A DNA stretch of 64,000 nt. Source: Adineta vaga. Taxonomy: Eukaryota > Animalia > Rotifera. This document shows positions 1 to 64,000 of the stretch, piece by piece (positions within the stretch are counted from its first letter, which is position 1; each line of letters begins with the position of its first letter). Where the stretch lies: NCBI GenBank assembly GCA_021613535.1, contig CP075492.1, positions 17,050,001 to 17,114,000 on the forward strand. The letters are read 5' to 3'. The notes under the pieces are model-generated. The model searched no databases. It saw nothing but the letters and a program-made list of their open reading frames with translations, and was not told the DNA's origin. A program made the position numbers and the translations under genes.

Positions 1-518
1 ACACTGCAAACAATTGCATATCAGCATCATGCACTGCCTATTTTTGTTCTTTTCACTATAGTGCCCTCACACATTGCTTTGACCTTGGAAAATCGATTTT
101 TAATACTTGAGATGGTCTAGTTCGAACACTGATTCACTCAGTCAACGATCATTTCCATTTCTTCTAACGTGAAATGTTCTTGAACATCTTAGTCGTGGAT
201 GTCATCATACTCGTTCGTCTCCTCATTACTATCTTTCTTCTCGAATATCCCATCAAACTCATAATCGAATTCAAGAATGTGATAAGAGAAAAGCTCAGTC
301 AAGTAGCTGTATTTAAAACCCCTCAAAACGTCGAACACTATTCTTGAAGTAGATATTTTGTTAGCAGTCTTGGAACGTTCGGAATATGCATACTTTTTAA
401 TCAAAAAACTAATCTCTTTAGGTCTAATCTGTATCATATACAATGAATAAATAGAGTAGGTGTTCAATCGAGACTTTTCAAAGCCAATAGTAAAATGGTG
501 AGGAAATAAGTCAAACAA
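1..518 (-). pseudogene. Degenerate ORF, possibly the N-terminus of a pogo/CENP-B-like transposase remnant
   Basis: ORF 189-518 continues through several stops (EHFTLEEMEMIVD*VNQ...). The family call rests on loose recall only. Confidence 0.3.
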
Positions 519-1471
519 GTCTTTTCACAGAGTGTATTTATCATGCGACCACATCGAGCAAGATTAACAGCCAAGAATGTATGTTTGCTAACTTTTCTAA
601 AATGTAATTCATTTCTACTTTGATTAATTTACTTGAAGTTTAATAGTAAAATAAATTTATGGAAAAATGTTTTAACATTTCTCTTTGGCAATATTTTTTT
701 TGTTTATTTATCGTACAATTTTTCAAAAACTACAACTGTTTCCTATTAATTGTTAGAAATTTGCAGTCGTATCTAATGAAATAGTATTCCCATTCAGTAA
801 GATAGTATCAGTATTTATACCGTACTTGTCCATCTCTGCGAAGCAATACTTAGACGCATTTAGATATCGATTCGAGCGAGTGAAAAGAAAACGTATTCCA
901 TTACAAGCGTGAATTTGTTAAAAGTTATATATCGAACAGTTTGAGAATCGAAAATAATGATGGTATTGCTGTTGGTACGTGCACCGGAAAATCGTCGCAT
1001 TTCGGTTTAGATAATTTTTCCAACTTGACATCATGGATCTCGTCACTCATCTGAATTGATATTATTATAATTAAATGTTAAAAAGAAATATCTTTGACTA
1101 AGACTATTAAATATGAAAATTTTCTCAGGTTACATTCTCAATTGTATCTCTTTCAAATTAACTATTTGCAATTTGCTTCAGTTGCAAAAAAAAACACATG
1201 TCTTCTCACTACTACATTGAATGTTACACAACCAGTGACGTACCTTTATTCCTTTTTTACCTCATCACGCATGCATTGAATGCGCGTTGCATCGGTTATA
1301 TATCTTATATAATCACATATGAAGAGAACAAAAAAGACGATGACGAAGCAATTTTTTTCCTTTTAAGTATAGTGACGGTAACGATGTTATATATATATAA
1401 GAGCATATAAAGTGCATTTACTTTTCATATTTACGAAAAATTTTCTTTGTGATCAACTCTCTCTTATTTGC

Positions 1472-2357
1472 AATGGCAACAGTAAAACAACAGCAACGCA
1501 TCATTCTTGTTACTGGTGCTAATAGAGGTCTCGGTTTTGAAGTTGTCAAAAAACTTTTGAAACAATCGTCCGCAAATAATGATTTAATTTTACTTGGTTG
1601 TCGAGATTTAAAACGTGGTCAAGACGCTATCAAAGAATTAGGTTCACCATCCAACGTACAAGCGCTTCAATTGGATACATCTTCACCCGACAGTATTGTT
1701 CAAGCGACTAATGAAATTAAACAGAAATATGGAGGTAAACTAGATATTCTCATTAATAATGCTGCCATTGTATCAGGTGAACTGACTGTTGCCGATGCTC
1801 GTCAAGTTTTTGCCACTAATTATTATGGAATAAAACTAATCAATCAAAATCTATCTCCATTGATTAGAGAACATGGTCGTATAGTTAATGTAACAAGTGA
1901 AGTAGGTGCTTGGGTATTACATGACATATCAATCGATCTCCAAAATAAATATACATCATCAACATTGACTGAAGAGCAAATTGATGCACTTGTAGAAGAA
2001 TTTATTTCTGCTATAGGAACGAAACGTTATGAAGATATCGGATATCATAGCAAAATACCTTTTATAATCTATGGTGTATCAAAAACAGCACTAACTGCTC
2101 TAACACGAGTGCAAGCTCGTCAATGGTCAGGAGCAAAAGGTGTTCTGGTCGTTGCAGTATGTCCAGGTTATTGTGCCACTGATATGAACAAGGGTAGACC
2201 TGGAGCTCGTCCAGCAGAACTCGGTGCAGATTCCATTCTTCATGCAGCTATGACTCCTGCGAAAGAACTGGAAAATGGTGCATTTTATCAAGATGGAGAA
2301 AAGAAGCCGCAAGCTTTTGCATGCACAATGGACTTTAGTAAATTTACTCAACAGTAA
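1472..2357 (+). CDS. Short-chain dehydrogenase/reductase, carbonyl reductase-like, intronless
   Basis: TGANRGLG Rossmann motif, INNAA, YGVSK (YxxxK) and VCPGYCAT. Confidence 0.92.
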
Positions 2358-2508
2358 GAAAAATCATCGAGAGAACACTAATGATGTGGTGAGTGTGCGT
2401 GTTTTCTTTTGAAATAAAAATATAGACAACTAGATTAAAATTGTGAATTCTTTGTTATAGAGCTTATTTTGATTATTTTTTTGTAATTCATCCAGTTGTT
2501 TGACACAG

Positions 2509-3177
2509 TTAAGAAGTCTGAACAGCTACGTAAGGATGTACATAAGTTACTCTATTATTAGTTGTTGTCTTTAATTTTACGCTTCGATGGGAGTGTGACG
2601 AAGTATTTTTTAAATATATAACACAAACAACTATACCAATGAAGATGAGAAGAAAACATCCAATAAGAATAATGAAACTAGGTAATGAATTTGGTTTTTC
2701 CCATTGTACTTCATGTGTATTTGTTTGATTATAAAAACAAAAATCCGATGAATGCAACTAGATATAAAGATCAGTAGAGAATATAATGAAACAGTACTTG
2801 AAATATTTGGAAATTGCACTTACTTGATGTTGATCTGATGCACGAATTGCCTTGTCACATGTTGAATACGGCTTCCGACCAAAAATTGAAGCATATATCG
2901 TTTCAGTTTCATTACTTTCAGTGTAATAGCTAACAAACCATTTCGAAGAGTAACATGTATATGCATAACTTATACCTTCTCCATCAAAGATAAAGCAAGT
3001 TTTATCATAACAGCCTGGAATACTTTTAACAGTACATATTGCGATTCTATAGATTTTCTCTTTTAATATTTCGTCACGATATTCGAGGACACCGACTATG
3101 ACGCCACAAATGCTAAAAACAAGAATAGTTGCGCCAAATCCCGCGAAATACCAAGACGAAAAGAGACGTTGACACAT
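2509..3177 (-). CDS. Two-TM membrane protein with a Cys-containing loop (loosely BK-channel beta-subunit-like); 2 exons
   Basis: ORFs 2758-3177 and 2509-2757 are joined by a GTAAG..TAG intron. Both ends carry hydrophobic helices. Paralog at 17208. Confidence 0.65.
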
Positions 3178-3819
3178 TATGAAATTCGTCGTTTTCTTTG
3201 CTTAACGAACATTTTGAAAATGGCTTAACGACAGCTTATATTTATAGCTTATTTTTCAAAAGAATAAACATTGAGTCAATCGATTTAGTTTACTTATTCG
3301 GCATGCTGTTACTTTCTACAACGAATGCACATCTTTTTTTAAATTTTTTATCATTATTGACTCATAGATCAAAGAGAGATGACTACAATATCTTTGATAA
3401 ATAAACATATTAAAATTTTTTCCTAGTTGTAATGACTACCTTTGTCACTTTTTTTTATCGAAAGATTGTAACAAAAATTTATTTCATGTTCTTTATTTAA
3501 TATTCTTGAGTGTGTGAACGTGGATATATCTGAACGAGAGAATTTACAATACACATTTTATTTATCTTGTCGTTTTATTCCATTAATCTCTATAGTTTCA
3601 TTCAACACTTTCTATATACGTCATAATACTAAAAACATTAATGACGCAGATTTTTCATCTTCTCAGTGAGAACAAAAGTTTATAACAAGATAAAGATAAG
3701 AAAGAAAACCAGACATTTTGTTTATCTTCGACTCTTGCATTACAGATGATGTAGTTGTTATTTATTCAATAGGAAATATAATATCACTTCTATAGATCTC
3801 TTTAATATACACCTACACC

Positions 3820-4627
3820 CTTGTTGTTTTTACAAATGTTGATGATGTTTTAAAATTAAATTTTAATATAAATACTTTAACTGAATATGTACAAGAGGAA
3901 ATTAAACATTATTGGCTTATCGAAAATCCAATATGTGAATTAGAAAAGGCACAGAAGAAACTCGAAGATGATCGGCAATTAGTGGCAAAGCAGAACATGA
4001 ACATTTGATGAAACAAACACAAAATATTTACGATTTTGAAGAAAATATCAAATCAATGAATTTTAATAAAACTGAGATAACCGAAAAAACAGCTTTAGAA
4101 ACAACAGATGAACATAACACATTATGTCACATTCATGTTGTTATCATAATTGTCATCTCAATTGTTATTTACCAGTGACACTTGAACCGGGAGCAGAAAT
4201 ATTTAAAGGTTGTGCAGCTATGGATTCAACTGGTTTGACTTGTAAAGTATGTGGTCATTCGTATAAACATCATTATCATGTTAAAGCAAAATGGATAATG
4301 AAATAAGAAACGAGATATTATATCGATGAAGATTTAGCAAAAGATTTTATTACAGCAATAACGGATGAAGAATGAGCTAAAGTTGCTTTGAAAAGTGTAC
4401 AACAACAATTAAAACGTTTTGAAAAGAATATTTTGAAACTACAAGATCAATTATTGGAACTTCTGAAAGAATATAACAAAGTGGGTCTGAGAAGAAATTA
4501 TTTAGCTTTGATACAAGCACAAAACAATTATGTGAAAATGTCAATTAAAGCTTTTCGAGGAGATCAGAAAGATAAAATTTATCAACATTTATTATCATGG
4601 AAAGCAAAGTTAGATCTTATGATTTAG
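3820..4627 (+). pseudogene. 5'-truncated, stop-interrupted fragment of a GTPase-associated Cys/His-rich and coiled-coil protein
   Basis: LVVFTNVDD..., CYHNCHLNC...CKVCGHSYKHHYH, then a coiled coil. Internal stops. Begins at the half-site at 3810-3822. Confidence 0.55.
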
Positions 4628-4838
4628 ATGACTGTCGAAAAACGTCATTTAGATTTATAAAAACATATTTGACGGTGAGAGCACTATTCATCTCTTTATC
4701 CGCATCTACATCTTGTTTGAAATTTTATTGAGAGTTCAATTTTCAATTGTTTTTCTTCGATTTATTTAAGAAAAATCGAACTTTTCATTTATATTCAAAA
4801 TCCTTTTTGTCTAGTCTCGAATTTGTTTTATTTTTATG

Positions 4839-5240
4839 TTAAACATAAACACCAAGAGGTAAGACTAGTCGTTTGAAAGCTGAATTAATAACAACTGCAG
4901 CACATCCATACCAAGCAATAAATGCTGTTGCACCAAATGTATTGTTTAATTTACATTCCCACATTCCGGCAAGAAATTGAGCTAATCCACCATAAAATAA
5001 TGCCACGGGTAATACAACAGGTTCTAGTCGAATATCGATGAAATAATCTCCAGCATTGAACGCTGAAAGGATAAATGTTGTTAGAGCAAATGCAGCAAGA
5101 CCAAGTGCAGCAGGATTAGCTATTCCATTGGATTTTTCAGATCGATTTAATAATTTATCAAATTGTTCAGTTGTTATTGTTATGGAAGTTGATGCGACAG
5201 CCTGAACAATAAGTGGTTCTGTTTCAGAAAGATTCGACAT
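4839..5240 (-). CDS. GPR1/FUN34/YaaH (SatP) acetate-transporter family protein, internally deleted
   Basis: Signature ANPAALGLAAF, FYGGLAQFLAGMWE and NTFGATAF. Only 133 aa, with the central helices missing. Confidence 0.85.
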   Translation of the reverse strand: MSNLSETEPLIVQAVASTSITITTEQFDKLLNRSEKSNGIANPAALGLAAFALTTFILSAFNAGDYFIDIRLEPVVLPVALFYGGLAQFLAGMWECKLNNTFGATAFIAWYGCAAVVINSAFKRLVLPLGVYV

Positions 5241-5689
5241 GATGTAATGCTCTAAGTATAGATACGAACGTCATCTATCAGTTGAATCAATAATTGCGTT
5301 TGTGTCACAAACCTTTTATAGTATACTAAGATAAAAAGAAAAGTACAGGCGAGAGGTTAATGTACTTATTTCATGTATGACAAGGATAGAGAGAAAGGGA
5401 AAAGTTTACTAATAACGAAGGACATTCTTTTTCTTTTACATGCATATACGATGTATTGACAAGGAAGAAAATGCTGGCTAGATGTTTACACTTTGTTTCC
5501 CTTGGTCTTGTTACAGTGATTCTTATATGATCGAAAGAATTGCTTTATTTAAAATGATGTGTACATTTATACACGAAAGATTAAGGGGAAAATCTGGATA
5601 CTTTTATTAGTTTTGTTTTTCTTTTTATGAACACGTGTTCAGAAAGAGGAAAATACTATAAACGAATAAATAAAATTAATTTTTAATAC

Positions 5690-6706
5690 GTCGTCTAAGA
5701 CTTGAACTGGTATTTGCAGGTGCTACAGTAACTTTTGAATTTAGACAAAAATAAAATAGACATCGTCTACATTGCTGTCGAAAAGTACTTGAAATAATGA
5801 TAAATATATATATAGAAAGTACCCTTTTGAAAAACTGAAAATAGTTCATAAAACAATGAATAAAAAAAGATTCTACTCACTCCAAGTCCAATAGCAGCTA
5901 CAAAACTAATGATATTTGCCATAAAAAATTCTAAATTCTTTTGTTCAGCACTTTTGTTTACAGTGCTTGTTATTTGTGCGTAAGCATCAAAAACACATGT
6001 AGGTAAGACAGTGATAATAATCATAGCAATTTGTCCGCAGATGATCAAGGTAAGTTGCTGATCAGTACCTTGCAATTGCACACTTGACAAACCGCGTAAA
6101 TTTCGATATGCAGGTACACCAAATATAATCATGATGATAATCGGAATTGTCATATATAAAAACCAAAAGTAAACATAATTGTAATAAACTTGCCAAAATG
6201 AATTGTAAATACCACATACATTCGAACTATAAAAAGGATATTATATAAAAATGGTATATACCAGTATTAAAGAAAAGAAATCTATACTTTTTATTTCAAA
6301 GATGTTTCGCTCGTTTTTCTTTTAGGATAAATTCTCGGAACTACACATAGAGATATTAGTCAGATTTTAACTAACCGGATGTCAACAAAGACGTAGCAAG
6401 GTGCACCTTGTAACGATCAGAAAATAATGACAATAGCGGCGATACAATGAGCCCACTCAATCTTGCTTAGTCGTCGTAGAAAGACAACCCGTGATTTTAT
6501 TAGAAATTGATCTAAATTTGCTAACCGAAAGCATGTCACCGATATGCCATAACAAGTAGCAACAAAATGTTGCACATATTAACTGCGTATAGACGATCCA
6601 ATTGCTGCTATCATCAGAAAGAATGTGCATGGCTTGGTACGATACAAACGTTCATTTGAAAATATCATTGCATTCATGATACAACCGAACAAACTAATAC
6701 ATAGTA
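5690..6706 (-). pseudogene. Degraded rhodopsin-like orphan GPCR
   Basis: The minus strand reads ILCISLFGCIMNAMIF (TM1), then LDQFLIKSR..LRRLS (end of TM3). ORF 5767-6153 covers TM5-7. Stops and deletions are present, and the frame starts at the 6707 site. Confidence 0.7.
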
Positions 6707-6755
6707 TTGAGGGCGTGGGTCTCTTGTATTCACACCCATCCTCATCCACATCTTC
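6707..6755. repeat. Junction inverted repeat (degenerate right arm)
   Basis: ttgagggcgtgggt-ctcttgtatt-cacacccatcctcatccacatcttca; an extra C-arm lies at 6851-6864. Confidence 0.75.
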
Positions 6756-7239
6756 ATCATATTTTCGATTTTAAGATTCTTTTGTTTTTTTTGTAGTTTT
6801 ATCTTCCTTTCGAAAATAACTTTATCGATGTAAATAAAGCCGTGATTCTACACCCACATCCTCATTCTCTCTATAATTTTTCTTTCTTTCTACTTATATT
6901 CTTATATCTTTTAAACCTATAAAGAGTATTTAAACAAACGTTAATCTAATACATTGCTTAATTTTAATACGTGTTGCATCGATGTAGCTATAATCTTATA
7001 ATTATTCCCTTTTTCTCCTTTAACTCTTAAATTGTTCTGCAAGTACATCTGTATATAACAGCTTAAGGCCTTGTAGAAAGGGCTTGTTTTTTCTTAACTA
7101 TTGATCGATTTAACCATCTGTTAAAATTTCACAAATCACGTGAATAACAGATGGATTTTTTTCCTTTTCAATAGAAATATTGACTATTTATAAAGAGTGA
7201 AAATAGTCATAGAAGTTATTATCGATTCCCATTCACATC

Positions 7240-7774
7240 ATGTATTGTATTTTAATCGTTGCTGTTATTCTCCTTGGTTTAGGTTAGTTTTAATCTTGGA
7301 GAAGAAGACAATTATTATTTTCTTTCCGCTTTAATTTCAGCTGAAGGTCAAGATCATTATCCACCTGTTGCATATGGTGAAGCATGTATTTCACAAGGAT
7401 TTAGTTCCAGTCATACAGCTGTTGATATTGCTTCATATGGTAAAAAACGTGTTAATTTGCATGCAATTTGGGATGGAACAGTAACTAGTGTTTGTAATGG
7501 CGCTGGTGATTTTGACAAAAGTCGTTGTGGAGATTGTGGAAATTCCGTCGATATTCGACATAATACTGTCAGTCTTCGTTATTGTCATTTGACTGCAAAT
7601 ACCCTTACTGTTTCTCCTGGACAACGGGTTTCACGTGCACAAAAGATTGGTGTTATGGGTACATCTGGTCTTTCAACTGGTGTTCACTTACATGTTATTG
7701 TTACTGAATTAAACAATGGTCAAAGACGAGACATTCGTACTCGTCTCGGTCTCAACGGTTGGCGTAGTTGTTAA
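7240..7774 (+). CDS. Secreted M23-family metallopeptidase (peptidoglycan-hydrolase-like), one intron at 7283-7340
   Basis: The spliced ORF reads MYCILIVAVILLGLAEGQ (signal peptide), HTAVD (HxxxD), YCHL and GTSGLSTGVHLH (HxH). Confidence 0.88.
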
Positions 7775-9049
7775 TGATTAAACAGAAATACTTCGAAGAA
7801 TTTTCTCTTAATTGATTTGTTCATAAAAAATATAATTGCTTGAGAAAATCACTATCTTTTGTATTTCAAAAGTTTATATATTGTAGAGTTTATTATTAGC
7901 ACCAGCATTTTCTTTAAGAATCTAAAATAAAAGGCCTATTGGCACGTTGAATGTTTGGCCAAAGTACTATACCATGTCAAAGGTTTAAGAAAAACAAGAA
8001 AACATAGAGAAAGTTTTTACTATTCATATATTTTCTTGACGAAATAGCTCTATAGAAAAAATAATACAAATGAAATACAAACAGATTAACATCAATAACA
8101 ATAAGTACATAAATATCTGACTAGATTAAAAATATTTTCATCAATTAATAGTTACCACAATATGGTAAACATACTATGTACATTATTAATCAAAAAAATA
8201 AAATGCTTATTACTTATTCGTTTGCGTACATGTCCGCACAATCTTCAAAAAACCATTATATTGAATCTATAGATATTCCTAATTTTACACGATATACATT
8301 GAATAGCCAACGAGAACAATTAGCTTTAATCCAATCATAATATTTCTGCTGATGACATTATATGGGATAAACATCTTCTGGATCATCATCAGCGATACAT
8401 TTTCCACAACGATTAGCACATATAATACCTTTAACTTTCTTTTTTTTATTCAGTCTAACTAATATCATTTATTGTTGATTCTTGTTTTCGTTTACGCATG
8501 AACTGTCTAAATCAAATTCGAATATAAATGCACATTCAGCTATTTGATTTCATTTCCAAAATAAATCCCGAAACTTGAGCTAGAGCTATTCCATATAATA
8601 GAAATAGATCTGTTTATTATCTATATGTGATTACACCTCACATAAAATGTTTTCCTTAAAGAACAGGAATAGTTTTATTTTGGCTGCTATCCATTATAAT
8701 TCAAAATTATGCACATATATAACTCTGCTTACAAATTATATTTATGAGTCACATAGTCTAAAACTTTATGGATTAAAAATAATGACTAGAAGCACTTTTT
8801 GAAAATCGTCATTTATATTCGACGTCGAATTAGACAGCTACTCCAGATAAAAGTTCAAAAGAAATCGCAGAAAGATCAAAATAATGTATATAATGTTTGA
8901 TACGAGTGTATCAAAAGAGAATAAAGCAAATGATTTTTATAGGTTTTTTCAAAATATTGTGAGCCAAGTCTCTATTTAGTCTAAATGTTTTGAAAGTGTT
9001 TGTTAAATTGATGTTGTAACGAAAAAAGCGTAACATTCGGCGTAAAGTG

Positions 9050-9338
9050 TTAACAATGAAACAAAACCCCAATACTACTTGTGCTATAGTGTGTCGTAAC
9101 TATGTCAGGTTTGGTATCAGAATTCACATCAATGACTCTCACTGCATATGGATTATCGCCAGTTGAGTAACCAACCTGAGAAGAAAATGTTCCGTTGCCA
9201 TTATTGAGAAGAACGCTAACTGTCTTTGAACCATAGTTTGCCGTGACTATATCAGGCTTGCTATCAAAATTCATATCTGCAAGTGCTACTGATTGTGGAT
9301 TACTATCAGCTGAGAAATTGAGTGAACTCAAGTACATA
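9050..9338 (-). pseudogene. C-terminal fragment of an FG-GAP/VCBS repeat protein, truncated at a junction site
   Basis: Repeats ADMNFDSKPDIVTAN..VSVLLNNGNGTF and DVNSDTKPDIV. The 5' end abuts the 9339 site. Confidence 0.8.
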
Positions 9339-9409
9339 TTGAGGCTGGTGGGTGTGGGTAAAGTTGCACCTTACTGTATCTCCACGCTCACCCGCACCCA
9401 CACCCTTAA
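9339..9409. repeat. Junction inverted repeat
   Basis: ttgaggctggtgggtgtgggt-~23 nt-cacgctcacccgcacccacacccttaa. Confidence 0.85.
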
Positions 9410-9412
9410 AAG

Positions 9413-9533
9413 TAGGGTCTGGCAGGATTAACTTTTTTTGTCTCGATCCCGATCTCGTTTCGATGAAAAAAACCCGTCCCGATCCCTTTAAAATATTCTT
9501 TAAAGATCCTGCTCCCGACCCCACCGAACCCTA
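9413..9533. mobile_element. hAT-like MITE
   Basis: Termini TAGGGT.../...ACCCTA, internal cccgat/cccgtc subterminal motifs, and 8-bp flanks cttaaaag / tttaaaag. Confidence 0.65.
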
Positions 9534-10285
9534 TTTAAAAGAGCCAAAGTATAAACTATTACGTTTCTCAATAATGAAAATACCAAACATAATTGTTGAT
9601 TTTGTACAGCTTGTTGTGTATATAGACGATGTCTTTTCTTTCGTTATAATATCTCATGACGGGATGATAATTCCTTGATAGCTGATACACTTGATTTTCT
9701 TTCGACATGTTGTTGCCTCTATACTATTAATTCGTAATAACAACAGAATAGAAAAACGACGATGCATATGTTTGTAGACTTTTCCGTTGTGTTTATCTTT
9801 GTGATTATCATCTATATAGATTAAAATCAAATAACTGTTTATTTCCTAGCTATATGTATAGTCAGTTAGAAGGCATTTAAAGAACACATTGCTGATTTAT
9901 ATGATTTAACTATATATATATATAGTTTAAGAGAATAATGAGATTTATTTACTTGAAATCCGATTGAAGAAAATTTGAATTAATTTCATGATACCAAGAA
10001 ATACAAAACGAAAATATCTTTAGAATATTGAATATCTGAAATAGTCAAGATGAATTTATTCTAAAGTGAATAAATTCAATAAAGAAAAAAAACCCGCCGA
10101 CGAGTTCTATAATAATCTTGTAAAAAACGGTGTGCTCAATTGGATTGTAATATTTCTTTTTACTTTAGTAGAAAGAATGAAATGATCAAATACTATTTAG
10201 TAGTATTCTTTTTGAATTATTTGATATTTCGAATTTATATTGAATTTCAATTCTATGAGCTATAGAAAATAACGCATTTTCAGGC

Positions 10286-10330
10286 TGGATGTGTAGCTTT
10301 TCTGTTGTTGATACACATCACACCCATCCA
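10286..10330. repeat. Junction inverted repeat (degenerate)
   Basis: tggatgtgta-gcttttctgttgttg-atacacatcacacccatcca. Confidence 0.5.
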
Positions 10331-10677
10331 ATGAGAAAAAAAGGACAAAGTAAAGGTCGTCCTTTAAAAGAACATTTTGAATTGTTTTGTTTTTCTAAGT
10401 TGTGTATTATGATAAAAAAATCAATTAAAGTGAAATATTTTCATATGAAGCAGTCGTATTTGACCATTCAAACATAGATGTTACTTCAAGTAATTACAAT
10501 GAAAGAAAACAAAATGTTTTTCAGTTAAAAGTACAAAGAAAAGTATCTCATTTCTATTCTTTTATAGCAAAAATAAGAAACAAAAATTCTTGTATAAATA
10601 CAACAAAATATGTTAGCTTTATCAATCATTTATTTTGAAAATTTTCTTCGTATTTCATTATCAATCCATAACAAAAT

Positions 10678-11041
10678 ATGAGTAAGTTTTGATTTCTATC
10701 AAGATAAATTGTGTTAGACCAATAAGCTCATTCAATGAACATATATTCTTCCTTTTCCAAATAGATTTTTTCAAAAAAGAAATTGAAAATAAAGTCACTC
10801 AAGAAATCAATAACGTTGGCAAATCTAATTCCGGTAAGATCGATCTTTGATATGAATATATTCGATGAAAGAGTCTGTTGTCCTTGTTTATTTAGGTTAA
10901 GCTACTAATACACAGAACAAGGGTGAAGGATTAATTAATCAAATTGAAAATACTTTTGAAACAGCTGAAAATAATTCTACAAATGCAAGTGGAGGTTTAA
11001 TTGGTGATATTGAAAAAGCTGCAATAAACGATTTTGTTTAA
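10678..11041 (+). CDS. Small hydrophilic protein (~70 aa, 3 exons), missed by the ORF track
   Basis: ATGA|gtaagt..ag|ATTTTTTC..TCCG|gtaag..; the last exon reads ...GEGLINQIENTFETAENNSTNASGGLIGDIEKAAINDFV*. The exon-3 acceptor is ambiguous (possible in-frame stop). Confidence 0.5.
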
Positions 11042-11359
11042 TTAAACATATATAATAATAAAGATTCAATTTAGAAAAGATTTTTATTTCAATTTTTCTT
11101 TGATCCAAGTTATTATTGATTAAAAAAACTAAGAACTGAATAAAATTGATGACACATTACATGTAAATAAAAATAAATGCACTTTTCTTCATTCGTATCC
11201 TTGTGTTATGATGAATCAACATGGGCGTTTTCAAAAACATACGTCAATATTGCGATTCTTTGTTTCTCACCTACGATTAACTTTGGGCGTATATGCGAGG
11301 ATATAAACAACACGACTATCACATTATGTTTTCAAACGATAATAAATATTATTAATAAA

Positions 11360-11614
11360 ATGAGTTTTGCACGAAATGCAGAAGAAGCTTTTGTAGACAA
11401 TATAGCTGATCGGGTTATTAATGATGTTATTCCAGGTGGAAATGGTAAGTTATTTTTGATCATTTGAACATCAATCTATCGATTTCATATAGGTTTAGTT
11501 GGTGGTACTGTTCAGACTGGTGTTGATCAATTCGTTAATAATGAAATAAATAGAGATTTATTTGGCGGAGGACTTGGAAGCGGTCCTGCAACAAATGGAG
11601 GTGGATTATTTTAA
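11360..11614 (+). CDS. Small Gly-rich protein (~68 aa, 2 exons)
   Basis: Spliced: MSFARNAEEAFVDNIADRVINDVIPGGNGLVGGTVQTGVDQFVNNEINRDLFGGGLGSGPATNGGGLF*. GTAAGT..TAG intron with AATAAA downstream. Confidence 0.7.
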
Positions 11615-11890
11615 ATGACTTCTTATTTCAGTTGTATGAAATAAATATATTTTACTTTAAAGAATCTAATCGATAAAATTAAACGAGAAAAAATGAATTA
11701 TACTTTATTTTCTGCATAAAGACAGATTTTGCATTCGTACACAACGTTAAAAGAAAAACAACAACAGTAACTCTCTCTCGAGGGTGTGGGTATGTAAAGC
11801 TACCATGACGCGTTTCGACCTTGCTAAAGGGTCTCATCAGATGACTTAGATGTCAATTCAATTCTAAAAATCTAATTTAAATTTAAAAAG

Positions 11891-11951
11891 TTCAGGATGT
11901 GAGTGTGGGTTTGCGTTCTTTACTTCACTCTCACCCCACACCCACCCTCAA
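11891..11951. repeat. Junction inverted repeat
   Basis: ttcaggatgtgagtgtgggt-15 nt-cactctcaccccacacccaccctcaa(gat); an extra G-arm, gagggtgtgggt, lies at 11780-11791. Confidence 0.85.
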
Positions 11952-13699
11952 GATTTTAATAAAATTTCTGAACTCTCGATTCGTCGAGCAAAGTGAACAT
12001 GTATATGACGACATCAGATTTGAAACTTTTTTCAACAGTGCAAGATAAAAAGATTTATGAAATATATGCTGTAGTTTTTAATTCAGCTTTTTTTATATAT
12101 GGTTGGTTACGAAACACGATAAATAAAAATATAAACAACAGCTACGATAAACCAATGAATTAGAAACGCCACGAATTATTCAATTCTAACATATCGCATA
12201 AACACATACGTCTGGATTAGTGTAGAAAAATGTATAAGAAAAGAGTTAAACGTAAAGATACATGAATATATCGAATTACACCATATTACATATCGATGAT
12301 TTCTATCTTATATTACGAAATGTGCAATACAATTCAAATAGTTAGACCTGGACTCAGCTTGTAAAAAGCATGCATTCTTCTAATAAATACGTAACAACGG
12401 ATTAACCTGCAATTCGAGATAAAATTTAGCACCAACGAACAACTTGTTCGCAAGACAAGTTCATAATTTGACGATTATAAATTATCTAAAATTCTGAGAA
12501 AAGAGTCTTACAACATTATGCAGAAAATACCTTTGTTAGAAGAATAAAAGACAAACAGTTCTATAAAAAACAATATCTCTGACATTTTTCTCGTGTTTAA
12601 TGATCTGTTGCTACTATTTACTTCATCTAATAGTAAAACGTTTTAATAGATGGTGATAGCGACTCGGGATATCTTCAAAATCATCATAGAAGATCGAACA
12701 ACAGTAAATGCATAAACAATTCTAGGCAAAGAAAAGCTTTTGACTTAATTCATGTTACTCCTATTCCTCACAGCTCTATGTTGCATGATAATTGTGGACT
12801 CTAAATCTGTTGTACTTTTATGCATTCATCATTATTTGTCAATTAGGTGAGCAAACTTATTTAATAGAGAGTGAATATTCATTCAAGAAACATAAACAAT
12901 TTGTATCGAATATACTAAATAGTTTATTTAGTAACGCAGAGTAATAAAACTTTACAACGAAAGCATACAATAATCAACTTTTGCATGTAGAATATTAATA
13001 TGGTTTGTCGAAAGATAGTAAATTATTTTCAGTCAAAGAGAGTGATATACCCATCTGAGCCAAATGTAGTTTGATATTTTCAAATAAGGATAATAAGATA
13101 CCCTTATATTGCAAACGTGTAACAATCAACTCATATTCGTTGCACCACCTACTCTTATCTCCATAAGAAACCCTCATATAAACATTGCGTATCCTTTGAA
13201 AGCTTTGTTGAGAAAGTTATCAATTGCAAGACTAGATTACTATGCTAATTTTTTTCAGTGCAGTTCTAAACTAAGATTCTTGATTGACAAATTGAACGAA
13301 GTAGGTAAATGATCGTCGATATTGTCAAACATAAGGTTGATGCTCAGTCTATTTTATATGTAAATCATCATTCAATAACTCGATTGCTGACGCATTCGGG
13401 TAACAGACGAGGTACGTGTATTTCCTTGTTGTCGCTAAGCAATGGAAGAAAGGACTTACCCTTCTCTTTCATTATTGTAGACGGCCACATATAATAAAAG
13501 TTCAAAATGAATTCGCTACTAAATCGTCTATTCTATCCCATTTTAATTGGATAAGTTATCTACGTATATCGCTCGAGAGTCACTTCATTCGTCAGCTATC
13601 AAATAAGTTGATCAAATTTACTTTTTTCTTTCTCTTCTTTCTTGTATTTAAGAGTGCGAAGATGATAAACGTTCCCTTGCATTTTAGATTATCCAAAGT

Positions 13700-14240
13700 A
13701 TGCAAACGGAACAAAAACAAAAAGCTCGATCTTTCATGAAAAATTTTATCACAGATTCGAATACTAAATGTGCAGTCAAACAAGCAATGATTGATGAAGT
13801 GTTACAAAGCCAAGCAATAGTCGAGAAAGTATTTAATGCAATTAGTGATATTACTAATGAAGAAATTAAAAAGCAATTAGCAAAAATAATTGAAAATATA
13901 TGCATACATGAAAAAATAGATGTGGTTGTGGATGAGACTTCATTCTTAAGCCTTGCTCACACCCTTTTATCAATTTCCATCAATTGAATTATTTGAAAAA
14001 ATCCTGTTTTTATCAATTTCTCAAAACGGTATCTTCACGGGAGTTACTGCATCCGTTATTATAGTCGGTATACGGACCGTGCCGTTCGACCTGGATTGGA
14101 AGGGCAAAATACATTTGTATTCAAGTTTGTCATCAATAGTTAAACATACATATGCAATACCAGCATCTAATACTACTGTGGAAAGACTACTTTCAGCATA
14201 AAAAAATACTATTACTGAAAGAAAAATAAGTTTTAGATAG
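13700..14240 (+). mobile_element. hAT transposase remnant (C-terminal dimerisation region)
   Basis: YAIPASNTTVERLLSA*KNTITERK matches the hAT PASxxxERxFS motif; stops are present. Confidence 0.65.
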
Positions 14241-15400
14241 TGATTCTAACTTATTCATAATAACAATAGAACACGAGCAATGTTTATGTTTGTATAAATC
14301 CAAAGCAACTACGGCTCTATGTTAAAGATAATTCAAGTAATTTCAATAATTCGGATATTTTCTTAGACTAATCTATATATCTTTTATATTTTTATTCATG
14401 ATGGACATGTGTAATTTTCTTTTCTTGTAACATTTGTAAAGTTAACAATGATTTATGTATATTATATGTTATTATCTAATATATGAAACAATAAACTTAA
14501 TACTACATTAGACTCAGGTTTCAGAGAGCAGCACAGGGCTCTACATAAGGTTTGATTCTTATGTACTACATTTTTTTCTAAAATGAAATAAAATAGTATT
14601 GTTTATTTAAGTAACTTGAAGAATCCTTTTTACATACATAATTTGTTACTCTCAACATTTTGCTAAAAATAAAATCATTTGCTCTAGTCGTTTTCCAATT
14701 GTGATTTTTTATCCTGTGAGGAAACACGGAAAAAATTTATGTTTATTTTTTTATTATGGAATTACATTCACTGATGAAAAGAATATAAATGTTAAATAAA
14801 TCATTTTTTTTATTATTGATAGACATGAAACCATCCCAAATCAAAACTGTTTGACTTTGATGTATATCTAGTTATGGAAAGATTATGCGGTCAACCTATG
14901 CATCCACTGCAGTATGACGAACAACAATAGGCAAGCGCACCGTTACAATCTAACCCAGAATATCAATATTTGCCAGCATAAACGCAATTTTCTGGCTTTG
15001 CCGTGCAGTAACCATTGTAAGGTAGGTTCCAACAGTCTCTTCCAGAAATGACAACAAATAAAATTAAAATCTTGCTCATTGTCGATTGAAAATTACTTCA
15101 ACTTGACTTTACCTTCGTTTTATACTTTTTCTGCTTTTTATATACGCGTACGTATATATAATTGATTTGACTTCTTTCTCGCAAACCGCATTGATTGTTT
15201 TTTCGGAGAACTGTCTTAATCAATGAGAATGGGAGCAGATGGTTGGAAAATACAACCATTTTCAAGGAAATAATTTCTCGGTTACATATAGGATTTGGAT
15301 GTTCTCAATACTAGGAGTCTCAGGTGTAATAGTTTGCATAATTGTAATAACAGTACTCAATAATAAAGAGTATGAATATATACTTAGTCTATGAAAGATA

Positions 15401-15465
15401 TGAGAGTGAGAGTAGATATAGGTGAAATTAATGTTTAACTACGCTACCCACACCCACACCCTCAA
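15401..15465. repeat. Junction inverted repeat
   Basis: tgagagtgagagtagatataggtg-~21 nt-acccacacccacaccctcaa(gat). Confidence 0.85.
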
Positions 15466-16456
15466 GATTTTGTAAATGAAAACGAAAAAATTGCTCAGAC
15501 AATCAATACTTGGGTTGAAGATCAAACAAATCGATTAATAAAAAATTTACTCTCACCAAGTGATATTCGGGCAAATACACGATTAATTATCATTAATTGT
15601 ATTTATTTCAAAGTATGTACACATTTTTCATTTGAAAATATTCGTATTTCGTTTCTTTTATATCTATAAGGGAACATGGGTAGATCAATTTAATGAATAT
15701 GCAACTGATCATAATGCTAATTTTCATGAACTTAATGGTACGAATTCAAAAATTAGTTTAATGTATCAAAAACGAAAATTTGCTTATGCAGAAAATAAAT
15801 CCTTACGTATTCAAATTGTTCATCTTCCATATAAAAATAATAATCAAGATGTTCAATTTGTTTTTACAATAATTTTACCAAAGGAAGGTGTTTTATTATC
15901 AGAAATCGAACAAAAATTTGCATCGAAACCAAATTTATTAGAAGATGTACTTCATCAACAAAATACAACATTACAAAAATTATTGTTATATATACCGAAA
16001 TTTAAAATGGACTTTACATGTGAATTGACAACTGTTTTAGAACAACTTGGAATGAAAGATGCATTTGATGAAAATAAAGCAGATTTTAGTGGTATTGTTA
16101 ATAAACAAGATGATAGATTTGCTTTATTTATTAGTAAGGTAGAGTATATTGTTTGTTAGAGAAAGTTTTTGTTGATTTTATTTGATAATTTTAGGTTGTT
16201 CATAAAGCATTTATTGATGTGAATGAACATGGTAAGATCTGATCATAGAAATGAAATGAATAATTTTCAATATTTTATAGGAACTGAAGCGGCTGCCGCT
16301 ACAGCTATCACAGCAGAGTTATGCTGTGCACGACGACGACAACCACAGCCAATTTTATTTCGAGCTGATCGTCCATTTTTATTTTATATTCGAGAAGTTC
16401 GACAAAATCTTACGTTATTTACCGGTAAACTTCTTACCTGTACAAGTCTGTTGTGA
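15466..16456 (+). pseudogene. 5'-truncated serpin (spliced, 3 introns)
   Basis: DFVNENEKIAQTINTWVEDQTN..LIIINCIYFK|GTW, IPKFK, VVHKAFIDVNE, GTEAAAAT hinge and FRADRPFLF. The N-terminal part is absent. Confidence 0.9.
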
Positions 16457-16572
16457 TCATAGAAAAATAAATAAATATAAAGTAATTAAAAAGGATTTCA
16501 TTGGTATATCTTTTCTAATCTATTGAAATTTTTAGTCTAACATTAATTCATTCAGATCCTTTTCATTTCAAA

Positions 16573-16620
16573 ATGGTTGTGGATGTTAGATAGACGTAGT
16601 ACCCATACCCACACCCTCCA
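16573..16620. repeat. Junction inverted repeat
   Basis: atggttgtggatgt-tagatagacgtagt-acccatacccacaccctcca. Confidence 0.75.
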
Positions 16621-17207
16621 TGCCGAATGAACGCATCAGATAGTTAGTTTTGATTTACATCTCTTATTCTTCGTTTCAATTTTCAGTACGCAATATGCAT
16701 GTTGTAAACTGAGAAAAGAATGTTGATAACAACAAACTTTCAAAACTTTTTTTTTTCTCTATAGCACAAAATGTTATCTTATGAGAGAGCCTAAAAAAGA
16801 CCCTGTAATAGTATACCATGCTAGAAATGACGATTGCCTTTTTCTGACGAATTAAAAAAATAGTCGTTTGTGTCATGTGAAAATCGTTGTTTTACCTTTG
16901 CATGAACGACATGTGGCAAAGTTAGGTCTACAGAACGAGCTGCTGAATTAATATCATTCGTAAATTTAAATTGAAAAACCATCAAAATGACAAAAAAGAA
17001 CAGGCAAGAGAGAGAGGGGGAGAGGAATCGCTCTTGCATATAACAATTAAGAAGGGACACCTGTCGTTTGCTTTTTTCTGACGATGATTCATTTGAATTT
17101 TTCATTATTTTCCAACCTATTTGTAAATCTTTCAGTATCAAAATGAAGTATACATCTTTTTCCTTAAGTAAACACAAAAATGTTATTAAAAGAATTATTT
17201 CAGATAT

Positions 17208-17640
17208 ATGGCTGATCGTCGATACATTTTTATTCGCATTTTTGGTGGTTCAACCATAATTTTAACATTAGTTGGTATTGCACTTTTCAGTGGAGAGAAA
17301 AGCAAAGAAAATTCTTACATTAAAAGTATATGTCTGATAGTGGATTGGGATGTTCAACAAAAGTCATGTAAGGGCAATAATTGCTATGCATCTGTATGGC
17401 TCGTTGATTACGATAATATATCGATTCAAGTGAATGATATTAGAGAACGTCGTCGAATTACAGGAATGTACTCTTATCAATATTCAAAGGCATCGGAGTG
17501 AACTTTGTAGATCGGTTCAATACACACTTGTTATTATAACAATCGAAATAATATATATGATGTTCAATGGAAGAAACCCAATTCAGAACCTGGTTTAATC
17601 TGTCTTCTCGTAGGAAGAAATAAGAATAAGAAAAAAGAAT
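17208..17640 (+). pseudogene. Stop-interrupted paralog of the 2-TM protein at 2509-3177
   Basis: Shares C..KxC..CYxSxWxVxY and, after the stops, CYYN...DVQWKKP. Confidence 0.6.
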
Positions 17641-17675
17641 ATCATGAAGGATAAGAGGATGGAATGCGAGAAGAT

Positions 17676-18734
17676 TTACTCACAAGAAGTTTTATCAATA
17701 AGAAATTTTTGCACACGATTATTTATAGTATCAGTAACATATAAATTTCCTTCTCGATCAAGAAATAAATCCTCAGGACTATCGAACTGATCCAATGCAG
17801 AACCTCTACCATTTCCTCCAGCGATCAATGTACCATTAGTTGCATCTTTTAACCAACGCATAATTCGATGATTACGTGAATCTGCAACATAAATTGTTTC
17901 TTGTTGATCAACATAAACACCTGATGGTTCATCAAATTGATCGAAATCATCACCTGATTTATCTGATTGTCCAGCAACAAGAATTGGTTCTTCATTTCCT
18001 TCAATTATTTTAACAATTCGATGAGTTAAATATCCTGTTGAATAAATTGTTCGTTTCTGATCAATGAATATAAAATTTGATTGACGTAAATTTGACGCAA
18101 CAATTTCTCCACCGAATTCAATATCATTAAAATTCCATTTTGTTGTAGTTCCATCAGCATATTCAGAAACATAAATAAATCCTTGATCATCTTGTCCAAT
18201 TCCAACAGCTTGAATATTATCAATAAGAACTTCACCTTCATTTTCACCTCGATACCAACGAACAACACGGTGATCTGCACTTCCACTGATATAAATTGTG
18301 CCGTTTTTATCTACGACCATATCGTTTGGCATAAACAATGAAAGTTTTTGAGTATCATCTTCATCTTTTACACCCGCAACCAATTGGCCGATTGTTGCAT
18401 TTTGTTGCCACATAACAATTCGATCATTATCATGATCTGCAATATAGATCGTATCATTTTCATCAAGAAATATTCCTGAAGGATGAGCTAATTGATCAAG
18501 TTCACGGCCATAATCTTTTCCACCAGCAATTGTTATTCCATATTTTGACCATGTTGCTGTTGAACATATTTCCGAATCTATTTCAACTGAATAATTTTTA
18601 AAAAAATATTGAAATTATTATCTTTACTTGATAAACTAAAACAAAAAGTAATATTTTATAGATTAAAAAGAAAAGAAAATAACCTACGTGATCAGATAAA
18701 TGAAGAAATAAAAAAAAGTCGTTTTTGTTAGCAT
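17676..18734 (-). CDS. Secreted NHL-repeat (beta-propeller) protein, 2 exons
   Basis: Repeats PSGVYVD..IYVADSRNHRI and AGGNGRGSALDQF. The frame extends to an acceptor near 18588, with a short hydrophobic first exon. Confidence 0.85.
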
Positions 18735-19049
18735 TCTTTTTTTCCTTTCAAGTATAATAAAATAAAATGTGATTTAAATACTATTTTTTTTTCTCATCAT
18801 GTCATCATCATACATCAGCATTCGTATTCGATTATTTTTATCTCTTTCATATCTTGTGGATATGTGGGTGTGATTCCGTTAAGGTTCCGCTACCGAAATA
18901 CAGGGCTAAAAAAGTCATAGATTTCTTGTCATTTTCTACATCAACATACTCATGACAAGTAGATGATGCGTTTTAAATGTTAATATCAGAGAAACAAGAA
19001 CATATCTTTTATTCAAACTCTACAATGAATTATAAAACTTTGGAAAAAA

Positions 19050-19973
19050 TTATTCTTTCGATTGAAAAAATTTCTTGCACGATTCGACGTATGCATTGGC
19101 TTTAGCTTCATCCGTACAAATTTGTGGTAATTGTTTTTCATCTTGATAAAATGCACCATTTTCCAGTTGATTTTCTTGAGTATCAATGACATACAAGATA
19201 GAATCGGCACCCAATGCTGCTGATCGAGCTCCTGTAGCATGATCATTAAGATCAGTGGCACAAAAACCTGGACATACAGCGTAGATGGATATTTTTTTGT
19301 CGTGACAATATTTAAGTGCTTCGACTCGAGTTAGAGCAATCAATGCTGCTTTAGAAACACCATATGCTGGAAGAGGTAAGTCTGGACTATATCCAATTTG
19401 TTCCAAATGATTGGATTCATATGCTGAAAGAAAATCTTCAACCAAATGATCCAGTTGTTCTGTTGTTAATGTTGGTGAAGAATACTTTTCTTGAAGATCT
19501 TTCGAAACAAAATATAATGATATTGGACCTACACCACTAGCAACATTGGCAACACGGCCATGTTCACGTAAAAGAGGAATTAAGTGTTCATTCAGTATTT
19601 TAACACCATAATAATTAGTTTCGAATGTTTTTCGAGCACCTTCAATTGTATTATCTCTCGCTGCAATTCCAGCATTATTAATAATGACATCTAAATGACC
19701 GCCATATTTTTGTTTAATTTCATTAGTAGCAGCGACAATGCTTTCTTTCGACGATGTATCCAATTGCAATAAATGTACATTTGATGGTGAGCCTAACTGT
19801 TGGAGAGCATCCTGACCACGTTTTATATCTCGACTACCAAGAAGAATAGTATTGTTATTGTTTGAAGTTGAGCCTTGAATGAGTTTTTTGACGACTTCGA
19901 AGCCGATACCTTTATTTGCACCAGTAACTAAAATTACACGTTTTTGTTGTTGTTGCTCTGTCATCGATGGCAT
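19050..19973 (-). CDS. SDR carbonyl reductase-like, paralog of 1472-2357
   Basis: TGANKGIG, INNAG, YGVSK and VCPGFCAT. Confidence 0.92.
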   Translation of the reverse strand: MPSMTEQQQQKRVILVTGANKGIGFEVVKKLIQGSTSNNNNTILLGSRDIKRGQDALQQLGSPSNVHLLQLDTSSKESIVAATNEIKQKYGGHLDVIINNAGIAARDNTIEGARKTFETNYYGVKILNEHLIPLLREHGRVANVASGVGPISLYFVSKDLQEKYSSPTLTTEQLDHLVEDFLSAYESNHLEQIGYSPDLPLPAYGVSKAALIALTRVEALKYCHDKKISIYAVCPGFCATDLNDHATGARSAALGADSILYVIDTQENQLENGAFYQDEKQLPQICTDEAKANAYVESCKKFFQSKE

Positions 19974-20269
19974 GTTGTTTATTGTGCGCCGTTCGACACA
20001 TTCTCTTTATATAGAAAGGAAAAATGTAACTTGTGTACTTTATAATACTTTCTGTTCGCTCGCGTGCGAGTTGGTTAAGTCATACAACGATAGCATTATA
20101 TAATAGACGTACGAGAGTACGTGATATTATTATATAAACTTTGTTCTACTATACGATCAAATGTGAAGTTAGAACAAGACTATATTGATATAAATAACGT
20201 TCATCGTGGATGACTCGCTTGACCCTCAACTGAATGATTAACAAAATGGATTTTACTGACTATTTCAAC

Positions 20270-20319
20270 TGAGAGTGGGTGTGGATGGTTGCAAGTCAGT
20301 GTCTCTACCCACACCCTTA
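20270..20319. repeat. Junction inverted repeat
   Basis: tgagagtgggtgtggatg-gttgcaagtcagtgtctct-acccacaccctta. Confidence 0.8.
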
Positions 20320-20747
20320 CTATAGACTCACATATATTGATCTGATCAAAATCATCGAACAATATCAAAAAATAAATATGTAAGATTTATCCATTGTATT
20401 ACAATAAGGAGAATAGAATAAATTGAAGTCTTTTACTGAATCATTATATTAAACTGATTGAATATAGATAATTTCGGCAATTAATACGTGTTTAGTAAAT
20501 AGCGAACAAATCATTTCTTTGACGTACTAAACTCGTGATTCATCATTACGTATCGGTTATTAGAATAAAAACATGTAGTATCATGTTTCTTTGTCACTAT
20601 TATAATAGAAGGTAGCAGTGAAATTTGATAATATTTATTATGCTAATTTCTCAAATATTTGAGAATATAAATCAAAAAAAGATTAACTTTCGTTAGATAT
20701 AAACCTAAAGAGAAACCTTCTAATCTATTTTCAAACAATATTTTACA

Positions 20748-23523
20748 ATGAACTATTATTTCATAATTGTACTTATATTTACAAATACAAATGGATTAGA
20801 AGAACATCTACTCGAACAAGAAAACGATATACGTGGAACTCGACTAACAGTAAATGATCATATTGCTATGTTTGCTGATAATCCATCTAAAAGATTTATA
20901 ATTATAAACAAACCATGTTCATCTGCTCCACTAAAGGAAACGTCAGATTACGATCGTATAACAAACAATGAAAACAAATTATCCATTTCTTACGTGCATA
21001 ATATTATTACAGGTGCTAAACCAAATAAAAATAATTCAATATTCGCATTTATAGCACAAACCAATAATACTAACTGTTATTTAATTGTAATGTGGATATC
21101 ACTAGGTGGTTTTGAAATCAAAGAAACTAAACAAATAGAAATAAAAGGAAACGTGATTGCAAATCAAATAGTTCTTGGTATCGATTCTGAAAGTAAACAC
21201 CTTTATGTTGTTCATTTAAGTGGTACTCTTTATTTCAATGTTAATTCAAAGATGTTTCAAGTATATGGTATGAACTTCTGGGAACGTCAATATTTCATGC
21301 GTGGTGAAGCACTTGCTGTGACAAATGATCAACGACTTTACTTACTTGCATATAGAGAAAGAAAAGACAAGAACCAAACAGGCAATAAACAGTATCGTTG
21401 TTTATATACTGTTGATCATTCAAATGTATCGATGCCAATATCATTAGAAGTTATTGAATGGCCAGTGAATTTTCCATCAACATATCTAAACACTCATAGA
21501 GAACTATCAACATTATCAATTGATTTAAATGAATATTCAAATGTGTTAATTATAGGTATTCCATTGATAGATTCAGTTCTTATTTTTTCTATTGAAGATC
21601 GATTAAAAAGTCCAATTCTAATAAAAAATCATACATCAATAGAGAAAGGAGTATCATTTGGTAAATCAGTATCGTTTCTTGATAATAAAACATACATTGT
21701 ACTTGCTTATGCAATGTCAACTTCATGGTCTAAATCTCAAATTCATGTAAAGATATTTTTTCTCTATAATATATATTAATTATTTCTAAATTTATAGTTT
21801 TATTCTCTTGATGACATGAATACAAATCAAAAACCACTTTTGATCTTTCCAAACAATCAACAACTTCTTCCACTACCAAATATATTACCAACAACTTATC
21901 GCATAGCTAATTTCCTATCTTGTAATTCAGACAATCTCGTTCTTTATCTCGATCCTCTTCATATTCTTTTTCTTCCGTCAAGTTCTCCTGGTTATTTCAG
22001 TAATATTATTGAACAATACGAAGTTTCAGACCTACCAGTTGTAGTGTACCAACCAGAGCCATGTATGCCTGGTACACATAAGCAAACTAAAAGTTTTGGT
22101 CCTTGTACACTTTGTCCAATGAATACGAAAAATAATGGAAGTTCTGGAATTACTTGTGAAAAATGTTCCTCAACAAATCAATCTAAATGTTTTCTTGGTT
22201 CTATAAATGAAATTGATATAAATGAAATAACAAATTCTGATCAAGCTTATTCTTATCCAGTATCACCTGAATCAACACAATTTGAAGATTTACTTCTTCA
22301 AAATATTTTCACATTACCTATAACAACCAAAGAATGTTTTTTTATTTCACCTGTATTTTGGGCTTGTTCAATCATTATCATTTGTTTCCTATTATTTCTT
22401 ATCGTAAAATACATTTTATCTCGTTTTAAACATAAAAATGGACAAAGAATTTTAAAAAATATCTTCATACATGTTGATTTAATTGGTGAAGGACAATATT
22501 GGTTAGGTGGAATTATTTCCATATCTCTTTTTATTCTTGTTATATTTGCTTGTAAATTTAGCATTTCATTTGTAAATCTTTATCCCTATGAAGAAATTTC
22601 AATATTGAAACACTGTGATAATTCATTAATTAATGCAAAATTTAGTAGTTCATTACAATTACTTTCATTACAGAAACATGAACAAGAAAAACCCATATTT
22701 ACATTACTTGATCAACAAAATTTAAATTTAAATATTCAATTTATAAGTACTGGATTTACATGTGATAAATTAACAATTGAACAAATACGGGATCATGCAT
22801 ATAGTATTTCACCAGATTTTAATTGTTATAAAAATAATAGTATTATTTATATTTCTACAAATCTTCCAGAACATATTATTACAATGAAATTTGATTTAAT
22901 TGGTCCATATTTTATTGCTGGAATTCGTTTATGTTTATCTGCTCCATCTAGTTCTACTCAAAATAAGAAATATATTGCAAAAGAAATGAAATTTTGTCAA
23001 TTTTTATCTGTATCTAATCAAACCATAACAACTGATCCAACGATTAATATAAAAATAATTAAAATAATCAATCGAACAGCGAGTATGTCAGTAGATTCTG
23101 ATGATGATGATGCTATTTATAGTGGCCTTTGGTTACCTACATTAACATCGACAACTTTAACAGATGAATCACTTTATTTAAAAAAAGGCCATTCATATCG
23201 TTATTTATCAACAAAAACAACTTTAATTATTTATATAAGAGAATCAGAATTTTTTATGAAAAATACTCAAGAACCAATAGCTCGATCATATGAAATTATA
23301 TTTAATACAATTCTTTTCTCAAGTAAGATTATTCACATATTCTATATATGTATATCGATTTCAAAAATGAAATTTCTTTTTTGTTTTTATAGTGTTATGT
23401 TTGGATTTACTTGGAATTTTATTTATTCTATTTAAATCAATTATTCATCCTCTTTTGAGTTTAATTAAAAGATATTTATCTAGAAGAAAAACTAAAAGAT
23501 TACAGATGATAAACAAAGTCTAA
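20748..23523 (+). CDS. Large membrane protein with signal peptide, Cys-rich (GCC2/ephrin-receptor-like) repeat and TM helices; 3 exons
   Basis: ORFs 20748-21779 and 21816-23435 are linked by short introns. Contains CMPGTHK..GPCTLCP. The last exon ends INKV* at 23523. Confidence 0.75.
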
Positions 23524-23716
23524 CGAATTAATAATTATTATTAAAGTTTATTTTTTTGTTGATTGATCAGTAACTTTAAATATATATATATAAAAGATTG
23601 ATAATCTACGCTTTTTTACATTATCAAAATATAAGAAATAAAAGCATCAGGTTGGGTGTGGGTGGGTATTACAAAACAAATGACAGATTATAGAAATTTG
23701 TTTGACAGTTGATTCA

Positions 23717-24466
23717 TCAATATTTAATATTAAAATAAAGAGGATTTTCACGTTTATCTTTTTCTATTTGTTTCTTTTTCCATTTCCATAGATATGGTAT
23801 ACAAATGATTGCAATAATAACATAAAAATACCAAAGAATACATAAAACAAAAGCATACCAATAAGGACCCGGATGACAATAATTTGGCTTGTGAATATCA
23901 TTAAATTGAACTTGATTTTTGACATCAAATGTCCATACAGATCCAATAATACACCAAATAAGAGTACACATACAGCCAATCATTAACCAGATAGTTTGGA
24001 CGAGATTTATATGTTTATATCGGTCTAACTCAGAGTGTTTACGCAAGATGATCCTCAACATGAGTAATATCATCGATAGTAATAGATTTTCGACAATACC
24101 TTCTATTCCGAAGATAATTAAAAACAGCGGTATCCATTTTTGAACATGACATTTTGATTGATATATACAGCCAACAATTAGAGGAGGAATATAAAAAAGA
24201 ATGCCTTTGATTATTAAAATAATGATGCCATTATGAACATAAGTCTTCGTTTCTGGATTCAATCGATTTGGATCGTAGTTAGAACTAAAATATATGTGAA
24301 AGATATATTAAGATCATATAGAAACTTACTTCTTCATGGATATGTCATGTCCTTGAGGTGTAACTAATGATGGTAACATAGATGAATCAAAATTAAAAGG
24401 AGCGGATTGACGAAGTATTTGGGTAGGTGAATTTTCAATCATCTGCGGTTTAACTGAATTCTTCAT
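23717..24466 (-). CDS. Four-TM membrane protein (TMEM272-like), 2 exons
   Basis: IVGCIYQSKC...IPLFLIIFG, WCIIGSVWTF and NYCHPGPYWYAF; first exon from the ATG at 24466. Confidence 0.7.
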
Positions 24467-24702
24467 TCTTTTGTATCCTTTACTGGTTTCAACTTATATA
24501 ATTTAATACAAGTTTTTTCCGTGTCTTTTTCTGACGATATCGAAATACATCTCTCTCACTCTCTCTCTCCTTTTTTCTTTGTGTTCTGTTTCTTCCGACA
24601 TGAAAAGAGAATTTTTCATCTTTTTATTAAAAAAGGAAAACTACTTGGAGAAAACTCGTCACTCACTGTTATCTAAATGCTTTCAAATAAAACACTTTCA
24701 CT

Positions 24703-27327
24703 ATGGGAAATGGAGTAACACGTAAGAAAGAGAAAATTGTTATTGAAAAAAGCATACGTAATTTTAATCAACATTCTATTCATACACAGTATACACCCAC
24801 AAATAGTTTAAATGCAAATCCTGTATCGGTGGGTGTAGAAAAATTAATCGATATAATTTGGTTTGATTCACGAAGTGTTCCACAAGATGATATTATTGAT
24901 ACTCAAACTACGAAACAAATTCTCTCAACTGCTCTTCAAAATTCCGAATTAATATGTTTCTCTGATATAAACTCATGTTTTGAATTTTTACAACAACATC
25001 GAAATTCTATTGAAATTCTATTTCTTGTTATTTCGGGTCATGATTTTATGAATCTATTCAATGCTTTAGACGTCGATCTTTTACGTCGTATCGATTCTAT
25101 CTTTATCTTTTGTTTGGTTGAGAAGCTACATGAAAATAAACAAGAATATCATGAAAAAGTGGTTGGAACATTCAGTGAACACATGAAGCTTCTACAATCG
25201 ATACAAGAACAAGCGATTATGATAAGCCAACAAGATCTTATAATGAAATATTATAATTGTACACAAAAGACTGCTCGTATGGTGCCAAGTTATGCGACAG
25301 GTGAATTTGTTTGGACTCGTGTAATTAAAGAAGCTGCTCTACAGATTCAAAAACACGTCCGAATTGTGAAACAGATGTTTGATCGTTTTCGGATACTCTA
25401 TCGAGATAATACCAAAGAACTTGACAAGATTGATCAATTCGAAAAGGATTTTCAGGTATTGTGTCAAACTATCGAAAGAAATACTATTGAAAAAAGGTCT
25501 GGGTGAGAGTGATGGTGAGGAAGCGAAATGAAATAATTCTATCTTTCGAATTATTTTATTCCGAAATTTTGCTTTCTCAATATTTACTTTATTTGATAGA
25601 GATTTGATTTTCATCCAAAGGAAATTATTCAATGGTATACGAAAGATTCTTTTCTTTATCGTATTATCAATCAAAGTCTACGAACACAAAATACTTCAGA
25701 ACTTATTATATTTTCACCATATATCGCAAATTTATGTCGTGCTATACGATCCTTACAAACGAAAGTTTATAGCATAATGACATTTTTTCGTGGATGTACA
25801 TTAAGTCGAACAGCATTAGATGAGTTCAATGCAAATATTGGATCATTACTTTCAATCAATTCATTTTTCTCTGCTACTCGTCAACGAGATTTCGCAAAAG
25901 GATTTGCTAGTTGTCATGCTTTGAATGGTATCAATACACTTGTGTCGATTATATTCGAAATTGAAGTCAAAAATAATAAACTGTCATTTTTCGCTGATAT
26001 ATCTATGTTAAGTTCGATTAACGATGAAGAAGAAGTTCTTTTTGATTTAAATGCAATTTTCACGATAAACAATGTTACTTATTGTGATGATGATGAATGT
26101 TGGATTATTCATTTAATTGCTGATGAAGATACTTATGTAAAACACGAATGTCTTTATAGAGAATTATGTGAAATATATGATCTAAATGCATCACCATTTA
26201 TGACAATTGGATTTAGTTTAATAATGATGGGTAACACACGAGAAGCTTATCGTCATGCAATTTCACTACCTCTATCATATAATTCAATGTCTGGATCGTC
26301 TTCATTATTTATTTTAACTTGTTTTATTGAATGTGATTATTCTAAAGCATTAAAGTTATTAAAACGAATATATGAATTTTGTGAAACAAGCAATTCTTAT
26401 GAAGTACATCATTGTTGGACATATGCAGCTTGTTGGATTGCTCATATTTTAGTTAGTTTAGGAGAATTTAAGTTAGCAAGTCAATATATTCATTCAATTA
26501 TCAAATATTATAGAACAATCAAACAATCAATATATTCGTATGAAATACCGATGTCACTTGAATATCTTGAAGATCTTGGAAAAGCTTTAGAAATGAATAA
26601 CGAAATCGAAACAAGTAATATGATTTTAGTACATTTTAATATTGAAAAAATGCCATTAGTGTCAAGAGCTATGCTACTACCAGGAATCCATACACGTTTA
26701 GCCCGCTCTTATCTGAAAGAAAATCGTATAAAGGAAGCATTTGATCATTTACAAAAAGCTGAAATTGAAGGAGAATTGTTACTATCTCATCATGCTCTAT
26801 TAAGAATAGATATTTATCTTATTTACGCATGTATATTTCTTTATAAGAACGAATTCGATCAATGTTCTTTATATTTAAATCAAGCAGAAACAATTGCTCG
26901 TATGAATCTATCTCAATCTTGTCCAAGTATTCTTGGCTGTGTCTATTTGCTAAATGAATTAATTATGATTTTACAAGAAAATCCTGATTCAAAAAATTTC
27001 CTATCATTGGCTCGCACAGCTTTCTTGAGAACTGCGAACTATATCGATGTTCCAAAAGTGATATTCACTCTTGAAAATATATGTAAAATTCATAGAGAGT
27101 ATCGAAAGAATTTAAATTCATGTATTACAACTACCAAGTTGGTGCAGTTTGTCAAGGATGCTTTTGAAATTTGTCGCATTGAACAGATTCTAGAAGGGAA
27201 AAGTTCTGAAAATGTGTATCGTCCATTATTAAATTATATACAACACATCGATACTTTACCGATTGAAGATCTACAAATAGAGAAACAAAAACAATTTATG
27301 TATCCTCTTCGTCGAAAGCACATGTAA
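24703..27327 (+). CDS. ADP-ribosyltransferase (R-S-E type) with helical/TPR-like C-terminus, spliced
   Basis: FFRG..LLSINSFFSATR..DEEEVLF, a receiver-like N-terminus (FLVISG, IDSIFIFC) and an intron from ~25458. Confidence 0.82.
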
Positions 27328-27591
27328 TTATAATGTAAATATATATGAGATTTTAGCTTAATAAATTTTTAACGATGCGATGCACAGTCATCATTTTAAT
27401 CAAGAGTCAAGAATAAATGAAAGAGAAAGAGTATAGTAGGAGGGTGTGAGTCTCTTGGATGCATGATGATTGTATTTTACGAATTTATATTTTTATCATT
27501 AAAGAGATATCTAAAACGAAAAGACAATAATGAAAGCATTTTATTATTAATGAACACTACAGTCGCTATATTGATCGGTTTAAATGGTAAT

Positions 27592-27704
27592 TTGAGGGTG
27601 TGGGTGAGAGTGTAGATCTCTTGTTAACCCACACATCCACACTCACCCATCTTAATCGATTCAAAACGCTTAATGGTCGGTTGCACTCACGCTCACGCCC
27701 TCAA
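27592..27704. repeat. Junction inverted repeat with an additional C-arm
   Basis: ttgagggtgtgggtgagagtg-tagatctcttgtta-acccacacatccacactcacccatcttaa, then cactcacgctcacgccctcaa (27684-27704). A lone G-arm lies at 27440-27451. Confidence 0.88.
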
Positions 27705-27861
27705 CATAGGACTGTTTTATGAATTTTAATATCGATTGTATTTATTAGTTTATTTTATATACGCCATTTTTCAAAGAACAGACTAAAGCCAATTGAACAG
27801 TTGGATGCGATCATAGCTCCAATGAAGTTCCAATAAATATATTCCTCGTAAATCATGTAAC

Positions 27862-28815
27862 TCACAAGTTACTTTGATGCTTACAATAACAGTGACTGCT
27901 GCGGCGACACATACGAATCCAAGCGTAAATCCATCCCATAATCGTGAGAATAAACGAAATAACCATAAAAGCCGACAGGAATTGTGGTTTTTCGTTGAAC
28001 CAAGAGCAAGCATATACAAGTATCGCAAAAAATATAATTATCAACAACAAAAATCCATTAACTACAACCAATATTGCAAAGAAAATTACACCTCCTATTG
28101 AGTTTCTTGGAGGTAGTTGGTAACCACAGATCAATAGGTGAGGATAAATAATGTCAAAAATAACTCCAATGACAGCGATAACCAATGAGAATGTGAAGAT
28201 CGCCGAATAGGATGCTGTTACACTAACGTAATGTGAAACACTTTCTAAACATATTGTATCGTAATCGAACGCCGAAATAATAAAACATGGTATTGGAATG
28301 ATAAGAAAACAAAGCCATGTTTTAAAGTTTTTCCACAATTTTGAAGGATAATAGCAATATCAACATTTCAAATTCTCCGGTTTCTTTGAATCATCATCAT
28401 CTTTCGAGAAGTCTTTGTAAGATTCATAAATCGCGACAGTTGATGTTTCAAGTAAAAATATCCAGAAGCAAACATGAATTAATTTATTTGCCGATGACGA
28501 ACTGATGTAGTACCGATATACATGATATACTGTTTCGTTATCGAAATACGAGCTTGGTGTTTTGAACGCATTAACGAATGAAAATACCGTAGGTGGTTGT
28601 GAATGAGAACAGTTCTCACTTGAATATCCGTCTTTTACGATATAGAAATAGGTGGAATTTACTTTTCTTTGAATAATATATGTATCACGAACAACATACT
28701 GCGAATATTCATATATGGAATAACAGCATTCCACTAAGGGCCATAAAATGTTAATTAATAGGAAAATTTTTTGAATCATATCACCAAAGCTAATGCAACA
28801 AAACTTTCTCTTCAT
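27862..28815 (-). pseudogene. Multi-TM protein split by one in-frame stop
   Basis: ORFs 28360-28815 and 27862-28338 are in the same frame (..ENLKC*YCYYPSKLWKNF..). Confidence 0.6.
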
Positions 28816-29871
28816 TATGTTAGATTTACAATACTGTGCATATGGTCAGATCTAGTCGATATTGGTGTCAAAAACAAGAAAAGGAAATATGTATATCCAA
28901 CCTATTCATTCGGCGAATAGTGAATACTACACATAAAAGCCATTTCTCGTATTTGATCATATTACTCATAACCATAAAATGTAAAAACACACTTTTGTTT
29001 TATTGCTTTTTTTATTTCTTATCGTTATTGATTACTCTGAAATGTTTCAATGAAGTAATATCAATAAATCACATTTTCCACAGAATTTTTTTCTTTTACC
29101 ATGAAGAATACGAAGTCATACATATTAGCAACTTCCGTATTCAGTGAGCAGAAATATAGTTGAGTATAGACAACACAGTAGAAGAAATGTACCAGTGTAG
29201 AATACTTGATCAAAAAGCTATTTCGTTATGCTTAAAACTTTCATATTATTTTCATTTATTATATAGAACACTTCGACGATCATAGACATGTTATTTACCA
29301 TTTTTGTTCTTCTATCATCGGTTATCGTCGTTCAACTGATTCCCATCCTAAATCCGATTAGATTACCTGATGACGTGCCTAATCATCATGTGCAATTATC
29401 AAATAGCAATGACAGAGCATCGCAGATTTTGTTGAGGAAGAAAAATACCACTAAACAATCATTAACAAGAAGCTACTATGATAATAGTAAGTTTGCTTTT
29501 TTTAGTTAAAATTTCAGAAACGAATCGCTTTGTATCTCTTGTATTGATAGACACAGCTGTCATGAATTCTGATATTGGCAGTTCACCTCCAAAATTCGCA
29601 GTGGAAGTCCTTGTACCCCTATCTTGTTGTGTTTGTTTGGGTCGTCTTGCATCAATATTTCGACTAAGATATGAAACATAATAAATCATTAATAGAAATT
29701 TTATCAGATGATTCAGTGCACTACAATAAGACATAGGTGGCCTCCAATTACTAGTTTTTCCAAAAAAAAAGATATATATATAGATATCAGAGACTGACGG
29801 TACGCGATATTGATACTGCACCGTATCGTACTGGTACGGTATGGTATGAATTGCTTGAGGCCAATACCATC

Positions 29872-29934
29872 TTGAGGGTGAGAGTGGGTGGATGCGTGTG
29901 GATGTGAAAGAAGGAGTGATACATCCACACCCTC
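29872..29934. repeat. Junction inverted repeat
   Basis: (ccatc)ttgagggtgagagtgggtggatgcgtgtggatgtg-aaagaaggagtgat-acatccacaccctc. Confidence 0.85.
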
Positions 29935-30548
29935 TGGTTTTCCTAAGTAATCATTTGGTAGAGGAGTGTTATCGTGAGACGAACTGATTTCTGTGAATCG
30001 CAATAGAGTTGCTTGACTCTTTAGCAGGACGAATGGCAACTGAATGCGTACGGTACATCTCTTAGTTTTTTTTCTTTTACATGTGCCTTGCTCTTGTTTA
30101 CCTGAAACATTTTTTCCAACTTAATTAATGTATACCGGAGAAAGTCTTACGATGAGTGTTGACGTCATGTGTGTGTGTGTGTGTGTAAGAAGAGTAAAAT
30201 AATACAAATTCAATCTCAGGAATTCTCAAGACAGTATTAGTTTTCAAATCATCGGTTATATTTGAACAAAAGAAGATCAATAATTACCAATCTTATGTGT
30301 ATTAGTTTGAAAGCATCACATTTGTTACGTTTCTTTTATTTGTTTCTCACTATTGACGCAGCTATTTCATTATTATTACTATTATGTTGCTTTTCCCAAT
30401 TTGCTCCTTTTCCTTTTTTATGCTTCGTTTGTTATGTAAAGCTCTAATGGTTGTGCTGTCAGTTTTTCATATGAAAAATGAAACGCATTCCTAAAAGTTA
30501 TTCTGTGCTGATTCTTCTCATCCACTGCTAAAAAGCAACTATCGAGAT

Positions 30549-31030
30549 CAGAGATCTGTAAATCGCCGAATTACACCGCCTCGCCTCCATATGATGCAGT
30601 TTTTTGATCAAGTGATAATCCTTTAAAGTTTTGGTATGGACATAGATCGACATATCTTGTTTTTAATCAAAATTAGCACGCTCGATTTTGTCAATTCCAG
30701 CAAGTACAGTTATTGTCGAACGTCAGTTTAGTGCTGGTGGTTTAATGGTGAATTCAAGACGTACTCGATTAAATCCACAACAAGTAAATAATGCTTTGTT
30801 TATTCGTTCGGTAAAGAAAAATACTTGATACAGTTTATTTTTTTATTTTGTTTTTTGATATTCACTGATACGTATTGAACTTTACTTATTTGATGTTATG
30901 AAATAAAACAAATAGTAATTATTAACGTAACGATTGAAAAGCTATATGTGAAAATATAACTTTTCATATTATAACTCTGACGAGGTAAGGCGGTGACGGG
31001 TTGAATTTTTGACTAACTCGTGGATCTCTG
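30549..31030 (+). mobile_element. Non-autonomous hAT element carrying a transposase C-terminal fragment
   Basis: TIRs CAGAGATC/GATCTCTG, 8-bp TSD atcgagat/attgagat, and internal LARSILSIPASTVIVERQFSAGGLMVNSRRTRL. Confidence 0.85.
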
Positions 31031-31730
31031 ATTGAGATACAAGCAAGATGAACTGTTTTCAATACTTGAATTTTCTCACACTCAATAAATGCATATTTTT
31101 CTGTAAATTTTCTCATGTTAACTTCAAATATAACTTAAGTATATTAGTAGTTTTTTTCTTTCCTTTTTTTTGTAATAATCATATTGCCTGTGACAAACTA
31201 CAGCATTTTTCAACAATTATTTCTTCAGTCAAACCATATTCTGATGTCATTGATAATAGCTTGAGAAAATAAGTATAAAATAAGAATAAGAGTATTTGAT
31301 CATTTCAAACGCACACGCTGCTGATAGATTTTTCCTCTACATTTTCAAAATATCTTCTCTGTAGTAGTTGTCGCAATAACATTTAACTAATGGAGAGAGT
31401 AAAAAATGTAATATTCCAATTACATTTATTTTGTTAGTTCAATTCGCGAAGTTACGTATTTTTCCTACAGTTTCTCGTAAGTAAGACTGTCAAATTGAAT
31501 ATTTTTTTCAATTTTTTAAAGAGAAATTTTGATGTACTCATAGCAACGAGTTTGTTGAAGATGCTGCTAATTGGCAGCCGACTTATACACGATAAAACTC
31601 ACATACGTAAAGAATAAAAAGATCTAGTTAAATTTCTTTTCTCCTTTTCATTCATAACAAGGAATTTTCAGAAAATATTCTTGTATATGTTAACTTATCG
31701 TTGCACCGTTATTTATTTCAGAAAGAAACA

Positions 31731-34700
31731 ATGGAAATTGTTCGACATCTTCGACAGTGGTTCAGCAATTTGAACTTCTTTTTCGACTTGAAAAAAGCTG
31801 AATTAACAGCTGAACAATTATTACGTCATCAACTACTCATTACACGTCTTTATTTAATCCTTTTGAGCGCAACATTGATCAGTCTGATTCTTTTCATGAG
31901 TTTAATCCTCAAAACAAATACGGAAACAGTGGTTAGACCTACACAAATTATGTTCGAACAACTACAAACTACCTACCGAGATACACTTTCATGTCCTTGT
32001 GAGCGAATTGCAGTGCCATATTCTAACTTTCTATCCATCAATCCAACGTATCATCAGGTAAGAATATATTTAAGATATGCATTCATTTCTTATTATTGCG
32101 ATAGATTTGTTCAAGTGATTTTATTTCATTTGAATGGATTCGATCATTGTTCAATGCGGAAACACCTCAAATGACTCCATTAGATTTTCGTCTCACAGCA
32201 GCAGCTCAGTTTCGATTATTAGGCACGATGTGTTCTTTGATGGAAGCCACTATGGAAGGTCTTAAAGAAGTCTTTTTAACAAAAGAAATTGTCACGAAAA
32301 ATACTCTTTCGTTCGTGTCTCTAAACAAAGAAGCTGATGCACTCATTGACAAGTTTCAAGTGTTTAGAGACATGTCACTCGTACCTGACGCAGCCTCTCA
32401 AGTGACAATAAAATTCATTCTTACCAGTCGACATCATCCGGCTTTGAACTTCAACTCATATCAACAGATGGCTCCTAGTTCGACTCTTTATCAACAGCAG
32501 GATACATGTTACCCAATTCGCGACGACATAGTCGATAATGCAGTAAATATGAGGACGAATATTGCATAGTTATATTTTTCACCAATTAATGTCTATATCT
32601 TTAGGATTTGTACAGTGACTTCGAATTCTGCAATCCTTTTTCTACTATGACATACAAGGCAGGAATCTACAATTGGAGTGCCGAAGACAAAGATGCGTCG
32701 TCACGTACCGTTCCAATTCCGCCAGCTGTGTACATCGTGCCTGGTATGCATGTTGGATGTACACCATACTATGCTCTCATCCCTTCTACTCTCCAATGTT
32801 TCTTTGATTCGATGTGCATCAACACCACAACACAATGGATCTCGGATCTGCTAGTATCTCAATGGCCAAAACCATTAAATAGATCATTGTTATCGAAATA
32901 CTTAGTTAATAGTACGATCGAAACCATTTATAATGAAATGATGACTGATAACTGGGAAATCAGGAAGAATTTCTCAGGATATTATGCCACTTGTGCTCCT
33001 ATAGAATGCACTTATACTTATGTGACACGTTCGAATTATCTTTACGTGTTGATTACACTCATCGGTTTGTTTGGTGGTCTGACAGTTGTGCTTCGTATTG
33101 TTTCACCATTAATTATAACACAATGCCATCGCATTCACAAACTATATACAGATATAAGACAATGGCTGAATCATTCGAAACATATGCATCAAAGTAATGA
33201 TGCAAGACATTCGTCGTTACCATATTTTCCATTTCTATTTTAGAAAAAACAACTGATTTCGGCTTAGACTCCTCATCAATTCCAAAAGCGAAGATCGAAA
33301 CACCGAGTATATTCGCCGGTACATAACTTCATCATTGCATATTGTCTCCTGATTTTTTCATGCAGGTTGCCATGCTCGGATTAACGGCTTGATTACTTAT
33401 TTCAAAACTCAATTGTTATCGATAAATCTCTTTGAAGTATGTAGATATTATTTTGTTTATACTATTTATCTATTCTCTTGCATTTTTCTAACGTTCAATA
33501 TCAACATGAATCTAATTATATATGATCTATACTAGGATACACTGACAAATCCACTTCATGGTATCCGTGCTACACGTGTTTATGTCATTCTACTTTTGAT
33601 AAATATCGCTATACTGATTTTCTATACATCACTCGCAGAGTACACGCAATCTATCATAGTGTCGAATCCAACGCTTGATGTTTTTGAAAAACTACAGGAA
33701 ACTCATTCTGAAACTCTGGTGTGTCGTTGTTCGAATGTAGCAATTCCACATAATAAAATAATTACGATCTCCACTCCCACTTTCCATCAGGTAAGTGACA
33801 CATACCACTGGAAAATACAATATTGACACTTTATAATATGTGAGAGAAATTTAACACTAAAATTAATTCATTTTCTTATGTAGATTTGTTCAAGTAGTTT
33901 TGTACCTTATGTCAATGGTGATGCTTGGATATCGAACTTCTTTATAGTGCATTTTGACGATTGGTCGTACTACCAGCCACTTTTAGAAAATGATTTTCGT
34001 GCTGCTGGACTCAGACTATTCTTCATGATCGGGCTTGCCTGCCTTTTTCCCAATATATATGTCCCTAGAAGTACTGCTGCATTTATTACGGATGCATTTC
34101 TCAGTTCTTTAGTTCTTACACGTAAGTAGAAGCCTTATATTCTATATTTACATTGTTCTTCTAAGATTGCAAGTTTTGTCACACGCCTTGAATATAGATC
34201 GATAATCTTTGCATACGTAAATCTATGTCATGTCTATTAGGTGTCGAATTTCAATTGCGTATATCAAGTCTTGTTAACGAATTTCAAGTTCGAACAAAAC
34301 GCGGTGGTTTTATGATAATTTCACTTGGAAGTATGACGATGATGCTCAGTGGAACAGAGAGTGAAATTCGTTATCAATCATTTCAAGTCAATAATAATTG
34401 GTTACTTCGACGTTATTCACCAGCACCAGCTGCATTTAATGAATGTGCATGTAGTGTAGCATATGATTGTCCAGATCCTGTCTGGTCTAGTGGTCAATTT
34501 ATATGTAATTATGGCAACAATTGCACTGCTGGAACTGTTATTTGGAGTATACCAGGTCTAGTCAAGTCGTGCACATTCTTCGAAACTATGTTATCAAGTG
34601 ATCTTCGTTGTTTTTTCAATCAAACGTGCGTTAACATCACTCTATCCATGTACAATGTTGACATGCCAATGCGAAAACCCTTGCCCGCAAACACTCTTGC

Positions 34701-36447
34701 CATGAAAGCTTTAGATAGCTCTATTCGATCACCATTTTTACCTAACGATAAGATGCGCACACTTTTAGAGGAAATGATGATCATAGATTGGAATTTTAGT
34801 GTCAATTATAGTGGCTATTATACCGCTTGTGCACCTGCTAATTGTGTGTACAGATTGACAGAGCGATTCAATATCATATATGTAATTACAACTATACTTG
34901 GTCTATTTGGTGGTCTTAATATTAGTCTCAAAATACTTATTCTCGTTGTAGTTCGATTGATTATCTGGACAAAAAAGATTCGTGGTGAACAACAAGTTAT
35001 GGAACATCGAGGTAACATCCATGAGTGTTTTTTGCTTTTACAATTGACACATTATCGATCATTTCAGATATTTTGTTTCGACTCCGTCCAATATGGTCTG
35101 TTGTCAAACAAGAATGGAATACATTGAATCTTTTCAAAAAAGAAAGTCTTCATAGTGGAATGATCAACAATCCGCGACGATCGATCCTTATTTCAAGTCG
35201 AATTTATGTTCTAATACTTATTTTTACCATCATAGCTCTCGCACTCTATAATGGTTTGACAACAACAACAGTTTCTCTTACGTTGCAATCACCTACTCTA
35301 GAAATATTTGAACAGATACATGCGAAATATGCCTCTACCTTTTCGTGTTCATGTCAACATGTTTCTGTACCATATGGTATATTTATTTCAGTCGCACCTA
35401 CTTATCATCAGGTATGATTTGTGCGTGTAGTTATCAAAATTTTTTGTAATTCATATATTTCAGATTTGTTCGAGTGATTTTATCGAGGAGAAATGGACGA
35501 CTACATTATATGGATATGGACCTCAAGCAAATAGCTATTCACAACTAGATCGACCTTTGCTCAGTAAACAGCATCAAATATTGAAAAAGTTATGTTCAGA
35601 AGCCAAATTGATTGTAGCTGATGCTATATTTGATTTTTACAAGTCATTACTGATCACAGCATCAGCTTTATCGCGTGCTTCTTTTCAAATGCAAATATCT
35701 GCGATCATCCAAAATTTCATTGCACAAACACCAATTACTTTTCGACGTCTGTTGGCATTTATAACTGAAATGGTAGCAAGTCTCTTAATACCCACAGCCT
35801 TCAATAATGATTGGTTGCCAGAATATGGCAATTCATCGAATAGTTATACGATTCGAAATAAGCCGCGTACATTCAGCAATAGTACATGCAACTGTGTCAT
35901 TTCACGTACTTGTCAAGAACCACTACGTATTGGTCCACCTGATCTTGTAATACCTGGTCTTGTTGTTGGTTGTTATCCTATTGATGGATTACGAATGTCA
36001 ACACTCGAATGCTTTTATTCATCAACGTGTATTTCTTCGATCATCAATTTCTTCGATTATTATACAGAAATAAATGGATCATTACCAGTGAATTTTGTTC
36101 CTCCTTCGATACCTGTGATTAACGTAAATCCTCTCAGTAGTTCAATTCCATCACGTTTCTCAATTACCAATCCGATCACATATCTCATTGATGATCTATT
36201 TATTGAATATTGGTCAAAAACAAGTGTGTACGAAAATTACTATGCTGCATGTGCACCAAGTTTATGTCAGTATCAGTATGTGAGACGTAACGATTTAGTA
36301 TATGTAATAACGTCAATTTTGTCTTTATATGGTGGAGTAACTATTGGATTGCGATTCATTATTTGGAAAACATTATATATCTATAAAAAGTTCAAAGCAA
36401 ACCATGTCACTGTACAACCATTCGTTATAAATATGAACACAGCATAG
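31731..36447 (+). CDS. Multi-exon membrane protein of three tandem ~430-aa units (TM - Cys-rich ectodomain - TM)
   Basis: Each unit has TRxY-TM, CxC, PTYHQ|ICSS, PG..GC..L.S.L.CF, YY..CAP..C.Y and GLFGG-TM. The intron in HQ|IC is conserved across units. Confidence 0.8.
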
Positions 36448-36455
36448 ACTAACTC

Positions 36456-36530
36456 GGGTGGGGGTGAGTGTGTGTCAGGCTATATTCTTAACCCACATCC
36501 ACCCCACACACACCGACACCCACACCCTTA
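36456..36530. repeat. Junction inverted repeat 8 bp after a stop codon
   Basis: gggtgggggtgagtgtgtg-tcaggctatattctta-acccacatccaccccacacacaccgacacccacaccctta. Confidence 0.82.
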
Positions 36531-36894
36531 CGTTTGCAGTTTGTGAGCAAACCAAATCTCTTCTCATATCCATATTTGTGGACTAGTTATGCATATATGA
36601 ATTTTGTCTCTATTTCTAATTATTATTCCTATAAAATTTTAAGCGATACAACTTTTGAATCTTATGCTTTTCTCTCTGATAACACCCTCAAGAATTTTGA
36701 TAAGAATGCTGACTTTCTTTTGTTTTCTTTTTCATCTTATAGATATTAAACAGTGTCGAACAATGTTACTATTGACTGTATTAACAAACATGTAGACCTA
36801 GGAAACTATATTCAATATAATCAAAACAATAAATTCAATTTAAGTAAGGAAATAAAAACATTCATATTAGTTGCAGTTATGATAGTTCCATTGC

Positions 36895-36946
36895 TGATGG
36901 TGTCGGTGTGGACATCTGTATCAGAAGATGATACCCTCACCCTCAC
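36895..36946. repeat. Junction inverted repeat (degenerate)
   Basis: tgatggtgtcggtgtgga-catctgtatcagaagatgat-accctcaccctcac. Confidence 0.6.
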
Positions 36947-37622
36947 GTTAATCGATTTCTTATGATAAATCATTACTGAAAATTGGATTAATCATATTAG
37001 TTCTAATTCAATATTTATTCTATTCTTTCTTACATGTAATTCATTTTGCAGTCGATATCAAACGAAACTATTTTGAAAAACTTATTTTTAATCAATTAAA
37101 TTATGTTGAAATACATATATATGTAAAGAAGAATTTTCTTCTGTTCGTCGTGCATTCAGTTTCTGTGATGGGCGGCATCACCAAAGTTTCCATGGCACTT
37201 CTCTAGCAGTGATGCACCAATTGCGATTCCGAACAGTCCTAGCTAATATCACACGAATTGCCATTAACGACAAACATTTCGAATTAGTTTCCTATCAGAT
37301 CTCACGATGTCGGTAGATATTGTTAACTATCTCAGTCAGTTCCAACCAATTCTAGAATTCGAATCGAATCGGATCCGGATTGTTGCACCCATATTCTCTA
37401 GATCCAGAGAAAGGTCGTGAGGAGATTAGCGCAACTGAGGGGCGAGAAAGAAGTGTGCTCGTGAATAGCGGAAGAACACAACATACTTTCACTCTCATCC
37501 TCCTTTGCAGAACATTAAATTAAAATAACAATTTTTCGTACGCTTTTGTTTGGATGAAAAAGGGAAGACATAGTGAATTAAAAACAGAAAAAGGACGAGG
37601 ATAGAACCAATGCAAGAGAAAA

Positions 37623-37668
37623 AAGGGCGGGTGTGGGTGAAAAAGATATACACACACCCACACCCTCA
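37623..37668. repeat. Junction inverted repeat
   Basis: aagggcgggtgtgggtg-aaaaagatata-cacacacccacaccctca. Confidence 0.85.
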
Positions 37669-38925
37669 TCATGTATGAACAACAGAACGTTAAAATGAGT
37701 TACATTTATTATTCTGAATGTTTCTTTTACCTTTTATATGGATATAAACTGCATACTAAATTATTCAATATTATGTTAAAGAAACAATGGATTAAGTCTG
37801 ATTATTTTCGGAATATAGTTTATAATTAATATTATCGAATAATGAACAATATATTAATCCTGTTCATATCAATTCTAACAAATAAGAACAGTAAAAAGTC
37901 ACTCTGTTTTAAATACAACCAGTTTTCTTTGAAAGTCTGTTGAAGTATTCCAACTTATTTAACAGTTATATTCTCAAATCATTCCCACATATACGCAATG
38001 CTTTTTGACATTTCATAGATTTTTATCCTCAAAAGGGATGGAATTCGATCAAACCTATATGATAGAATGTATATACTACTAGAGTACTTTCATTCTATGT
38101 TATTTCCAGAGTGTGGAAAAATCGATGATTTTCGACCACCTCCTTTCAATCGATGGCTACTAGTACTATAAATGTTTTGCCGATGAAAGTTGAAGATGTT
38201 TCTTGTTGTAGTAAAAGTTATTTAATGACGTTTTCTTTTATAGATTGCATCGTATTCAATGTTTAGATGTTTTGATACTGGTATTCTTGCGATTGTAGTG
38301 AGACAGATTTCGTTGGTGGATTTAAATGGTGATTTCGGTAAGTCAAGAGGTTCTATGCGATTCTTCCTTCTATTTCGTAAGACAGTTAACTGTGTATGTT
38401 TCTGTGATGAAAAATTTGAGATGTCGAATTGATATTAGATGAGGGTGTTCTATTACGTTGAATTATCCTGCCACTGCGTGGTGGCGGAGGTTTTAAAAAA
38501 CTGCTATTGGTATTTGTTGAAGAAATTGATGAAACGGAAAAACGAGGTGGACGAGCGGGTTGGCTATGAGACTACAATATCTTGGTCGCTAGGAGAAAGA
38601 TCCATGCTGTTGTCGTCTATTTCTGACTCGACATCATATTCACATTCGATATTATTAATGCTTGCGCCAGTTTCGAAAGATGCTTCTACGTCTTAAATGA
38701 AATGTTATATTTTCCAAGTTTTTTACCAAAGTCATTCAATGCCTTTGCATCCCAGTTTGGATCAATGCAGACTTTGATGAAATATGTTGTTCCTTGATGA
38801 GCACCATCGAGCTTTTCTTTTCATAGTTTCCCTATATATAATGAAGAATTAATTTGTTTTTTGATTAAATCAATTTGAGAAATTTATGTTAGTTCGTTAT
38901 TCTTGTTCCTCGCTATCCCAAGTCG

Positions 38926-38968
38926 TTGGGTGTGGATCAATATAGCTCTTCTTCACCCACACGCTCAA
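38926..38968. repeat. Junction inverted repeat overlapping a GPCR stop codon
   Basis: ttgggtgtgga-tcaatatagctcttctt-cacccacacgctcaa(gatg). Confidence 0.8.
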
Positions 38969-39933
38969 GATGCTGGTATGATGGGCCATCTTTGAAGACT
39001 GAATAGACGACGGAGTTTATTACGACAGTCCGGTAATGAAATACCCACAGCATAAGGTAAAAATATGCATGTTCCAAACTGCCAGTAACCGAGCACATTG
39101 ATTTGTAAAACGACATTAATTGGTTGAGAGCCATTTATTAATTGCGAAAGAGGATTGATAGCATAGGGAATATCAAAAAACAAGAAGACAACCGAAATAG
39201 TTATAAGATGCAATGCCATTTTCTTATATCTACGTAATTCAATGACTTGTCGTCTGATATATTTGCCTGTTATGGTGCGAATCAGAAGAGCAGCACTAAA
39301 ACCACCAATGATGAAACACGGAGCTACTTGATAAAGCAAAGTTTCAACGTTGAATAGACTTGGAGCAAGTTGAAATACATAACAAGGATAACCACAGAAA
39401 GCATAATTAAAATTGAAATTGTTCTCGCATGGATAAAAGAAAATGACGTAGATGTAATAAATAACTGAGTAAATAACAATGCTTGCAAGAGGTAAATAAT
39501 GAAGAAGAATTCGACGATTTAATGTATTCAACCAATGCATATGAAAGGTAAGCAAGTGTCGTTCAATAGCTACCCAACACATAAGCAGATTACTGGCATT
39601 ATACGTGCAGAGATCAATAAATAGCCAAGCAAGACATGTAACATCCGTCGATGGAGTAGTAGAACCTGATCGAAGAAAGTCTAAAACGAAGGATACATCA
39701 ATCGTAAGTACAATAAAGTTGCATGCTAAAAGAACCATGATACTATGATTTCTTAATTTTTGTCGCATATTTTGATTGTTGAGCAGATGAAACCCAACAA
39801 ATAGATAAGCAGGTAAAGCGAGAAGTTGAAATGGTTGAAGAATGGCGTATGTGATTCTTCGTGAAGAAGCAGAATTTCCAGCAGCAAATGCATTTTCGGT
39901 TTCAGTTGTAAATGTTATTGTGGTTGTATTCAT
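38965..39933 (-). CDS. Orphan rhodopsin-like 7-TM GPCR, intronless
   Basis: Seven hydrophobic segments, LRNHS, CLAWLFID and WVAIERH (DRY-like). Confidence 0.88.
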   Translation of the reverse strand: MNTTTITFTTETENAFAAGNSASSRRITYAILQPFQLLALPAYLFVGFHLLNNQNMRQKLRNHSIMVLLACNFIVLTIDVSFVLDFLRSGSTTPSTDVTCLAWLFIDLCTYNASNLLMCWVAIERHLLTFHMHWLNTLNRRILLHYLPLASIVIYSVIYYIYVIFFYPCENNFNFNYAFCGYPCYVFQLAPSLFNVETLLYQVAPCFIIGGFSAALLIRTITGKYIRRQVIELRRYKKMALHLITISVVFLFFDIPYAINPLSQLINGSQPINVVLQINVLGYWQFGTCIFLPYAVGISLPDCRNKLRRLFSLQRWPIIPAS

Positions 39934-40640
39934 TTTTCCAGTTCTATCAACTACAAGAAAGTGAAGATACTATTGAAAAAACTGTTAATGTAATTCTCGT
40001 GAAGTTAAATGATAAAAAAATTTCTAAATTGACACAAAAAATAAATGTTTAGACGGTTTATCTTAATTAAAAATTAATTGAGAGAGAATTTGATAATTTT
40101 TAATGAAAGTAAGTGCAGTACGGATGTCGTGACGTTTCGTTTAACTTTCTTACTGCATTAATTGCATTGTTTACACACGTAATATCCGCCTATATGCGTT
40201 ATAATGATAGAGAAAAAGAAAAAAGGACACGTATATTATAAAGAAATTAGAAAGGACAAAATGTATGTGTACATGTTGTCATAGAGAGAAAATTTTCTAT
40301 AACCATGTTAGAAAATAAGTACATTAAGTTTAAGTTGAACTATATAATTTACAATCGGATCAAAAATTTAACTTTTTACTTTACATATAGAGAAGTACTG
40401 ATTAGAATGTTCTGACTTTATTTTCAAAGTGATATTATACAATTGACGTTGCATTTGTATTTGAAGTCGAATTAGACAACTAATAGCATTTTGATGAAGA
40501 TGTTATCCTTGTTTTTTTCATTTATATTCATCAATACATTAATTGTCTCAACTATAAAATTCTTGATTAATCCATTTGTTGAATTTTCTTTTTTCTTATT
40601 CCATTTTCTATTTGTACTTGGAATGCAGAGCTCTGAAGAA

Positions 40641-40710
40641 TCTTGAGGTGGGTGTGGGTGTGGGTGTGTAGGATAAGGTTGTATCCCTACACCCACCCAC
40701 ACCCTCAAGA
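40641..40710. repeat. Junction inverted repeat (best-preserved copy)
   Basis: tcttgaggtgggtgtgggtgtgggtgtgtaggata-aggttg-tatccctacacccacccacaccctcaaga. Confidence 0.92.
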
Positions 40711-40779
40711 TGGAAAATTCATTCAAATAATCCACGTATTTATCAAATGAAACGATTTCCATGTTAAGTATTTTATCAT

Positions 40780-41110
40780 TTTGTAAAACCTCGATGGGAA
40801 ATAAGTCAAGCTATTATTTGGCTACATGAATATGAAAAAAAATCAAGGTTATGTTGTCATTGGTCAACCTGATAATGAAAAAGATATTTGTATATTAGAA
40901 TGGCGAGCATTGAATCAAAATTTTGAAAAAGAACTTTTATCTTTAGCTGCTAAAGAAATTCGACAACGTTATGGATCAAAAACACTTATTAATTTATTTG
41001 CACTACCACAGTATATGACAATTAATGAATTGATTTGCTAGGCTGGTTCTGTTCAAATTGGGACTAGTTATGATATAATCATGTGTAATATTCGATCATC
41101 TACGAATATC
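40780..41110 (+). pseudogene. Stop-interrupted coding fragment of unknown family
   Basis: ORF 40826-41041 reads as protein-like on both sides of in-frame stops. Confidence 0.35.
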
Positions 41111-41244
41111 TATAATAAAAAGTACTTAAATGTTTGAATTCATTATCTCATTTTTTTTCACATATAAACTAAAGATAAGATAGAAATGAGTGTAGAGATG
41201 AATATAATTTTAATAGAATATTTTTATTAAAGTATACGGATGTG

Positions 41245-42801
41245 TTAAGTAAAACTTCCATAAGTTAATTCAAAAGCATGAAAAGCTTTTAATACAAGTT
41301 GTTTATCTTCATCAAAATTTAATAAACGAATAGCTTCATTAAGTGAAAAAAATTCAACTTTGAAATTTTCATTAATCATTTGTGTATTCATTTCTCTTGG
41401 CTTTTGTTCATCTACTTCAGCTATATAATAAAAAATCAATTTTCGATTTGTTAAATCACCTTTAATAGGACGTACTGATATAAAAAATGGTTCACAAATA
41501 TTATTCATTTCGCGTGGTATATCTTCAACATGTTCATCAGAAAGTGTAGCACGTGTTTGCATTGTTAACGGCATTAATGAACAATGATATCCTGTTTCTT
41601 CATATGTTTCACGTATAGCAGCTTCAGATAACGGTTCATTAATATTTTTTCTACCTTTTGGCAATACCCATTCATTATTTTCATTTAAAACATATAAAAG
41701 ACAAATTTCACGTGTGGATTTTCGAATAAGAACAGTACCTGCACTTAATACAAATTCCGATGAATATAAATTGATTTTCTTAGCCGATATGTTAGTTGTA
41801 ATATTAGATTGATTTTTAATTTTTGATTTAATCTCATCATAAATTTGATGAATTGATTCATTAGCAAGATTTTTCGTATAGAATTTATTACCTAAAAGAC
41901 TTTTTAATATTTCAATTGAATGAAGATTTTCGATAATTAGAACATTGATCCAAGAATGTTGACAAAGATAATGATCAAGTTGTTTTAATAATTCATCAGC
42001 TTGTTTTTCTTTTGATAATTCATAAAAATTCAATCCAAATGAATTTGAAATTAATTCCATAAAATATTTGATATTGAGACGAACACAAGTAACATGAACT
42101 TGTTGTAAATTATCACAGATATCTTGTATCAATGAACTTCTTTCTGATTTAGATATCTCATCAAAACCGATAATTAAATCTACATGTTGTAAAATTAGAG
42201 GAAAAGCATTTTCAATTTTTAAATGACAATATTCATTGATAATCGAACGAATTTCATTTTGAATTTGTATAATAGATTTACCAGTAACATCAATTATATG
42301 GGTATAATTATTTTCATTTTCTTGAATTTGCAATTGTTCGTGTAAGAAACTTTCATATGTTTTTCTTAGAGAATTTCCAACATTATCACCATATTTAAGT
42401 AAAATACGAATATCTTCTCGAATAGGTTTTATTCCAAGATTTTTTATTATTGATTGATAAATATGTTTTGCTTGTTTTAAATTACATTTATCTTTGTATG
42501 CAATTGTAGCAATACATATTGCTTCAAATGTGATACCACCACGATCAAATACAATGAAATTAACATCATTATTATTTGAAATATTATATCTTCTATTAAC
42601 AGCATTCATAATAACATTTACATGTTCTTCATGAGTACTTTTCTCGAACCACCATTCTTGTAAATTATTTGTTTTAATAAGTTCATCATAATTATGAATA
42701 TCATGACGTATTTCAATATTTTTAGGCATATATTTTAATTGTGTTGTTTTTCCGATACTATCACGACCATTAAGAGAAATAGTAAAACAATTATCTATCA
42801 T
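41245..42801 (-). CDS. Thymidylate-kinase-like P-loop fused to a Nudix hydrolase, intronless
   Basis: GRDSIGKTT Walker A, IVFDRG and the Nudix box GRKNINEPLSEAAIRETYEETG. Confidence 0.85.
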   Translation of the reverse strand: MIDNCFTISLNGRDSIGKTTQLKYMPKNIEIRHDIHNYDELIKTNNLQEWWFEKSTHEEHVNVIMNAVNRRYNISNNNDVNFIVFDRGGITFEAICIATIAYKDKCNLKQAKHIYQSIIKNLGIKPIREDIRILLKYGDNVGNSLRKTYESFLHEQLQIQENENNYTHIIDVTGKSIIQIQNEIRSIINEYCHLKIENAFPLILQHVDLIIGFDEISKSERSSLIQDICDNLQQVHVTCVRLNIKYFMELISNSFGLNFYELSKEKQADELLKQLDHYLCQHSWINVLIIENLHSIEILKSLLGNKFYTKNLANESIHQIYDEIKSKIKNQSNITTNISAKKINLYSSEFVLSAGTVLIRKSTREICLLYVLNENNEWVLPKGRKNINEPLSEAAIRETYEETGYHCSLMPLTMQTRATLSDEHVEDIPREMNNICEPFFISVRPIKGDLTNRKLIFYYIAEVDEQKPREMNTQMINENFKVEFFSLNEAIRLLNFDEDKQLVLKAFHAFELTYGSFT

Positions 42802-43260
42802 TGATAAACGTTTCAGTTGATTAATATTTACTATGAATTATCTAGAAGTAAAGATTATATGAAGAAAAACAAAATGAATTGATATTCAACTAGTAAATTA
42901 AAATAAAATATCGCTGTTTGACATCAATGACAACACTATTTTATATTCTTAGAAAAATGCCTATTATTCCGTTATCTTATTTCTGATCATATCACATTTC
43001 TTTCTGCGAGAAAAGAATCGTGATTCATGTTATCATACTTAGACCTTTATCCTTTCTTTCTTCTTCATCGTACATTTGTATTGACTTAGTCAATATGGAT
43101 TTTTTTGCCTATCTTACAGCGATGAAACAGATGTAAATAGTTTCATGTATGTAAAGAAATGGACAAGATATAGTCCAAAAGTCACACTACCGAAATAAAA
43201 AATATTGAATATCTCCCTCATCGCTCATCCAAAGAAAATATTTTTTTTATCAATAATAGA

Positions 43261-43552
43261 GGAATATCTAAGCTTTATATCCATGTGAATATGGTTTAAA
43301 AAGAACTTACATTCAGTATCACTACGCTGAATTGGATAAAAAACAGTTACGAAAGGAAAATAATATATTTTACTAAGGTTCTCACATGTTTTAATTTTCT
43401 TTTCGACATAGTGACTTTATTGTTGTCCTCTATATACTGTGTTTTTCATATTTGTGAAAAAATTAGCATTTTTTATGCAGTTCAGCAGTAATACTTAATA
43501 TAAGTTCTTTTCAAACCATATATTCATATGAATATAAAGCTTTAGATATTCC
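43261..43552. mobile_element. MITE-like element with ~70-bp terminal inverted repeats
   Basis: ggaatatctaagctttatatccatgtgaatatggtttaaaaagaacttac pairs with the reverse complement at 43481-43552; no clear TSD. Confidence 0.7.
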
Positions 43553-43603
43553 ATAACTTTTGGGGCACGCTGACATTGTATCACATAGAGATGATATGAT
43601 AGC

Positions 43604-43930
43604 TTAGGTATAAGCATTTAGTCCATTTTCAATTGATGTTAAAGAACTGAATCCATTAACACAAGAACCATATGTTATTGTTTCGCGAAAAGTATGCATA
43701 CCAGTTTGTAACCAATAACCACCACAATATGTTGGATTACCATTTATTCCATAACTAATTCGCCAAATAAAATTTTTTGAATCAACTGTAATATACAAAT
43801 CAAAACGATGACCATTATTGAATTAAAGTGCTTGTCCTTTCCATATTTTATCAATAGATATTGATGCTGACACACCAGAATGTTGAAAGATCGTGATTAT
43901 TGAGGCAAAAACTAACGTATGAAGAAACAT
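43604..43930 (-). pseudogene. Small secreted protein with an in-frame stop
   Basis: MFLHTLVFASIITIFQHSGVSASISIDKIWKGQAL*FNNGHRFDLYITVDSK... Confidence 0.55.
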
Positions 43931-43990
43931 AACTAATTTATCCTCTAATTAATTGAATGAAAATACGAATAAAGATGAAAAGAATATATT

Positions 43991-44040
43991 TTGAGAGTGT
44001 GAGTGTGAGTACTCCTGTCTTTCCTCACCCTCACCCTGAA
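43991..44040. repeat. Junction inverted repeat
   Basis: ttgagagtgtgagtgtgagt-actcctgtctttc-ctcaccctcaccctgaa. Confidence 0.8.
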
Positions 44041-44192
44041 TCAAAAGCGACATCACCTCTGCGCTCGATACCATTTGTCGACAATCATTGTCATCTCTCT
44101 GTAAAAAGTTGTTTTTGTTTTTCTTAATCTTTTTTGTTCTTGACAACACATGTGACACAAATCTTCATCTCTTCTTCAGAGCATTCGAGCTA

Positions 44193-45738
44193 ATGAAAAC
44201 GGCAAGTCACAAAGGATTTTGTTGGCTATGTCGCAAAGTAAAGGACACGTTCAACTGCCGCGGATGCCACAAAGAATTCTGCTTGTCACATTTACAAGAA
44301 CATCGAGGGATATTGAACGAACAATTAGATCAACTCACCAATAATCATAGTTCATTGAGGCAAATACTCATCGAACTACAGCTACCCGCTGCACGCAATG
44401 CACCAGTGATCAAACATGTTGATCAATGGGAAGAAAAATGCTTGGAGATCATTCGGAGAGCAGCCGAAGAATGTCGTCAGGATGTACTGAAACGATCCAA
44501 AGAGATTGTTGGAGAGCTCGATCCAGTGGTCGTCGAACTCACCGCGAAACTTAATCAGATTCGTGCCGACAATGATTTCAACGAAGTCGATCTTGCTCAA
44601 TTGACAAAACAAGTGACACAAATGCACGAATATCTCAATCAAACGCCAAATGTTTACATTCATAAACATGCTCAATTGGTGAATAACGAAATTCAGACCG
44701 TTTCGGTCATTCGCCGCGAGAAAATAGGTCAGACTGAGATAGAATCTTTGTTTGCAGATTTGAAAAAAGGATGATCAGAAGAAGTTCGTCTCTTGTTTTC
44801 TTTTGTTTTTAGAATCCAAACGTGGCGCGTGGAAACAAGAAGGAACCATCGTCGCAGGAGCTAATCAACAAGGAGAACAAGAAGATCAACTCTCTGGTCC
44901 CGAAGGTATTTTCGTCGATGACAACAAAAATGTCTACATCGCTGATCTTCACAATCACCGTATCGTGCGATGGGACTGTGCGGCGAACAGCGGAACCATC
45001 GTCGCTGGAGGCAACGGACAAGGAGAGATAGTGGATCAGTTGAATTGCCCGACAGACGTATTGGTGGACAAAGAAGATCAGTCAATCATCGTTGCTGATT
45101 TTGGGAACCGACGAGTGATGCGATGGAACGGTCGAGAATCAAACGATCCCGAAATTCTGATTGATGATATCGACTGCTGGGGTTTAGCGATGGATAACGA
45201 AGGTTTTCTGTATGTTTCGGATCGAGAGAATCACGAAGTGAGACGGTGGAAAGAGGGAGAGAGTGAAGGCACACTGGTAGCCGGTGGAAATGGACAAGGA
45301 TCGCGACTAATTCAACTTAACTATCCAACTTACCTGTTTGTCGATGATCAGCAATCGGTGTACGTCTCGGATCGGGGCAATCATCGCGTAATGAAATGGA
45401 CAAAAGGTGCTAACGAAGGCCTGTCCGTCGCAGGAGGCAATGGCAAAGGTAACAAACTCAATCAATTATCTTTTCCTGCCGGAGTATTCGTGGATCAGTC
45501 GGGACAAGTCTATGTGGCTGATGCAGGCAATGGTCGAATAATGCTTGGACGGGAAGGAGAAAGAAGTGGAGAAATCGTCGCCGGTGGTAATGAAGAAGGG
45601 CAGGAAGCACATCAACTGTCCGGTCCCAAAGGCTTAACCTGTGATACGGACGGCAATTTATATGTGGTTGATAGTTGGAATGCTCGTGTGCAAAAGTTTA
45701 ACTTGGTTTTGCCTTCGAAATTTTCTGTATCGAGTTGA
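44193..45738 (+). CDS. B-box-like zinc finger / coiled-coil / NHL-repeat protein (TRIM-NHL-like), one intron at ~44728-44811
   Basis: CWLC..CRGCHKEFCLSHLQEH, a coiled coil and six NHL repeats; clearly GC-richer than its neighbours. Confidence 0.88.
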
Positions 45739-45905
45739 AAAGAAAAGAGAGGGTCTGCATGTTATTCTGATTCTGTGCATTAAGAATATGACTTGAATCT
45801 TGAACAGTTAAAGAAAGAATCTTTCGTTCTATGTTTAGTGCTATCTCATAAGAAGGTATTTCTGACAGATCAACTAATTTTCCACGGAGTTCATTGATTT
45901 TATCA

Positions 45906-45963
45906 TGAGAGTGTTGGTGTCGGTGAGGCTTAAGAGTGGAGTCTAACCCACACCAACACTGAA
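45906..45963. repeat. Junction inverted repeat (degenerate)
   Basis: tgagagtgttggtgtcggtgag-gcttaagagtggagtcta-acccacaccaacactgaa. Confidence 0.72.
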
Positions 45964-46070
45964 CCTTTCTTTCTTTTCTTCATCGTGCGTCATTTGATAT
46001 GGAAAGATAAGATTTTATCTGTAAATAGCAATCAAGACATTTTACACTTTATAAAAACAAAAGTAAATAC

Positions 46071-47508
46071 ATGTCTCTTTTTACAATCTAAAATTTCTTT
46101 TAAATATTTCAATGCAGATGAAATCTTCATTCATTGTTTTGAATATCTCAATGCCATTGATATTTTTTAGTCATTTGATCAATTAAACAATCGTTTCAAT
46201 ATTCTTCTACGATCTATTCCCTTATCATTAAATTTCAACAATGTTTATCGAAAAATTGCATGCGATCAATTTTGTAACATAATATCAAAAGATTCAAGAA
46301 TAAAAGAACAAATTCGTTCATTACATTTATCGAATAAGGATACATGTTATCCGGTTCATTTAGTTTTTTCAAACTTTTCACTTTTGGAATTTCCTCATCT
46401 TCATTCTCTAACGTTAAAAGACGTAATTGAAAATGATTGGCGTTTCTTTAAATCGACATTACGGCAAATGTCTGAATTAACCTTTTTCCAAAATATAGAC
46501 AGTGATCTAAAATATGATATCATACCTGACTTACCACTATCACAATTGCGAATATTACGTTCATATTCGATTCCTCAAACTCAATATTCATCAATTTTAC
46601 ATTTAACTGTAGAATCATGTACGATAAATGAATTATATCAGTTATTCCATAATCCATTAAAACTAATATATTTAAAAATAAACTATGTCTGTAATCTTTA
46701 TGAAGGTGAACACTTAGTACTGAGAAATGATTTCACTACTAAGAATAATAAAATTAATCTTAAACAATTGCATATTGATAATTTTTATAGTGAATTTCAT
46801 TATCTTAAATCGATACTACGACAAATACCAAAGTTAGAAACGTTAATGATAGGAAGTGATAGAGAAAATGTGATGGCTGATGCTCACCGATGGGAAGAAT
46901 CGATAAGTTCATCATTACCTCATTTGAAGATTTTCAAATTTGAATTTCATTTATACCAACTAAGATTTTATAAAATGATTGAAATTTTCAAACAATTTCA
47001 AAGTGATTTTTGGTGCAAAGAACATCATTGGTATACTGATTATTTTTTCGTTAGAAATTCAAAATTAATTTATACAATACCATATCCATTTGATACATTT
47101 CATTATACAGAAAAGATGTACGAACATTTTAAGAAAGTAATCAAACATGGAAATCAATTCGACAATGTGACAGATTTAACGATTGATCTTAGAATATTGA
47201 CAGAGAACAATCAATTCTATTTTCCTAATGTCATTTCATTAGGAATTTTAGACTATGTTGCATCGTGGGATAGTAAACAAAACAAAATAACGAGTGAACA
47301 TACAAAATGCCTTTTAAAACTGATTAATTGGTCAAATATCAAACATTTACCCAAATTGATATATATGAATACTTCTTCAGATCACGAAGATTATCGAATA
47401 TTTAAGATTGAAAAAGAAGCACAAAAATTAGGCTTAGATATTACTTATGATTACAATGACAATGATTATCATAACCGTTTGATAATTTGGATCAATCGAA
47501 ATCTTTAG
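46071..47508 (+). pseudogene. F-box-like/LRR protein with a disrupted 5' end
   Basis: DEIFIHCFEYLNAIDIF*SFDQLNNRF (F-box-like) is in frame with the 374-aa LRR-like ORF (W...I...LP.L..F.F, FW....W, YTIPY). Confidence 0.7.
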
Positions 47509-47652
47509 ATCGTCGAATATCTTATAGTTGTATTACATGATTTGATATTCATTGTACATGTATATCTTAATTGATGAAAATATTCGAGGTAAATAAAATG
47601 AGAAAAAGTGTGCACGAATAGATTCAGATTTAGTTCGATATAAGGTACCATC

Positions 47653-47698
47653 TTGTGGGTGTGGGTCAGACTATACTCTTAAACCACAGCCATCCTCA
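47653..47698. repeat. Junction inverted repeat (first of a doublet)
   Basis: (ccatc)ttgtgggtgtgggt-cagactatactctta-aaccacagccatcctca. Confidence 0.72.
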
Positions 47699-47740
47699 TC
47701 AACTAAAGTTCTGTGCATCGTGTATCACAGGCAGGATAAA

Positions 47741-47792
47741 ATTGAGGGTGTGAGTGAGAATAGCTGATTAATATGATACCCACACCCTCAAT
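47741..47792. repeat. Junction inverted repeat (second of a doublet)
   Basis: attgagggtgtgagt-gagaatagctgattaatatgat-acccacaccctcaat. Confidence 0.9.
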
Positions 47793-48022
47793 ATAGTTAA
47801 TTTATCAAACCCATTTCTATTTACACTTATTCAATTTACTTTAAACTCCTCAACTTTTTGAATTATTCTTATATTATCAATTACCAATGTACTTATTTAG
47901 AGAGATCTAGCTGCATGTTTTATTAGTGATATTTCACTTGTAATAATAAAATAGAGAAGAAACATACACAACACATAAAGCATTGTTTTAATATCAATTA
48001 GTTTAATTATTGAAAACTTGAA

Positions 48023-51000
48023 TTAGTTGATGACGGGAACTATACGATTGTTCTGTTTACGTTTTGTAATCCAGAAAATAAGTTGAATTATGAATTTTGA
48101 GAATATTTTTAATACAATCGTTATACCACCATATAAACCCATAATAGTTGTTACAATATAAGGTATATCCGAACTCTGAATGTATGAGTAAGTACACTGC
48201 GACGAATGACATTGTTCATAATATTTTCCGTAAGAATGACTGACATCCCATTTGTTAACGAATAATCGATCGATCATTTCTTGAACTGTTTCATTTATTT
48301 GGAAGAAGCTTTCTGATAATAAAGTTGAATTCAGTACCTTAAAAGTATTCTCATTTGATGTTGGTTCTCCAAAAGTATTTGTTATTAAATTCAAACATTG
48401 TTGGTTGTAAAAGCATTCTAATGATGATTGTAATAATGATTCAAGTGGAAAACAACCAATGAACAAACCAGTCAACGTTGAATTTAAATTATCATTAAGC
48501 ACTGCTTTTTCTGAACATTTTAATGAAACAGCGCAACTGCATGAATTACCGTACGTTTGAGGATTTGTATAAATAGGCGCATTTGCATAAGTACCGAGTA
48601 CAGTATACTTCCAGTTTGTTTCGTATGCTGTTATAAATGCATTACCATGAATGAGACCGCTGACCATAGCCAATGAGTTTTTGAATGTTTCAGGCATTGC
48701 TTTTTTAAAGGAATTAACAGCTGTATCAATTTGAATTTGTAATAAATCAGAAGATATTAATTGAGCACTGATTAATTTTGTTGAATAAAATTGTATAAGA
48801 CTGTTGTTAACAGCTTCCTGTGCTTCTTTACATAATGATGAAAGAATTTGAAATTGAGCTGATGCTGTAGCATGATAACTTTTCTCATGAATTCTATTTT
48901 CATCATATAAATATTCAAACCATTGTTGATTGACAAAATCCGATGAACATATTTGATGATAAAATGGATTAAGTTCTATGAATCGATTATAACCTATAGA
49001 AATAGTAGAACAAGGACACGTAATTGTAGTTGGATATTTCATTCGTAAATTATCATATTGATTTAGGCTATGTAATTGTACTGTAATAGTTATTAATTTT
49101 TGATTTAATAAAGTATATGATAGAAGAATAGGAAAACTAATGATTAAAATAATTATATAAAATCTAGTTGAATAAAGTTGTTTTTTAATCTTATGATTAT
49201 TTGTTGAACGAGTTTGAAATAAATTCAAATGTACTACTTTTGTTTTAATCATTCGAAAATTTTGCCAAGCTCGATTAGACATTGGTGTGCCTAAAAAGAA
49301 TTGGTTTATCGTTGAAAATCAAAATCAAAACATATACGTTACTTATTGTCTGTATTGGTTTTCGTCTGATAAAATTGATAATAATTGATACAATAATCTT
49401 CATAACAATGGTTAAACCTCCATATATTGCAATTAATTTTGTTAATATAGTTATACTACTTGTTTTTTCTTCCACAGTATATGCGCAATAAGATGGTTGA
49501 CATTGATTATAATATTGACTGTAAGAATAGATTTCATTCCAATTTTCGACAAATAAATTATTAACAATTTTTTCCAATGGTGTATTTGTTTGATATTGAC
49601 TTAATATGGATGTATTCAATGGTTTTAAATGTTTATATATGATAGCATTTGGATTCATAAAAGACTTTAGTTTACTTACACAATCTTCGCTATAAAAACA
49701 TTCTGCTGTTGATAATAATAATGTATCTATACCAAAACAAGCTTGAAATATTCCTGGTATATGATATGGACCGGTAATACTATAAAAAATCATTGGTTGT
49801 GTGCATGATATATTAGTGGCACATGAACAATCACTCAAATTACGTATAACTGCATGGTATTTTACACCATCATTGTCATAAAAAGATGAGAAAATACTAT
49901 TTGTATCTCTCAGATTAACTAGTTGATTTCCAGATAGAATCCGTCGAATTAAATTTATACGAAGTCGAAATAATCCTTGTGTTGTACTTTCGAATGATTT
50001 AATGTATAAAGTTATTTCGCTATTAAAAATATCAGATGAAATAACTTCTGATGTTAAATATTCATTATCATTGAAGATGATTAAACTGTTAATTACTGTG
50101 TCATAAGTTGTGTCACATAATATTGATAAAAAATAAAAAAATGAACTTGATATCTGCTTGAAATTATCCGAATGGTCTCCCGCAGGATCGTTCCAATAAG
50201 TATTATCAAGCCACAATTCAGACACAAATATACTGGAACATATTTGATGATATGTTGGTTGTAATGAAATAAATTTATTGTATTTAATTGATATATGACT
50301 ACAAGGACATTCTAGATTATCAAATGAATTATTTGTAAGTTGTTCATATTGATTTTGTGTCGGATTATCAATAGTTATGATTTTGGTTTGCCTATCTAAT
50401 GATAAATATACACAAAACATACTTAATAAGATTGGTAATGCAATAAAATACACTCTTGTTGATAACATTTCATTTTGTTTTATATGTTCGTCATTTGATT
50501 GACTGTGGTATATATTTACTTTCTTAATAAAATTGACAATTTGTTCCATTAACTGGTTCCAACGATTTTTCATAGATACTATTTAATATGAAAACATGAT
50601 AGAATGAAAAATAATAAAGGAGCGTCAAATTTCTCAAGGACATGCGTTAACTATTTATCGCATGATTAAGCTCTAGTAAAAATGCAACAACTCAACCATG
50701 GCAAGTCACGAACTGCTATAGCCATGGCGTTAGTGTGAATTTTTATTCTCTCTTCTTTCTAATTGTGTCAATTATCACACTACATAAAATCATCTGATCA
50801 ACTGCATGTCATCGTCTTCATCTCAACATTGAACATAGAGACGACTCTCGCATCTTCAAACGTAACTGACGAGTTTGTTACAGACTACTCTTTATTATTA
50901 CGTGTTTTGTTATCCATACTGTATCATTCATCAAATCGATTCTTCTTACAAATAAAACATTGAAAAATAAAATGAAATGAAACTTACCTTTCGATAAAAT

Positions 51001-52317
51001 AACGTTCGTTTGTGCTTGGTGCTTTTGACGTCTCTGGAGAAAATGAGCAACGATAAGCAGAATAATAAATGGTAAAACACGTCTCAATCCACCATACAAA
51101 CTAATAATTGAGGCCAAAATAGTAGTCCAACTTTGTCCTATTTCATTTGTATATTGACAATATAATGGTTGACATTGATCAAAATAATCATTAAAAGATT
51201 TATTTACAATCCATTCGTGAATAAATAAATCATTTATTAATGTTTCATAACTTGTTTGTGATGGAGATAAAGATTTATTTAATTTAGAAAATGAATCAAT
51301 TGATGTTGTTGTGTAATTAATATAAGTACCAATTTGATTCAAACATGTTTCTTCAAATAGACATTCAATTGTTGAATGAAGTAACGATTCAACAGGAGCA
51401 CATCCAACGGCTACACCAGGTAATAAAAATGTAGCATTAACATAATAAGTATTTGAAGACTCTGACATGTCATGGTATGTTGGCTCAGATCCAACATAGT
51501 CGTATCGAATTATATTAGTATAAATACCTCCTGACAATTCACAGACCATCGAATCGATACAAATACAAATGAAGTATTTGCCCTTGGTTTCATAGTAAGG
51601 AATATTATCTGACCATACATTGTCAATATTGTCATATTCACAACATATAACGGCATATTGTGTTCCTATTCCTGAAATTAAGAGCTGTTCAAGAAGTATC
51701 CGTCGAATCACGTTCAATGTGCCGAGACATAATGGTGGTGTGGTTCGTTTGAATAGTTCAATAAATGAGTTTGTTTGAATATTAAATGTTTCCATAGAAA
51801 TCAGTTGATTTGTGATAAATTGACTGGAATAAAATTGAGTTAGACTATAATTAACAGTCTGTTCTGCTTGTTCGCATAACATACGAAGAATTTGAAATTG
51901 GCCTGAAGCACTATGACGAAAATCAAGTTGAAAATAGTAACTACTATTTTCATAGAATAAATAATCAATCCATTTTTGACTAACAAAATCTGATAAACAA
52001 ATCTGATGATAAACTGGTAAAATCTGTAGAAATCCTCCATATGGAATAGCAATCCGTGCACATGAACATTTTAATGTATTGGGATGTTGTTCGATCAATT
52101 CTTGATACTGTTCTATAGTTGGTTTATGAACAACAATGGTAGTTATGTGAGTATTTGATTTTATATAGAAAACGTATGCATACAAAGCGGCCATAAGTAA
52201 TATAAAATAAACTCGACTTGATAGACGTTCCTTTCTCATAGTATTTTCATCATCTGCTTCTGAGTTGTAGAAATTTTGATCGAGCATATATTGACGAATG
52301 CGATAATATCTATGCAT
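48023..52317 (-). CDS. Second three-unit TM / Cys-rich ectodomain / TM protein, one unit per exon
   Basis: ORFs 50878-52317, 49275-50573 and 48023-49282 each carry the motif set seen at 31731-36447, with plausible GT..AG introns between units. Confidence 0.82.
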
Positions 52318-52484
52318 CTTGTTCTTTGCACTACTGTATTATACTATATCTAAAATTCAATAATATTCACTCTCTCATCAACCCACCCACCATGAAGATG
52401 TGGCACTATGAGATAATACATGAAAAACATGCCATGCAGAACGCATAATAAAACTCGAAGAAGAAATAGATAAAACAGTTTAAC

Positions 52485-52546
52485 GGGTGTGGGTGTGGGT
52501 GAGAGCCAAGAGAATACACTCTCACCCACACCCGCACCCATCCTCA
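52485..52546. repeat. Junction inverted repeat
   Basis: gggtgtgggtgtgggtgagag-ccaagagaataca-ctctcacccacacccgcacccatcctca. Confidence 0.9.
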
Positions 52547-53589
52547 TTTCCGAAACTCGGATTTCTGTCGCGCAGTTTGCAAGGGGACAGAAACCCTTGC
52601 ATAGTTTTAAACGGAAAGAGGGTTTATTAGAGGGTAGATCACATTCACAACCTGATCTGGGCGCCATAAACTAATATTGAGGGTTCACGATTCGCCGATT
52701 TTTTTTTAGTGCAAAACACAATGGAATCTGCTGTTACAAATAATCTATTAATAACAACCAAACTAAAAATATAATATGAAGAGGGGAAACACTGAATACT
52801 TTCCAAAGTAGACTACAGAACCAAAAAGGTTCTGACAAGCAATACTTTTTTCAGAGGAAACATAATCATTGCACTCTATAGAAAATTGTTGTATGAGCAA
52901 CTTAAATAAATGAGATGAAATTTCTATTATTGAAAGTATTAAATTAGTTTGCACTGAAAGGAAAAGAAAAAAAATTGAAACTTTTTGAATAAGATGGAAA
53001 CTAAGTAGTTAAATCCTATCGATTATTCTCAATAACATCCTATGTTGCTAAAAATATTTCATTAAAAAATTTGGAAAACACGAAATGGTTTAGTTTTCGA
53101 ACTAAAGCGACTATCTCGAGAATACATGAATATATATTAGAAAACAAAGTTATATTGGAAAATAGAAGGTCTTTTAATGAAGAAAGATGTAAATTGTCAC
53201 GGAATAGAAGTGAATATTCTCGATGTAGTCGTACTATGCTGTCCAACTGTTTATATATAAGAATCAAGTAACAGTTTCGACACCATATTACTCTTACAAA
53301 TGGCGGTTCTACTGAAAAACATACTTTTAATACTCGCGCTATGCTAGAACGGTTTTGCTCTATATACATAGTTACACACACACACTCTCTCTCTCTCTCT
53401 TTCTCTCTCTGCTCTTCAAAACGGGAAGTAACTCTTAACTACTGCCTTTTTTTATACGTAGCAATAAATGTAATGCTGTTGTACGTCATTTCTTGAGTAG
53501 TTCAAAAGATTGCCTTCCAATCACGTACGTCATTTCTGTTTTACTTGTTGTCAAAATATCAAGTAAGATGTAAATGTATATTGGATGCA

Positions 53590-54210
53590 TTCATGGGAAA
53601 CCAATCAGTTTTCAGAAAAAATAATTTTTTCTGTTTTTTTTTCTTCTAGTTAGTTCTATAGTTGTTTGAAAATAGAAATTGATTAGAAAGAATTCTTGAG
53701 CGGTGCCTGAAGTAGTGTTGATCCACAGTGTATTTAGGAAATAACTATGATACGATTAGATAGCTACAGTTATTTGAAGAAGTACATATTCTTAGCATAG
53801 AGAGATGAGTGTTGGAGTACAAAAACCTCCTAAAGGTTCTCTTTTTTCGATGGATCTTAACTATAGTATCAGAACTAAAACAAAATTTTCCAAGTAAATG
53901 TTTTAAATTCGTTCTAGCTGAGATTGTCAATCTTTTGGTTATAATCCATTTTAAAGAGAAAATCTTTAGAAGTTTTGCTATTGTTTAGTATTCATCTCTC
54001 TATCCCAAGAATACGTATTTCATTGAATAACTGAAACCATCTACTCACATCGTAATTTTTCCAAGACTACACCTTGAATCAACACTACTTCAGGCACCGC
54101 TCAGGAATTCTTCCGAACCGATTTCTATTTTACAACGGCTATAGATTGAACTAGAAGAAAAAATAATCAGAAAATAACTTTTTCCAGAGAAGTGTTTGGT
54201 TTCACATGGA
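53590..54210. repeat. ~620-bp diverged foldback palindrome
   Basis: For example gaattcttgagcggtgcctgaagtagtgttgat (53690) pairs with atcaacactacttcaggcaccgctcaggaattc (54078). Pairing continues inward to near 53895. Confidence 0.85.
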
Positions 54211-55775
54211 TTCTCTCATTGTCATCAAACATGAGGATAGCGGAACCCATTGTCTTTCCTGCTATTTGTCGCATATTTATATATTCAGTACATTTTTCTT
54301 TCACATTACTTATTTCTATTATTAAAGTTCTCACCCTAAAAGAAATATTCGGTATAAAAGCAATCAAATCTAATGATATTTGTAGGATACGTTGGTACTA
54401 TAGTAAGTATGTTGCGGCTCCTTTTACAAAGTTGCACTTTTTTTATTTGAAAGGACAAGACAAGATCTACAACGTAATAGAATCCCTTTTTTTAAAAATC
54501 TTTCGTTCTTTGCCACGATCCATTTTGCAAAAGAATAAGTCAAAAAGGTCTGTAGAAACCTTCGCATTTTTCCTGTACGTTTTTCAGTCATGTGCTGTGC
54601 CAAATAGCTTTTGAAAAAAGAGTCACTGCTACTTTGTAAATCTTGCGATGGTCTTTCAAACAAAAAATGCAACCTTATGAAACGAACCGTAGCCGAGATA
54701 TTTGGAAAATACTGGGAATATCGAAACGGTCTCAAAACTACAAGATTTTGGTAAGATGACTAGAATTTTTTCGCGTTTTAGTTCTGTTAGCTAACACAAA
54801 GCCTTTTCGATTCATCATCAACAACTGGATCTGTAGAGAGACCAGAAACCATATCGATTGACCCAAAGGTGTTAGGCCAACTTTACAAATTCAATACAGC
54901 CTTCTCTAGAAATGTTAAAGTCAATACTTCTTGTTAATATTGTTTCTTCGCTCAGAAAAACGCCTATGTGGTAACACTATACGAATACGGTGAAGATCTG
55001 TAAAGCATTTGTTGAGTGCTTTTCAGAGAGGCTTCAGAGGTTTCCGCCGCAAATCACACTCTAATAATAGATCTTGATTTTTTTGTTTCTTGGTATGCAA
55101 CACTACAGTATGATTTGGTCTATAATCGACGAGTATAGATGTGAGTTTTACTTCTTTGTTAGTCGTTGACAGACGTCTCTTGGGCTGGATGGTTCATTCT
55201 AAGATCTACTTCGAACTGACCCGCCAACTGATATTCGAATTTTAATATAGATCTCAACTTCCTATATCTGTACCAATTTGCCATTTCTTGATAGTTTTTG
55301 CATCTGTTTTAAAGAATAAGATGTCGGCGTAGATAAAAATCAAAATAATTCTGCTAACTCCGTGGTTCGATGTTGGATGTGCGCGCAGATCGTTTGGCAC
55401 ATAGTTAATTGACGGTGAGTGCAGCGAGAAAAGCAATAATATGGGATGTAATAGAACGAAGGGAAACCTACACAAAACGGTTTGTATATACACTTTTATC
55501 ATCGCACCATATCAGTTCATGGAAACTATGTATATACGTACATTGATGCATTTCCTTAATAAATCTCTCAGGACAGAACTCCTGAAGACAAGTTTATCAA
55601 AAGATGACAAGAGATATGGTATTTTCTCGGAAGCGTCAAGATAAGTAACTAAATGGGAATATATTTGTACTTTTCATGTTATATATTTCAGATTTAAATA
55701 AGTTTATTATTGATAATTTTCACACTAAATTACCAATTGCACCTCACTTTATTAAACGAAGTTCCTGTCGACACG

Positions 55776-58700
55776 ATGCGTGTGGCACAAGCCATTATTG
55801 AAATAATAATATCAGTGTTGGTGTTAGTAATATTGGTTTTTTCATTGATTTATTTCACTGAAAACACAAAGCAAAATTCATCCATAGGTATATTTTCTTG
55901 TTTATTTTATCAAAAGCTATGCGACAGGTGGATGCAGAATGCTGGAATTTGATAAACTTCGGCAAAACTAGAGATTGCTAAGAAATTCTTTGGAATTTGG
56001 AGTTCACAAGGCCTCTGATGTGTTCCTTTCGCAAGAAAATCTGATAGTATATACATTCACACTTAGTAGAAACATGGCTAATAATATTTTTTTTATAGTT
56101 TAATCGTTTGAATGAAAATGTAAGTGTTTCTATGAAGTATTCATCTCTCATCCAGATCTGGCACATGAAGAAGATTGTGTCACATGTATATCTAAATGAA
56201 GGACATTAATGTAAACCCTGTGGTAACTGTGATATTGTGGGATTTAAAGATTTTTGTGTCTTTCTATTGTCTGCAACTTATTAGTATAAACGACATTTAT
56301 TTAATAGTCTTTTATTTATAGGTTACTCAAGCAGCATTCCAAATGATATAACAACTATTGGTTTGACAAGTACAGGTATAATACATAGATGAGTTCATTT
56401 ATTTAATTATAGTACACCATGTATCGGTACACATTAGCTAGAAAAACATGTCATATTCTAAGGGAAAAAGTTAATTCTCTACGCCAAGAAAACTATGAGA
56501 GATATCTTTAACAATGTATCATCATTTATCACTGAACAGCCTCTATGAATAGAGATTTGTCTAGAAAATTATTATTCTGCGGTAACAATACTGTTGCCAA
56601 CAAAATACCATCTGATTTATTTAACTGTCAAATGAAGATCATTCTGAACGTTTTTTTCGATCAAAACCATCACTAGACTTACCTAATCTTATAATTTGTA
56701 ATTGTTCGATTTGTTCAAAAAGAGCTTACCAGACAATATCTGGATTAGTCTGATTGCTAAGCATGATTAGTGCTAACAAAAATAGAGAAACATCTTCCTA
56801 GAATCTGATGGGTTGATAGAAACGATTCTTAATCAGTTAAATCGTACAATACTTTATCTTCACTTTTTCGGGCACTAAACAACTTTGAGAATAAGAGCGC
56901 GAGGAAGATTGATAGTAAGCGGCGACGGTCGTCTCTTCTGCTATCATCTCATTTCACAGTCTCACTTTTCATCTTCGAAGAAAAAAACTGATCTAACCAT
57001 ATCATAAAACCATTATTATTTTCTATTTCTCAAATAGCCACTTCATTGGTAGTGGAATCGGATTATTCTTCTGCCCTGACAGTGTCAAGTTCAACATACA
57101 TTCGTCCTGAGAGCTTTTTTGCCGCATCAGGCTTTTACTATCAAGCTATTGAAATGAACGTAGCGACAACAGGAATGTATACTATCTTATCCAATAGTGG
57201 CATAGATATGCAAGGCTTTATATACAATAATAGTTTTAATACTTCATTTCCGGATCAGAATCTAGTATCATTCGACGACGACAGTGGTGGTAGTAATAAA
57301 CAATTTACGATCACAGCTGTTCTTCAAGCAATGACAATGTATATTTTATTTGTAACCACCTATAAGGGAAACACATTAGGAGAATATTCCATCATCGGAT
57401 TTGGTCCAGCAGCAATTAATTTTTCAGCAAGTAAGGAAAATATATAAAATACAAACTGACATAGAATATTTATTAAAAGAAGAATATTCTAGCGATATTA
57501 ATTGGTGGAAGCTTTATTTTTAACATGATTCAAAGAGGTTATTGGAAGACTTTCACACCATTCTATATAACTTCTTATAGCGACCGACTTGGCCGTGAGA
57601 AATACCAAAAGCTTCAGTCATCTATATAGGTTTCATAAACATTTATCATCGGGGCACAAAAGTTATTTTATGAAACGCAAACTACTAAAAGGAGTATTCG
57701 AGTGTGAGGCATAGAAACTTACGCCCTCATTTGCCACCATAGATGCGATAGACGGAAATGTTACAGTACCTACATCCACTCACACCCTCACTTTTATATT
57801 TATAATAGATGGACGATTTCTTTACCAATGTTAGATACACCTCTGAAAGTCTTGTACTTCATAGTTGATCATTTTTACAGACAAAACATGTTAGAAAACA
57901 AAAATTGGATTCCTCTCTCTAACTCTTTCTCGTTATTTCAATTCTTGTAAATAATATTTTTGTTCTTCACTCTTTAGTTATAGTTAATTCGTCGAAAATC
58001 TTGTTCAAATCGAATTACTCATCTGCTCTGAATACGAATAGTCCAGTTTACATTGGTTCTGAAGCTGATAATACAATGTCATATTATCAAGCTATTAAAA
58101 CCAGTGTTTTAACGACAGGCATTTATACCATTTTGTGCAGTAGCACCATGGATACATATGGTTATATGTACAACCGTACTTTCAATCCTGCATATCCATA
58201 TCAAAATATGCTGTTATCGGATGATGAGACTGGAGAGAACAGTCAGTTCCTATTGACAGTTGTTTTCCAAGCTATGGTGCAGTATATTTTGATTGTAACA
58301 ACATATGAGGAGAAAGTCACGGGACGCTTTTCACTCATTGGACAGGGTCCAGATTCGATTAGTTTTTCACCAAGTAAGCAATGTATTAAGTTACAATTTA
58401 CGGTATAGGAGAATATTTTTTCGATTGAATGGGATACTTATCAGGAGAAGAATTTTTTCGTGATCATCAATGATATCCACTTAACAGTTTGCACTCGCAT
58501 TCAAGTATTACCTCTAGTCGGATACTGAATATCGTAAATTCTAAATTCTGTCTGTGAAGTATCAAAAATAAAATTTCTTTTTTCTCGCATTAGTCAACTC
58601 ATCGACAATCCAGTCAAAGCACTCATCATCGTTGACAAAAAATAGTCAGTTTTATATTCGGCCGACTACTTCGGCAAAACCACTCTGTTATTATCAAGCT

Positions 58701-59687
58701 TTTGTAATCAGTGTGCCAACGACAGGAATTTATGCTATTCTATGCGATAGTACCATGGATACATATGGATATATATACAACAGTACTTTCAATCCTGTAG
58801 ATCCATATCGAAATTTGCTGTTATCGGATGATGACTCTCGAGGCAATAGGCAGTTCATGCTTAGAGATACTTTTCAAGCTATGACGAAGTACATTTTGGT
58901 TGTGACAACATATGATTCGACAACAAGAGGAACGTTCACACTCTTCGTAATTGGTGAAAGATTGATTAGTGTTGTTCCAGTTAATATAACAAGTAAGTAT
59001 TCGAACTGTTAATATAGGGAATTTTCAGCGATTTAGATCGTTCCCAGAGTCTTCTAATCAATTTAATGTTTTCTTTTATTGCTCGAAACCACTAATATGC
59101 TTTCACTTAAGATTCCGCTTGAATATGAGCATTGTTGTGATTACGTACAATTATTCTTAAAGTCTTTCATTTTCAGCGACAGAAACTTCACATTTTTGTT
59201 TCTGATTTTGCGATGGTCATTTATTAATGTATTACAATAATCATCTTTTTTTATTGTGATTGTACAACATTAGTATTTTCTTTTTATGTGACTAGCTAAT
59301 CAATTAAATGTGGCATCAAATTATTCGTCAACTTTGACTACGAGTAGTCCTCGCTTTTGTCATAGAGGTACTTGTCCATCGTCAATATACTTTTATCAAG
59401 CCATTCAACTTAACGTGTCTACAGCAGGAACATATACAATTTTATGCTCTAGCACTATGAATACATATGGATATATGTACAACAACACTTTCAATTCCTC
59501 ATCGTTAAGCTTAAATCAAATGGCATCAGATGATGATAGTGGGGGTAGTAGTCAATTTATGTTCACGATTTTTCTTCGGGCTATAGGAAAGTATATTTTG
59601 ATTGTAACAACATACAATCGAAATGTAACAGGATCATTTACAATTGTAAGCCGGGGTATCGGTCCGGTTCGTTATGGTAACCCGTAG
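55776..59687 (+). CDS. Membrane-anchored protein with four exon-encoded PPC-like (pre-peptidase C-terminal-like) beta domains
   Basis: Four ~120-aa repeats YYQA..TGxYTI..DTYGY.YN.TFN..SDDD..QF..YIL.VTTY; a TM exon at 55776-55887 and a small exon near 56322-56375. Confidence 0.72.
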
Positions 59688-60299
59688 AAGGTGTAATATT
59701 TTGACTGTAATTCATCAACTTCGTTTTTCTTTTATTATCAATAATTCAAGTTTCTTTTTGATTTTCTCTCATCGCTTTCTCATGAGTACTATTTTCAATG
59801 ATTTATTTACTTTTCAGCTTTCGATAATCAGCTAACAATAATACGATCTTTCAAAAAGCTTACTGTATGATTGCTTTGTCTGCTTTGCTTCTCAACTGTT
59901 TTTTTTTGAGTATAAATTGTTCAATAAAACGAGATATGAATATGAATATCATCTTTATTTCAGGTCTTTTCTCTTATTACTTCATCCGATAATAATAAAT
60001 TAACAACAAATTTTGACTGTTTGGCTGAGGAAAGTTGAATACGTATGCCCACAGAACTCACAGGAACACCAAGTAATGATTTTGTTAATAACGAAAGTTG
60101 AGGAAATATCAAAGAATGCTTATTTCACGATTTCGATAATGATTCATCGTTTGAGAATGGAAGTTTTGTGTTATACGAATGATTGATATTACTATTATTT
60201 GAACATTTAAAACGTGATACATGTTCCCAAAAGTATCCATGCGATGATAATGGTGGTTCATCTTCAGCTATGAGTTCAACACTTTTTAATTTTACTAAG

Positions 60300-60445
60300 A
60301 TTTTCTTTTTTTTTCTTCTCTTTTGACATATATCATATGATGGTGGGACGGCAAGACGATGATACTGGTAGGAGATTTATTTATTCTTCTTCCTCCGTCC
60401 CACTATTATATGATATATGTCAAAAGAAAAGAAAAAGACGAAATC
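60300..60445. repeat. Hairpin with ~40-50-bp arms
   Basis: cttttgacatatatcatatgatggtgggacgg ... ccgtcccactattatatgatatatgtcaaaag. Confidence 0.85.
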
Positions 60446-60614
60446 ATAAGAACAAATGTTCGAAGAAGATAAACCTCGTTCATCGAAACATCACAAGCAA
60501 ACATTTTTAACCTAATGTAATTTATTTTTATTTTATTTATTTCATTGTATATATTTTATCTTATTTAAACTTAATAATAAAATTTTAAATTGAATTTTAA
60601 ATCCAGAATAATTC

Positions 60615-60666
60615 TTGAGGGTGTGGGTGTGGGTAATCTTATCTTCTGTCACTCTCACCCACCCAA
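60615..60666. repeat. Junction inverted repeat
   Basis: (tc)ttgagggtgtgggtgtgggt-aatcttatcttctgtc-actctcacccacccaa. Confidence 0.87.
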
Positions 60667-60850
60667 TCGTTCTCCTTGCGTTGGCAACAGTAAATTATTC
60701 TATACACCGAGTGGTAAAGAAGGAAAAAAAACAAGCGTTTTTTTCTCTTTTTTAAACGTTCTTTCGTAAGTTTTATTGAGAGTCAGAGAAAAAAACACGT
60801 CATTTTTCTTTTATATTAACATTCATCACTTCGTCCTTGTACTCTACAAA

Positions 60851-61711
60851 ATGGCATCGAAAAAATCAAAAGTCGATCAACTGACAGAGAAGACTGGTGC
60901 TATGGCGCTTAATCATACTAATGCTACGAGTAGTCAAACTGCCCACTATTACATTGATCGAAAAGAATCTGACACTATCAGTTTTGCTCGTCTAGAAAAA
61001 GGATTGTTACTATTCATTAACGTTTATGAAACATCAAAGAGTACCTTAGCAACAGAGATGCTCTTCTGGGATCATCGACTCTGTGCTAACGTAATCATTA
61101 CCGGTACGTGTTCGAAGCCATCTGATCAATGTCGTAGTGAACATCAAACTTCATATCGACAAATGAATTTGTGTCCACATTGGTATATTAATAATCGATG
61201 CACTCTCGGTACCAAATGTCGTAATTCACATCAATTGGAGGCGATACCAAATGAACATCGTAATATACGCACAGAAACCGAAAGTGACGTATTCAAACTA
61301 ATACGATTCATTCGAAATTTTGCTGGTCATTACAATGAAACTGTTATTGATGATCGACAAGAATTATACAAAGATATTCTTGTTATTATGGTGCATTTAG
61401 TACATGCATTAAGTCGTAAGAATCCTCAATCAATCAAACATCTTCATTTATTCTTGGAGAAAACGACAATAAATCAAATGATCGCCGAAGAAGATCTTCT
61501 TCGCGAGCTTGAAAAACCTTTCAGTGTACCAGAAGTATTCTTTGATCTTCGTCTCAACTATAGTGCAAATTGGTATCGACCGACTGGGAATAAACGAGAT
61601 GTTGATTTCAATCAATTATCATCGAGATTTGTAGCTTATTTTAATAGAATCTTTGTGGATTATTATCAAGGACGTTTGAAATCACGAGGTGCAAAAGCAG
61701 CTTGGTCGTGA
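60851..61711 (+). CDS. CCCH zinc-finger protein with a KEN-like (RNase L/Ire1) ribonuclease motif
   Basis: CPHWYINNRCTLGTKCRNSH plus a second CCCH-like finger; DVFKLIRFIRNFAGHYNE. Confidence 0.65.
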   Translation: MASKKSKVDQLTEKTGAMALNHTNATSSQTAHYYIDRKESDTISFARLEKGLLLFINVYETSKSTLATEMLFWDHRLCANVIITGTCSKPSDQCRSEHQTSYRQMNLCPHWYINNRCTLGTKCRNSHQLEAIPNEHRNIRTETESDVFKLIRFIRNFAGHYNETVIDDRQELYKDILVIMVHLVHALSRKNPQSIKHLHLFLEKTTINQMIAEEDLLRELEKPFSVPEVFFDLRLNYSANWYRPTGNKRDVDFNQLSSRFVAYFNRIFVDYYQGRLKSRGAKAAWS

Positions 61712-62083
61712 TCCTTCTCTCTTCATATATGAGATTATTTGTATGTTGTTTTGATTTCTCCAGAAATAAGCCATGTAATATATTTTGAACAAGAATAAAC
61801 TGATTTTGTCGCAGCAGGTGGACATGAAAACAGTTTACAAAATTCGAAATAAAAAATATTATCAAATAATAACAATGTCATTAAATAGTTTGAGTGCTAA
61901 GTGAGCCTTCTTTATGAATATATTCATATTCGAACAGCAAAATTCACTTTTTAATGATTACTAACAATTTTATTGTGTACTCAAAAAATTAATATACTCT
62001 AAAAATCAGTCATTATGTCAACTGTTTACAAAATAACTCTTGAAAATGCAAATTGGTTGTCATAAACTTTGCTACATAGATTT

Positions 62084-62135
62084 AGATGGATGTGAATGAG
62101 AATTAAATAAAACTCACCCTCACCCACACCCATCT
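62084..62135. repeat. Junction inverted repeat
   Basis: agatggatgtgaatgag-aattaaataaaa-ctcaccctcacccacacccatct. Confidence 0.75.
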
Positions 62136-62786
62136 CGCTCCATATGATGTCATTATTCAGCATTGATATGACATTATTTAATCCCGTATTCACATTAATC
62201 TCAGTAGCATGGATACTCGACCCATTTTCCTTTTCAAATTTTACAGCGTTGAAAAATTTTTTTCACTTGATTAATTTAAATCTTCATATATTTTATAGTG
62301 TTGTCGTTTAAATCGTATGCATATGCATCAACTAAGTCAGAGCAGCGAAGCCGAATAGAAAATATTTGAACTTTTCATGAAAAAGACCGGAAATCATCAT
62401 AGAGGTTAAGAATTGAAGTGAAATACTGAATAACTTTGTGATTTCTTATTTATTCAAGGCAATAAATAAGAGAAAATATCAAAACGGAAAATTCCTACCA
62501 ACAAAAAAGTTTTAAAAAAAGTCTCACTTAAAATTATATCTATTCAAATGATGATATGAAAGAGATAAACATTCATTGATTAGCAGAATTCAATATGTCA
62601 TAGTGAATTCATAATTAATTTTGATATTTTGTAAATAATTATTAGTTATATAGAAAATAATGTTTGGTTTCTAATTACTACACTTATAGTGATAAACTCA
62701 TTTGTTAGTGTTGAGGGTGTTTTTTTTTCTCTGTAGAATTTACAATATTTATAGATATTATATCATTCGAATATTTTTATTCACTA

Positions 62787-63651
62787 TGGAACTTGAAATT
62801 GCTGGTTTTATCATAACATTAATTTCCTTAATTCATGGTTCATTCGCAACTATTATTTCTTTCATAGTTTTTCTAGTTCTTCTACATCATCAATATTCAA
62901 ATCGAATAAAACATGATGAAAGAATCAATTTATTTCTCTTTATAATGATTCATTTGTATTTGTTTATCTATATTCTCACATTAATTTCATTTAATATTCA
63001 AACAGTCTTAGGTGATCTATATGGAATGCATTTTAATTCATCTTGGTGTACATTTCGAGGTTATCTCACTCCTGTCATGTGTTCAGATATTTATCAAGTA
63101 TTTGGTATTCAGGTAATTTGAAATTTACACAAATTCAAATAGAATTAGACATTTTCTTAGGCATTTTTTCGTGTTTGCCGAATTATTTATCCAAAGAAAA
63201 TTATTGCTATGTCACATTTGACAAATCCCGTGGAATGATTTATGTAATATTCACAACATATGGAATTCCACTTTCGATTTTATTTTCACATTACATTCGT
63301 ATAACAATATTTCTTCGTCAATTACCGAATAACCAAACAATGATTGTGAGAAATCAACAAAAACGAGATTTAATTGCAATTCGAAGAATTTTTCTTCATG
63401 TTACTTTACTTCTTACACTTGTTATACCAGGAACGATCTTAAAATTAATAAGATTTATTAGTGGAATTGATTTTTCATTAAACTATCGAATTTTATGGTT
63501 AGGTAGTGAAATATCTATTGCGATATTAACAATAGAAATGATATTAATAACACCACAATTAAAAAATATTTTTCTGAAACCACGGAGAAAAAATCAGGTT
63601 TCGATATTTGTTCGAACAATTCAACACGGACATATTAAAACGATCCAATAA
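62787..63651 (+). CDS. Orphan GPCR, spliced, apparently lacking the TM4 region (possible pseudogene)
   Basis: WCTFRGYL..IQ|AFFR.., YGIPL..YIRI..FLR and RDL.AIRRI; intron at ~63113-63160. Confidence 0.65.
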
Positions 63652-63663
63652 TTCAAATTGTTT

Positions 63664-64000
63664 TTATGAATCAAAAATAGGATTATCAATAACCATCATG
63701 GAAATACGCGATGGTTCATTAGAATGATAATAAATTGTTTGATTAGCTATTAACGGAGATTGAGTATCAAGTCCAATTGAATATCCTGTATTTGAATTAA
63801 TATTTATCCATGGATAAAAACTACTTGTTATAGATAAACGAATTCGATGATCATAAAGAAACGTATGACCTATTTCATGTAATTCAATATTTATTAAATA
63901 AGTTTCATTAGATATCATTAATATTTCTTTATCATATCCATTTCTATAACGTGTTCGTAGTTGATTAGCATTTCTTGAACCAAGTTTTATTGACTTTCCA
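63664..64000 (-). CDS. C-terminus of a CocE/NonD (PepX C-terminal domain) hydrolase, runs off the window
   Basis: LRTRYRNG..IELHEIGHTF..DHRIRLSITSSFYP..NSNTG..ANQTIY. Confidence 0.75.
   Translation of the reverse strand, partial: GKSIKLGSRNANQLRTRYRNGYDKEILMISNETYLINIELHEIGHTFLYDHRIRLSITSSFYPWININSNTGYSIGLDTQSPLIANQTIYYHSNEPSRISMMVIDNPIFDS

What the first reader, a model, noticed from the sequence alone, without database searches (positions are those of the whole stretch)
6707..62135. Candidate eukaryotic gene-cassette array: at least 21 short telomere-like inverted-repeat junctions partition the window into 1-3-gene units
Seen: two-armed sites at 6707, 9339, 10286, 11891, 15401, 16573, 20270, 27592, 29872, 36456, 36895, 37623, 38926, 40641, 43991, 45906, 47653, 47741, 52485, 60615 and 62084. 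Lone arms lie at ~3810, 6851, 11780, 18851, 23648, 25497, 27440, 27684, 57771 and 62711. The consensus is (CCATC)TTGAGGGTGTGGGTG-[~10-25 nt]-CACCCACACCCTCAA(GATGG). Arms are conserved but the spacers are unrelated to each other, unlike a MITE family. Sites fall between unrelated genes, and many intervals hold one gene: serpin 15465-16573, SDR 18872-20270, GPCR 38968-40641, NHL 44040-45906, F-box 45963-47653, three-unit protein 47792-52485, CCCH-KEN 60666-62084. Gene orientation is mixed. Inference: the sites are joints of a capture and concatenation system. Options are recombinase sites (two protein-bound arms around a variable spacer, as in integron attC), ends of TIR-bounded Pack-type units stacked in tandem, or fused telomere-healed fragments. 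I know of no described animal system with this layout.
Basis: partly seen in the sequence, partly recalled or inferred. Interest (0 to 1): 0.97.

Follow-up and report, generated by a model that had tools for sequence, protein, structure and literature searches.

The report
Telomere-repeat joints between rotifer genes
In the chromosome-end regions of the rotifer Adineta vaga, almost every gap between genes holds two short telomere tracts facing each other. They look like scars left where broken DNA ends were capped and rejoined, not like a dedicated gene-cassette machine.

Summary
The sites are real. All 21 two-armed sites exist. The arm motif gives 23 hits against 0 expected. Genome-wide the G-tract..C-tract order occurs 459 times against 4 for the reverse. 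Sites crowd into the distal few Mb of each chromosome, and independent 2013 reads bridge two of five junctions tested.

- The spacers are related and form families.
- The ATG in "GATGG" is a minor feature (9 of 118 half-sites).
- Annotated paralogues start 190-400 nt from the sites.

The two arms of a site do not co-vary and differ in repeat number, so they are independent telomere tracts. Two spacers copy the first 12 nt of telomere-attached retroelement ends.

In the A. ricciae orthologous locus, homology stops about 10 nt from the arm of site 43991-44040. The F-box unit between two syntenic genes is absent there. In a paralogous array one site replaces about 400 bp.

Best reading (about 0.5): scars of reverse-transcriptase capping of broken ends (telomerase, Athena-type elements) followed by rejoining. 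No recombinase evidence was found.

First-stage notes flag the same pattern in at least four other windows of this genome. I found no paper describing it: a new variant of a known kind.

The parts
6707..6752 (.). two-armed site (G tract, family-D spacer TCTTGTATTCA, C tract)
9339..9409 (.). two-armed site
10286..10331 (.). two-armed site, degenerate arms
11780..11792 (+). lone G tract onto which a retroelement 3' end is attached
11802..11846 (-). hammerhead type I-like motif (Athena/Penelope-like 3' end), below the Rfam cut-off
   Evidence: 20.5 bits, E 0.026, core CUGAUGAG...CGAAAC intact
11891..11951 (.). two-armed site
15401..15465 (.). two-armed site (G arm degenerate), upstream of the serpin gene
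16573..16620 (.). two-armed site, family-B spacer
18851..18875 (+). lone, degenerate G tract with ATCTTG prefix
20270..20320 (.). two-armed site
23648..23667 (+). lone G tract
25497..25520 (+). weak G-tract-like stretch (doubtful)
27440..27452 (+). lone G tract followed by a family-D-like start
27592..27650 (.). two-armed site
27684..27702 (-). extra degenerate C tract beside site 27592
29872..29934 (.). two-armed site, family-C spacer
36456..36531 (.). two-armed site, family-A spacer; a 338-codon ORF on the + strand stops 8 nt before it
   Evidence: bridged by an independent contig
36895..36946 (.). two-armed site, degenerate
37623..37669 (.). two-armed site, 9-nt spacer
38926..38968 (.). two-armed site; the TGA stop of the GPCR ORF on the - strand lies inside the arm
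   Evidence: bridged by an independent contig
40641..40708 (.). two-armed site with full CTCAAGATGG end
43991..44040 (.). two-armed site at a synteny breakpoint with A. ricciae; homology starts about 10 nt after its C arm
45906..45960 (.). two-armed site, family-A spacer; left border of the F-box unit that the A. ricciae locus lacks
47653..47700 (.). two-armed site, family-A spacer, C arm decayed
47741..47791 (.). two-armed site; the spacer starts with 12/12 nt of an Athena-type 3' end; paralogue homology starts at its edge
52485..52545 (.). two-armed site, 21-nt arms 95% complementary
57771..57791 (-). lone C tract
60615..60668 (.). two-armed site
62084..62135 (.). two-armed site, G arm degenerate
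3810..3822 (-). lone C tract
6851..6865 (-). lone C tract
62711..62720 (+). TTGAGGGTGT fragment only (doubtful)

Best explanation
Each site is a head-to-head junction of two independently made short telomere tracts. Each tract has 2-8 TGTGGG-type units. The first unit is usually the TGAGGG variant, preceded by a variable-length (ACC)ATCT prefix. A 10-30 nt filler separates the tracts.

1. A DNA end arises from a break, or from a free fragment.
2. The end is capped by a reverse transcriptase working from an RNA template: telomerase and/or the endonuclease-deficient Athena/Terminon elements, which prime on G-rich 3' ends.
3. Reverse transcription of a retroelement RNA often aborts after 10-40 nt, and this short copy becomes the spacer.
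4. Two capped ends are joined. That puts the G tract on the left and the C tract on the right, whichever strand is read.

Such scars build up in the fast-rearranging chromosome-end regions and survive only where they do not disrupt a gene. This is why they seem to partition the region into gene-sized units.

Shown here: the structure, the orientation bias, the chromosomal distribution, the independence of the arms, the relatedness of the spacers, the link of two spacers to retroelement ends, and the position of sites at synteny and indel breakpoints.
For: - Orientation: G..C 459 against C..G 4 genome-wide; locally 46:0, with 4 direct pairs. This is the signature expected when two 3'-extended ends are fused.
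- Arm independence: same-site complementarity 10.90 against cross-site 10.86, with 2226 of 5000 permutations reaching the observed value. Repeat number differs between the two arms of a site.
- Lone G tracts with the same prefix carry retroelement 3' ends, some with hammerhead motifs.
- Spacers: families A and D are constant at one arm and vary in length at the other, as in 5' truncation. Two spacers match 12/12 nt the tract-adjacent start of lone-arm elements.
- Family-A sites have unrelated flanks, so they are templated copies and not segmental duplicates.
- Breakpoints: A. ricciae homology ends about 10 nt from site 43991-44040, and the F-box unit between sites is absent there. In locus L002 one site replaces about 400 bp and another arrives with a 215-bp insert.
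- The orthologous A. ricciae locus has no two-armed site, so the sites are gained in particular lineages and the genes do not need them.
- Distribution: distal few Mb of each chromosome, with none between 1.5 and 13.0 Mb of C1 in one listing.
- Literature: telomeric repeats and Athena fragments were found at deletion breakpoints in A. vaga lines with DSB-associated deletions (PMC13564844). EN-deficient Penelope-like elements prime at chromosome ends or breaks and are then capped by telomeric repeats (PMC3846280, PMC6431247).
Against: - The (ACC)ATCTTGA prefix is the same at unrelated sites and in other species. Simple healing of random ends does not predict that; it needs an untested extra assumption, namely that the template RNA carries this sequence.
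- Family-C spacers look constant at both junctions, and spacer families are shared with A. steineri. This fits unit-wise copying as well.
- Nearly every intergenic gap in the window is occupied, which is a very high density for passive scars.
- Three F-box paralogues at 75-81% identity all keep a family-A site upstream. That hints at inheritance with the gene, and perhaps at constraint.
- One insertion has an 8-bp target duplication.
- No formation event was observed.
Confidence: 0.5

Rival explanations
1. A family of miniature (45-70 bp) palindromic mobile or templated elements with telomere-like terminal repeats, comparable to MITEs or bacterial REP elements. Each inserts as a whole unit into intergenic DNA.
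For: - Spacer families have unrelated flanks.
- The outer ends ACCATCTTGA...TCAAGATGGT are conserved, and nothing is conserved beyond them.
- Family C is constant at both junctions.
- One insertion carries an 8-bp target duplication.
- The same ends and spacer types occur in A. steineri and in metagenome contigs.
Against: - Arm repeat number varies 2-8 independently on the two sides, and conservation fades toward the tips, where a transposase would need it most.
- Both derived cases seen are not clean unit insertions: one has 215 bp of extra DNA, the other replaces about 400 bp.
- Collinearity with A. ricciae breaks at the sites instead of continuing across them.
- Lone arms carry the same prefix.
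Confidence: 0.2
2. A selected functional element: a gene-boundary insulator, a bidirectional terminator, or a binding site for a telomere-binding or CACCC-box protein.
For: - The sites are strictly intergenic and occupy most gaps.
- Site edges lie within 30 nt of the end of a long ORF more often than random intergenic points do: 31% against 7% in the window, and 17% against 5% in the C1 region.
- F-box paralogues keep a site upstream.
Against: - There are no compensatory changes between arms.
- Many sites are decayed.
- Sites are nearly absent from chromosome cores.
- Sites are absent from the orthologous A. ricciae locus and from homologous loci of other rotifer-like contigs.
- Sites occur in convergent, tandem and divergent gaps alike.
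Confidence: 0.1
3. Pre-set break-and-heal sites. Cutting in the spacer would leave two ends that already carry telomere seeds, in the way the SFE motif of Oscheius tipulae works.
For: - The geometry is the same as in SFE: a degenerate palindrome with telomere seeds facing outward (PMC13060919).
- Synteny breaks coincide with sites.
Against: - Whole-animal assemblies and independent contigs read straight through the sites, so they are not cut in most cells.
- No nuclease is known.
- Only 2 'empty' palindromes of the prefix exist in the genome.
Confidence: 0.07
4. An integron-like cassette system. The two arms would be recombinase binding sites (attC-like) used to capture and reorder gene cassettes.
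For: The layout resembles one: units of 1-3 genes in mixed orientation between two-armed sites.
Against: - The arms are plain telomere repeats of variable number.
- No structure is conserved by covariation.
- No integrase or recombinase domain appears among the 20 largest ORFs scanned.
- Units carry their own 140-400 nt upstream regions.
- No identical cassette was found in two contexts.
Confidence: 0.04
5. An assembly or polishing artefact.
For: De Bruijn contigs often break at the arms (loose ends).
Against: - Two of five junctions tested are bridged by contigs of an independent 2013 run.
- The same structures occur in A. steineri assemblies of two isolates and in metagenome contigs.
Confidence: 0.01

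Closest known systems
Neotelomeres and Athena fragments at deletion breakpoints in A. vaga (Sci Adv 2026, PMC13564844)
   Same: Same species. (TGTGGG)n and Athena pieces were found at breakpoints after induced breaks, and the authors describe them as transient caps that leave scars.
   Different: That work reports a few breakpoints in experimental lines. It does not describe the fixed head-to-head G-spacer-C unit, its prefix, its spacer families or its gene-boundary pattern.
Athena / Terminon endonuclease-deficient Penelope-like retroelements
   Same: They attach to G-rich 3' ends through (ACACCC)n or (TCACCC)n next to a hammerhead motif. 5'-truncated copies are capped by telomeric repeats, and host genes lie between units. 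Here lone arms carry such ends, and two spacers copy their first 12 nt.
   Different: Chains of such elements give tracts in direct orientation. Here the tracts are inverted, and the 'element' is only 10-30 nt long with no reverse transcriptase or ribozyme.
Head-to-head interstitial telomeric repeats from telomere fusion (for example human 2q13; my own knowledge)
   Same: A G-rich tract followed by a C-rich tract on one strand.
   Different: Here there are on the order of a thousand or more sites rather than single events, with only 2-8 repeats per arm, a templated spacer, a fixed prefix, and spacing at the scale of single genes.
SFE motif of Oscheius tipulae programmed DNA elimination (PMC13060919)
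   Same: A degenerate palindrome whose halves hold telomere seeds used for neotelomere formation.
   Different: SFE marks sites that are cut in the soma. These sites are read through in whole-animal DNA, and they contain full repeats plus a spacer.
Telomere-bearing transposons of ciliates (Oxytricha TBE1, Tetrahymena Tel-1; my own knowledge)
   Same: DNA segments bounded by C-rich...G-rich telomere repeats in the orientation of chromosome ends.
   Different: Those are transposon families with their own transposase and related interiors. Here the interiors are unrelated host genes.
Penelope pLTR-mediated capture of intron-bearing host genes in A. vaga (PMC3846280)
   Same: Retroelement machinery copying a host gene with its introns, with an 8-bp target duplication. 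An 8-bp duplication was seen once here.
   Different: There are no pLTRs here, and the borders are telomere tracts.
Integron attC sites; MITEs; bacterial REP elements
   Same: Short imperfect palindromes between genes.
   Different: There is no covariation, arm length varies, no recombinase was found, and the sequence is telomeric.

Membership tests
Head-to-head interstitial telomeric junction (fused capped ends) | A G-rich tract followed by a C-rich tract on the same strand, and not the reverse | tested here: met
   459 against 4 genome-wide; 46 against 0 locally
Head-to-head interstitial telomeric junction (fused capped ends) | The arms are the species' telomere repeat and are made independently | tested here: met
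   TGTGGG/TGAGGG units are the published A. vaga repeat and variant. No arm covariation, unequal repeat numbers.
Head-to-head interstitial telomeric junction (fused capped ends) | The junction coincides with a rearrangement breakpoint | tested here: met
   A. ricciae homology stops about 10 nt from site 43991-44040, and the unit between sites is absent there. In locus L002 a site replaces about 400 bp. Only a few sites could be tested.
Head-to-head interstitial telomeric junction (fused capped ends) | Formation by telomerase or RT capping followed by end joining | not testable with these tools
   Needs sequencing of newly repaired breaks
Athena/Terminon (EN-deficient Penelope-like element) | Reverse transcriptase ORF | tested here: not met
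   No RT domain in the 20 largest ORFs scanned; the sites are only 45-70 bp long
Athena/Terminon (EN-deficient Penelope-like element) | 3' hammerhead motif next to (ACACCC)n, attached to a G tract | tested here: inconclusive
   Met at lone arm 11780-11846 (below the Rfam cut-off) and at two lone arms on C1. Not present inside the two-armed sites, where two spacers copy only the 12 nt next to the tract.
MITE / small TIR element | Target-site duplication flanking a unit insertion in otherwise collinear DNA | tested here: inconclusive
   One 8-bp duplication, but with 215 bp of extra DNA. Another site replaces about 400 bp. Collinearity is broken at the sites compared with A. ricciae.
MITE / small TIR element | Terminal repeats of fixed length, best conserved at the tips | tested here: not met
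   Arms have 2-8 repeats, and conservation fades outward
Integron attC-type recombination site | Structure conserved through compensatory changes; a cognate integrase nearby | tested here: not met
   No covariation. No recombinase domain among the 20 largest ORFs scanned.
SFE-like programmed break site | Cut and healed in somatic cells | tested here: not met
   Contigs from whole-animal DNA read through sites 36456 and 38926

The most novel reading that the evidence does not exclude
An active 'cap-and-join' route builds bdelloid chromosome-end regions.
- Gene-sized DNA fragments, foreign ones included, are capped at both ends by telomerase or Athena-type reverse transcriptase working from one conserved RNA template. 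That template would also encode the ACCATCTTGA prefix.
- The capped fragments are then concatenated, and the resulting joints remain preferred places for later breakage and reshuffling.

If so, this would be the physical mechanism behind massive horizontal gene transfer and gene-family growth in bdelloids.
Probability: 0.15. Interest if true: 0.9.

Novelty: new variant of a known kind. Interest (0 to 1): 0.66.

Why it matters
Bdelloid rotifers survive shattering of their chromosomes and hold the animal record for foreign genes, which are concentrated near chromosome ends. How DNA pieces are stitched in there is unknown.

If these joints record 'end capped, then rejoined' events, the genome holds on the order of a thousand or more dated, base-resolved scars of that process. 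These could be compared with the neotelomere and Athena signals just reported at experimentally induced breaks.

The fixed prefix next to every tract may also point to the still unidentified template RNA.

Tried and rejected
- Rfam at gathering threshold on the whole window: nothing.
- RNA evidence: the RNA-like runs cover only 41193-42070, in the NUDIX gene. So nothing can be said about transcripts at the sites.
- My own splice-aware gene finder merged neighbouring genes across sites, so I dropped it. Start/stop scanning around sites was noisy.
- Look-up of the window's own gene models was withheld.
- 'Homology ends at the site' between old paralogues is confounded, because non-coding DNA is unalignable at 80% coding identity. 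I rely on the A. ricciae case, where about 140 nt of 5' flank aligns right up to the arm.
- Snap-back or hairpin-selection origin: rejected, no arm covariation.
- Pre-existing palindromic target CATCTTGA..TCAAGATG: only 2 in the genome.
- A core-genome lone arm (locus L043) was looked at as a possible template-RNA gene. No Rfam match and no clear feature. Left open.
- The A. ricciae upstream neighbour gene belongs to a large family, so the rearrangement could not be reconstructed.
- An indel between two A. steineri isolates is not bounded by sites.
- The Terminon paper and the 2007 Athena paper are not held. I cannot exclude that the unit was described there.
Only single ORFs were searched, by reference; no joined exon model was used.

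Full report
WHERE THE WINDOW LIES
The window is G000:C3:17,050,001-17,114,000 of a 100.8-Mb, six-contig genome. C3 is 20.35 Mb long, so the window lies 3.2 Mb from its right end. A protein encoded in the window is identical over its aligned length to NCBI 'I4U23_016343 [Adineta vaga]'. GC content is about 0.31.

Yes.
- The 15-mer TTGAGGGTGTGGGTG with up to 2 mismatches occurs 23 times against 0 in 100 shuffles.
- All 21 two-armed sites are at the coordinates given. Four are degenerate.
- In the window plus 200 kb of C1, arm pairs 5-60 nt apart are G..C 46 times, G..G twice, C..C twice and C..G never.
- Genome-wide, a strict G..C pattern matches 459 times (control 3) and the C..G pattern 4 times.
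- About a quarter of my relaxed sites pass the strict pattern: 11 of 46. The 459 count includes overlapping registers. A rough total is therefore 1,500-2,000 sites.
- The sites crowd into the distal few Mb of each chromosome. In one full listing C1 has 7 hits below 1.6 Mb, 30 above 13.0 Mb and none between.
- Contigs from an independent 2013 DNA run cover the whole 6-kb stretch tested and bridge sites 36456 and 38926. So this is not an assembly artefact.

(a) The spacers are not unrelated.
- Spacer pairs scoring at least 22 make up 3.6% against 0.17% after shuffling.
- Four families recur, here and in the genome-wide listings: A (CAGACTATACTCTTAA), B (TTAGATAGATGTAGTA), C (TGAAAGAAGAGGAGATA) and D (TCTCTTGTATTCA).

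(b) The 'GATGG' end is not a general start codon.
- Beyond the last CCC the consensus is T .64, C .69, A .64, A .48, G .33, A .46, T .52, then background.
- TCAAGATG occurs in 9 of 118 half-sites.
- After CTCAAGATGG nothing is conserved, apart from a T that looks commoner by eye at the next base, and many of these ATGs run into early stops.

(c) Genes do not fill the intervals. Annotated F-box paralogues start 190-400 nt from their upstream site.

Even so, site edges lie within 30 nt of the end of a long ORF more often than random intergenic points do: 31% against 7% in the window and 17% against 5% in the C1 region. Part of this is built in, because the arm holds a TGA in one frame.

ANATOMY
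- The two arms of a site are no more complementary to each other than to arms of other sites: 10.90 against 10.86, with 2226 of 5000 permutations reaching the observed mean.
- The two arms also differ in length, from 2 to 8 repeats. They are therefore two independent copies of one consensus. They are not a selected hairpin and not a snap-back copy.
- The first unit is usually TGAGGG, which is a published variant repeat.
- Lone G tracts with the same prefix carry retroelement 3' ends. At 11782 a hammerhead type I-like motif follows (20.5 bits, E 0.026, below the Rfam cut-off). Two more such ends and two other element families are seen on C1.
- Families A and D are constant at one arm and vary in length at the other, as 5'-truncated copies are.
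- Two spacers begin with 12 of 12 nt of the tract-adjacent start of such elements. These are window site 47746 against the Athena-type end at position 162785 of the C1 region, and the site at 20272 against the element at 11767, both in the C1 region.
- Family-A sites have unrelated flanks. They are therefore copied from a template and not carried along by segmental duplication.

JUNCTION EVIDENCE
(1) Orthologous locus in A. ricciae (L054)
- The NHL gene is 76-80% identical at the DNA level.
- NHL(+) and the three-unit gene(-) keep their order and orientation in both species.
- What lies between them differs. A. vaga has the F-box unit bounded by sites 45906, 47653 and 47741. A. ricciae has three other genes and an Athena-like G tract.
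- The upstream neighbours are unrelated.
- About 140 nt of the NHL 5' flank aligns, and the alignment stops within about 10 nt of the C arm of site 43991-44040. A. ricciae has nothing telomere-like at that point.

(2) Paralogous array in L002 (C1 15.11 Mb)
- Its three tandem paralogues are separated by sites that the window, L001, L010 and L011 lack.
- One site came in with 215 bp of extra DNA and an 8-bp duplication (TGAAAATC).
- The other replaces about 400 bp, including the end of a gene.

(3) Paralogue pair L007/L009
These are 92% identical and share a family-C site at the left limit of their homology.

OTHER SPECIES
- An A. steineri locus of 21.7 kb has 8 two-armed sites and one lone C tract. 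They show the same ATCTTGA prefix and C- and D-like spacers. By NCBI gene calls all are intergenic, and 6 of 8 gaps are occupied. The sites are identical in position in a second isolate.
- Nine metagenome contigs of GC 0.33-0.39 carry the same architecture. One was compared with A. vaga and is 75% identical to it in a gene.
- Two A. ricciae loci (37 kb in all), one Rotaria locus, the D. carnosus loci and four other rotifer-like contigs have no two-armed site.
- So the mechanism is shared within Adineta, but individual sites are gained in particular lineages and neighbouring genes do not need them.

HOW IT MOST LIKELY WORKS
Published work on this species supplies the parts.
- Endonuclease-deficient Athena/Terminon elements prime on exposed 3' ends at telomeres or breaks, through (ACACCC)n or (TCACCC)n next to a hammerhead motif. 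They are then capped by telomeric repeats, and host genes lie between units (PMC3846280, PMC6431247).
- Telomeric repeats and Athena fragments were found at deletion breakpoints in a few of the study's ME lines, and were read as transient neotelomeres that leave scars (PMC13564844).

My reading is that each site is such a scar: two capped ends joined head to head, with the spacer being a short aborted retro-copy. The order of events is inferred.

The fixed prefix is the main loose end. The simplest assumption is that the template RNA extends into UCAAGAUGGU. An intact prefix palindrome serving as a target is excluded, since only 2 exist in the genome.

RIVALS
- A MITE- or REP-like mobile unit remains possible (0.2).
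- A selected boundary element is unlikely (0.1).
- A programmed break site (0.07) and an integron-like system (0.04) have little support.

LITERATURE AND NOVELTY
Papers I could search mention short or interspersed telomeric repeats in bdelloid subtelomeres. None describes the inverted unit. Two key papers are not held.

First-stage notes of this scan report the same pattern in at least four other windows of this genome.

Noticed in passing
window 11780-11846: A G tract followed on the - strand by a hammerhead type I-like motif. This is an Athena/Penelope-like 3' end only about 100 bp from two-armed site 11891, so the remaining 'element' is tiny.
   Followed up: partly
window 44041-45905: The NHL-repeat gene unit has GC 0.432, between neighbours at 0.263 and 0.268. 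The shift coincides with the two sites. The NHL family is hugely expanded in bdelloids (6,493 hits at E<=1e-10).
   Followed up: partly
window 47792-52485; L054 15858-21587: The three tandem paralogous ORFs on the - strand correspond to one 1,425-residue gene call in A. ricciae (HTH_animal). The A. ricciae gene has about 1.9 kb of extra 3' sequence that A. vaga lacks next to site 47741.
   Followed up: partly
L043 1490-1525 (G000:C3:~11,467,470): A lone C tract with the full CTCAAGATGGT end, preceded by an A-rich run, in the chromosome core and far from other sites. It is worth checking as a possible source or template gene for the arm-plus-prefix sequence.
   Followed up: partly
L046 6225-6915 against L047 4756-6916: Two A. 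steineri isolates differ by a 0.7-kb against 2.2-kb replacement that is not bounded by telomere-type sites. So not all structural variation there uses them.
   Followed up: partly
window 60310-60436: An unrelated 42-nt inverted repeat (93% complementary, 43 nt apart) lies about 180 bp upstream of site 60615.
   Followed up: no
window 41245-43576 (-): The annotated NUDIX gene (I4U23_016343, 553 aa) has a first exon at 43517-43576 and an intron of roughly 680 nt, which I believe is long for this genome. It is the only gene in 36.2-42.2 kb with RNA-like contigs.
   Followed up: no
L012-L031 (C1 16.0-16.2 Mb), about 199.2-199.8 kb: The left flank of a site is a 90% inverted copy of the adjacent about 390 bp, that is, a local inverted duplication.
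   Followed up: no

Follow-up and report, generated by a model that had tools for sequence, protein, structure and literature searches.

How does a gene come to begin in the middle of its conserved domain, at the very edge of a short tract of telomere-like repeats? The question is raised by a serpin fragment of the bdelloid rotifer Adineta vaga, which lies in a 64-kb stretch of AT-rich eukaryotic DNA with introns of about 55 nucleotides (the whole stretch analysed, hereafter the window), and it bears on the open question of how bdelloid chromosomes broken by desiccation take up and rearrange DNA. The features of the locus are as follows.

15239..15394, plus strand: putative hydrophobic open reading frame of 51 codons, ending just before the left arm
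15401..15413, plus strand: left arm, TGAGAG TGAGAG T, two degenerate G-strand telomere-like units pointing inward (from the arm parse)
15414..15445, unstranded: spacer (linker) of 32 nucleotides between the arms
15446..15464, minus strand: right arm, A CCCACA CCCACA CCCTCA, which on the minus strand reads TGAGGG TGTGGG TGTGGG T after the serpin end
15464..15468, minus strand: shared pentamer AAGAT (minus strand ATCTT), common to the serpin E-D codons and the outer consensus of the arm; inferred priming end
15466..15612, plus strand: serpin coding piece 1, with no start codon; Pfam Serpin positions 117-170 of 370
15613..15670, plus strand: serpin intron, 58 nucleotides, GT..AG
15671..16138, plus strand: serpin exon of 156 codons
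16139..16194, plus strand: serpin intron, 56 nucleotides, GT..AG; paralogue contigs from runs X11 and X16 skip 56 nucleotides here
16195..16231, plus strand: serpin exon of 37 nucleotides
16232..16280, plus strand: serpin intron, 49 nucleotides, GT..AG
16281..16456, plus strand: last serpin exon, with the hinge GTEAAAAT, its own reactive-centre loop and the stop codon
16454-16456, plus strand: serpin stop codon TGA
16466..16471, plus strand: AATAAA
16574..16620, unstranded: next head-to-head site, with a degenerate G arm, a spacer of about 15-21 nucleotides and a C arm

The serpin fragment spans 15466-16456 as an open frame of 275 codons that is interrupted by three GT-AG introns and, once spliced, contains no internal stop. 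The frame, which encodes the peptide DFVNENEKIAQTINTWVE, opens at the last bases of the arm, where positions 15460-15471 read CCTCAA GAT TTT, as an earlier note on this DNA had described; that note was also right that three introns are retained (58, 56 and 49 nucleotides, each GT..AG), and its estimate that the next site follows about 120 bp beyond the stop and AATAAA compares well with the 117 nucleotides measured from the stop to 16574. Matches to the Serpin profile (PF00079) come in three pieces of 51, 108 and 38.5 bits, against a curated cut-off of 27, and enter the profile at position 117; a complete Serpin domain of about 370 residues with a start codon is absent, and the earliest methionine is residue 80 of the 275. 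The nearest relatives are from A. vaga and A. ricciae (76-78% identical), and for the largest exon, which is 74% identical to its A. vaga relative, A. ricciae and Rotaria are also among the best relatives.

Residue 1 of the fragment aligns at residue 125-127 in seven of eight bdelloid serpins, the first ~124 residues being absent, and for a shorter A. vaga model, P0001, whose reactive loop differs from that of the fragment, the alignment begins at residue 82. All eight homologues have L-E|D-F at the break point. When they were compared with the whole 64 kb by tblastn, the only serpin match was 15463-16450 and nothing better than E 0.36 was obtained for the N-terminal part that is missing, in agreement with the earlier claim that no serpin N-terminus stands upstream.

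The hydrophobic frame at 15239-15394 has no Pfam match and no homologues. For splicing of this frame to the serpin, the donor visible by eye gives the wrong reading frame, and the idea that a relative of the gene at 17208 was cut here, leaving this frame as its 5' part, is not supported (BLASTP E 0.05, profile i-E 20). The latter gene (17208-17645) encodes a small membrane protein of an unnamed family with eight relatives, and has a stop at codon 98, beyond which more family-like sequence follows, so that either the stop lies in an intron or the gene is a pseudogene. Positions 2812-3120 on the minus strand hold a weak relative.

The serpin junction is real and no assembly chimera. It is crossed with 0 differences by one contig each in runs X2 (14700-15507) and X4 (14700-15503), which come from two DNA studies, either of which could be related to the source of the window, and which reach 42 and 38 letters past 15465, respectively. 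Two runs that are RNA by guess cover the serpin mostly with divergent paralogues, none of them across the junction among the matches listed, and have no bearing either way. Positions 14874-15395 are represented by a single contig in X2 (depth 13.8) and in X4 (depth 83), and long X2 contigs at 31-46 kb have depths of about 20-24, a hint, depth not being copy number, that the junction is present on one haplotype only. Both runs also hold another serpin copy from elsewhere in the genome, with an internal deletion of about 320 nucleotides, that matches 15502-15627 and 15978-16127.

What makes the serpin an unusually clear case is that an intact paralogue reveals the sequence as it was before the break. 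Among the matches listed, contigs of this paralogue (X2, X4 and X11) align with the window from 15464, inside the last repeat, and read ...GCT GAT ATG AAA CTT G (A-D-M-K-L-E) upstream, their loose end beyond 15464 being ...GATATGAAACTTG. At the break, the paralogue has CTT GAA GAT TTT where the window has CCT CAA GAT TTT. Because the paralogue reads GAA GAT TTT there, AAGAT is the serpin's own sequence, and 5 nucleotides are, as judged from the paralogue, common to the serpin and the arm. On the minus strand, the serpin end ...AAAATCTT is followed directly by GAGGG TGTGGG TGTGGG T. The site is thus a breakpoint, as had been proposed, with the serpin cut and the paralogue alignment ending in the last repeat. 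The homology to a parent gene had been predicted to end at 15466; on the contigs it starts at 15464, which puts the break at 15463/15464. At the break, the nearest paralogue, which is not the direct parent, has AAGAT, and a G at 15463 where the arm has a C. This paralogue is about 12-13% divergent in coding DNA (20 of 150 and 50 of 434 bases differ), and the direct parent was not found among the contigs compared; given that divergence and the G at 15463, the view that AAGAT derives from the flank rests on conservation in the family and on one chosen case.

In a simulation of random substitutions, an equally long frame stays open in 8% of cases after 54 changes and in 0.6% after 108, which suggests that the gene was probably intact while most of the divergence arose and that it was cut relatively recently. 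We regard the fragment as probably a young, non-functional pseudogene of a serpin paralogue. The earlier note had held that the fragment was captured as DNA rather than as cDNA, and here the introns do oppose ordinary retroposition, but dispersal of genes with introns is reported for the Penelope elements of A. vaga (PMC3846280), and the claim is weaker than it was put in the note.

The arm beside the serpin is one half of a pair of telomere-repeat tracts arranged head-to-head around a short spacer. The telomere repeat of A. vaga is reported to be TGTGGG (PMC8494291), and the insert carries this host repeat as TGTGGG units in its arms; among 25 parsed arms of the window, the outermost unit is TGAGGG in 16, and the inner units are mostly TGTGGG. 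Hand curation yielded 22 such paired sites in the window, each with a G-rich arm, a spacer of 9-32 nucleotides and a C-rich arm, with 2-4 repeats per arm, a density of about one site per 3 kb and a spacing of 1-7 kb. Overlapping arm matches number 39 in the window and 0-2 in 20 shuffles, and when a profile built from the window itself is used, 54 are found, with 0-3 in 10 shuffles. The pattern had 0 matches in viral contigs, and a search of the 64 kb against Rfam gave three weak matches (E 0.42-0.72) and no family. The site at 36454 is kept, with a small arm indel, in an X2 allele that is 0.5-1.7% different from the window.

A second property of the sites is a preference in the flank. Of the 44 arms at the 22 sites, 37 have ends that can be parsed, and seven of these have AGAT directly outside, against a background of 0.56%. 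The earlier note had seen in the coincidence of the serpin GAT codon with the arm consensus a sign of microhomology or a preference at the break, and both this enrichment and the AAGAT of the paralogue lend weight to that suggestion. At the site 38926-38967, a 7TM-receptor-like ORF (38965-39969, minus strand) ends in ...GCA TCT TGA, its last codon and stop forming the ATCT-TGA edge of the site, and the ORF's own stop codon may have served at this break.

The window spacers are mostly unrelated to one another, with the exception of a common family, TTAAGAG..(A/G)G.CT, found in four of the 22 sites (13921, 36457, 45906 and 47654); of the spacer pair scores, the top one is reached by 1% of 300 shuffles and the third by none. 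For the serpin-site linker, a contig of 132 nucleotides found in X11 and X16 (both RNA by guess) resembles 15409-15468 at 49 of 60 positions, with 11 differences and other flanks, and is a candidate donor.

The regular, palindromic look of the sites, their spacing of 1-7 kb and the presence between them of several genes of foreign type, such as the M23 peptidase at 7283-7774, recall integrons, or another kind of site at which gene cassettes are shuffled by site-specific recombination. An attC-type array of an integron consists of hairpins conserved in structure, cassettes of whole genes and an integrase. No such array is present here: hairpin covariation is lacking, the fold of the serpin site is no better than that of shuffled sequence (z +0.8), the broken genes lie in both orientations and no recombinase is found among 47 window ORFs. 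The match between the two arms of a site is no better than that between arms of different sites (p 0.87 and 0.40; p 0.77 with hand-set centres; tests of low power), with sites 45906 and 52485 being two whose own arms match each other better than average, and selection for a hairpin was rejected first with crude and then with hand-set centres. The arms are head-to-head host telomere repeats that match their own partners no better than foreign ones, and not arms of the recombinase type, and the integron-like explanation is the least probable of those considered here.

Some further features of the window are recorded for completeness. Two short-chain dehydrogenase genes (1401-2357 and 19050-20006) are 59% identical and inverted; clusters of paralogues at 31632-36447, 48023-52338 and 56992-59687 comprise an unnamed family of about 430 amino acids in two arrays and four tandem genes of about 140 amino acids; and an ADP-ribosyltransferase/TPR gene lies at 25600-27327. 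Longer inverted repeats that lack telomere units, and are possibly MITE-like, are found at 53589-54211, 43261-43552 and 60310-60436.

A scan of metagenome contigs for the bare paired pattern, specified without AGAT, returned at least 119 loci. Among the loci listed, 73 AT-rich ones were kept after two duplicates had been dropped, and 41 GC-rich ones are different. The AT-rich loci come from few samples and we infer that they are of bdelloid origin; two of those listed have a gene family in common with the window, and seven bdelloid proteins gave 0 matches to them. The GC-rich contigs (41 loci listed) have head-to-head TTAGGG/TGAGGG tracts with a GGTTAGCTAACC-like centre in 28 of the 41, a similar structure in another lineage. 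Among the AT-rich loci listed, 139 ends were examined; of the 65 arms that end cleanly, 21 have AGAT just outside, and for the 66 complete sites the figure is 21 of 132 ends, the background being 0.6% in both cases. The units in these arms stutter, with counts among the loci listed of 367 for TGAGGG, which the search pattern favours, 100 for TGGG, 65 for TGTGGG and 33 for TGTGAGGG. The spacer AAAGAGAAG recurs with unrelated flanks in 33 of the 73 AT-rich loci listed, and the common spacer of the window begins like it. Within this spacer family (29 of the 33 sites complete), arms range from 13 to 135 nucleotides, and neither the correlation between the two arm lengths of a site (rho 0.26, p 0.17) nor the linkage of AGAT at its two ends (p 0.16) is significant, these tests being of low power.

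Two individual loci are instructive. In L055, an inverted duplication, nearly perfect beside the arms, has the site exactly at its centre, and the two arms are attached to one and the same base. In the case of L061, ATCT is present where a 74%-identical homologue, L078, has GAGT, and the ATCT may here have arrived with the insert, contrary to the reading that it served as a primer.

The serpin is not the only gene cut at such a site. Of 112 ORFs that abut an arm, 106 were scanned for Pfam domains, four low-value metagenome frames having been dropped and two window ORFs scanned separately; 101 of the 106 have no recognisable coding flank, and the five with a match (the serpin, an FG-GAP piece, a kinase in L028, a carboxylesterase in L098 and a GMC oxidoreductase in L081) all start or stop in the middle of a domain or repeat array at the arm. 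The FG-GAP fragment, with two repeats, occupies 9053-9343 on the minus strand, its start coinciding with the arm of the site at 9346. It is likely a second beheaded gene in the window, in which five bdelloid homologues found matches only within 8984-9400 (tblastn); no close parent was found, the best relative being 57% identical. In L028, CDK1 positions 143-175 lie to the left of the site and 193-218 to the right, collinear and with 17 codons replaced, the right piece being weak when taken alone (E 0.06). Continuation of the gene across the site was not seen for the serpin, the FG-GAP piece, the L098 carboxylesterase or the L081 oxidoreductase, the last two looking one-sided over far flanks of only about 210 and 100 nucleotides. 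The earlier suggestion that the serpin fragment was captured is weakened because both sides of the L028 site belong to one gene; there is no sign that the fragment moved, and two breaks with loss of the 5' part that lay between them would explain it just as well.

The finding of sites inside broken genes also bears on the idea that they are programmed signals for chromosome breakage, where a cut in the spacer would expose a telomere seed to either side in somatic cells and the loss of the serpin would be a rare mis-join in the germline. The geometry would supply each fragment with a ready seed, the spacer core is conserved, oriented and purine-rich, and the breakage motifs of nematodes and ciliates provide an analogy. 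Signals of this sort are hard to reconcile with sites that interrupt broken genes and in many cases are decayed, with contigs from whole-animal DNA that run straight through them, and with the literature searched, where no report of DNA elimination in bdelloids was among the papers listed. We regard programmed breakage as very improbable.

Shared spacers at unrelated flanks are predicted by a mobile hairpin element as well, and count against our preferred reading. Such an element, non-autonomous, would insert at ATCT/AGAT-like targets without duplication and grow its arms by slippage, with recombination between copies having exchanged their flanks and beheaded the serpin. It would be dispersed and multi-copy, as the sites are, with the same internal sequence at unrelated loci (33 of the 73 AT-rich loci listed and four of the 22 window sites), could insert collinearly as in L028, and would allow for arms that differ in length when the window is compared with the X2 allele or with further copies. 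Against it, the hallmarks of a MITE, namely target-site duplications, matched terminal inverted repeats and a uniform length, are all missing. Duplications of 4-8 nucleotides flank 0 of 66 metagenome sites, with one site having a duplication of 3 nucleotides and three having one of 2 nucleotides, and the L028 insertion replaces 17 codons. Sites have no fixed length and their ends look independent, as evidenced by the range of arms within one spacer family, and most window spacers are mutually unrelated. The dominant unit also changes, from TGTGGG (inner units) in the window to TGAGGG in the metagenome loci, the latter favoured by the search pattern. Finally, there is no transposase domain in the 47 window ORFs, and no empty-site joint among the 15 of 28 joints listed. 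Helitrons, for their part, are recognised by a 5' TC, a 3' hairpin plus CTRR and insertion at A/T, and no RepHel domain was found among the 47 ORFs. A hairpin element is an unlikely source of the sites.

What has to be accounted for is a cut gene, a real junction, units of the host telomere repeat, a preferred flank, sites without duplications and shared spacers. Our preferred reading, to which we give a probability of roughly two in three as a whole, is that the serpin junction is the scar of a DNA break, one end of which would have been lengthened by telomerase and then joined to another end capped in the same way. A double-strand break, plausibly caused by desiccation, would have left the minus-strand 3' end ...AAAATCTT, whose terminal ATCTT would pair with the template for the repeat together with the bases that adjoin it on the 3' side (predicted RNA ...CCCUCAAGAU...), after which GAGGG TGTGGG TGTGGG T would be added to the serpin end. 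A second end would be capped independently, and the two G-tailed ends, being unable to anneal to each other, would be joined via a linker of 10-30 nucleotides copied from a shared template, which may lie in the telomerase RNA, on the 5' side of the template region, or be an older scar or an RNA transcribed from one. If both ends came from one break, the result would be a collinear gene interruption, as in L028, whereas ends from different breaks would join unrelated pieces, as for the serpin. The unequal arms, whose lengths are not significantly correlated, the AGAT, which is not significantly linked between the two ends, and the stuttering units suggest that the arms were synthesised independently.

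Scars of this kind would mark old breaks at single-base resolution, and they make testable both the sequence beside the telomerase RNA template and the notion that telomerase takes part in joining as well as in capping. A more speculative version of the scar reading, which we hold only tentatively, is that bdelloids possess a dedicated form of telomerase-templated end joining, in which caps are primed by ATCT(T) and a linker copied past the template attaches, by folding or annealing, to another capped end. Gene-sized DNA of any kind, also of foreign origin, would be strung together in this way. If this were true, the scars would spell out the template of bdelloid telomerase RNA, predicted as 5'-CUUCUCUUU ACCCUCA AGAU-3' in species of the TGAGGG type, and would provide a molecular mechanism for horizontal gene capture in bdelloids.

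The same scar could instead have been written by the reverse transcriptase of an Athena/Terminon element, with an RNA ending in ACACCC or TCACCC annealing to the G-tail and the spacer representing an abortive short cDNA. Terminons are described as having 3' ends with (ACACCC)n or (TCACCC)n that pair with G overhangs, and as having host genes between copies (PMC6431247), and Athena fragments are reported at deletion breakpoints (PMC13564844). The window itself speaks for a different writer, in that the 47 ORFs hold no reverse transcriptase domain, no Rfam hammerhead appears in the 64 kb at E <= 1, a search that may miss minimal hammerheads, and the combination that marks a Terminon, an RT ORF with a hammerhead beside ACACCC, is not seen. 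The arrays described in the available text are, moreover, head-to-tail, whereas the window sites are head-to-head. We consider this explanation quite improbable, while noting that the pairing of ACACCC/TCACCC with G-tails and the presence of host genes between copies are points of real likeness between Terminons (PMC6431247) and the sites, which differ from them in orientation and in a window with no detected RT or ribozyme.

In the literature searched, supplements and the primary Athena/Terminon papers aside, paired head-to-head telomeric scars are not described in rotifers, and the novelty of the paired form in this group is provisional. Related observations do exist for bdelloids, for which neotelomeres at A. 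vaga deletion breakpoints (PMC13564844) and short telomeric stretches in subtelomeres (PMC2861651, PMC7943196) are reported. These neotelomeres and interstitial repeats share with the sites the same repeat, an association with breakpoints, and a setting of rearranged subtelomeric DNA rich in horizontally transferred genes (PMC13564844, PMC8494291, PMC2861651). They are presented in the available text as caps or 'short stretches', whereas here the tracts come in inverted pairs, with families of spacers between them and ATCT as a putative priming flank. The interstitial telomeric sequence (ITS) left by the telomere fusion at human 2q13 has the same head-to-head orientation (PMC7215372); the sites differ from it, as it is described there, in having 2-4 repeats per window arm, many sites per locus and a defined linker, with no fusion of whole chromosomes.

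By analogy, the closest known systems are the short ITS and the TERC-ITS of vertebrates, for which in-register nucleotides and head-to-head telomerase insertions at breaks are reported (PMC7215372, PMC8537989). As in the bdelloid sites, a few host telomere repeats are found there at a repaired break, with 3' bases that are in register and occasional extra templated sequence, and with small deletions, of which the 17 codons lost in L028 may be a bdelloid counterpart. Membership of the TERC-ITS class would hinge on a telomerase-RNA origin of the bdelloid linker, which is putative. Several differences are also apparent from the available text of these sources: the head-to-head arrangement, seen in three of 41 TERC-ITS, is the rule in the bdelloid sites, which occur at about one per 3 kb and often join unrelated gene pieces, and in which the register extends past the repeat itself, into ATCT.
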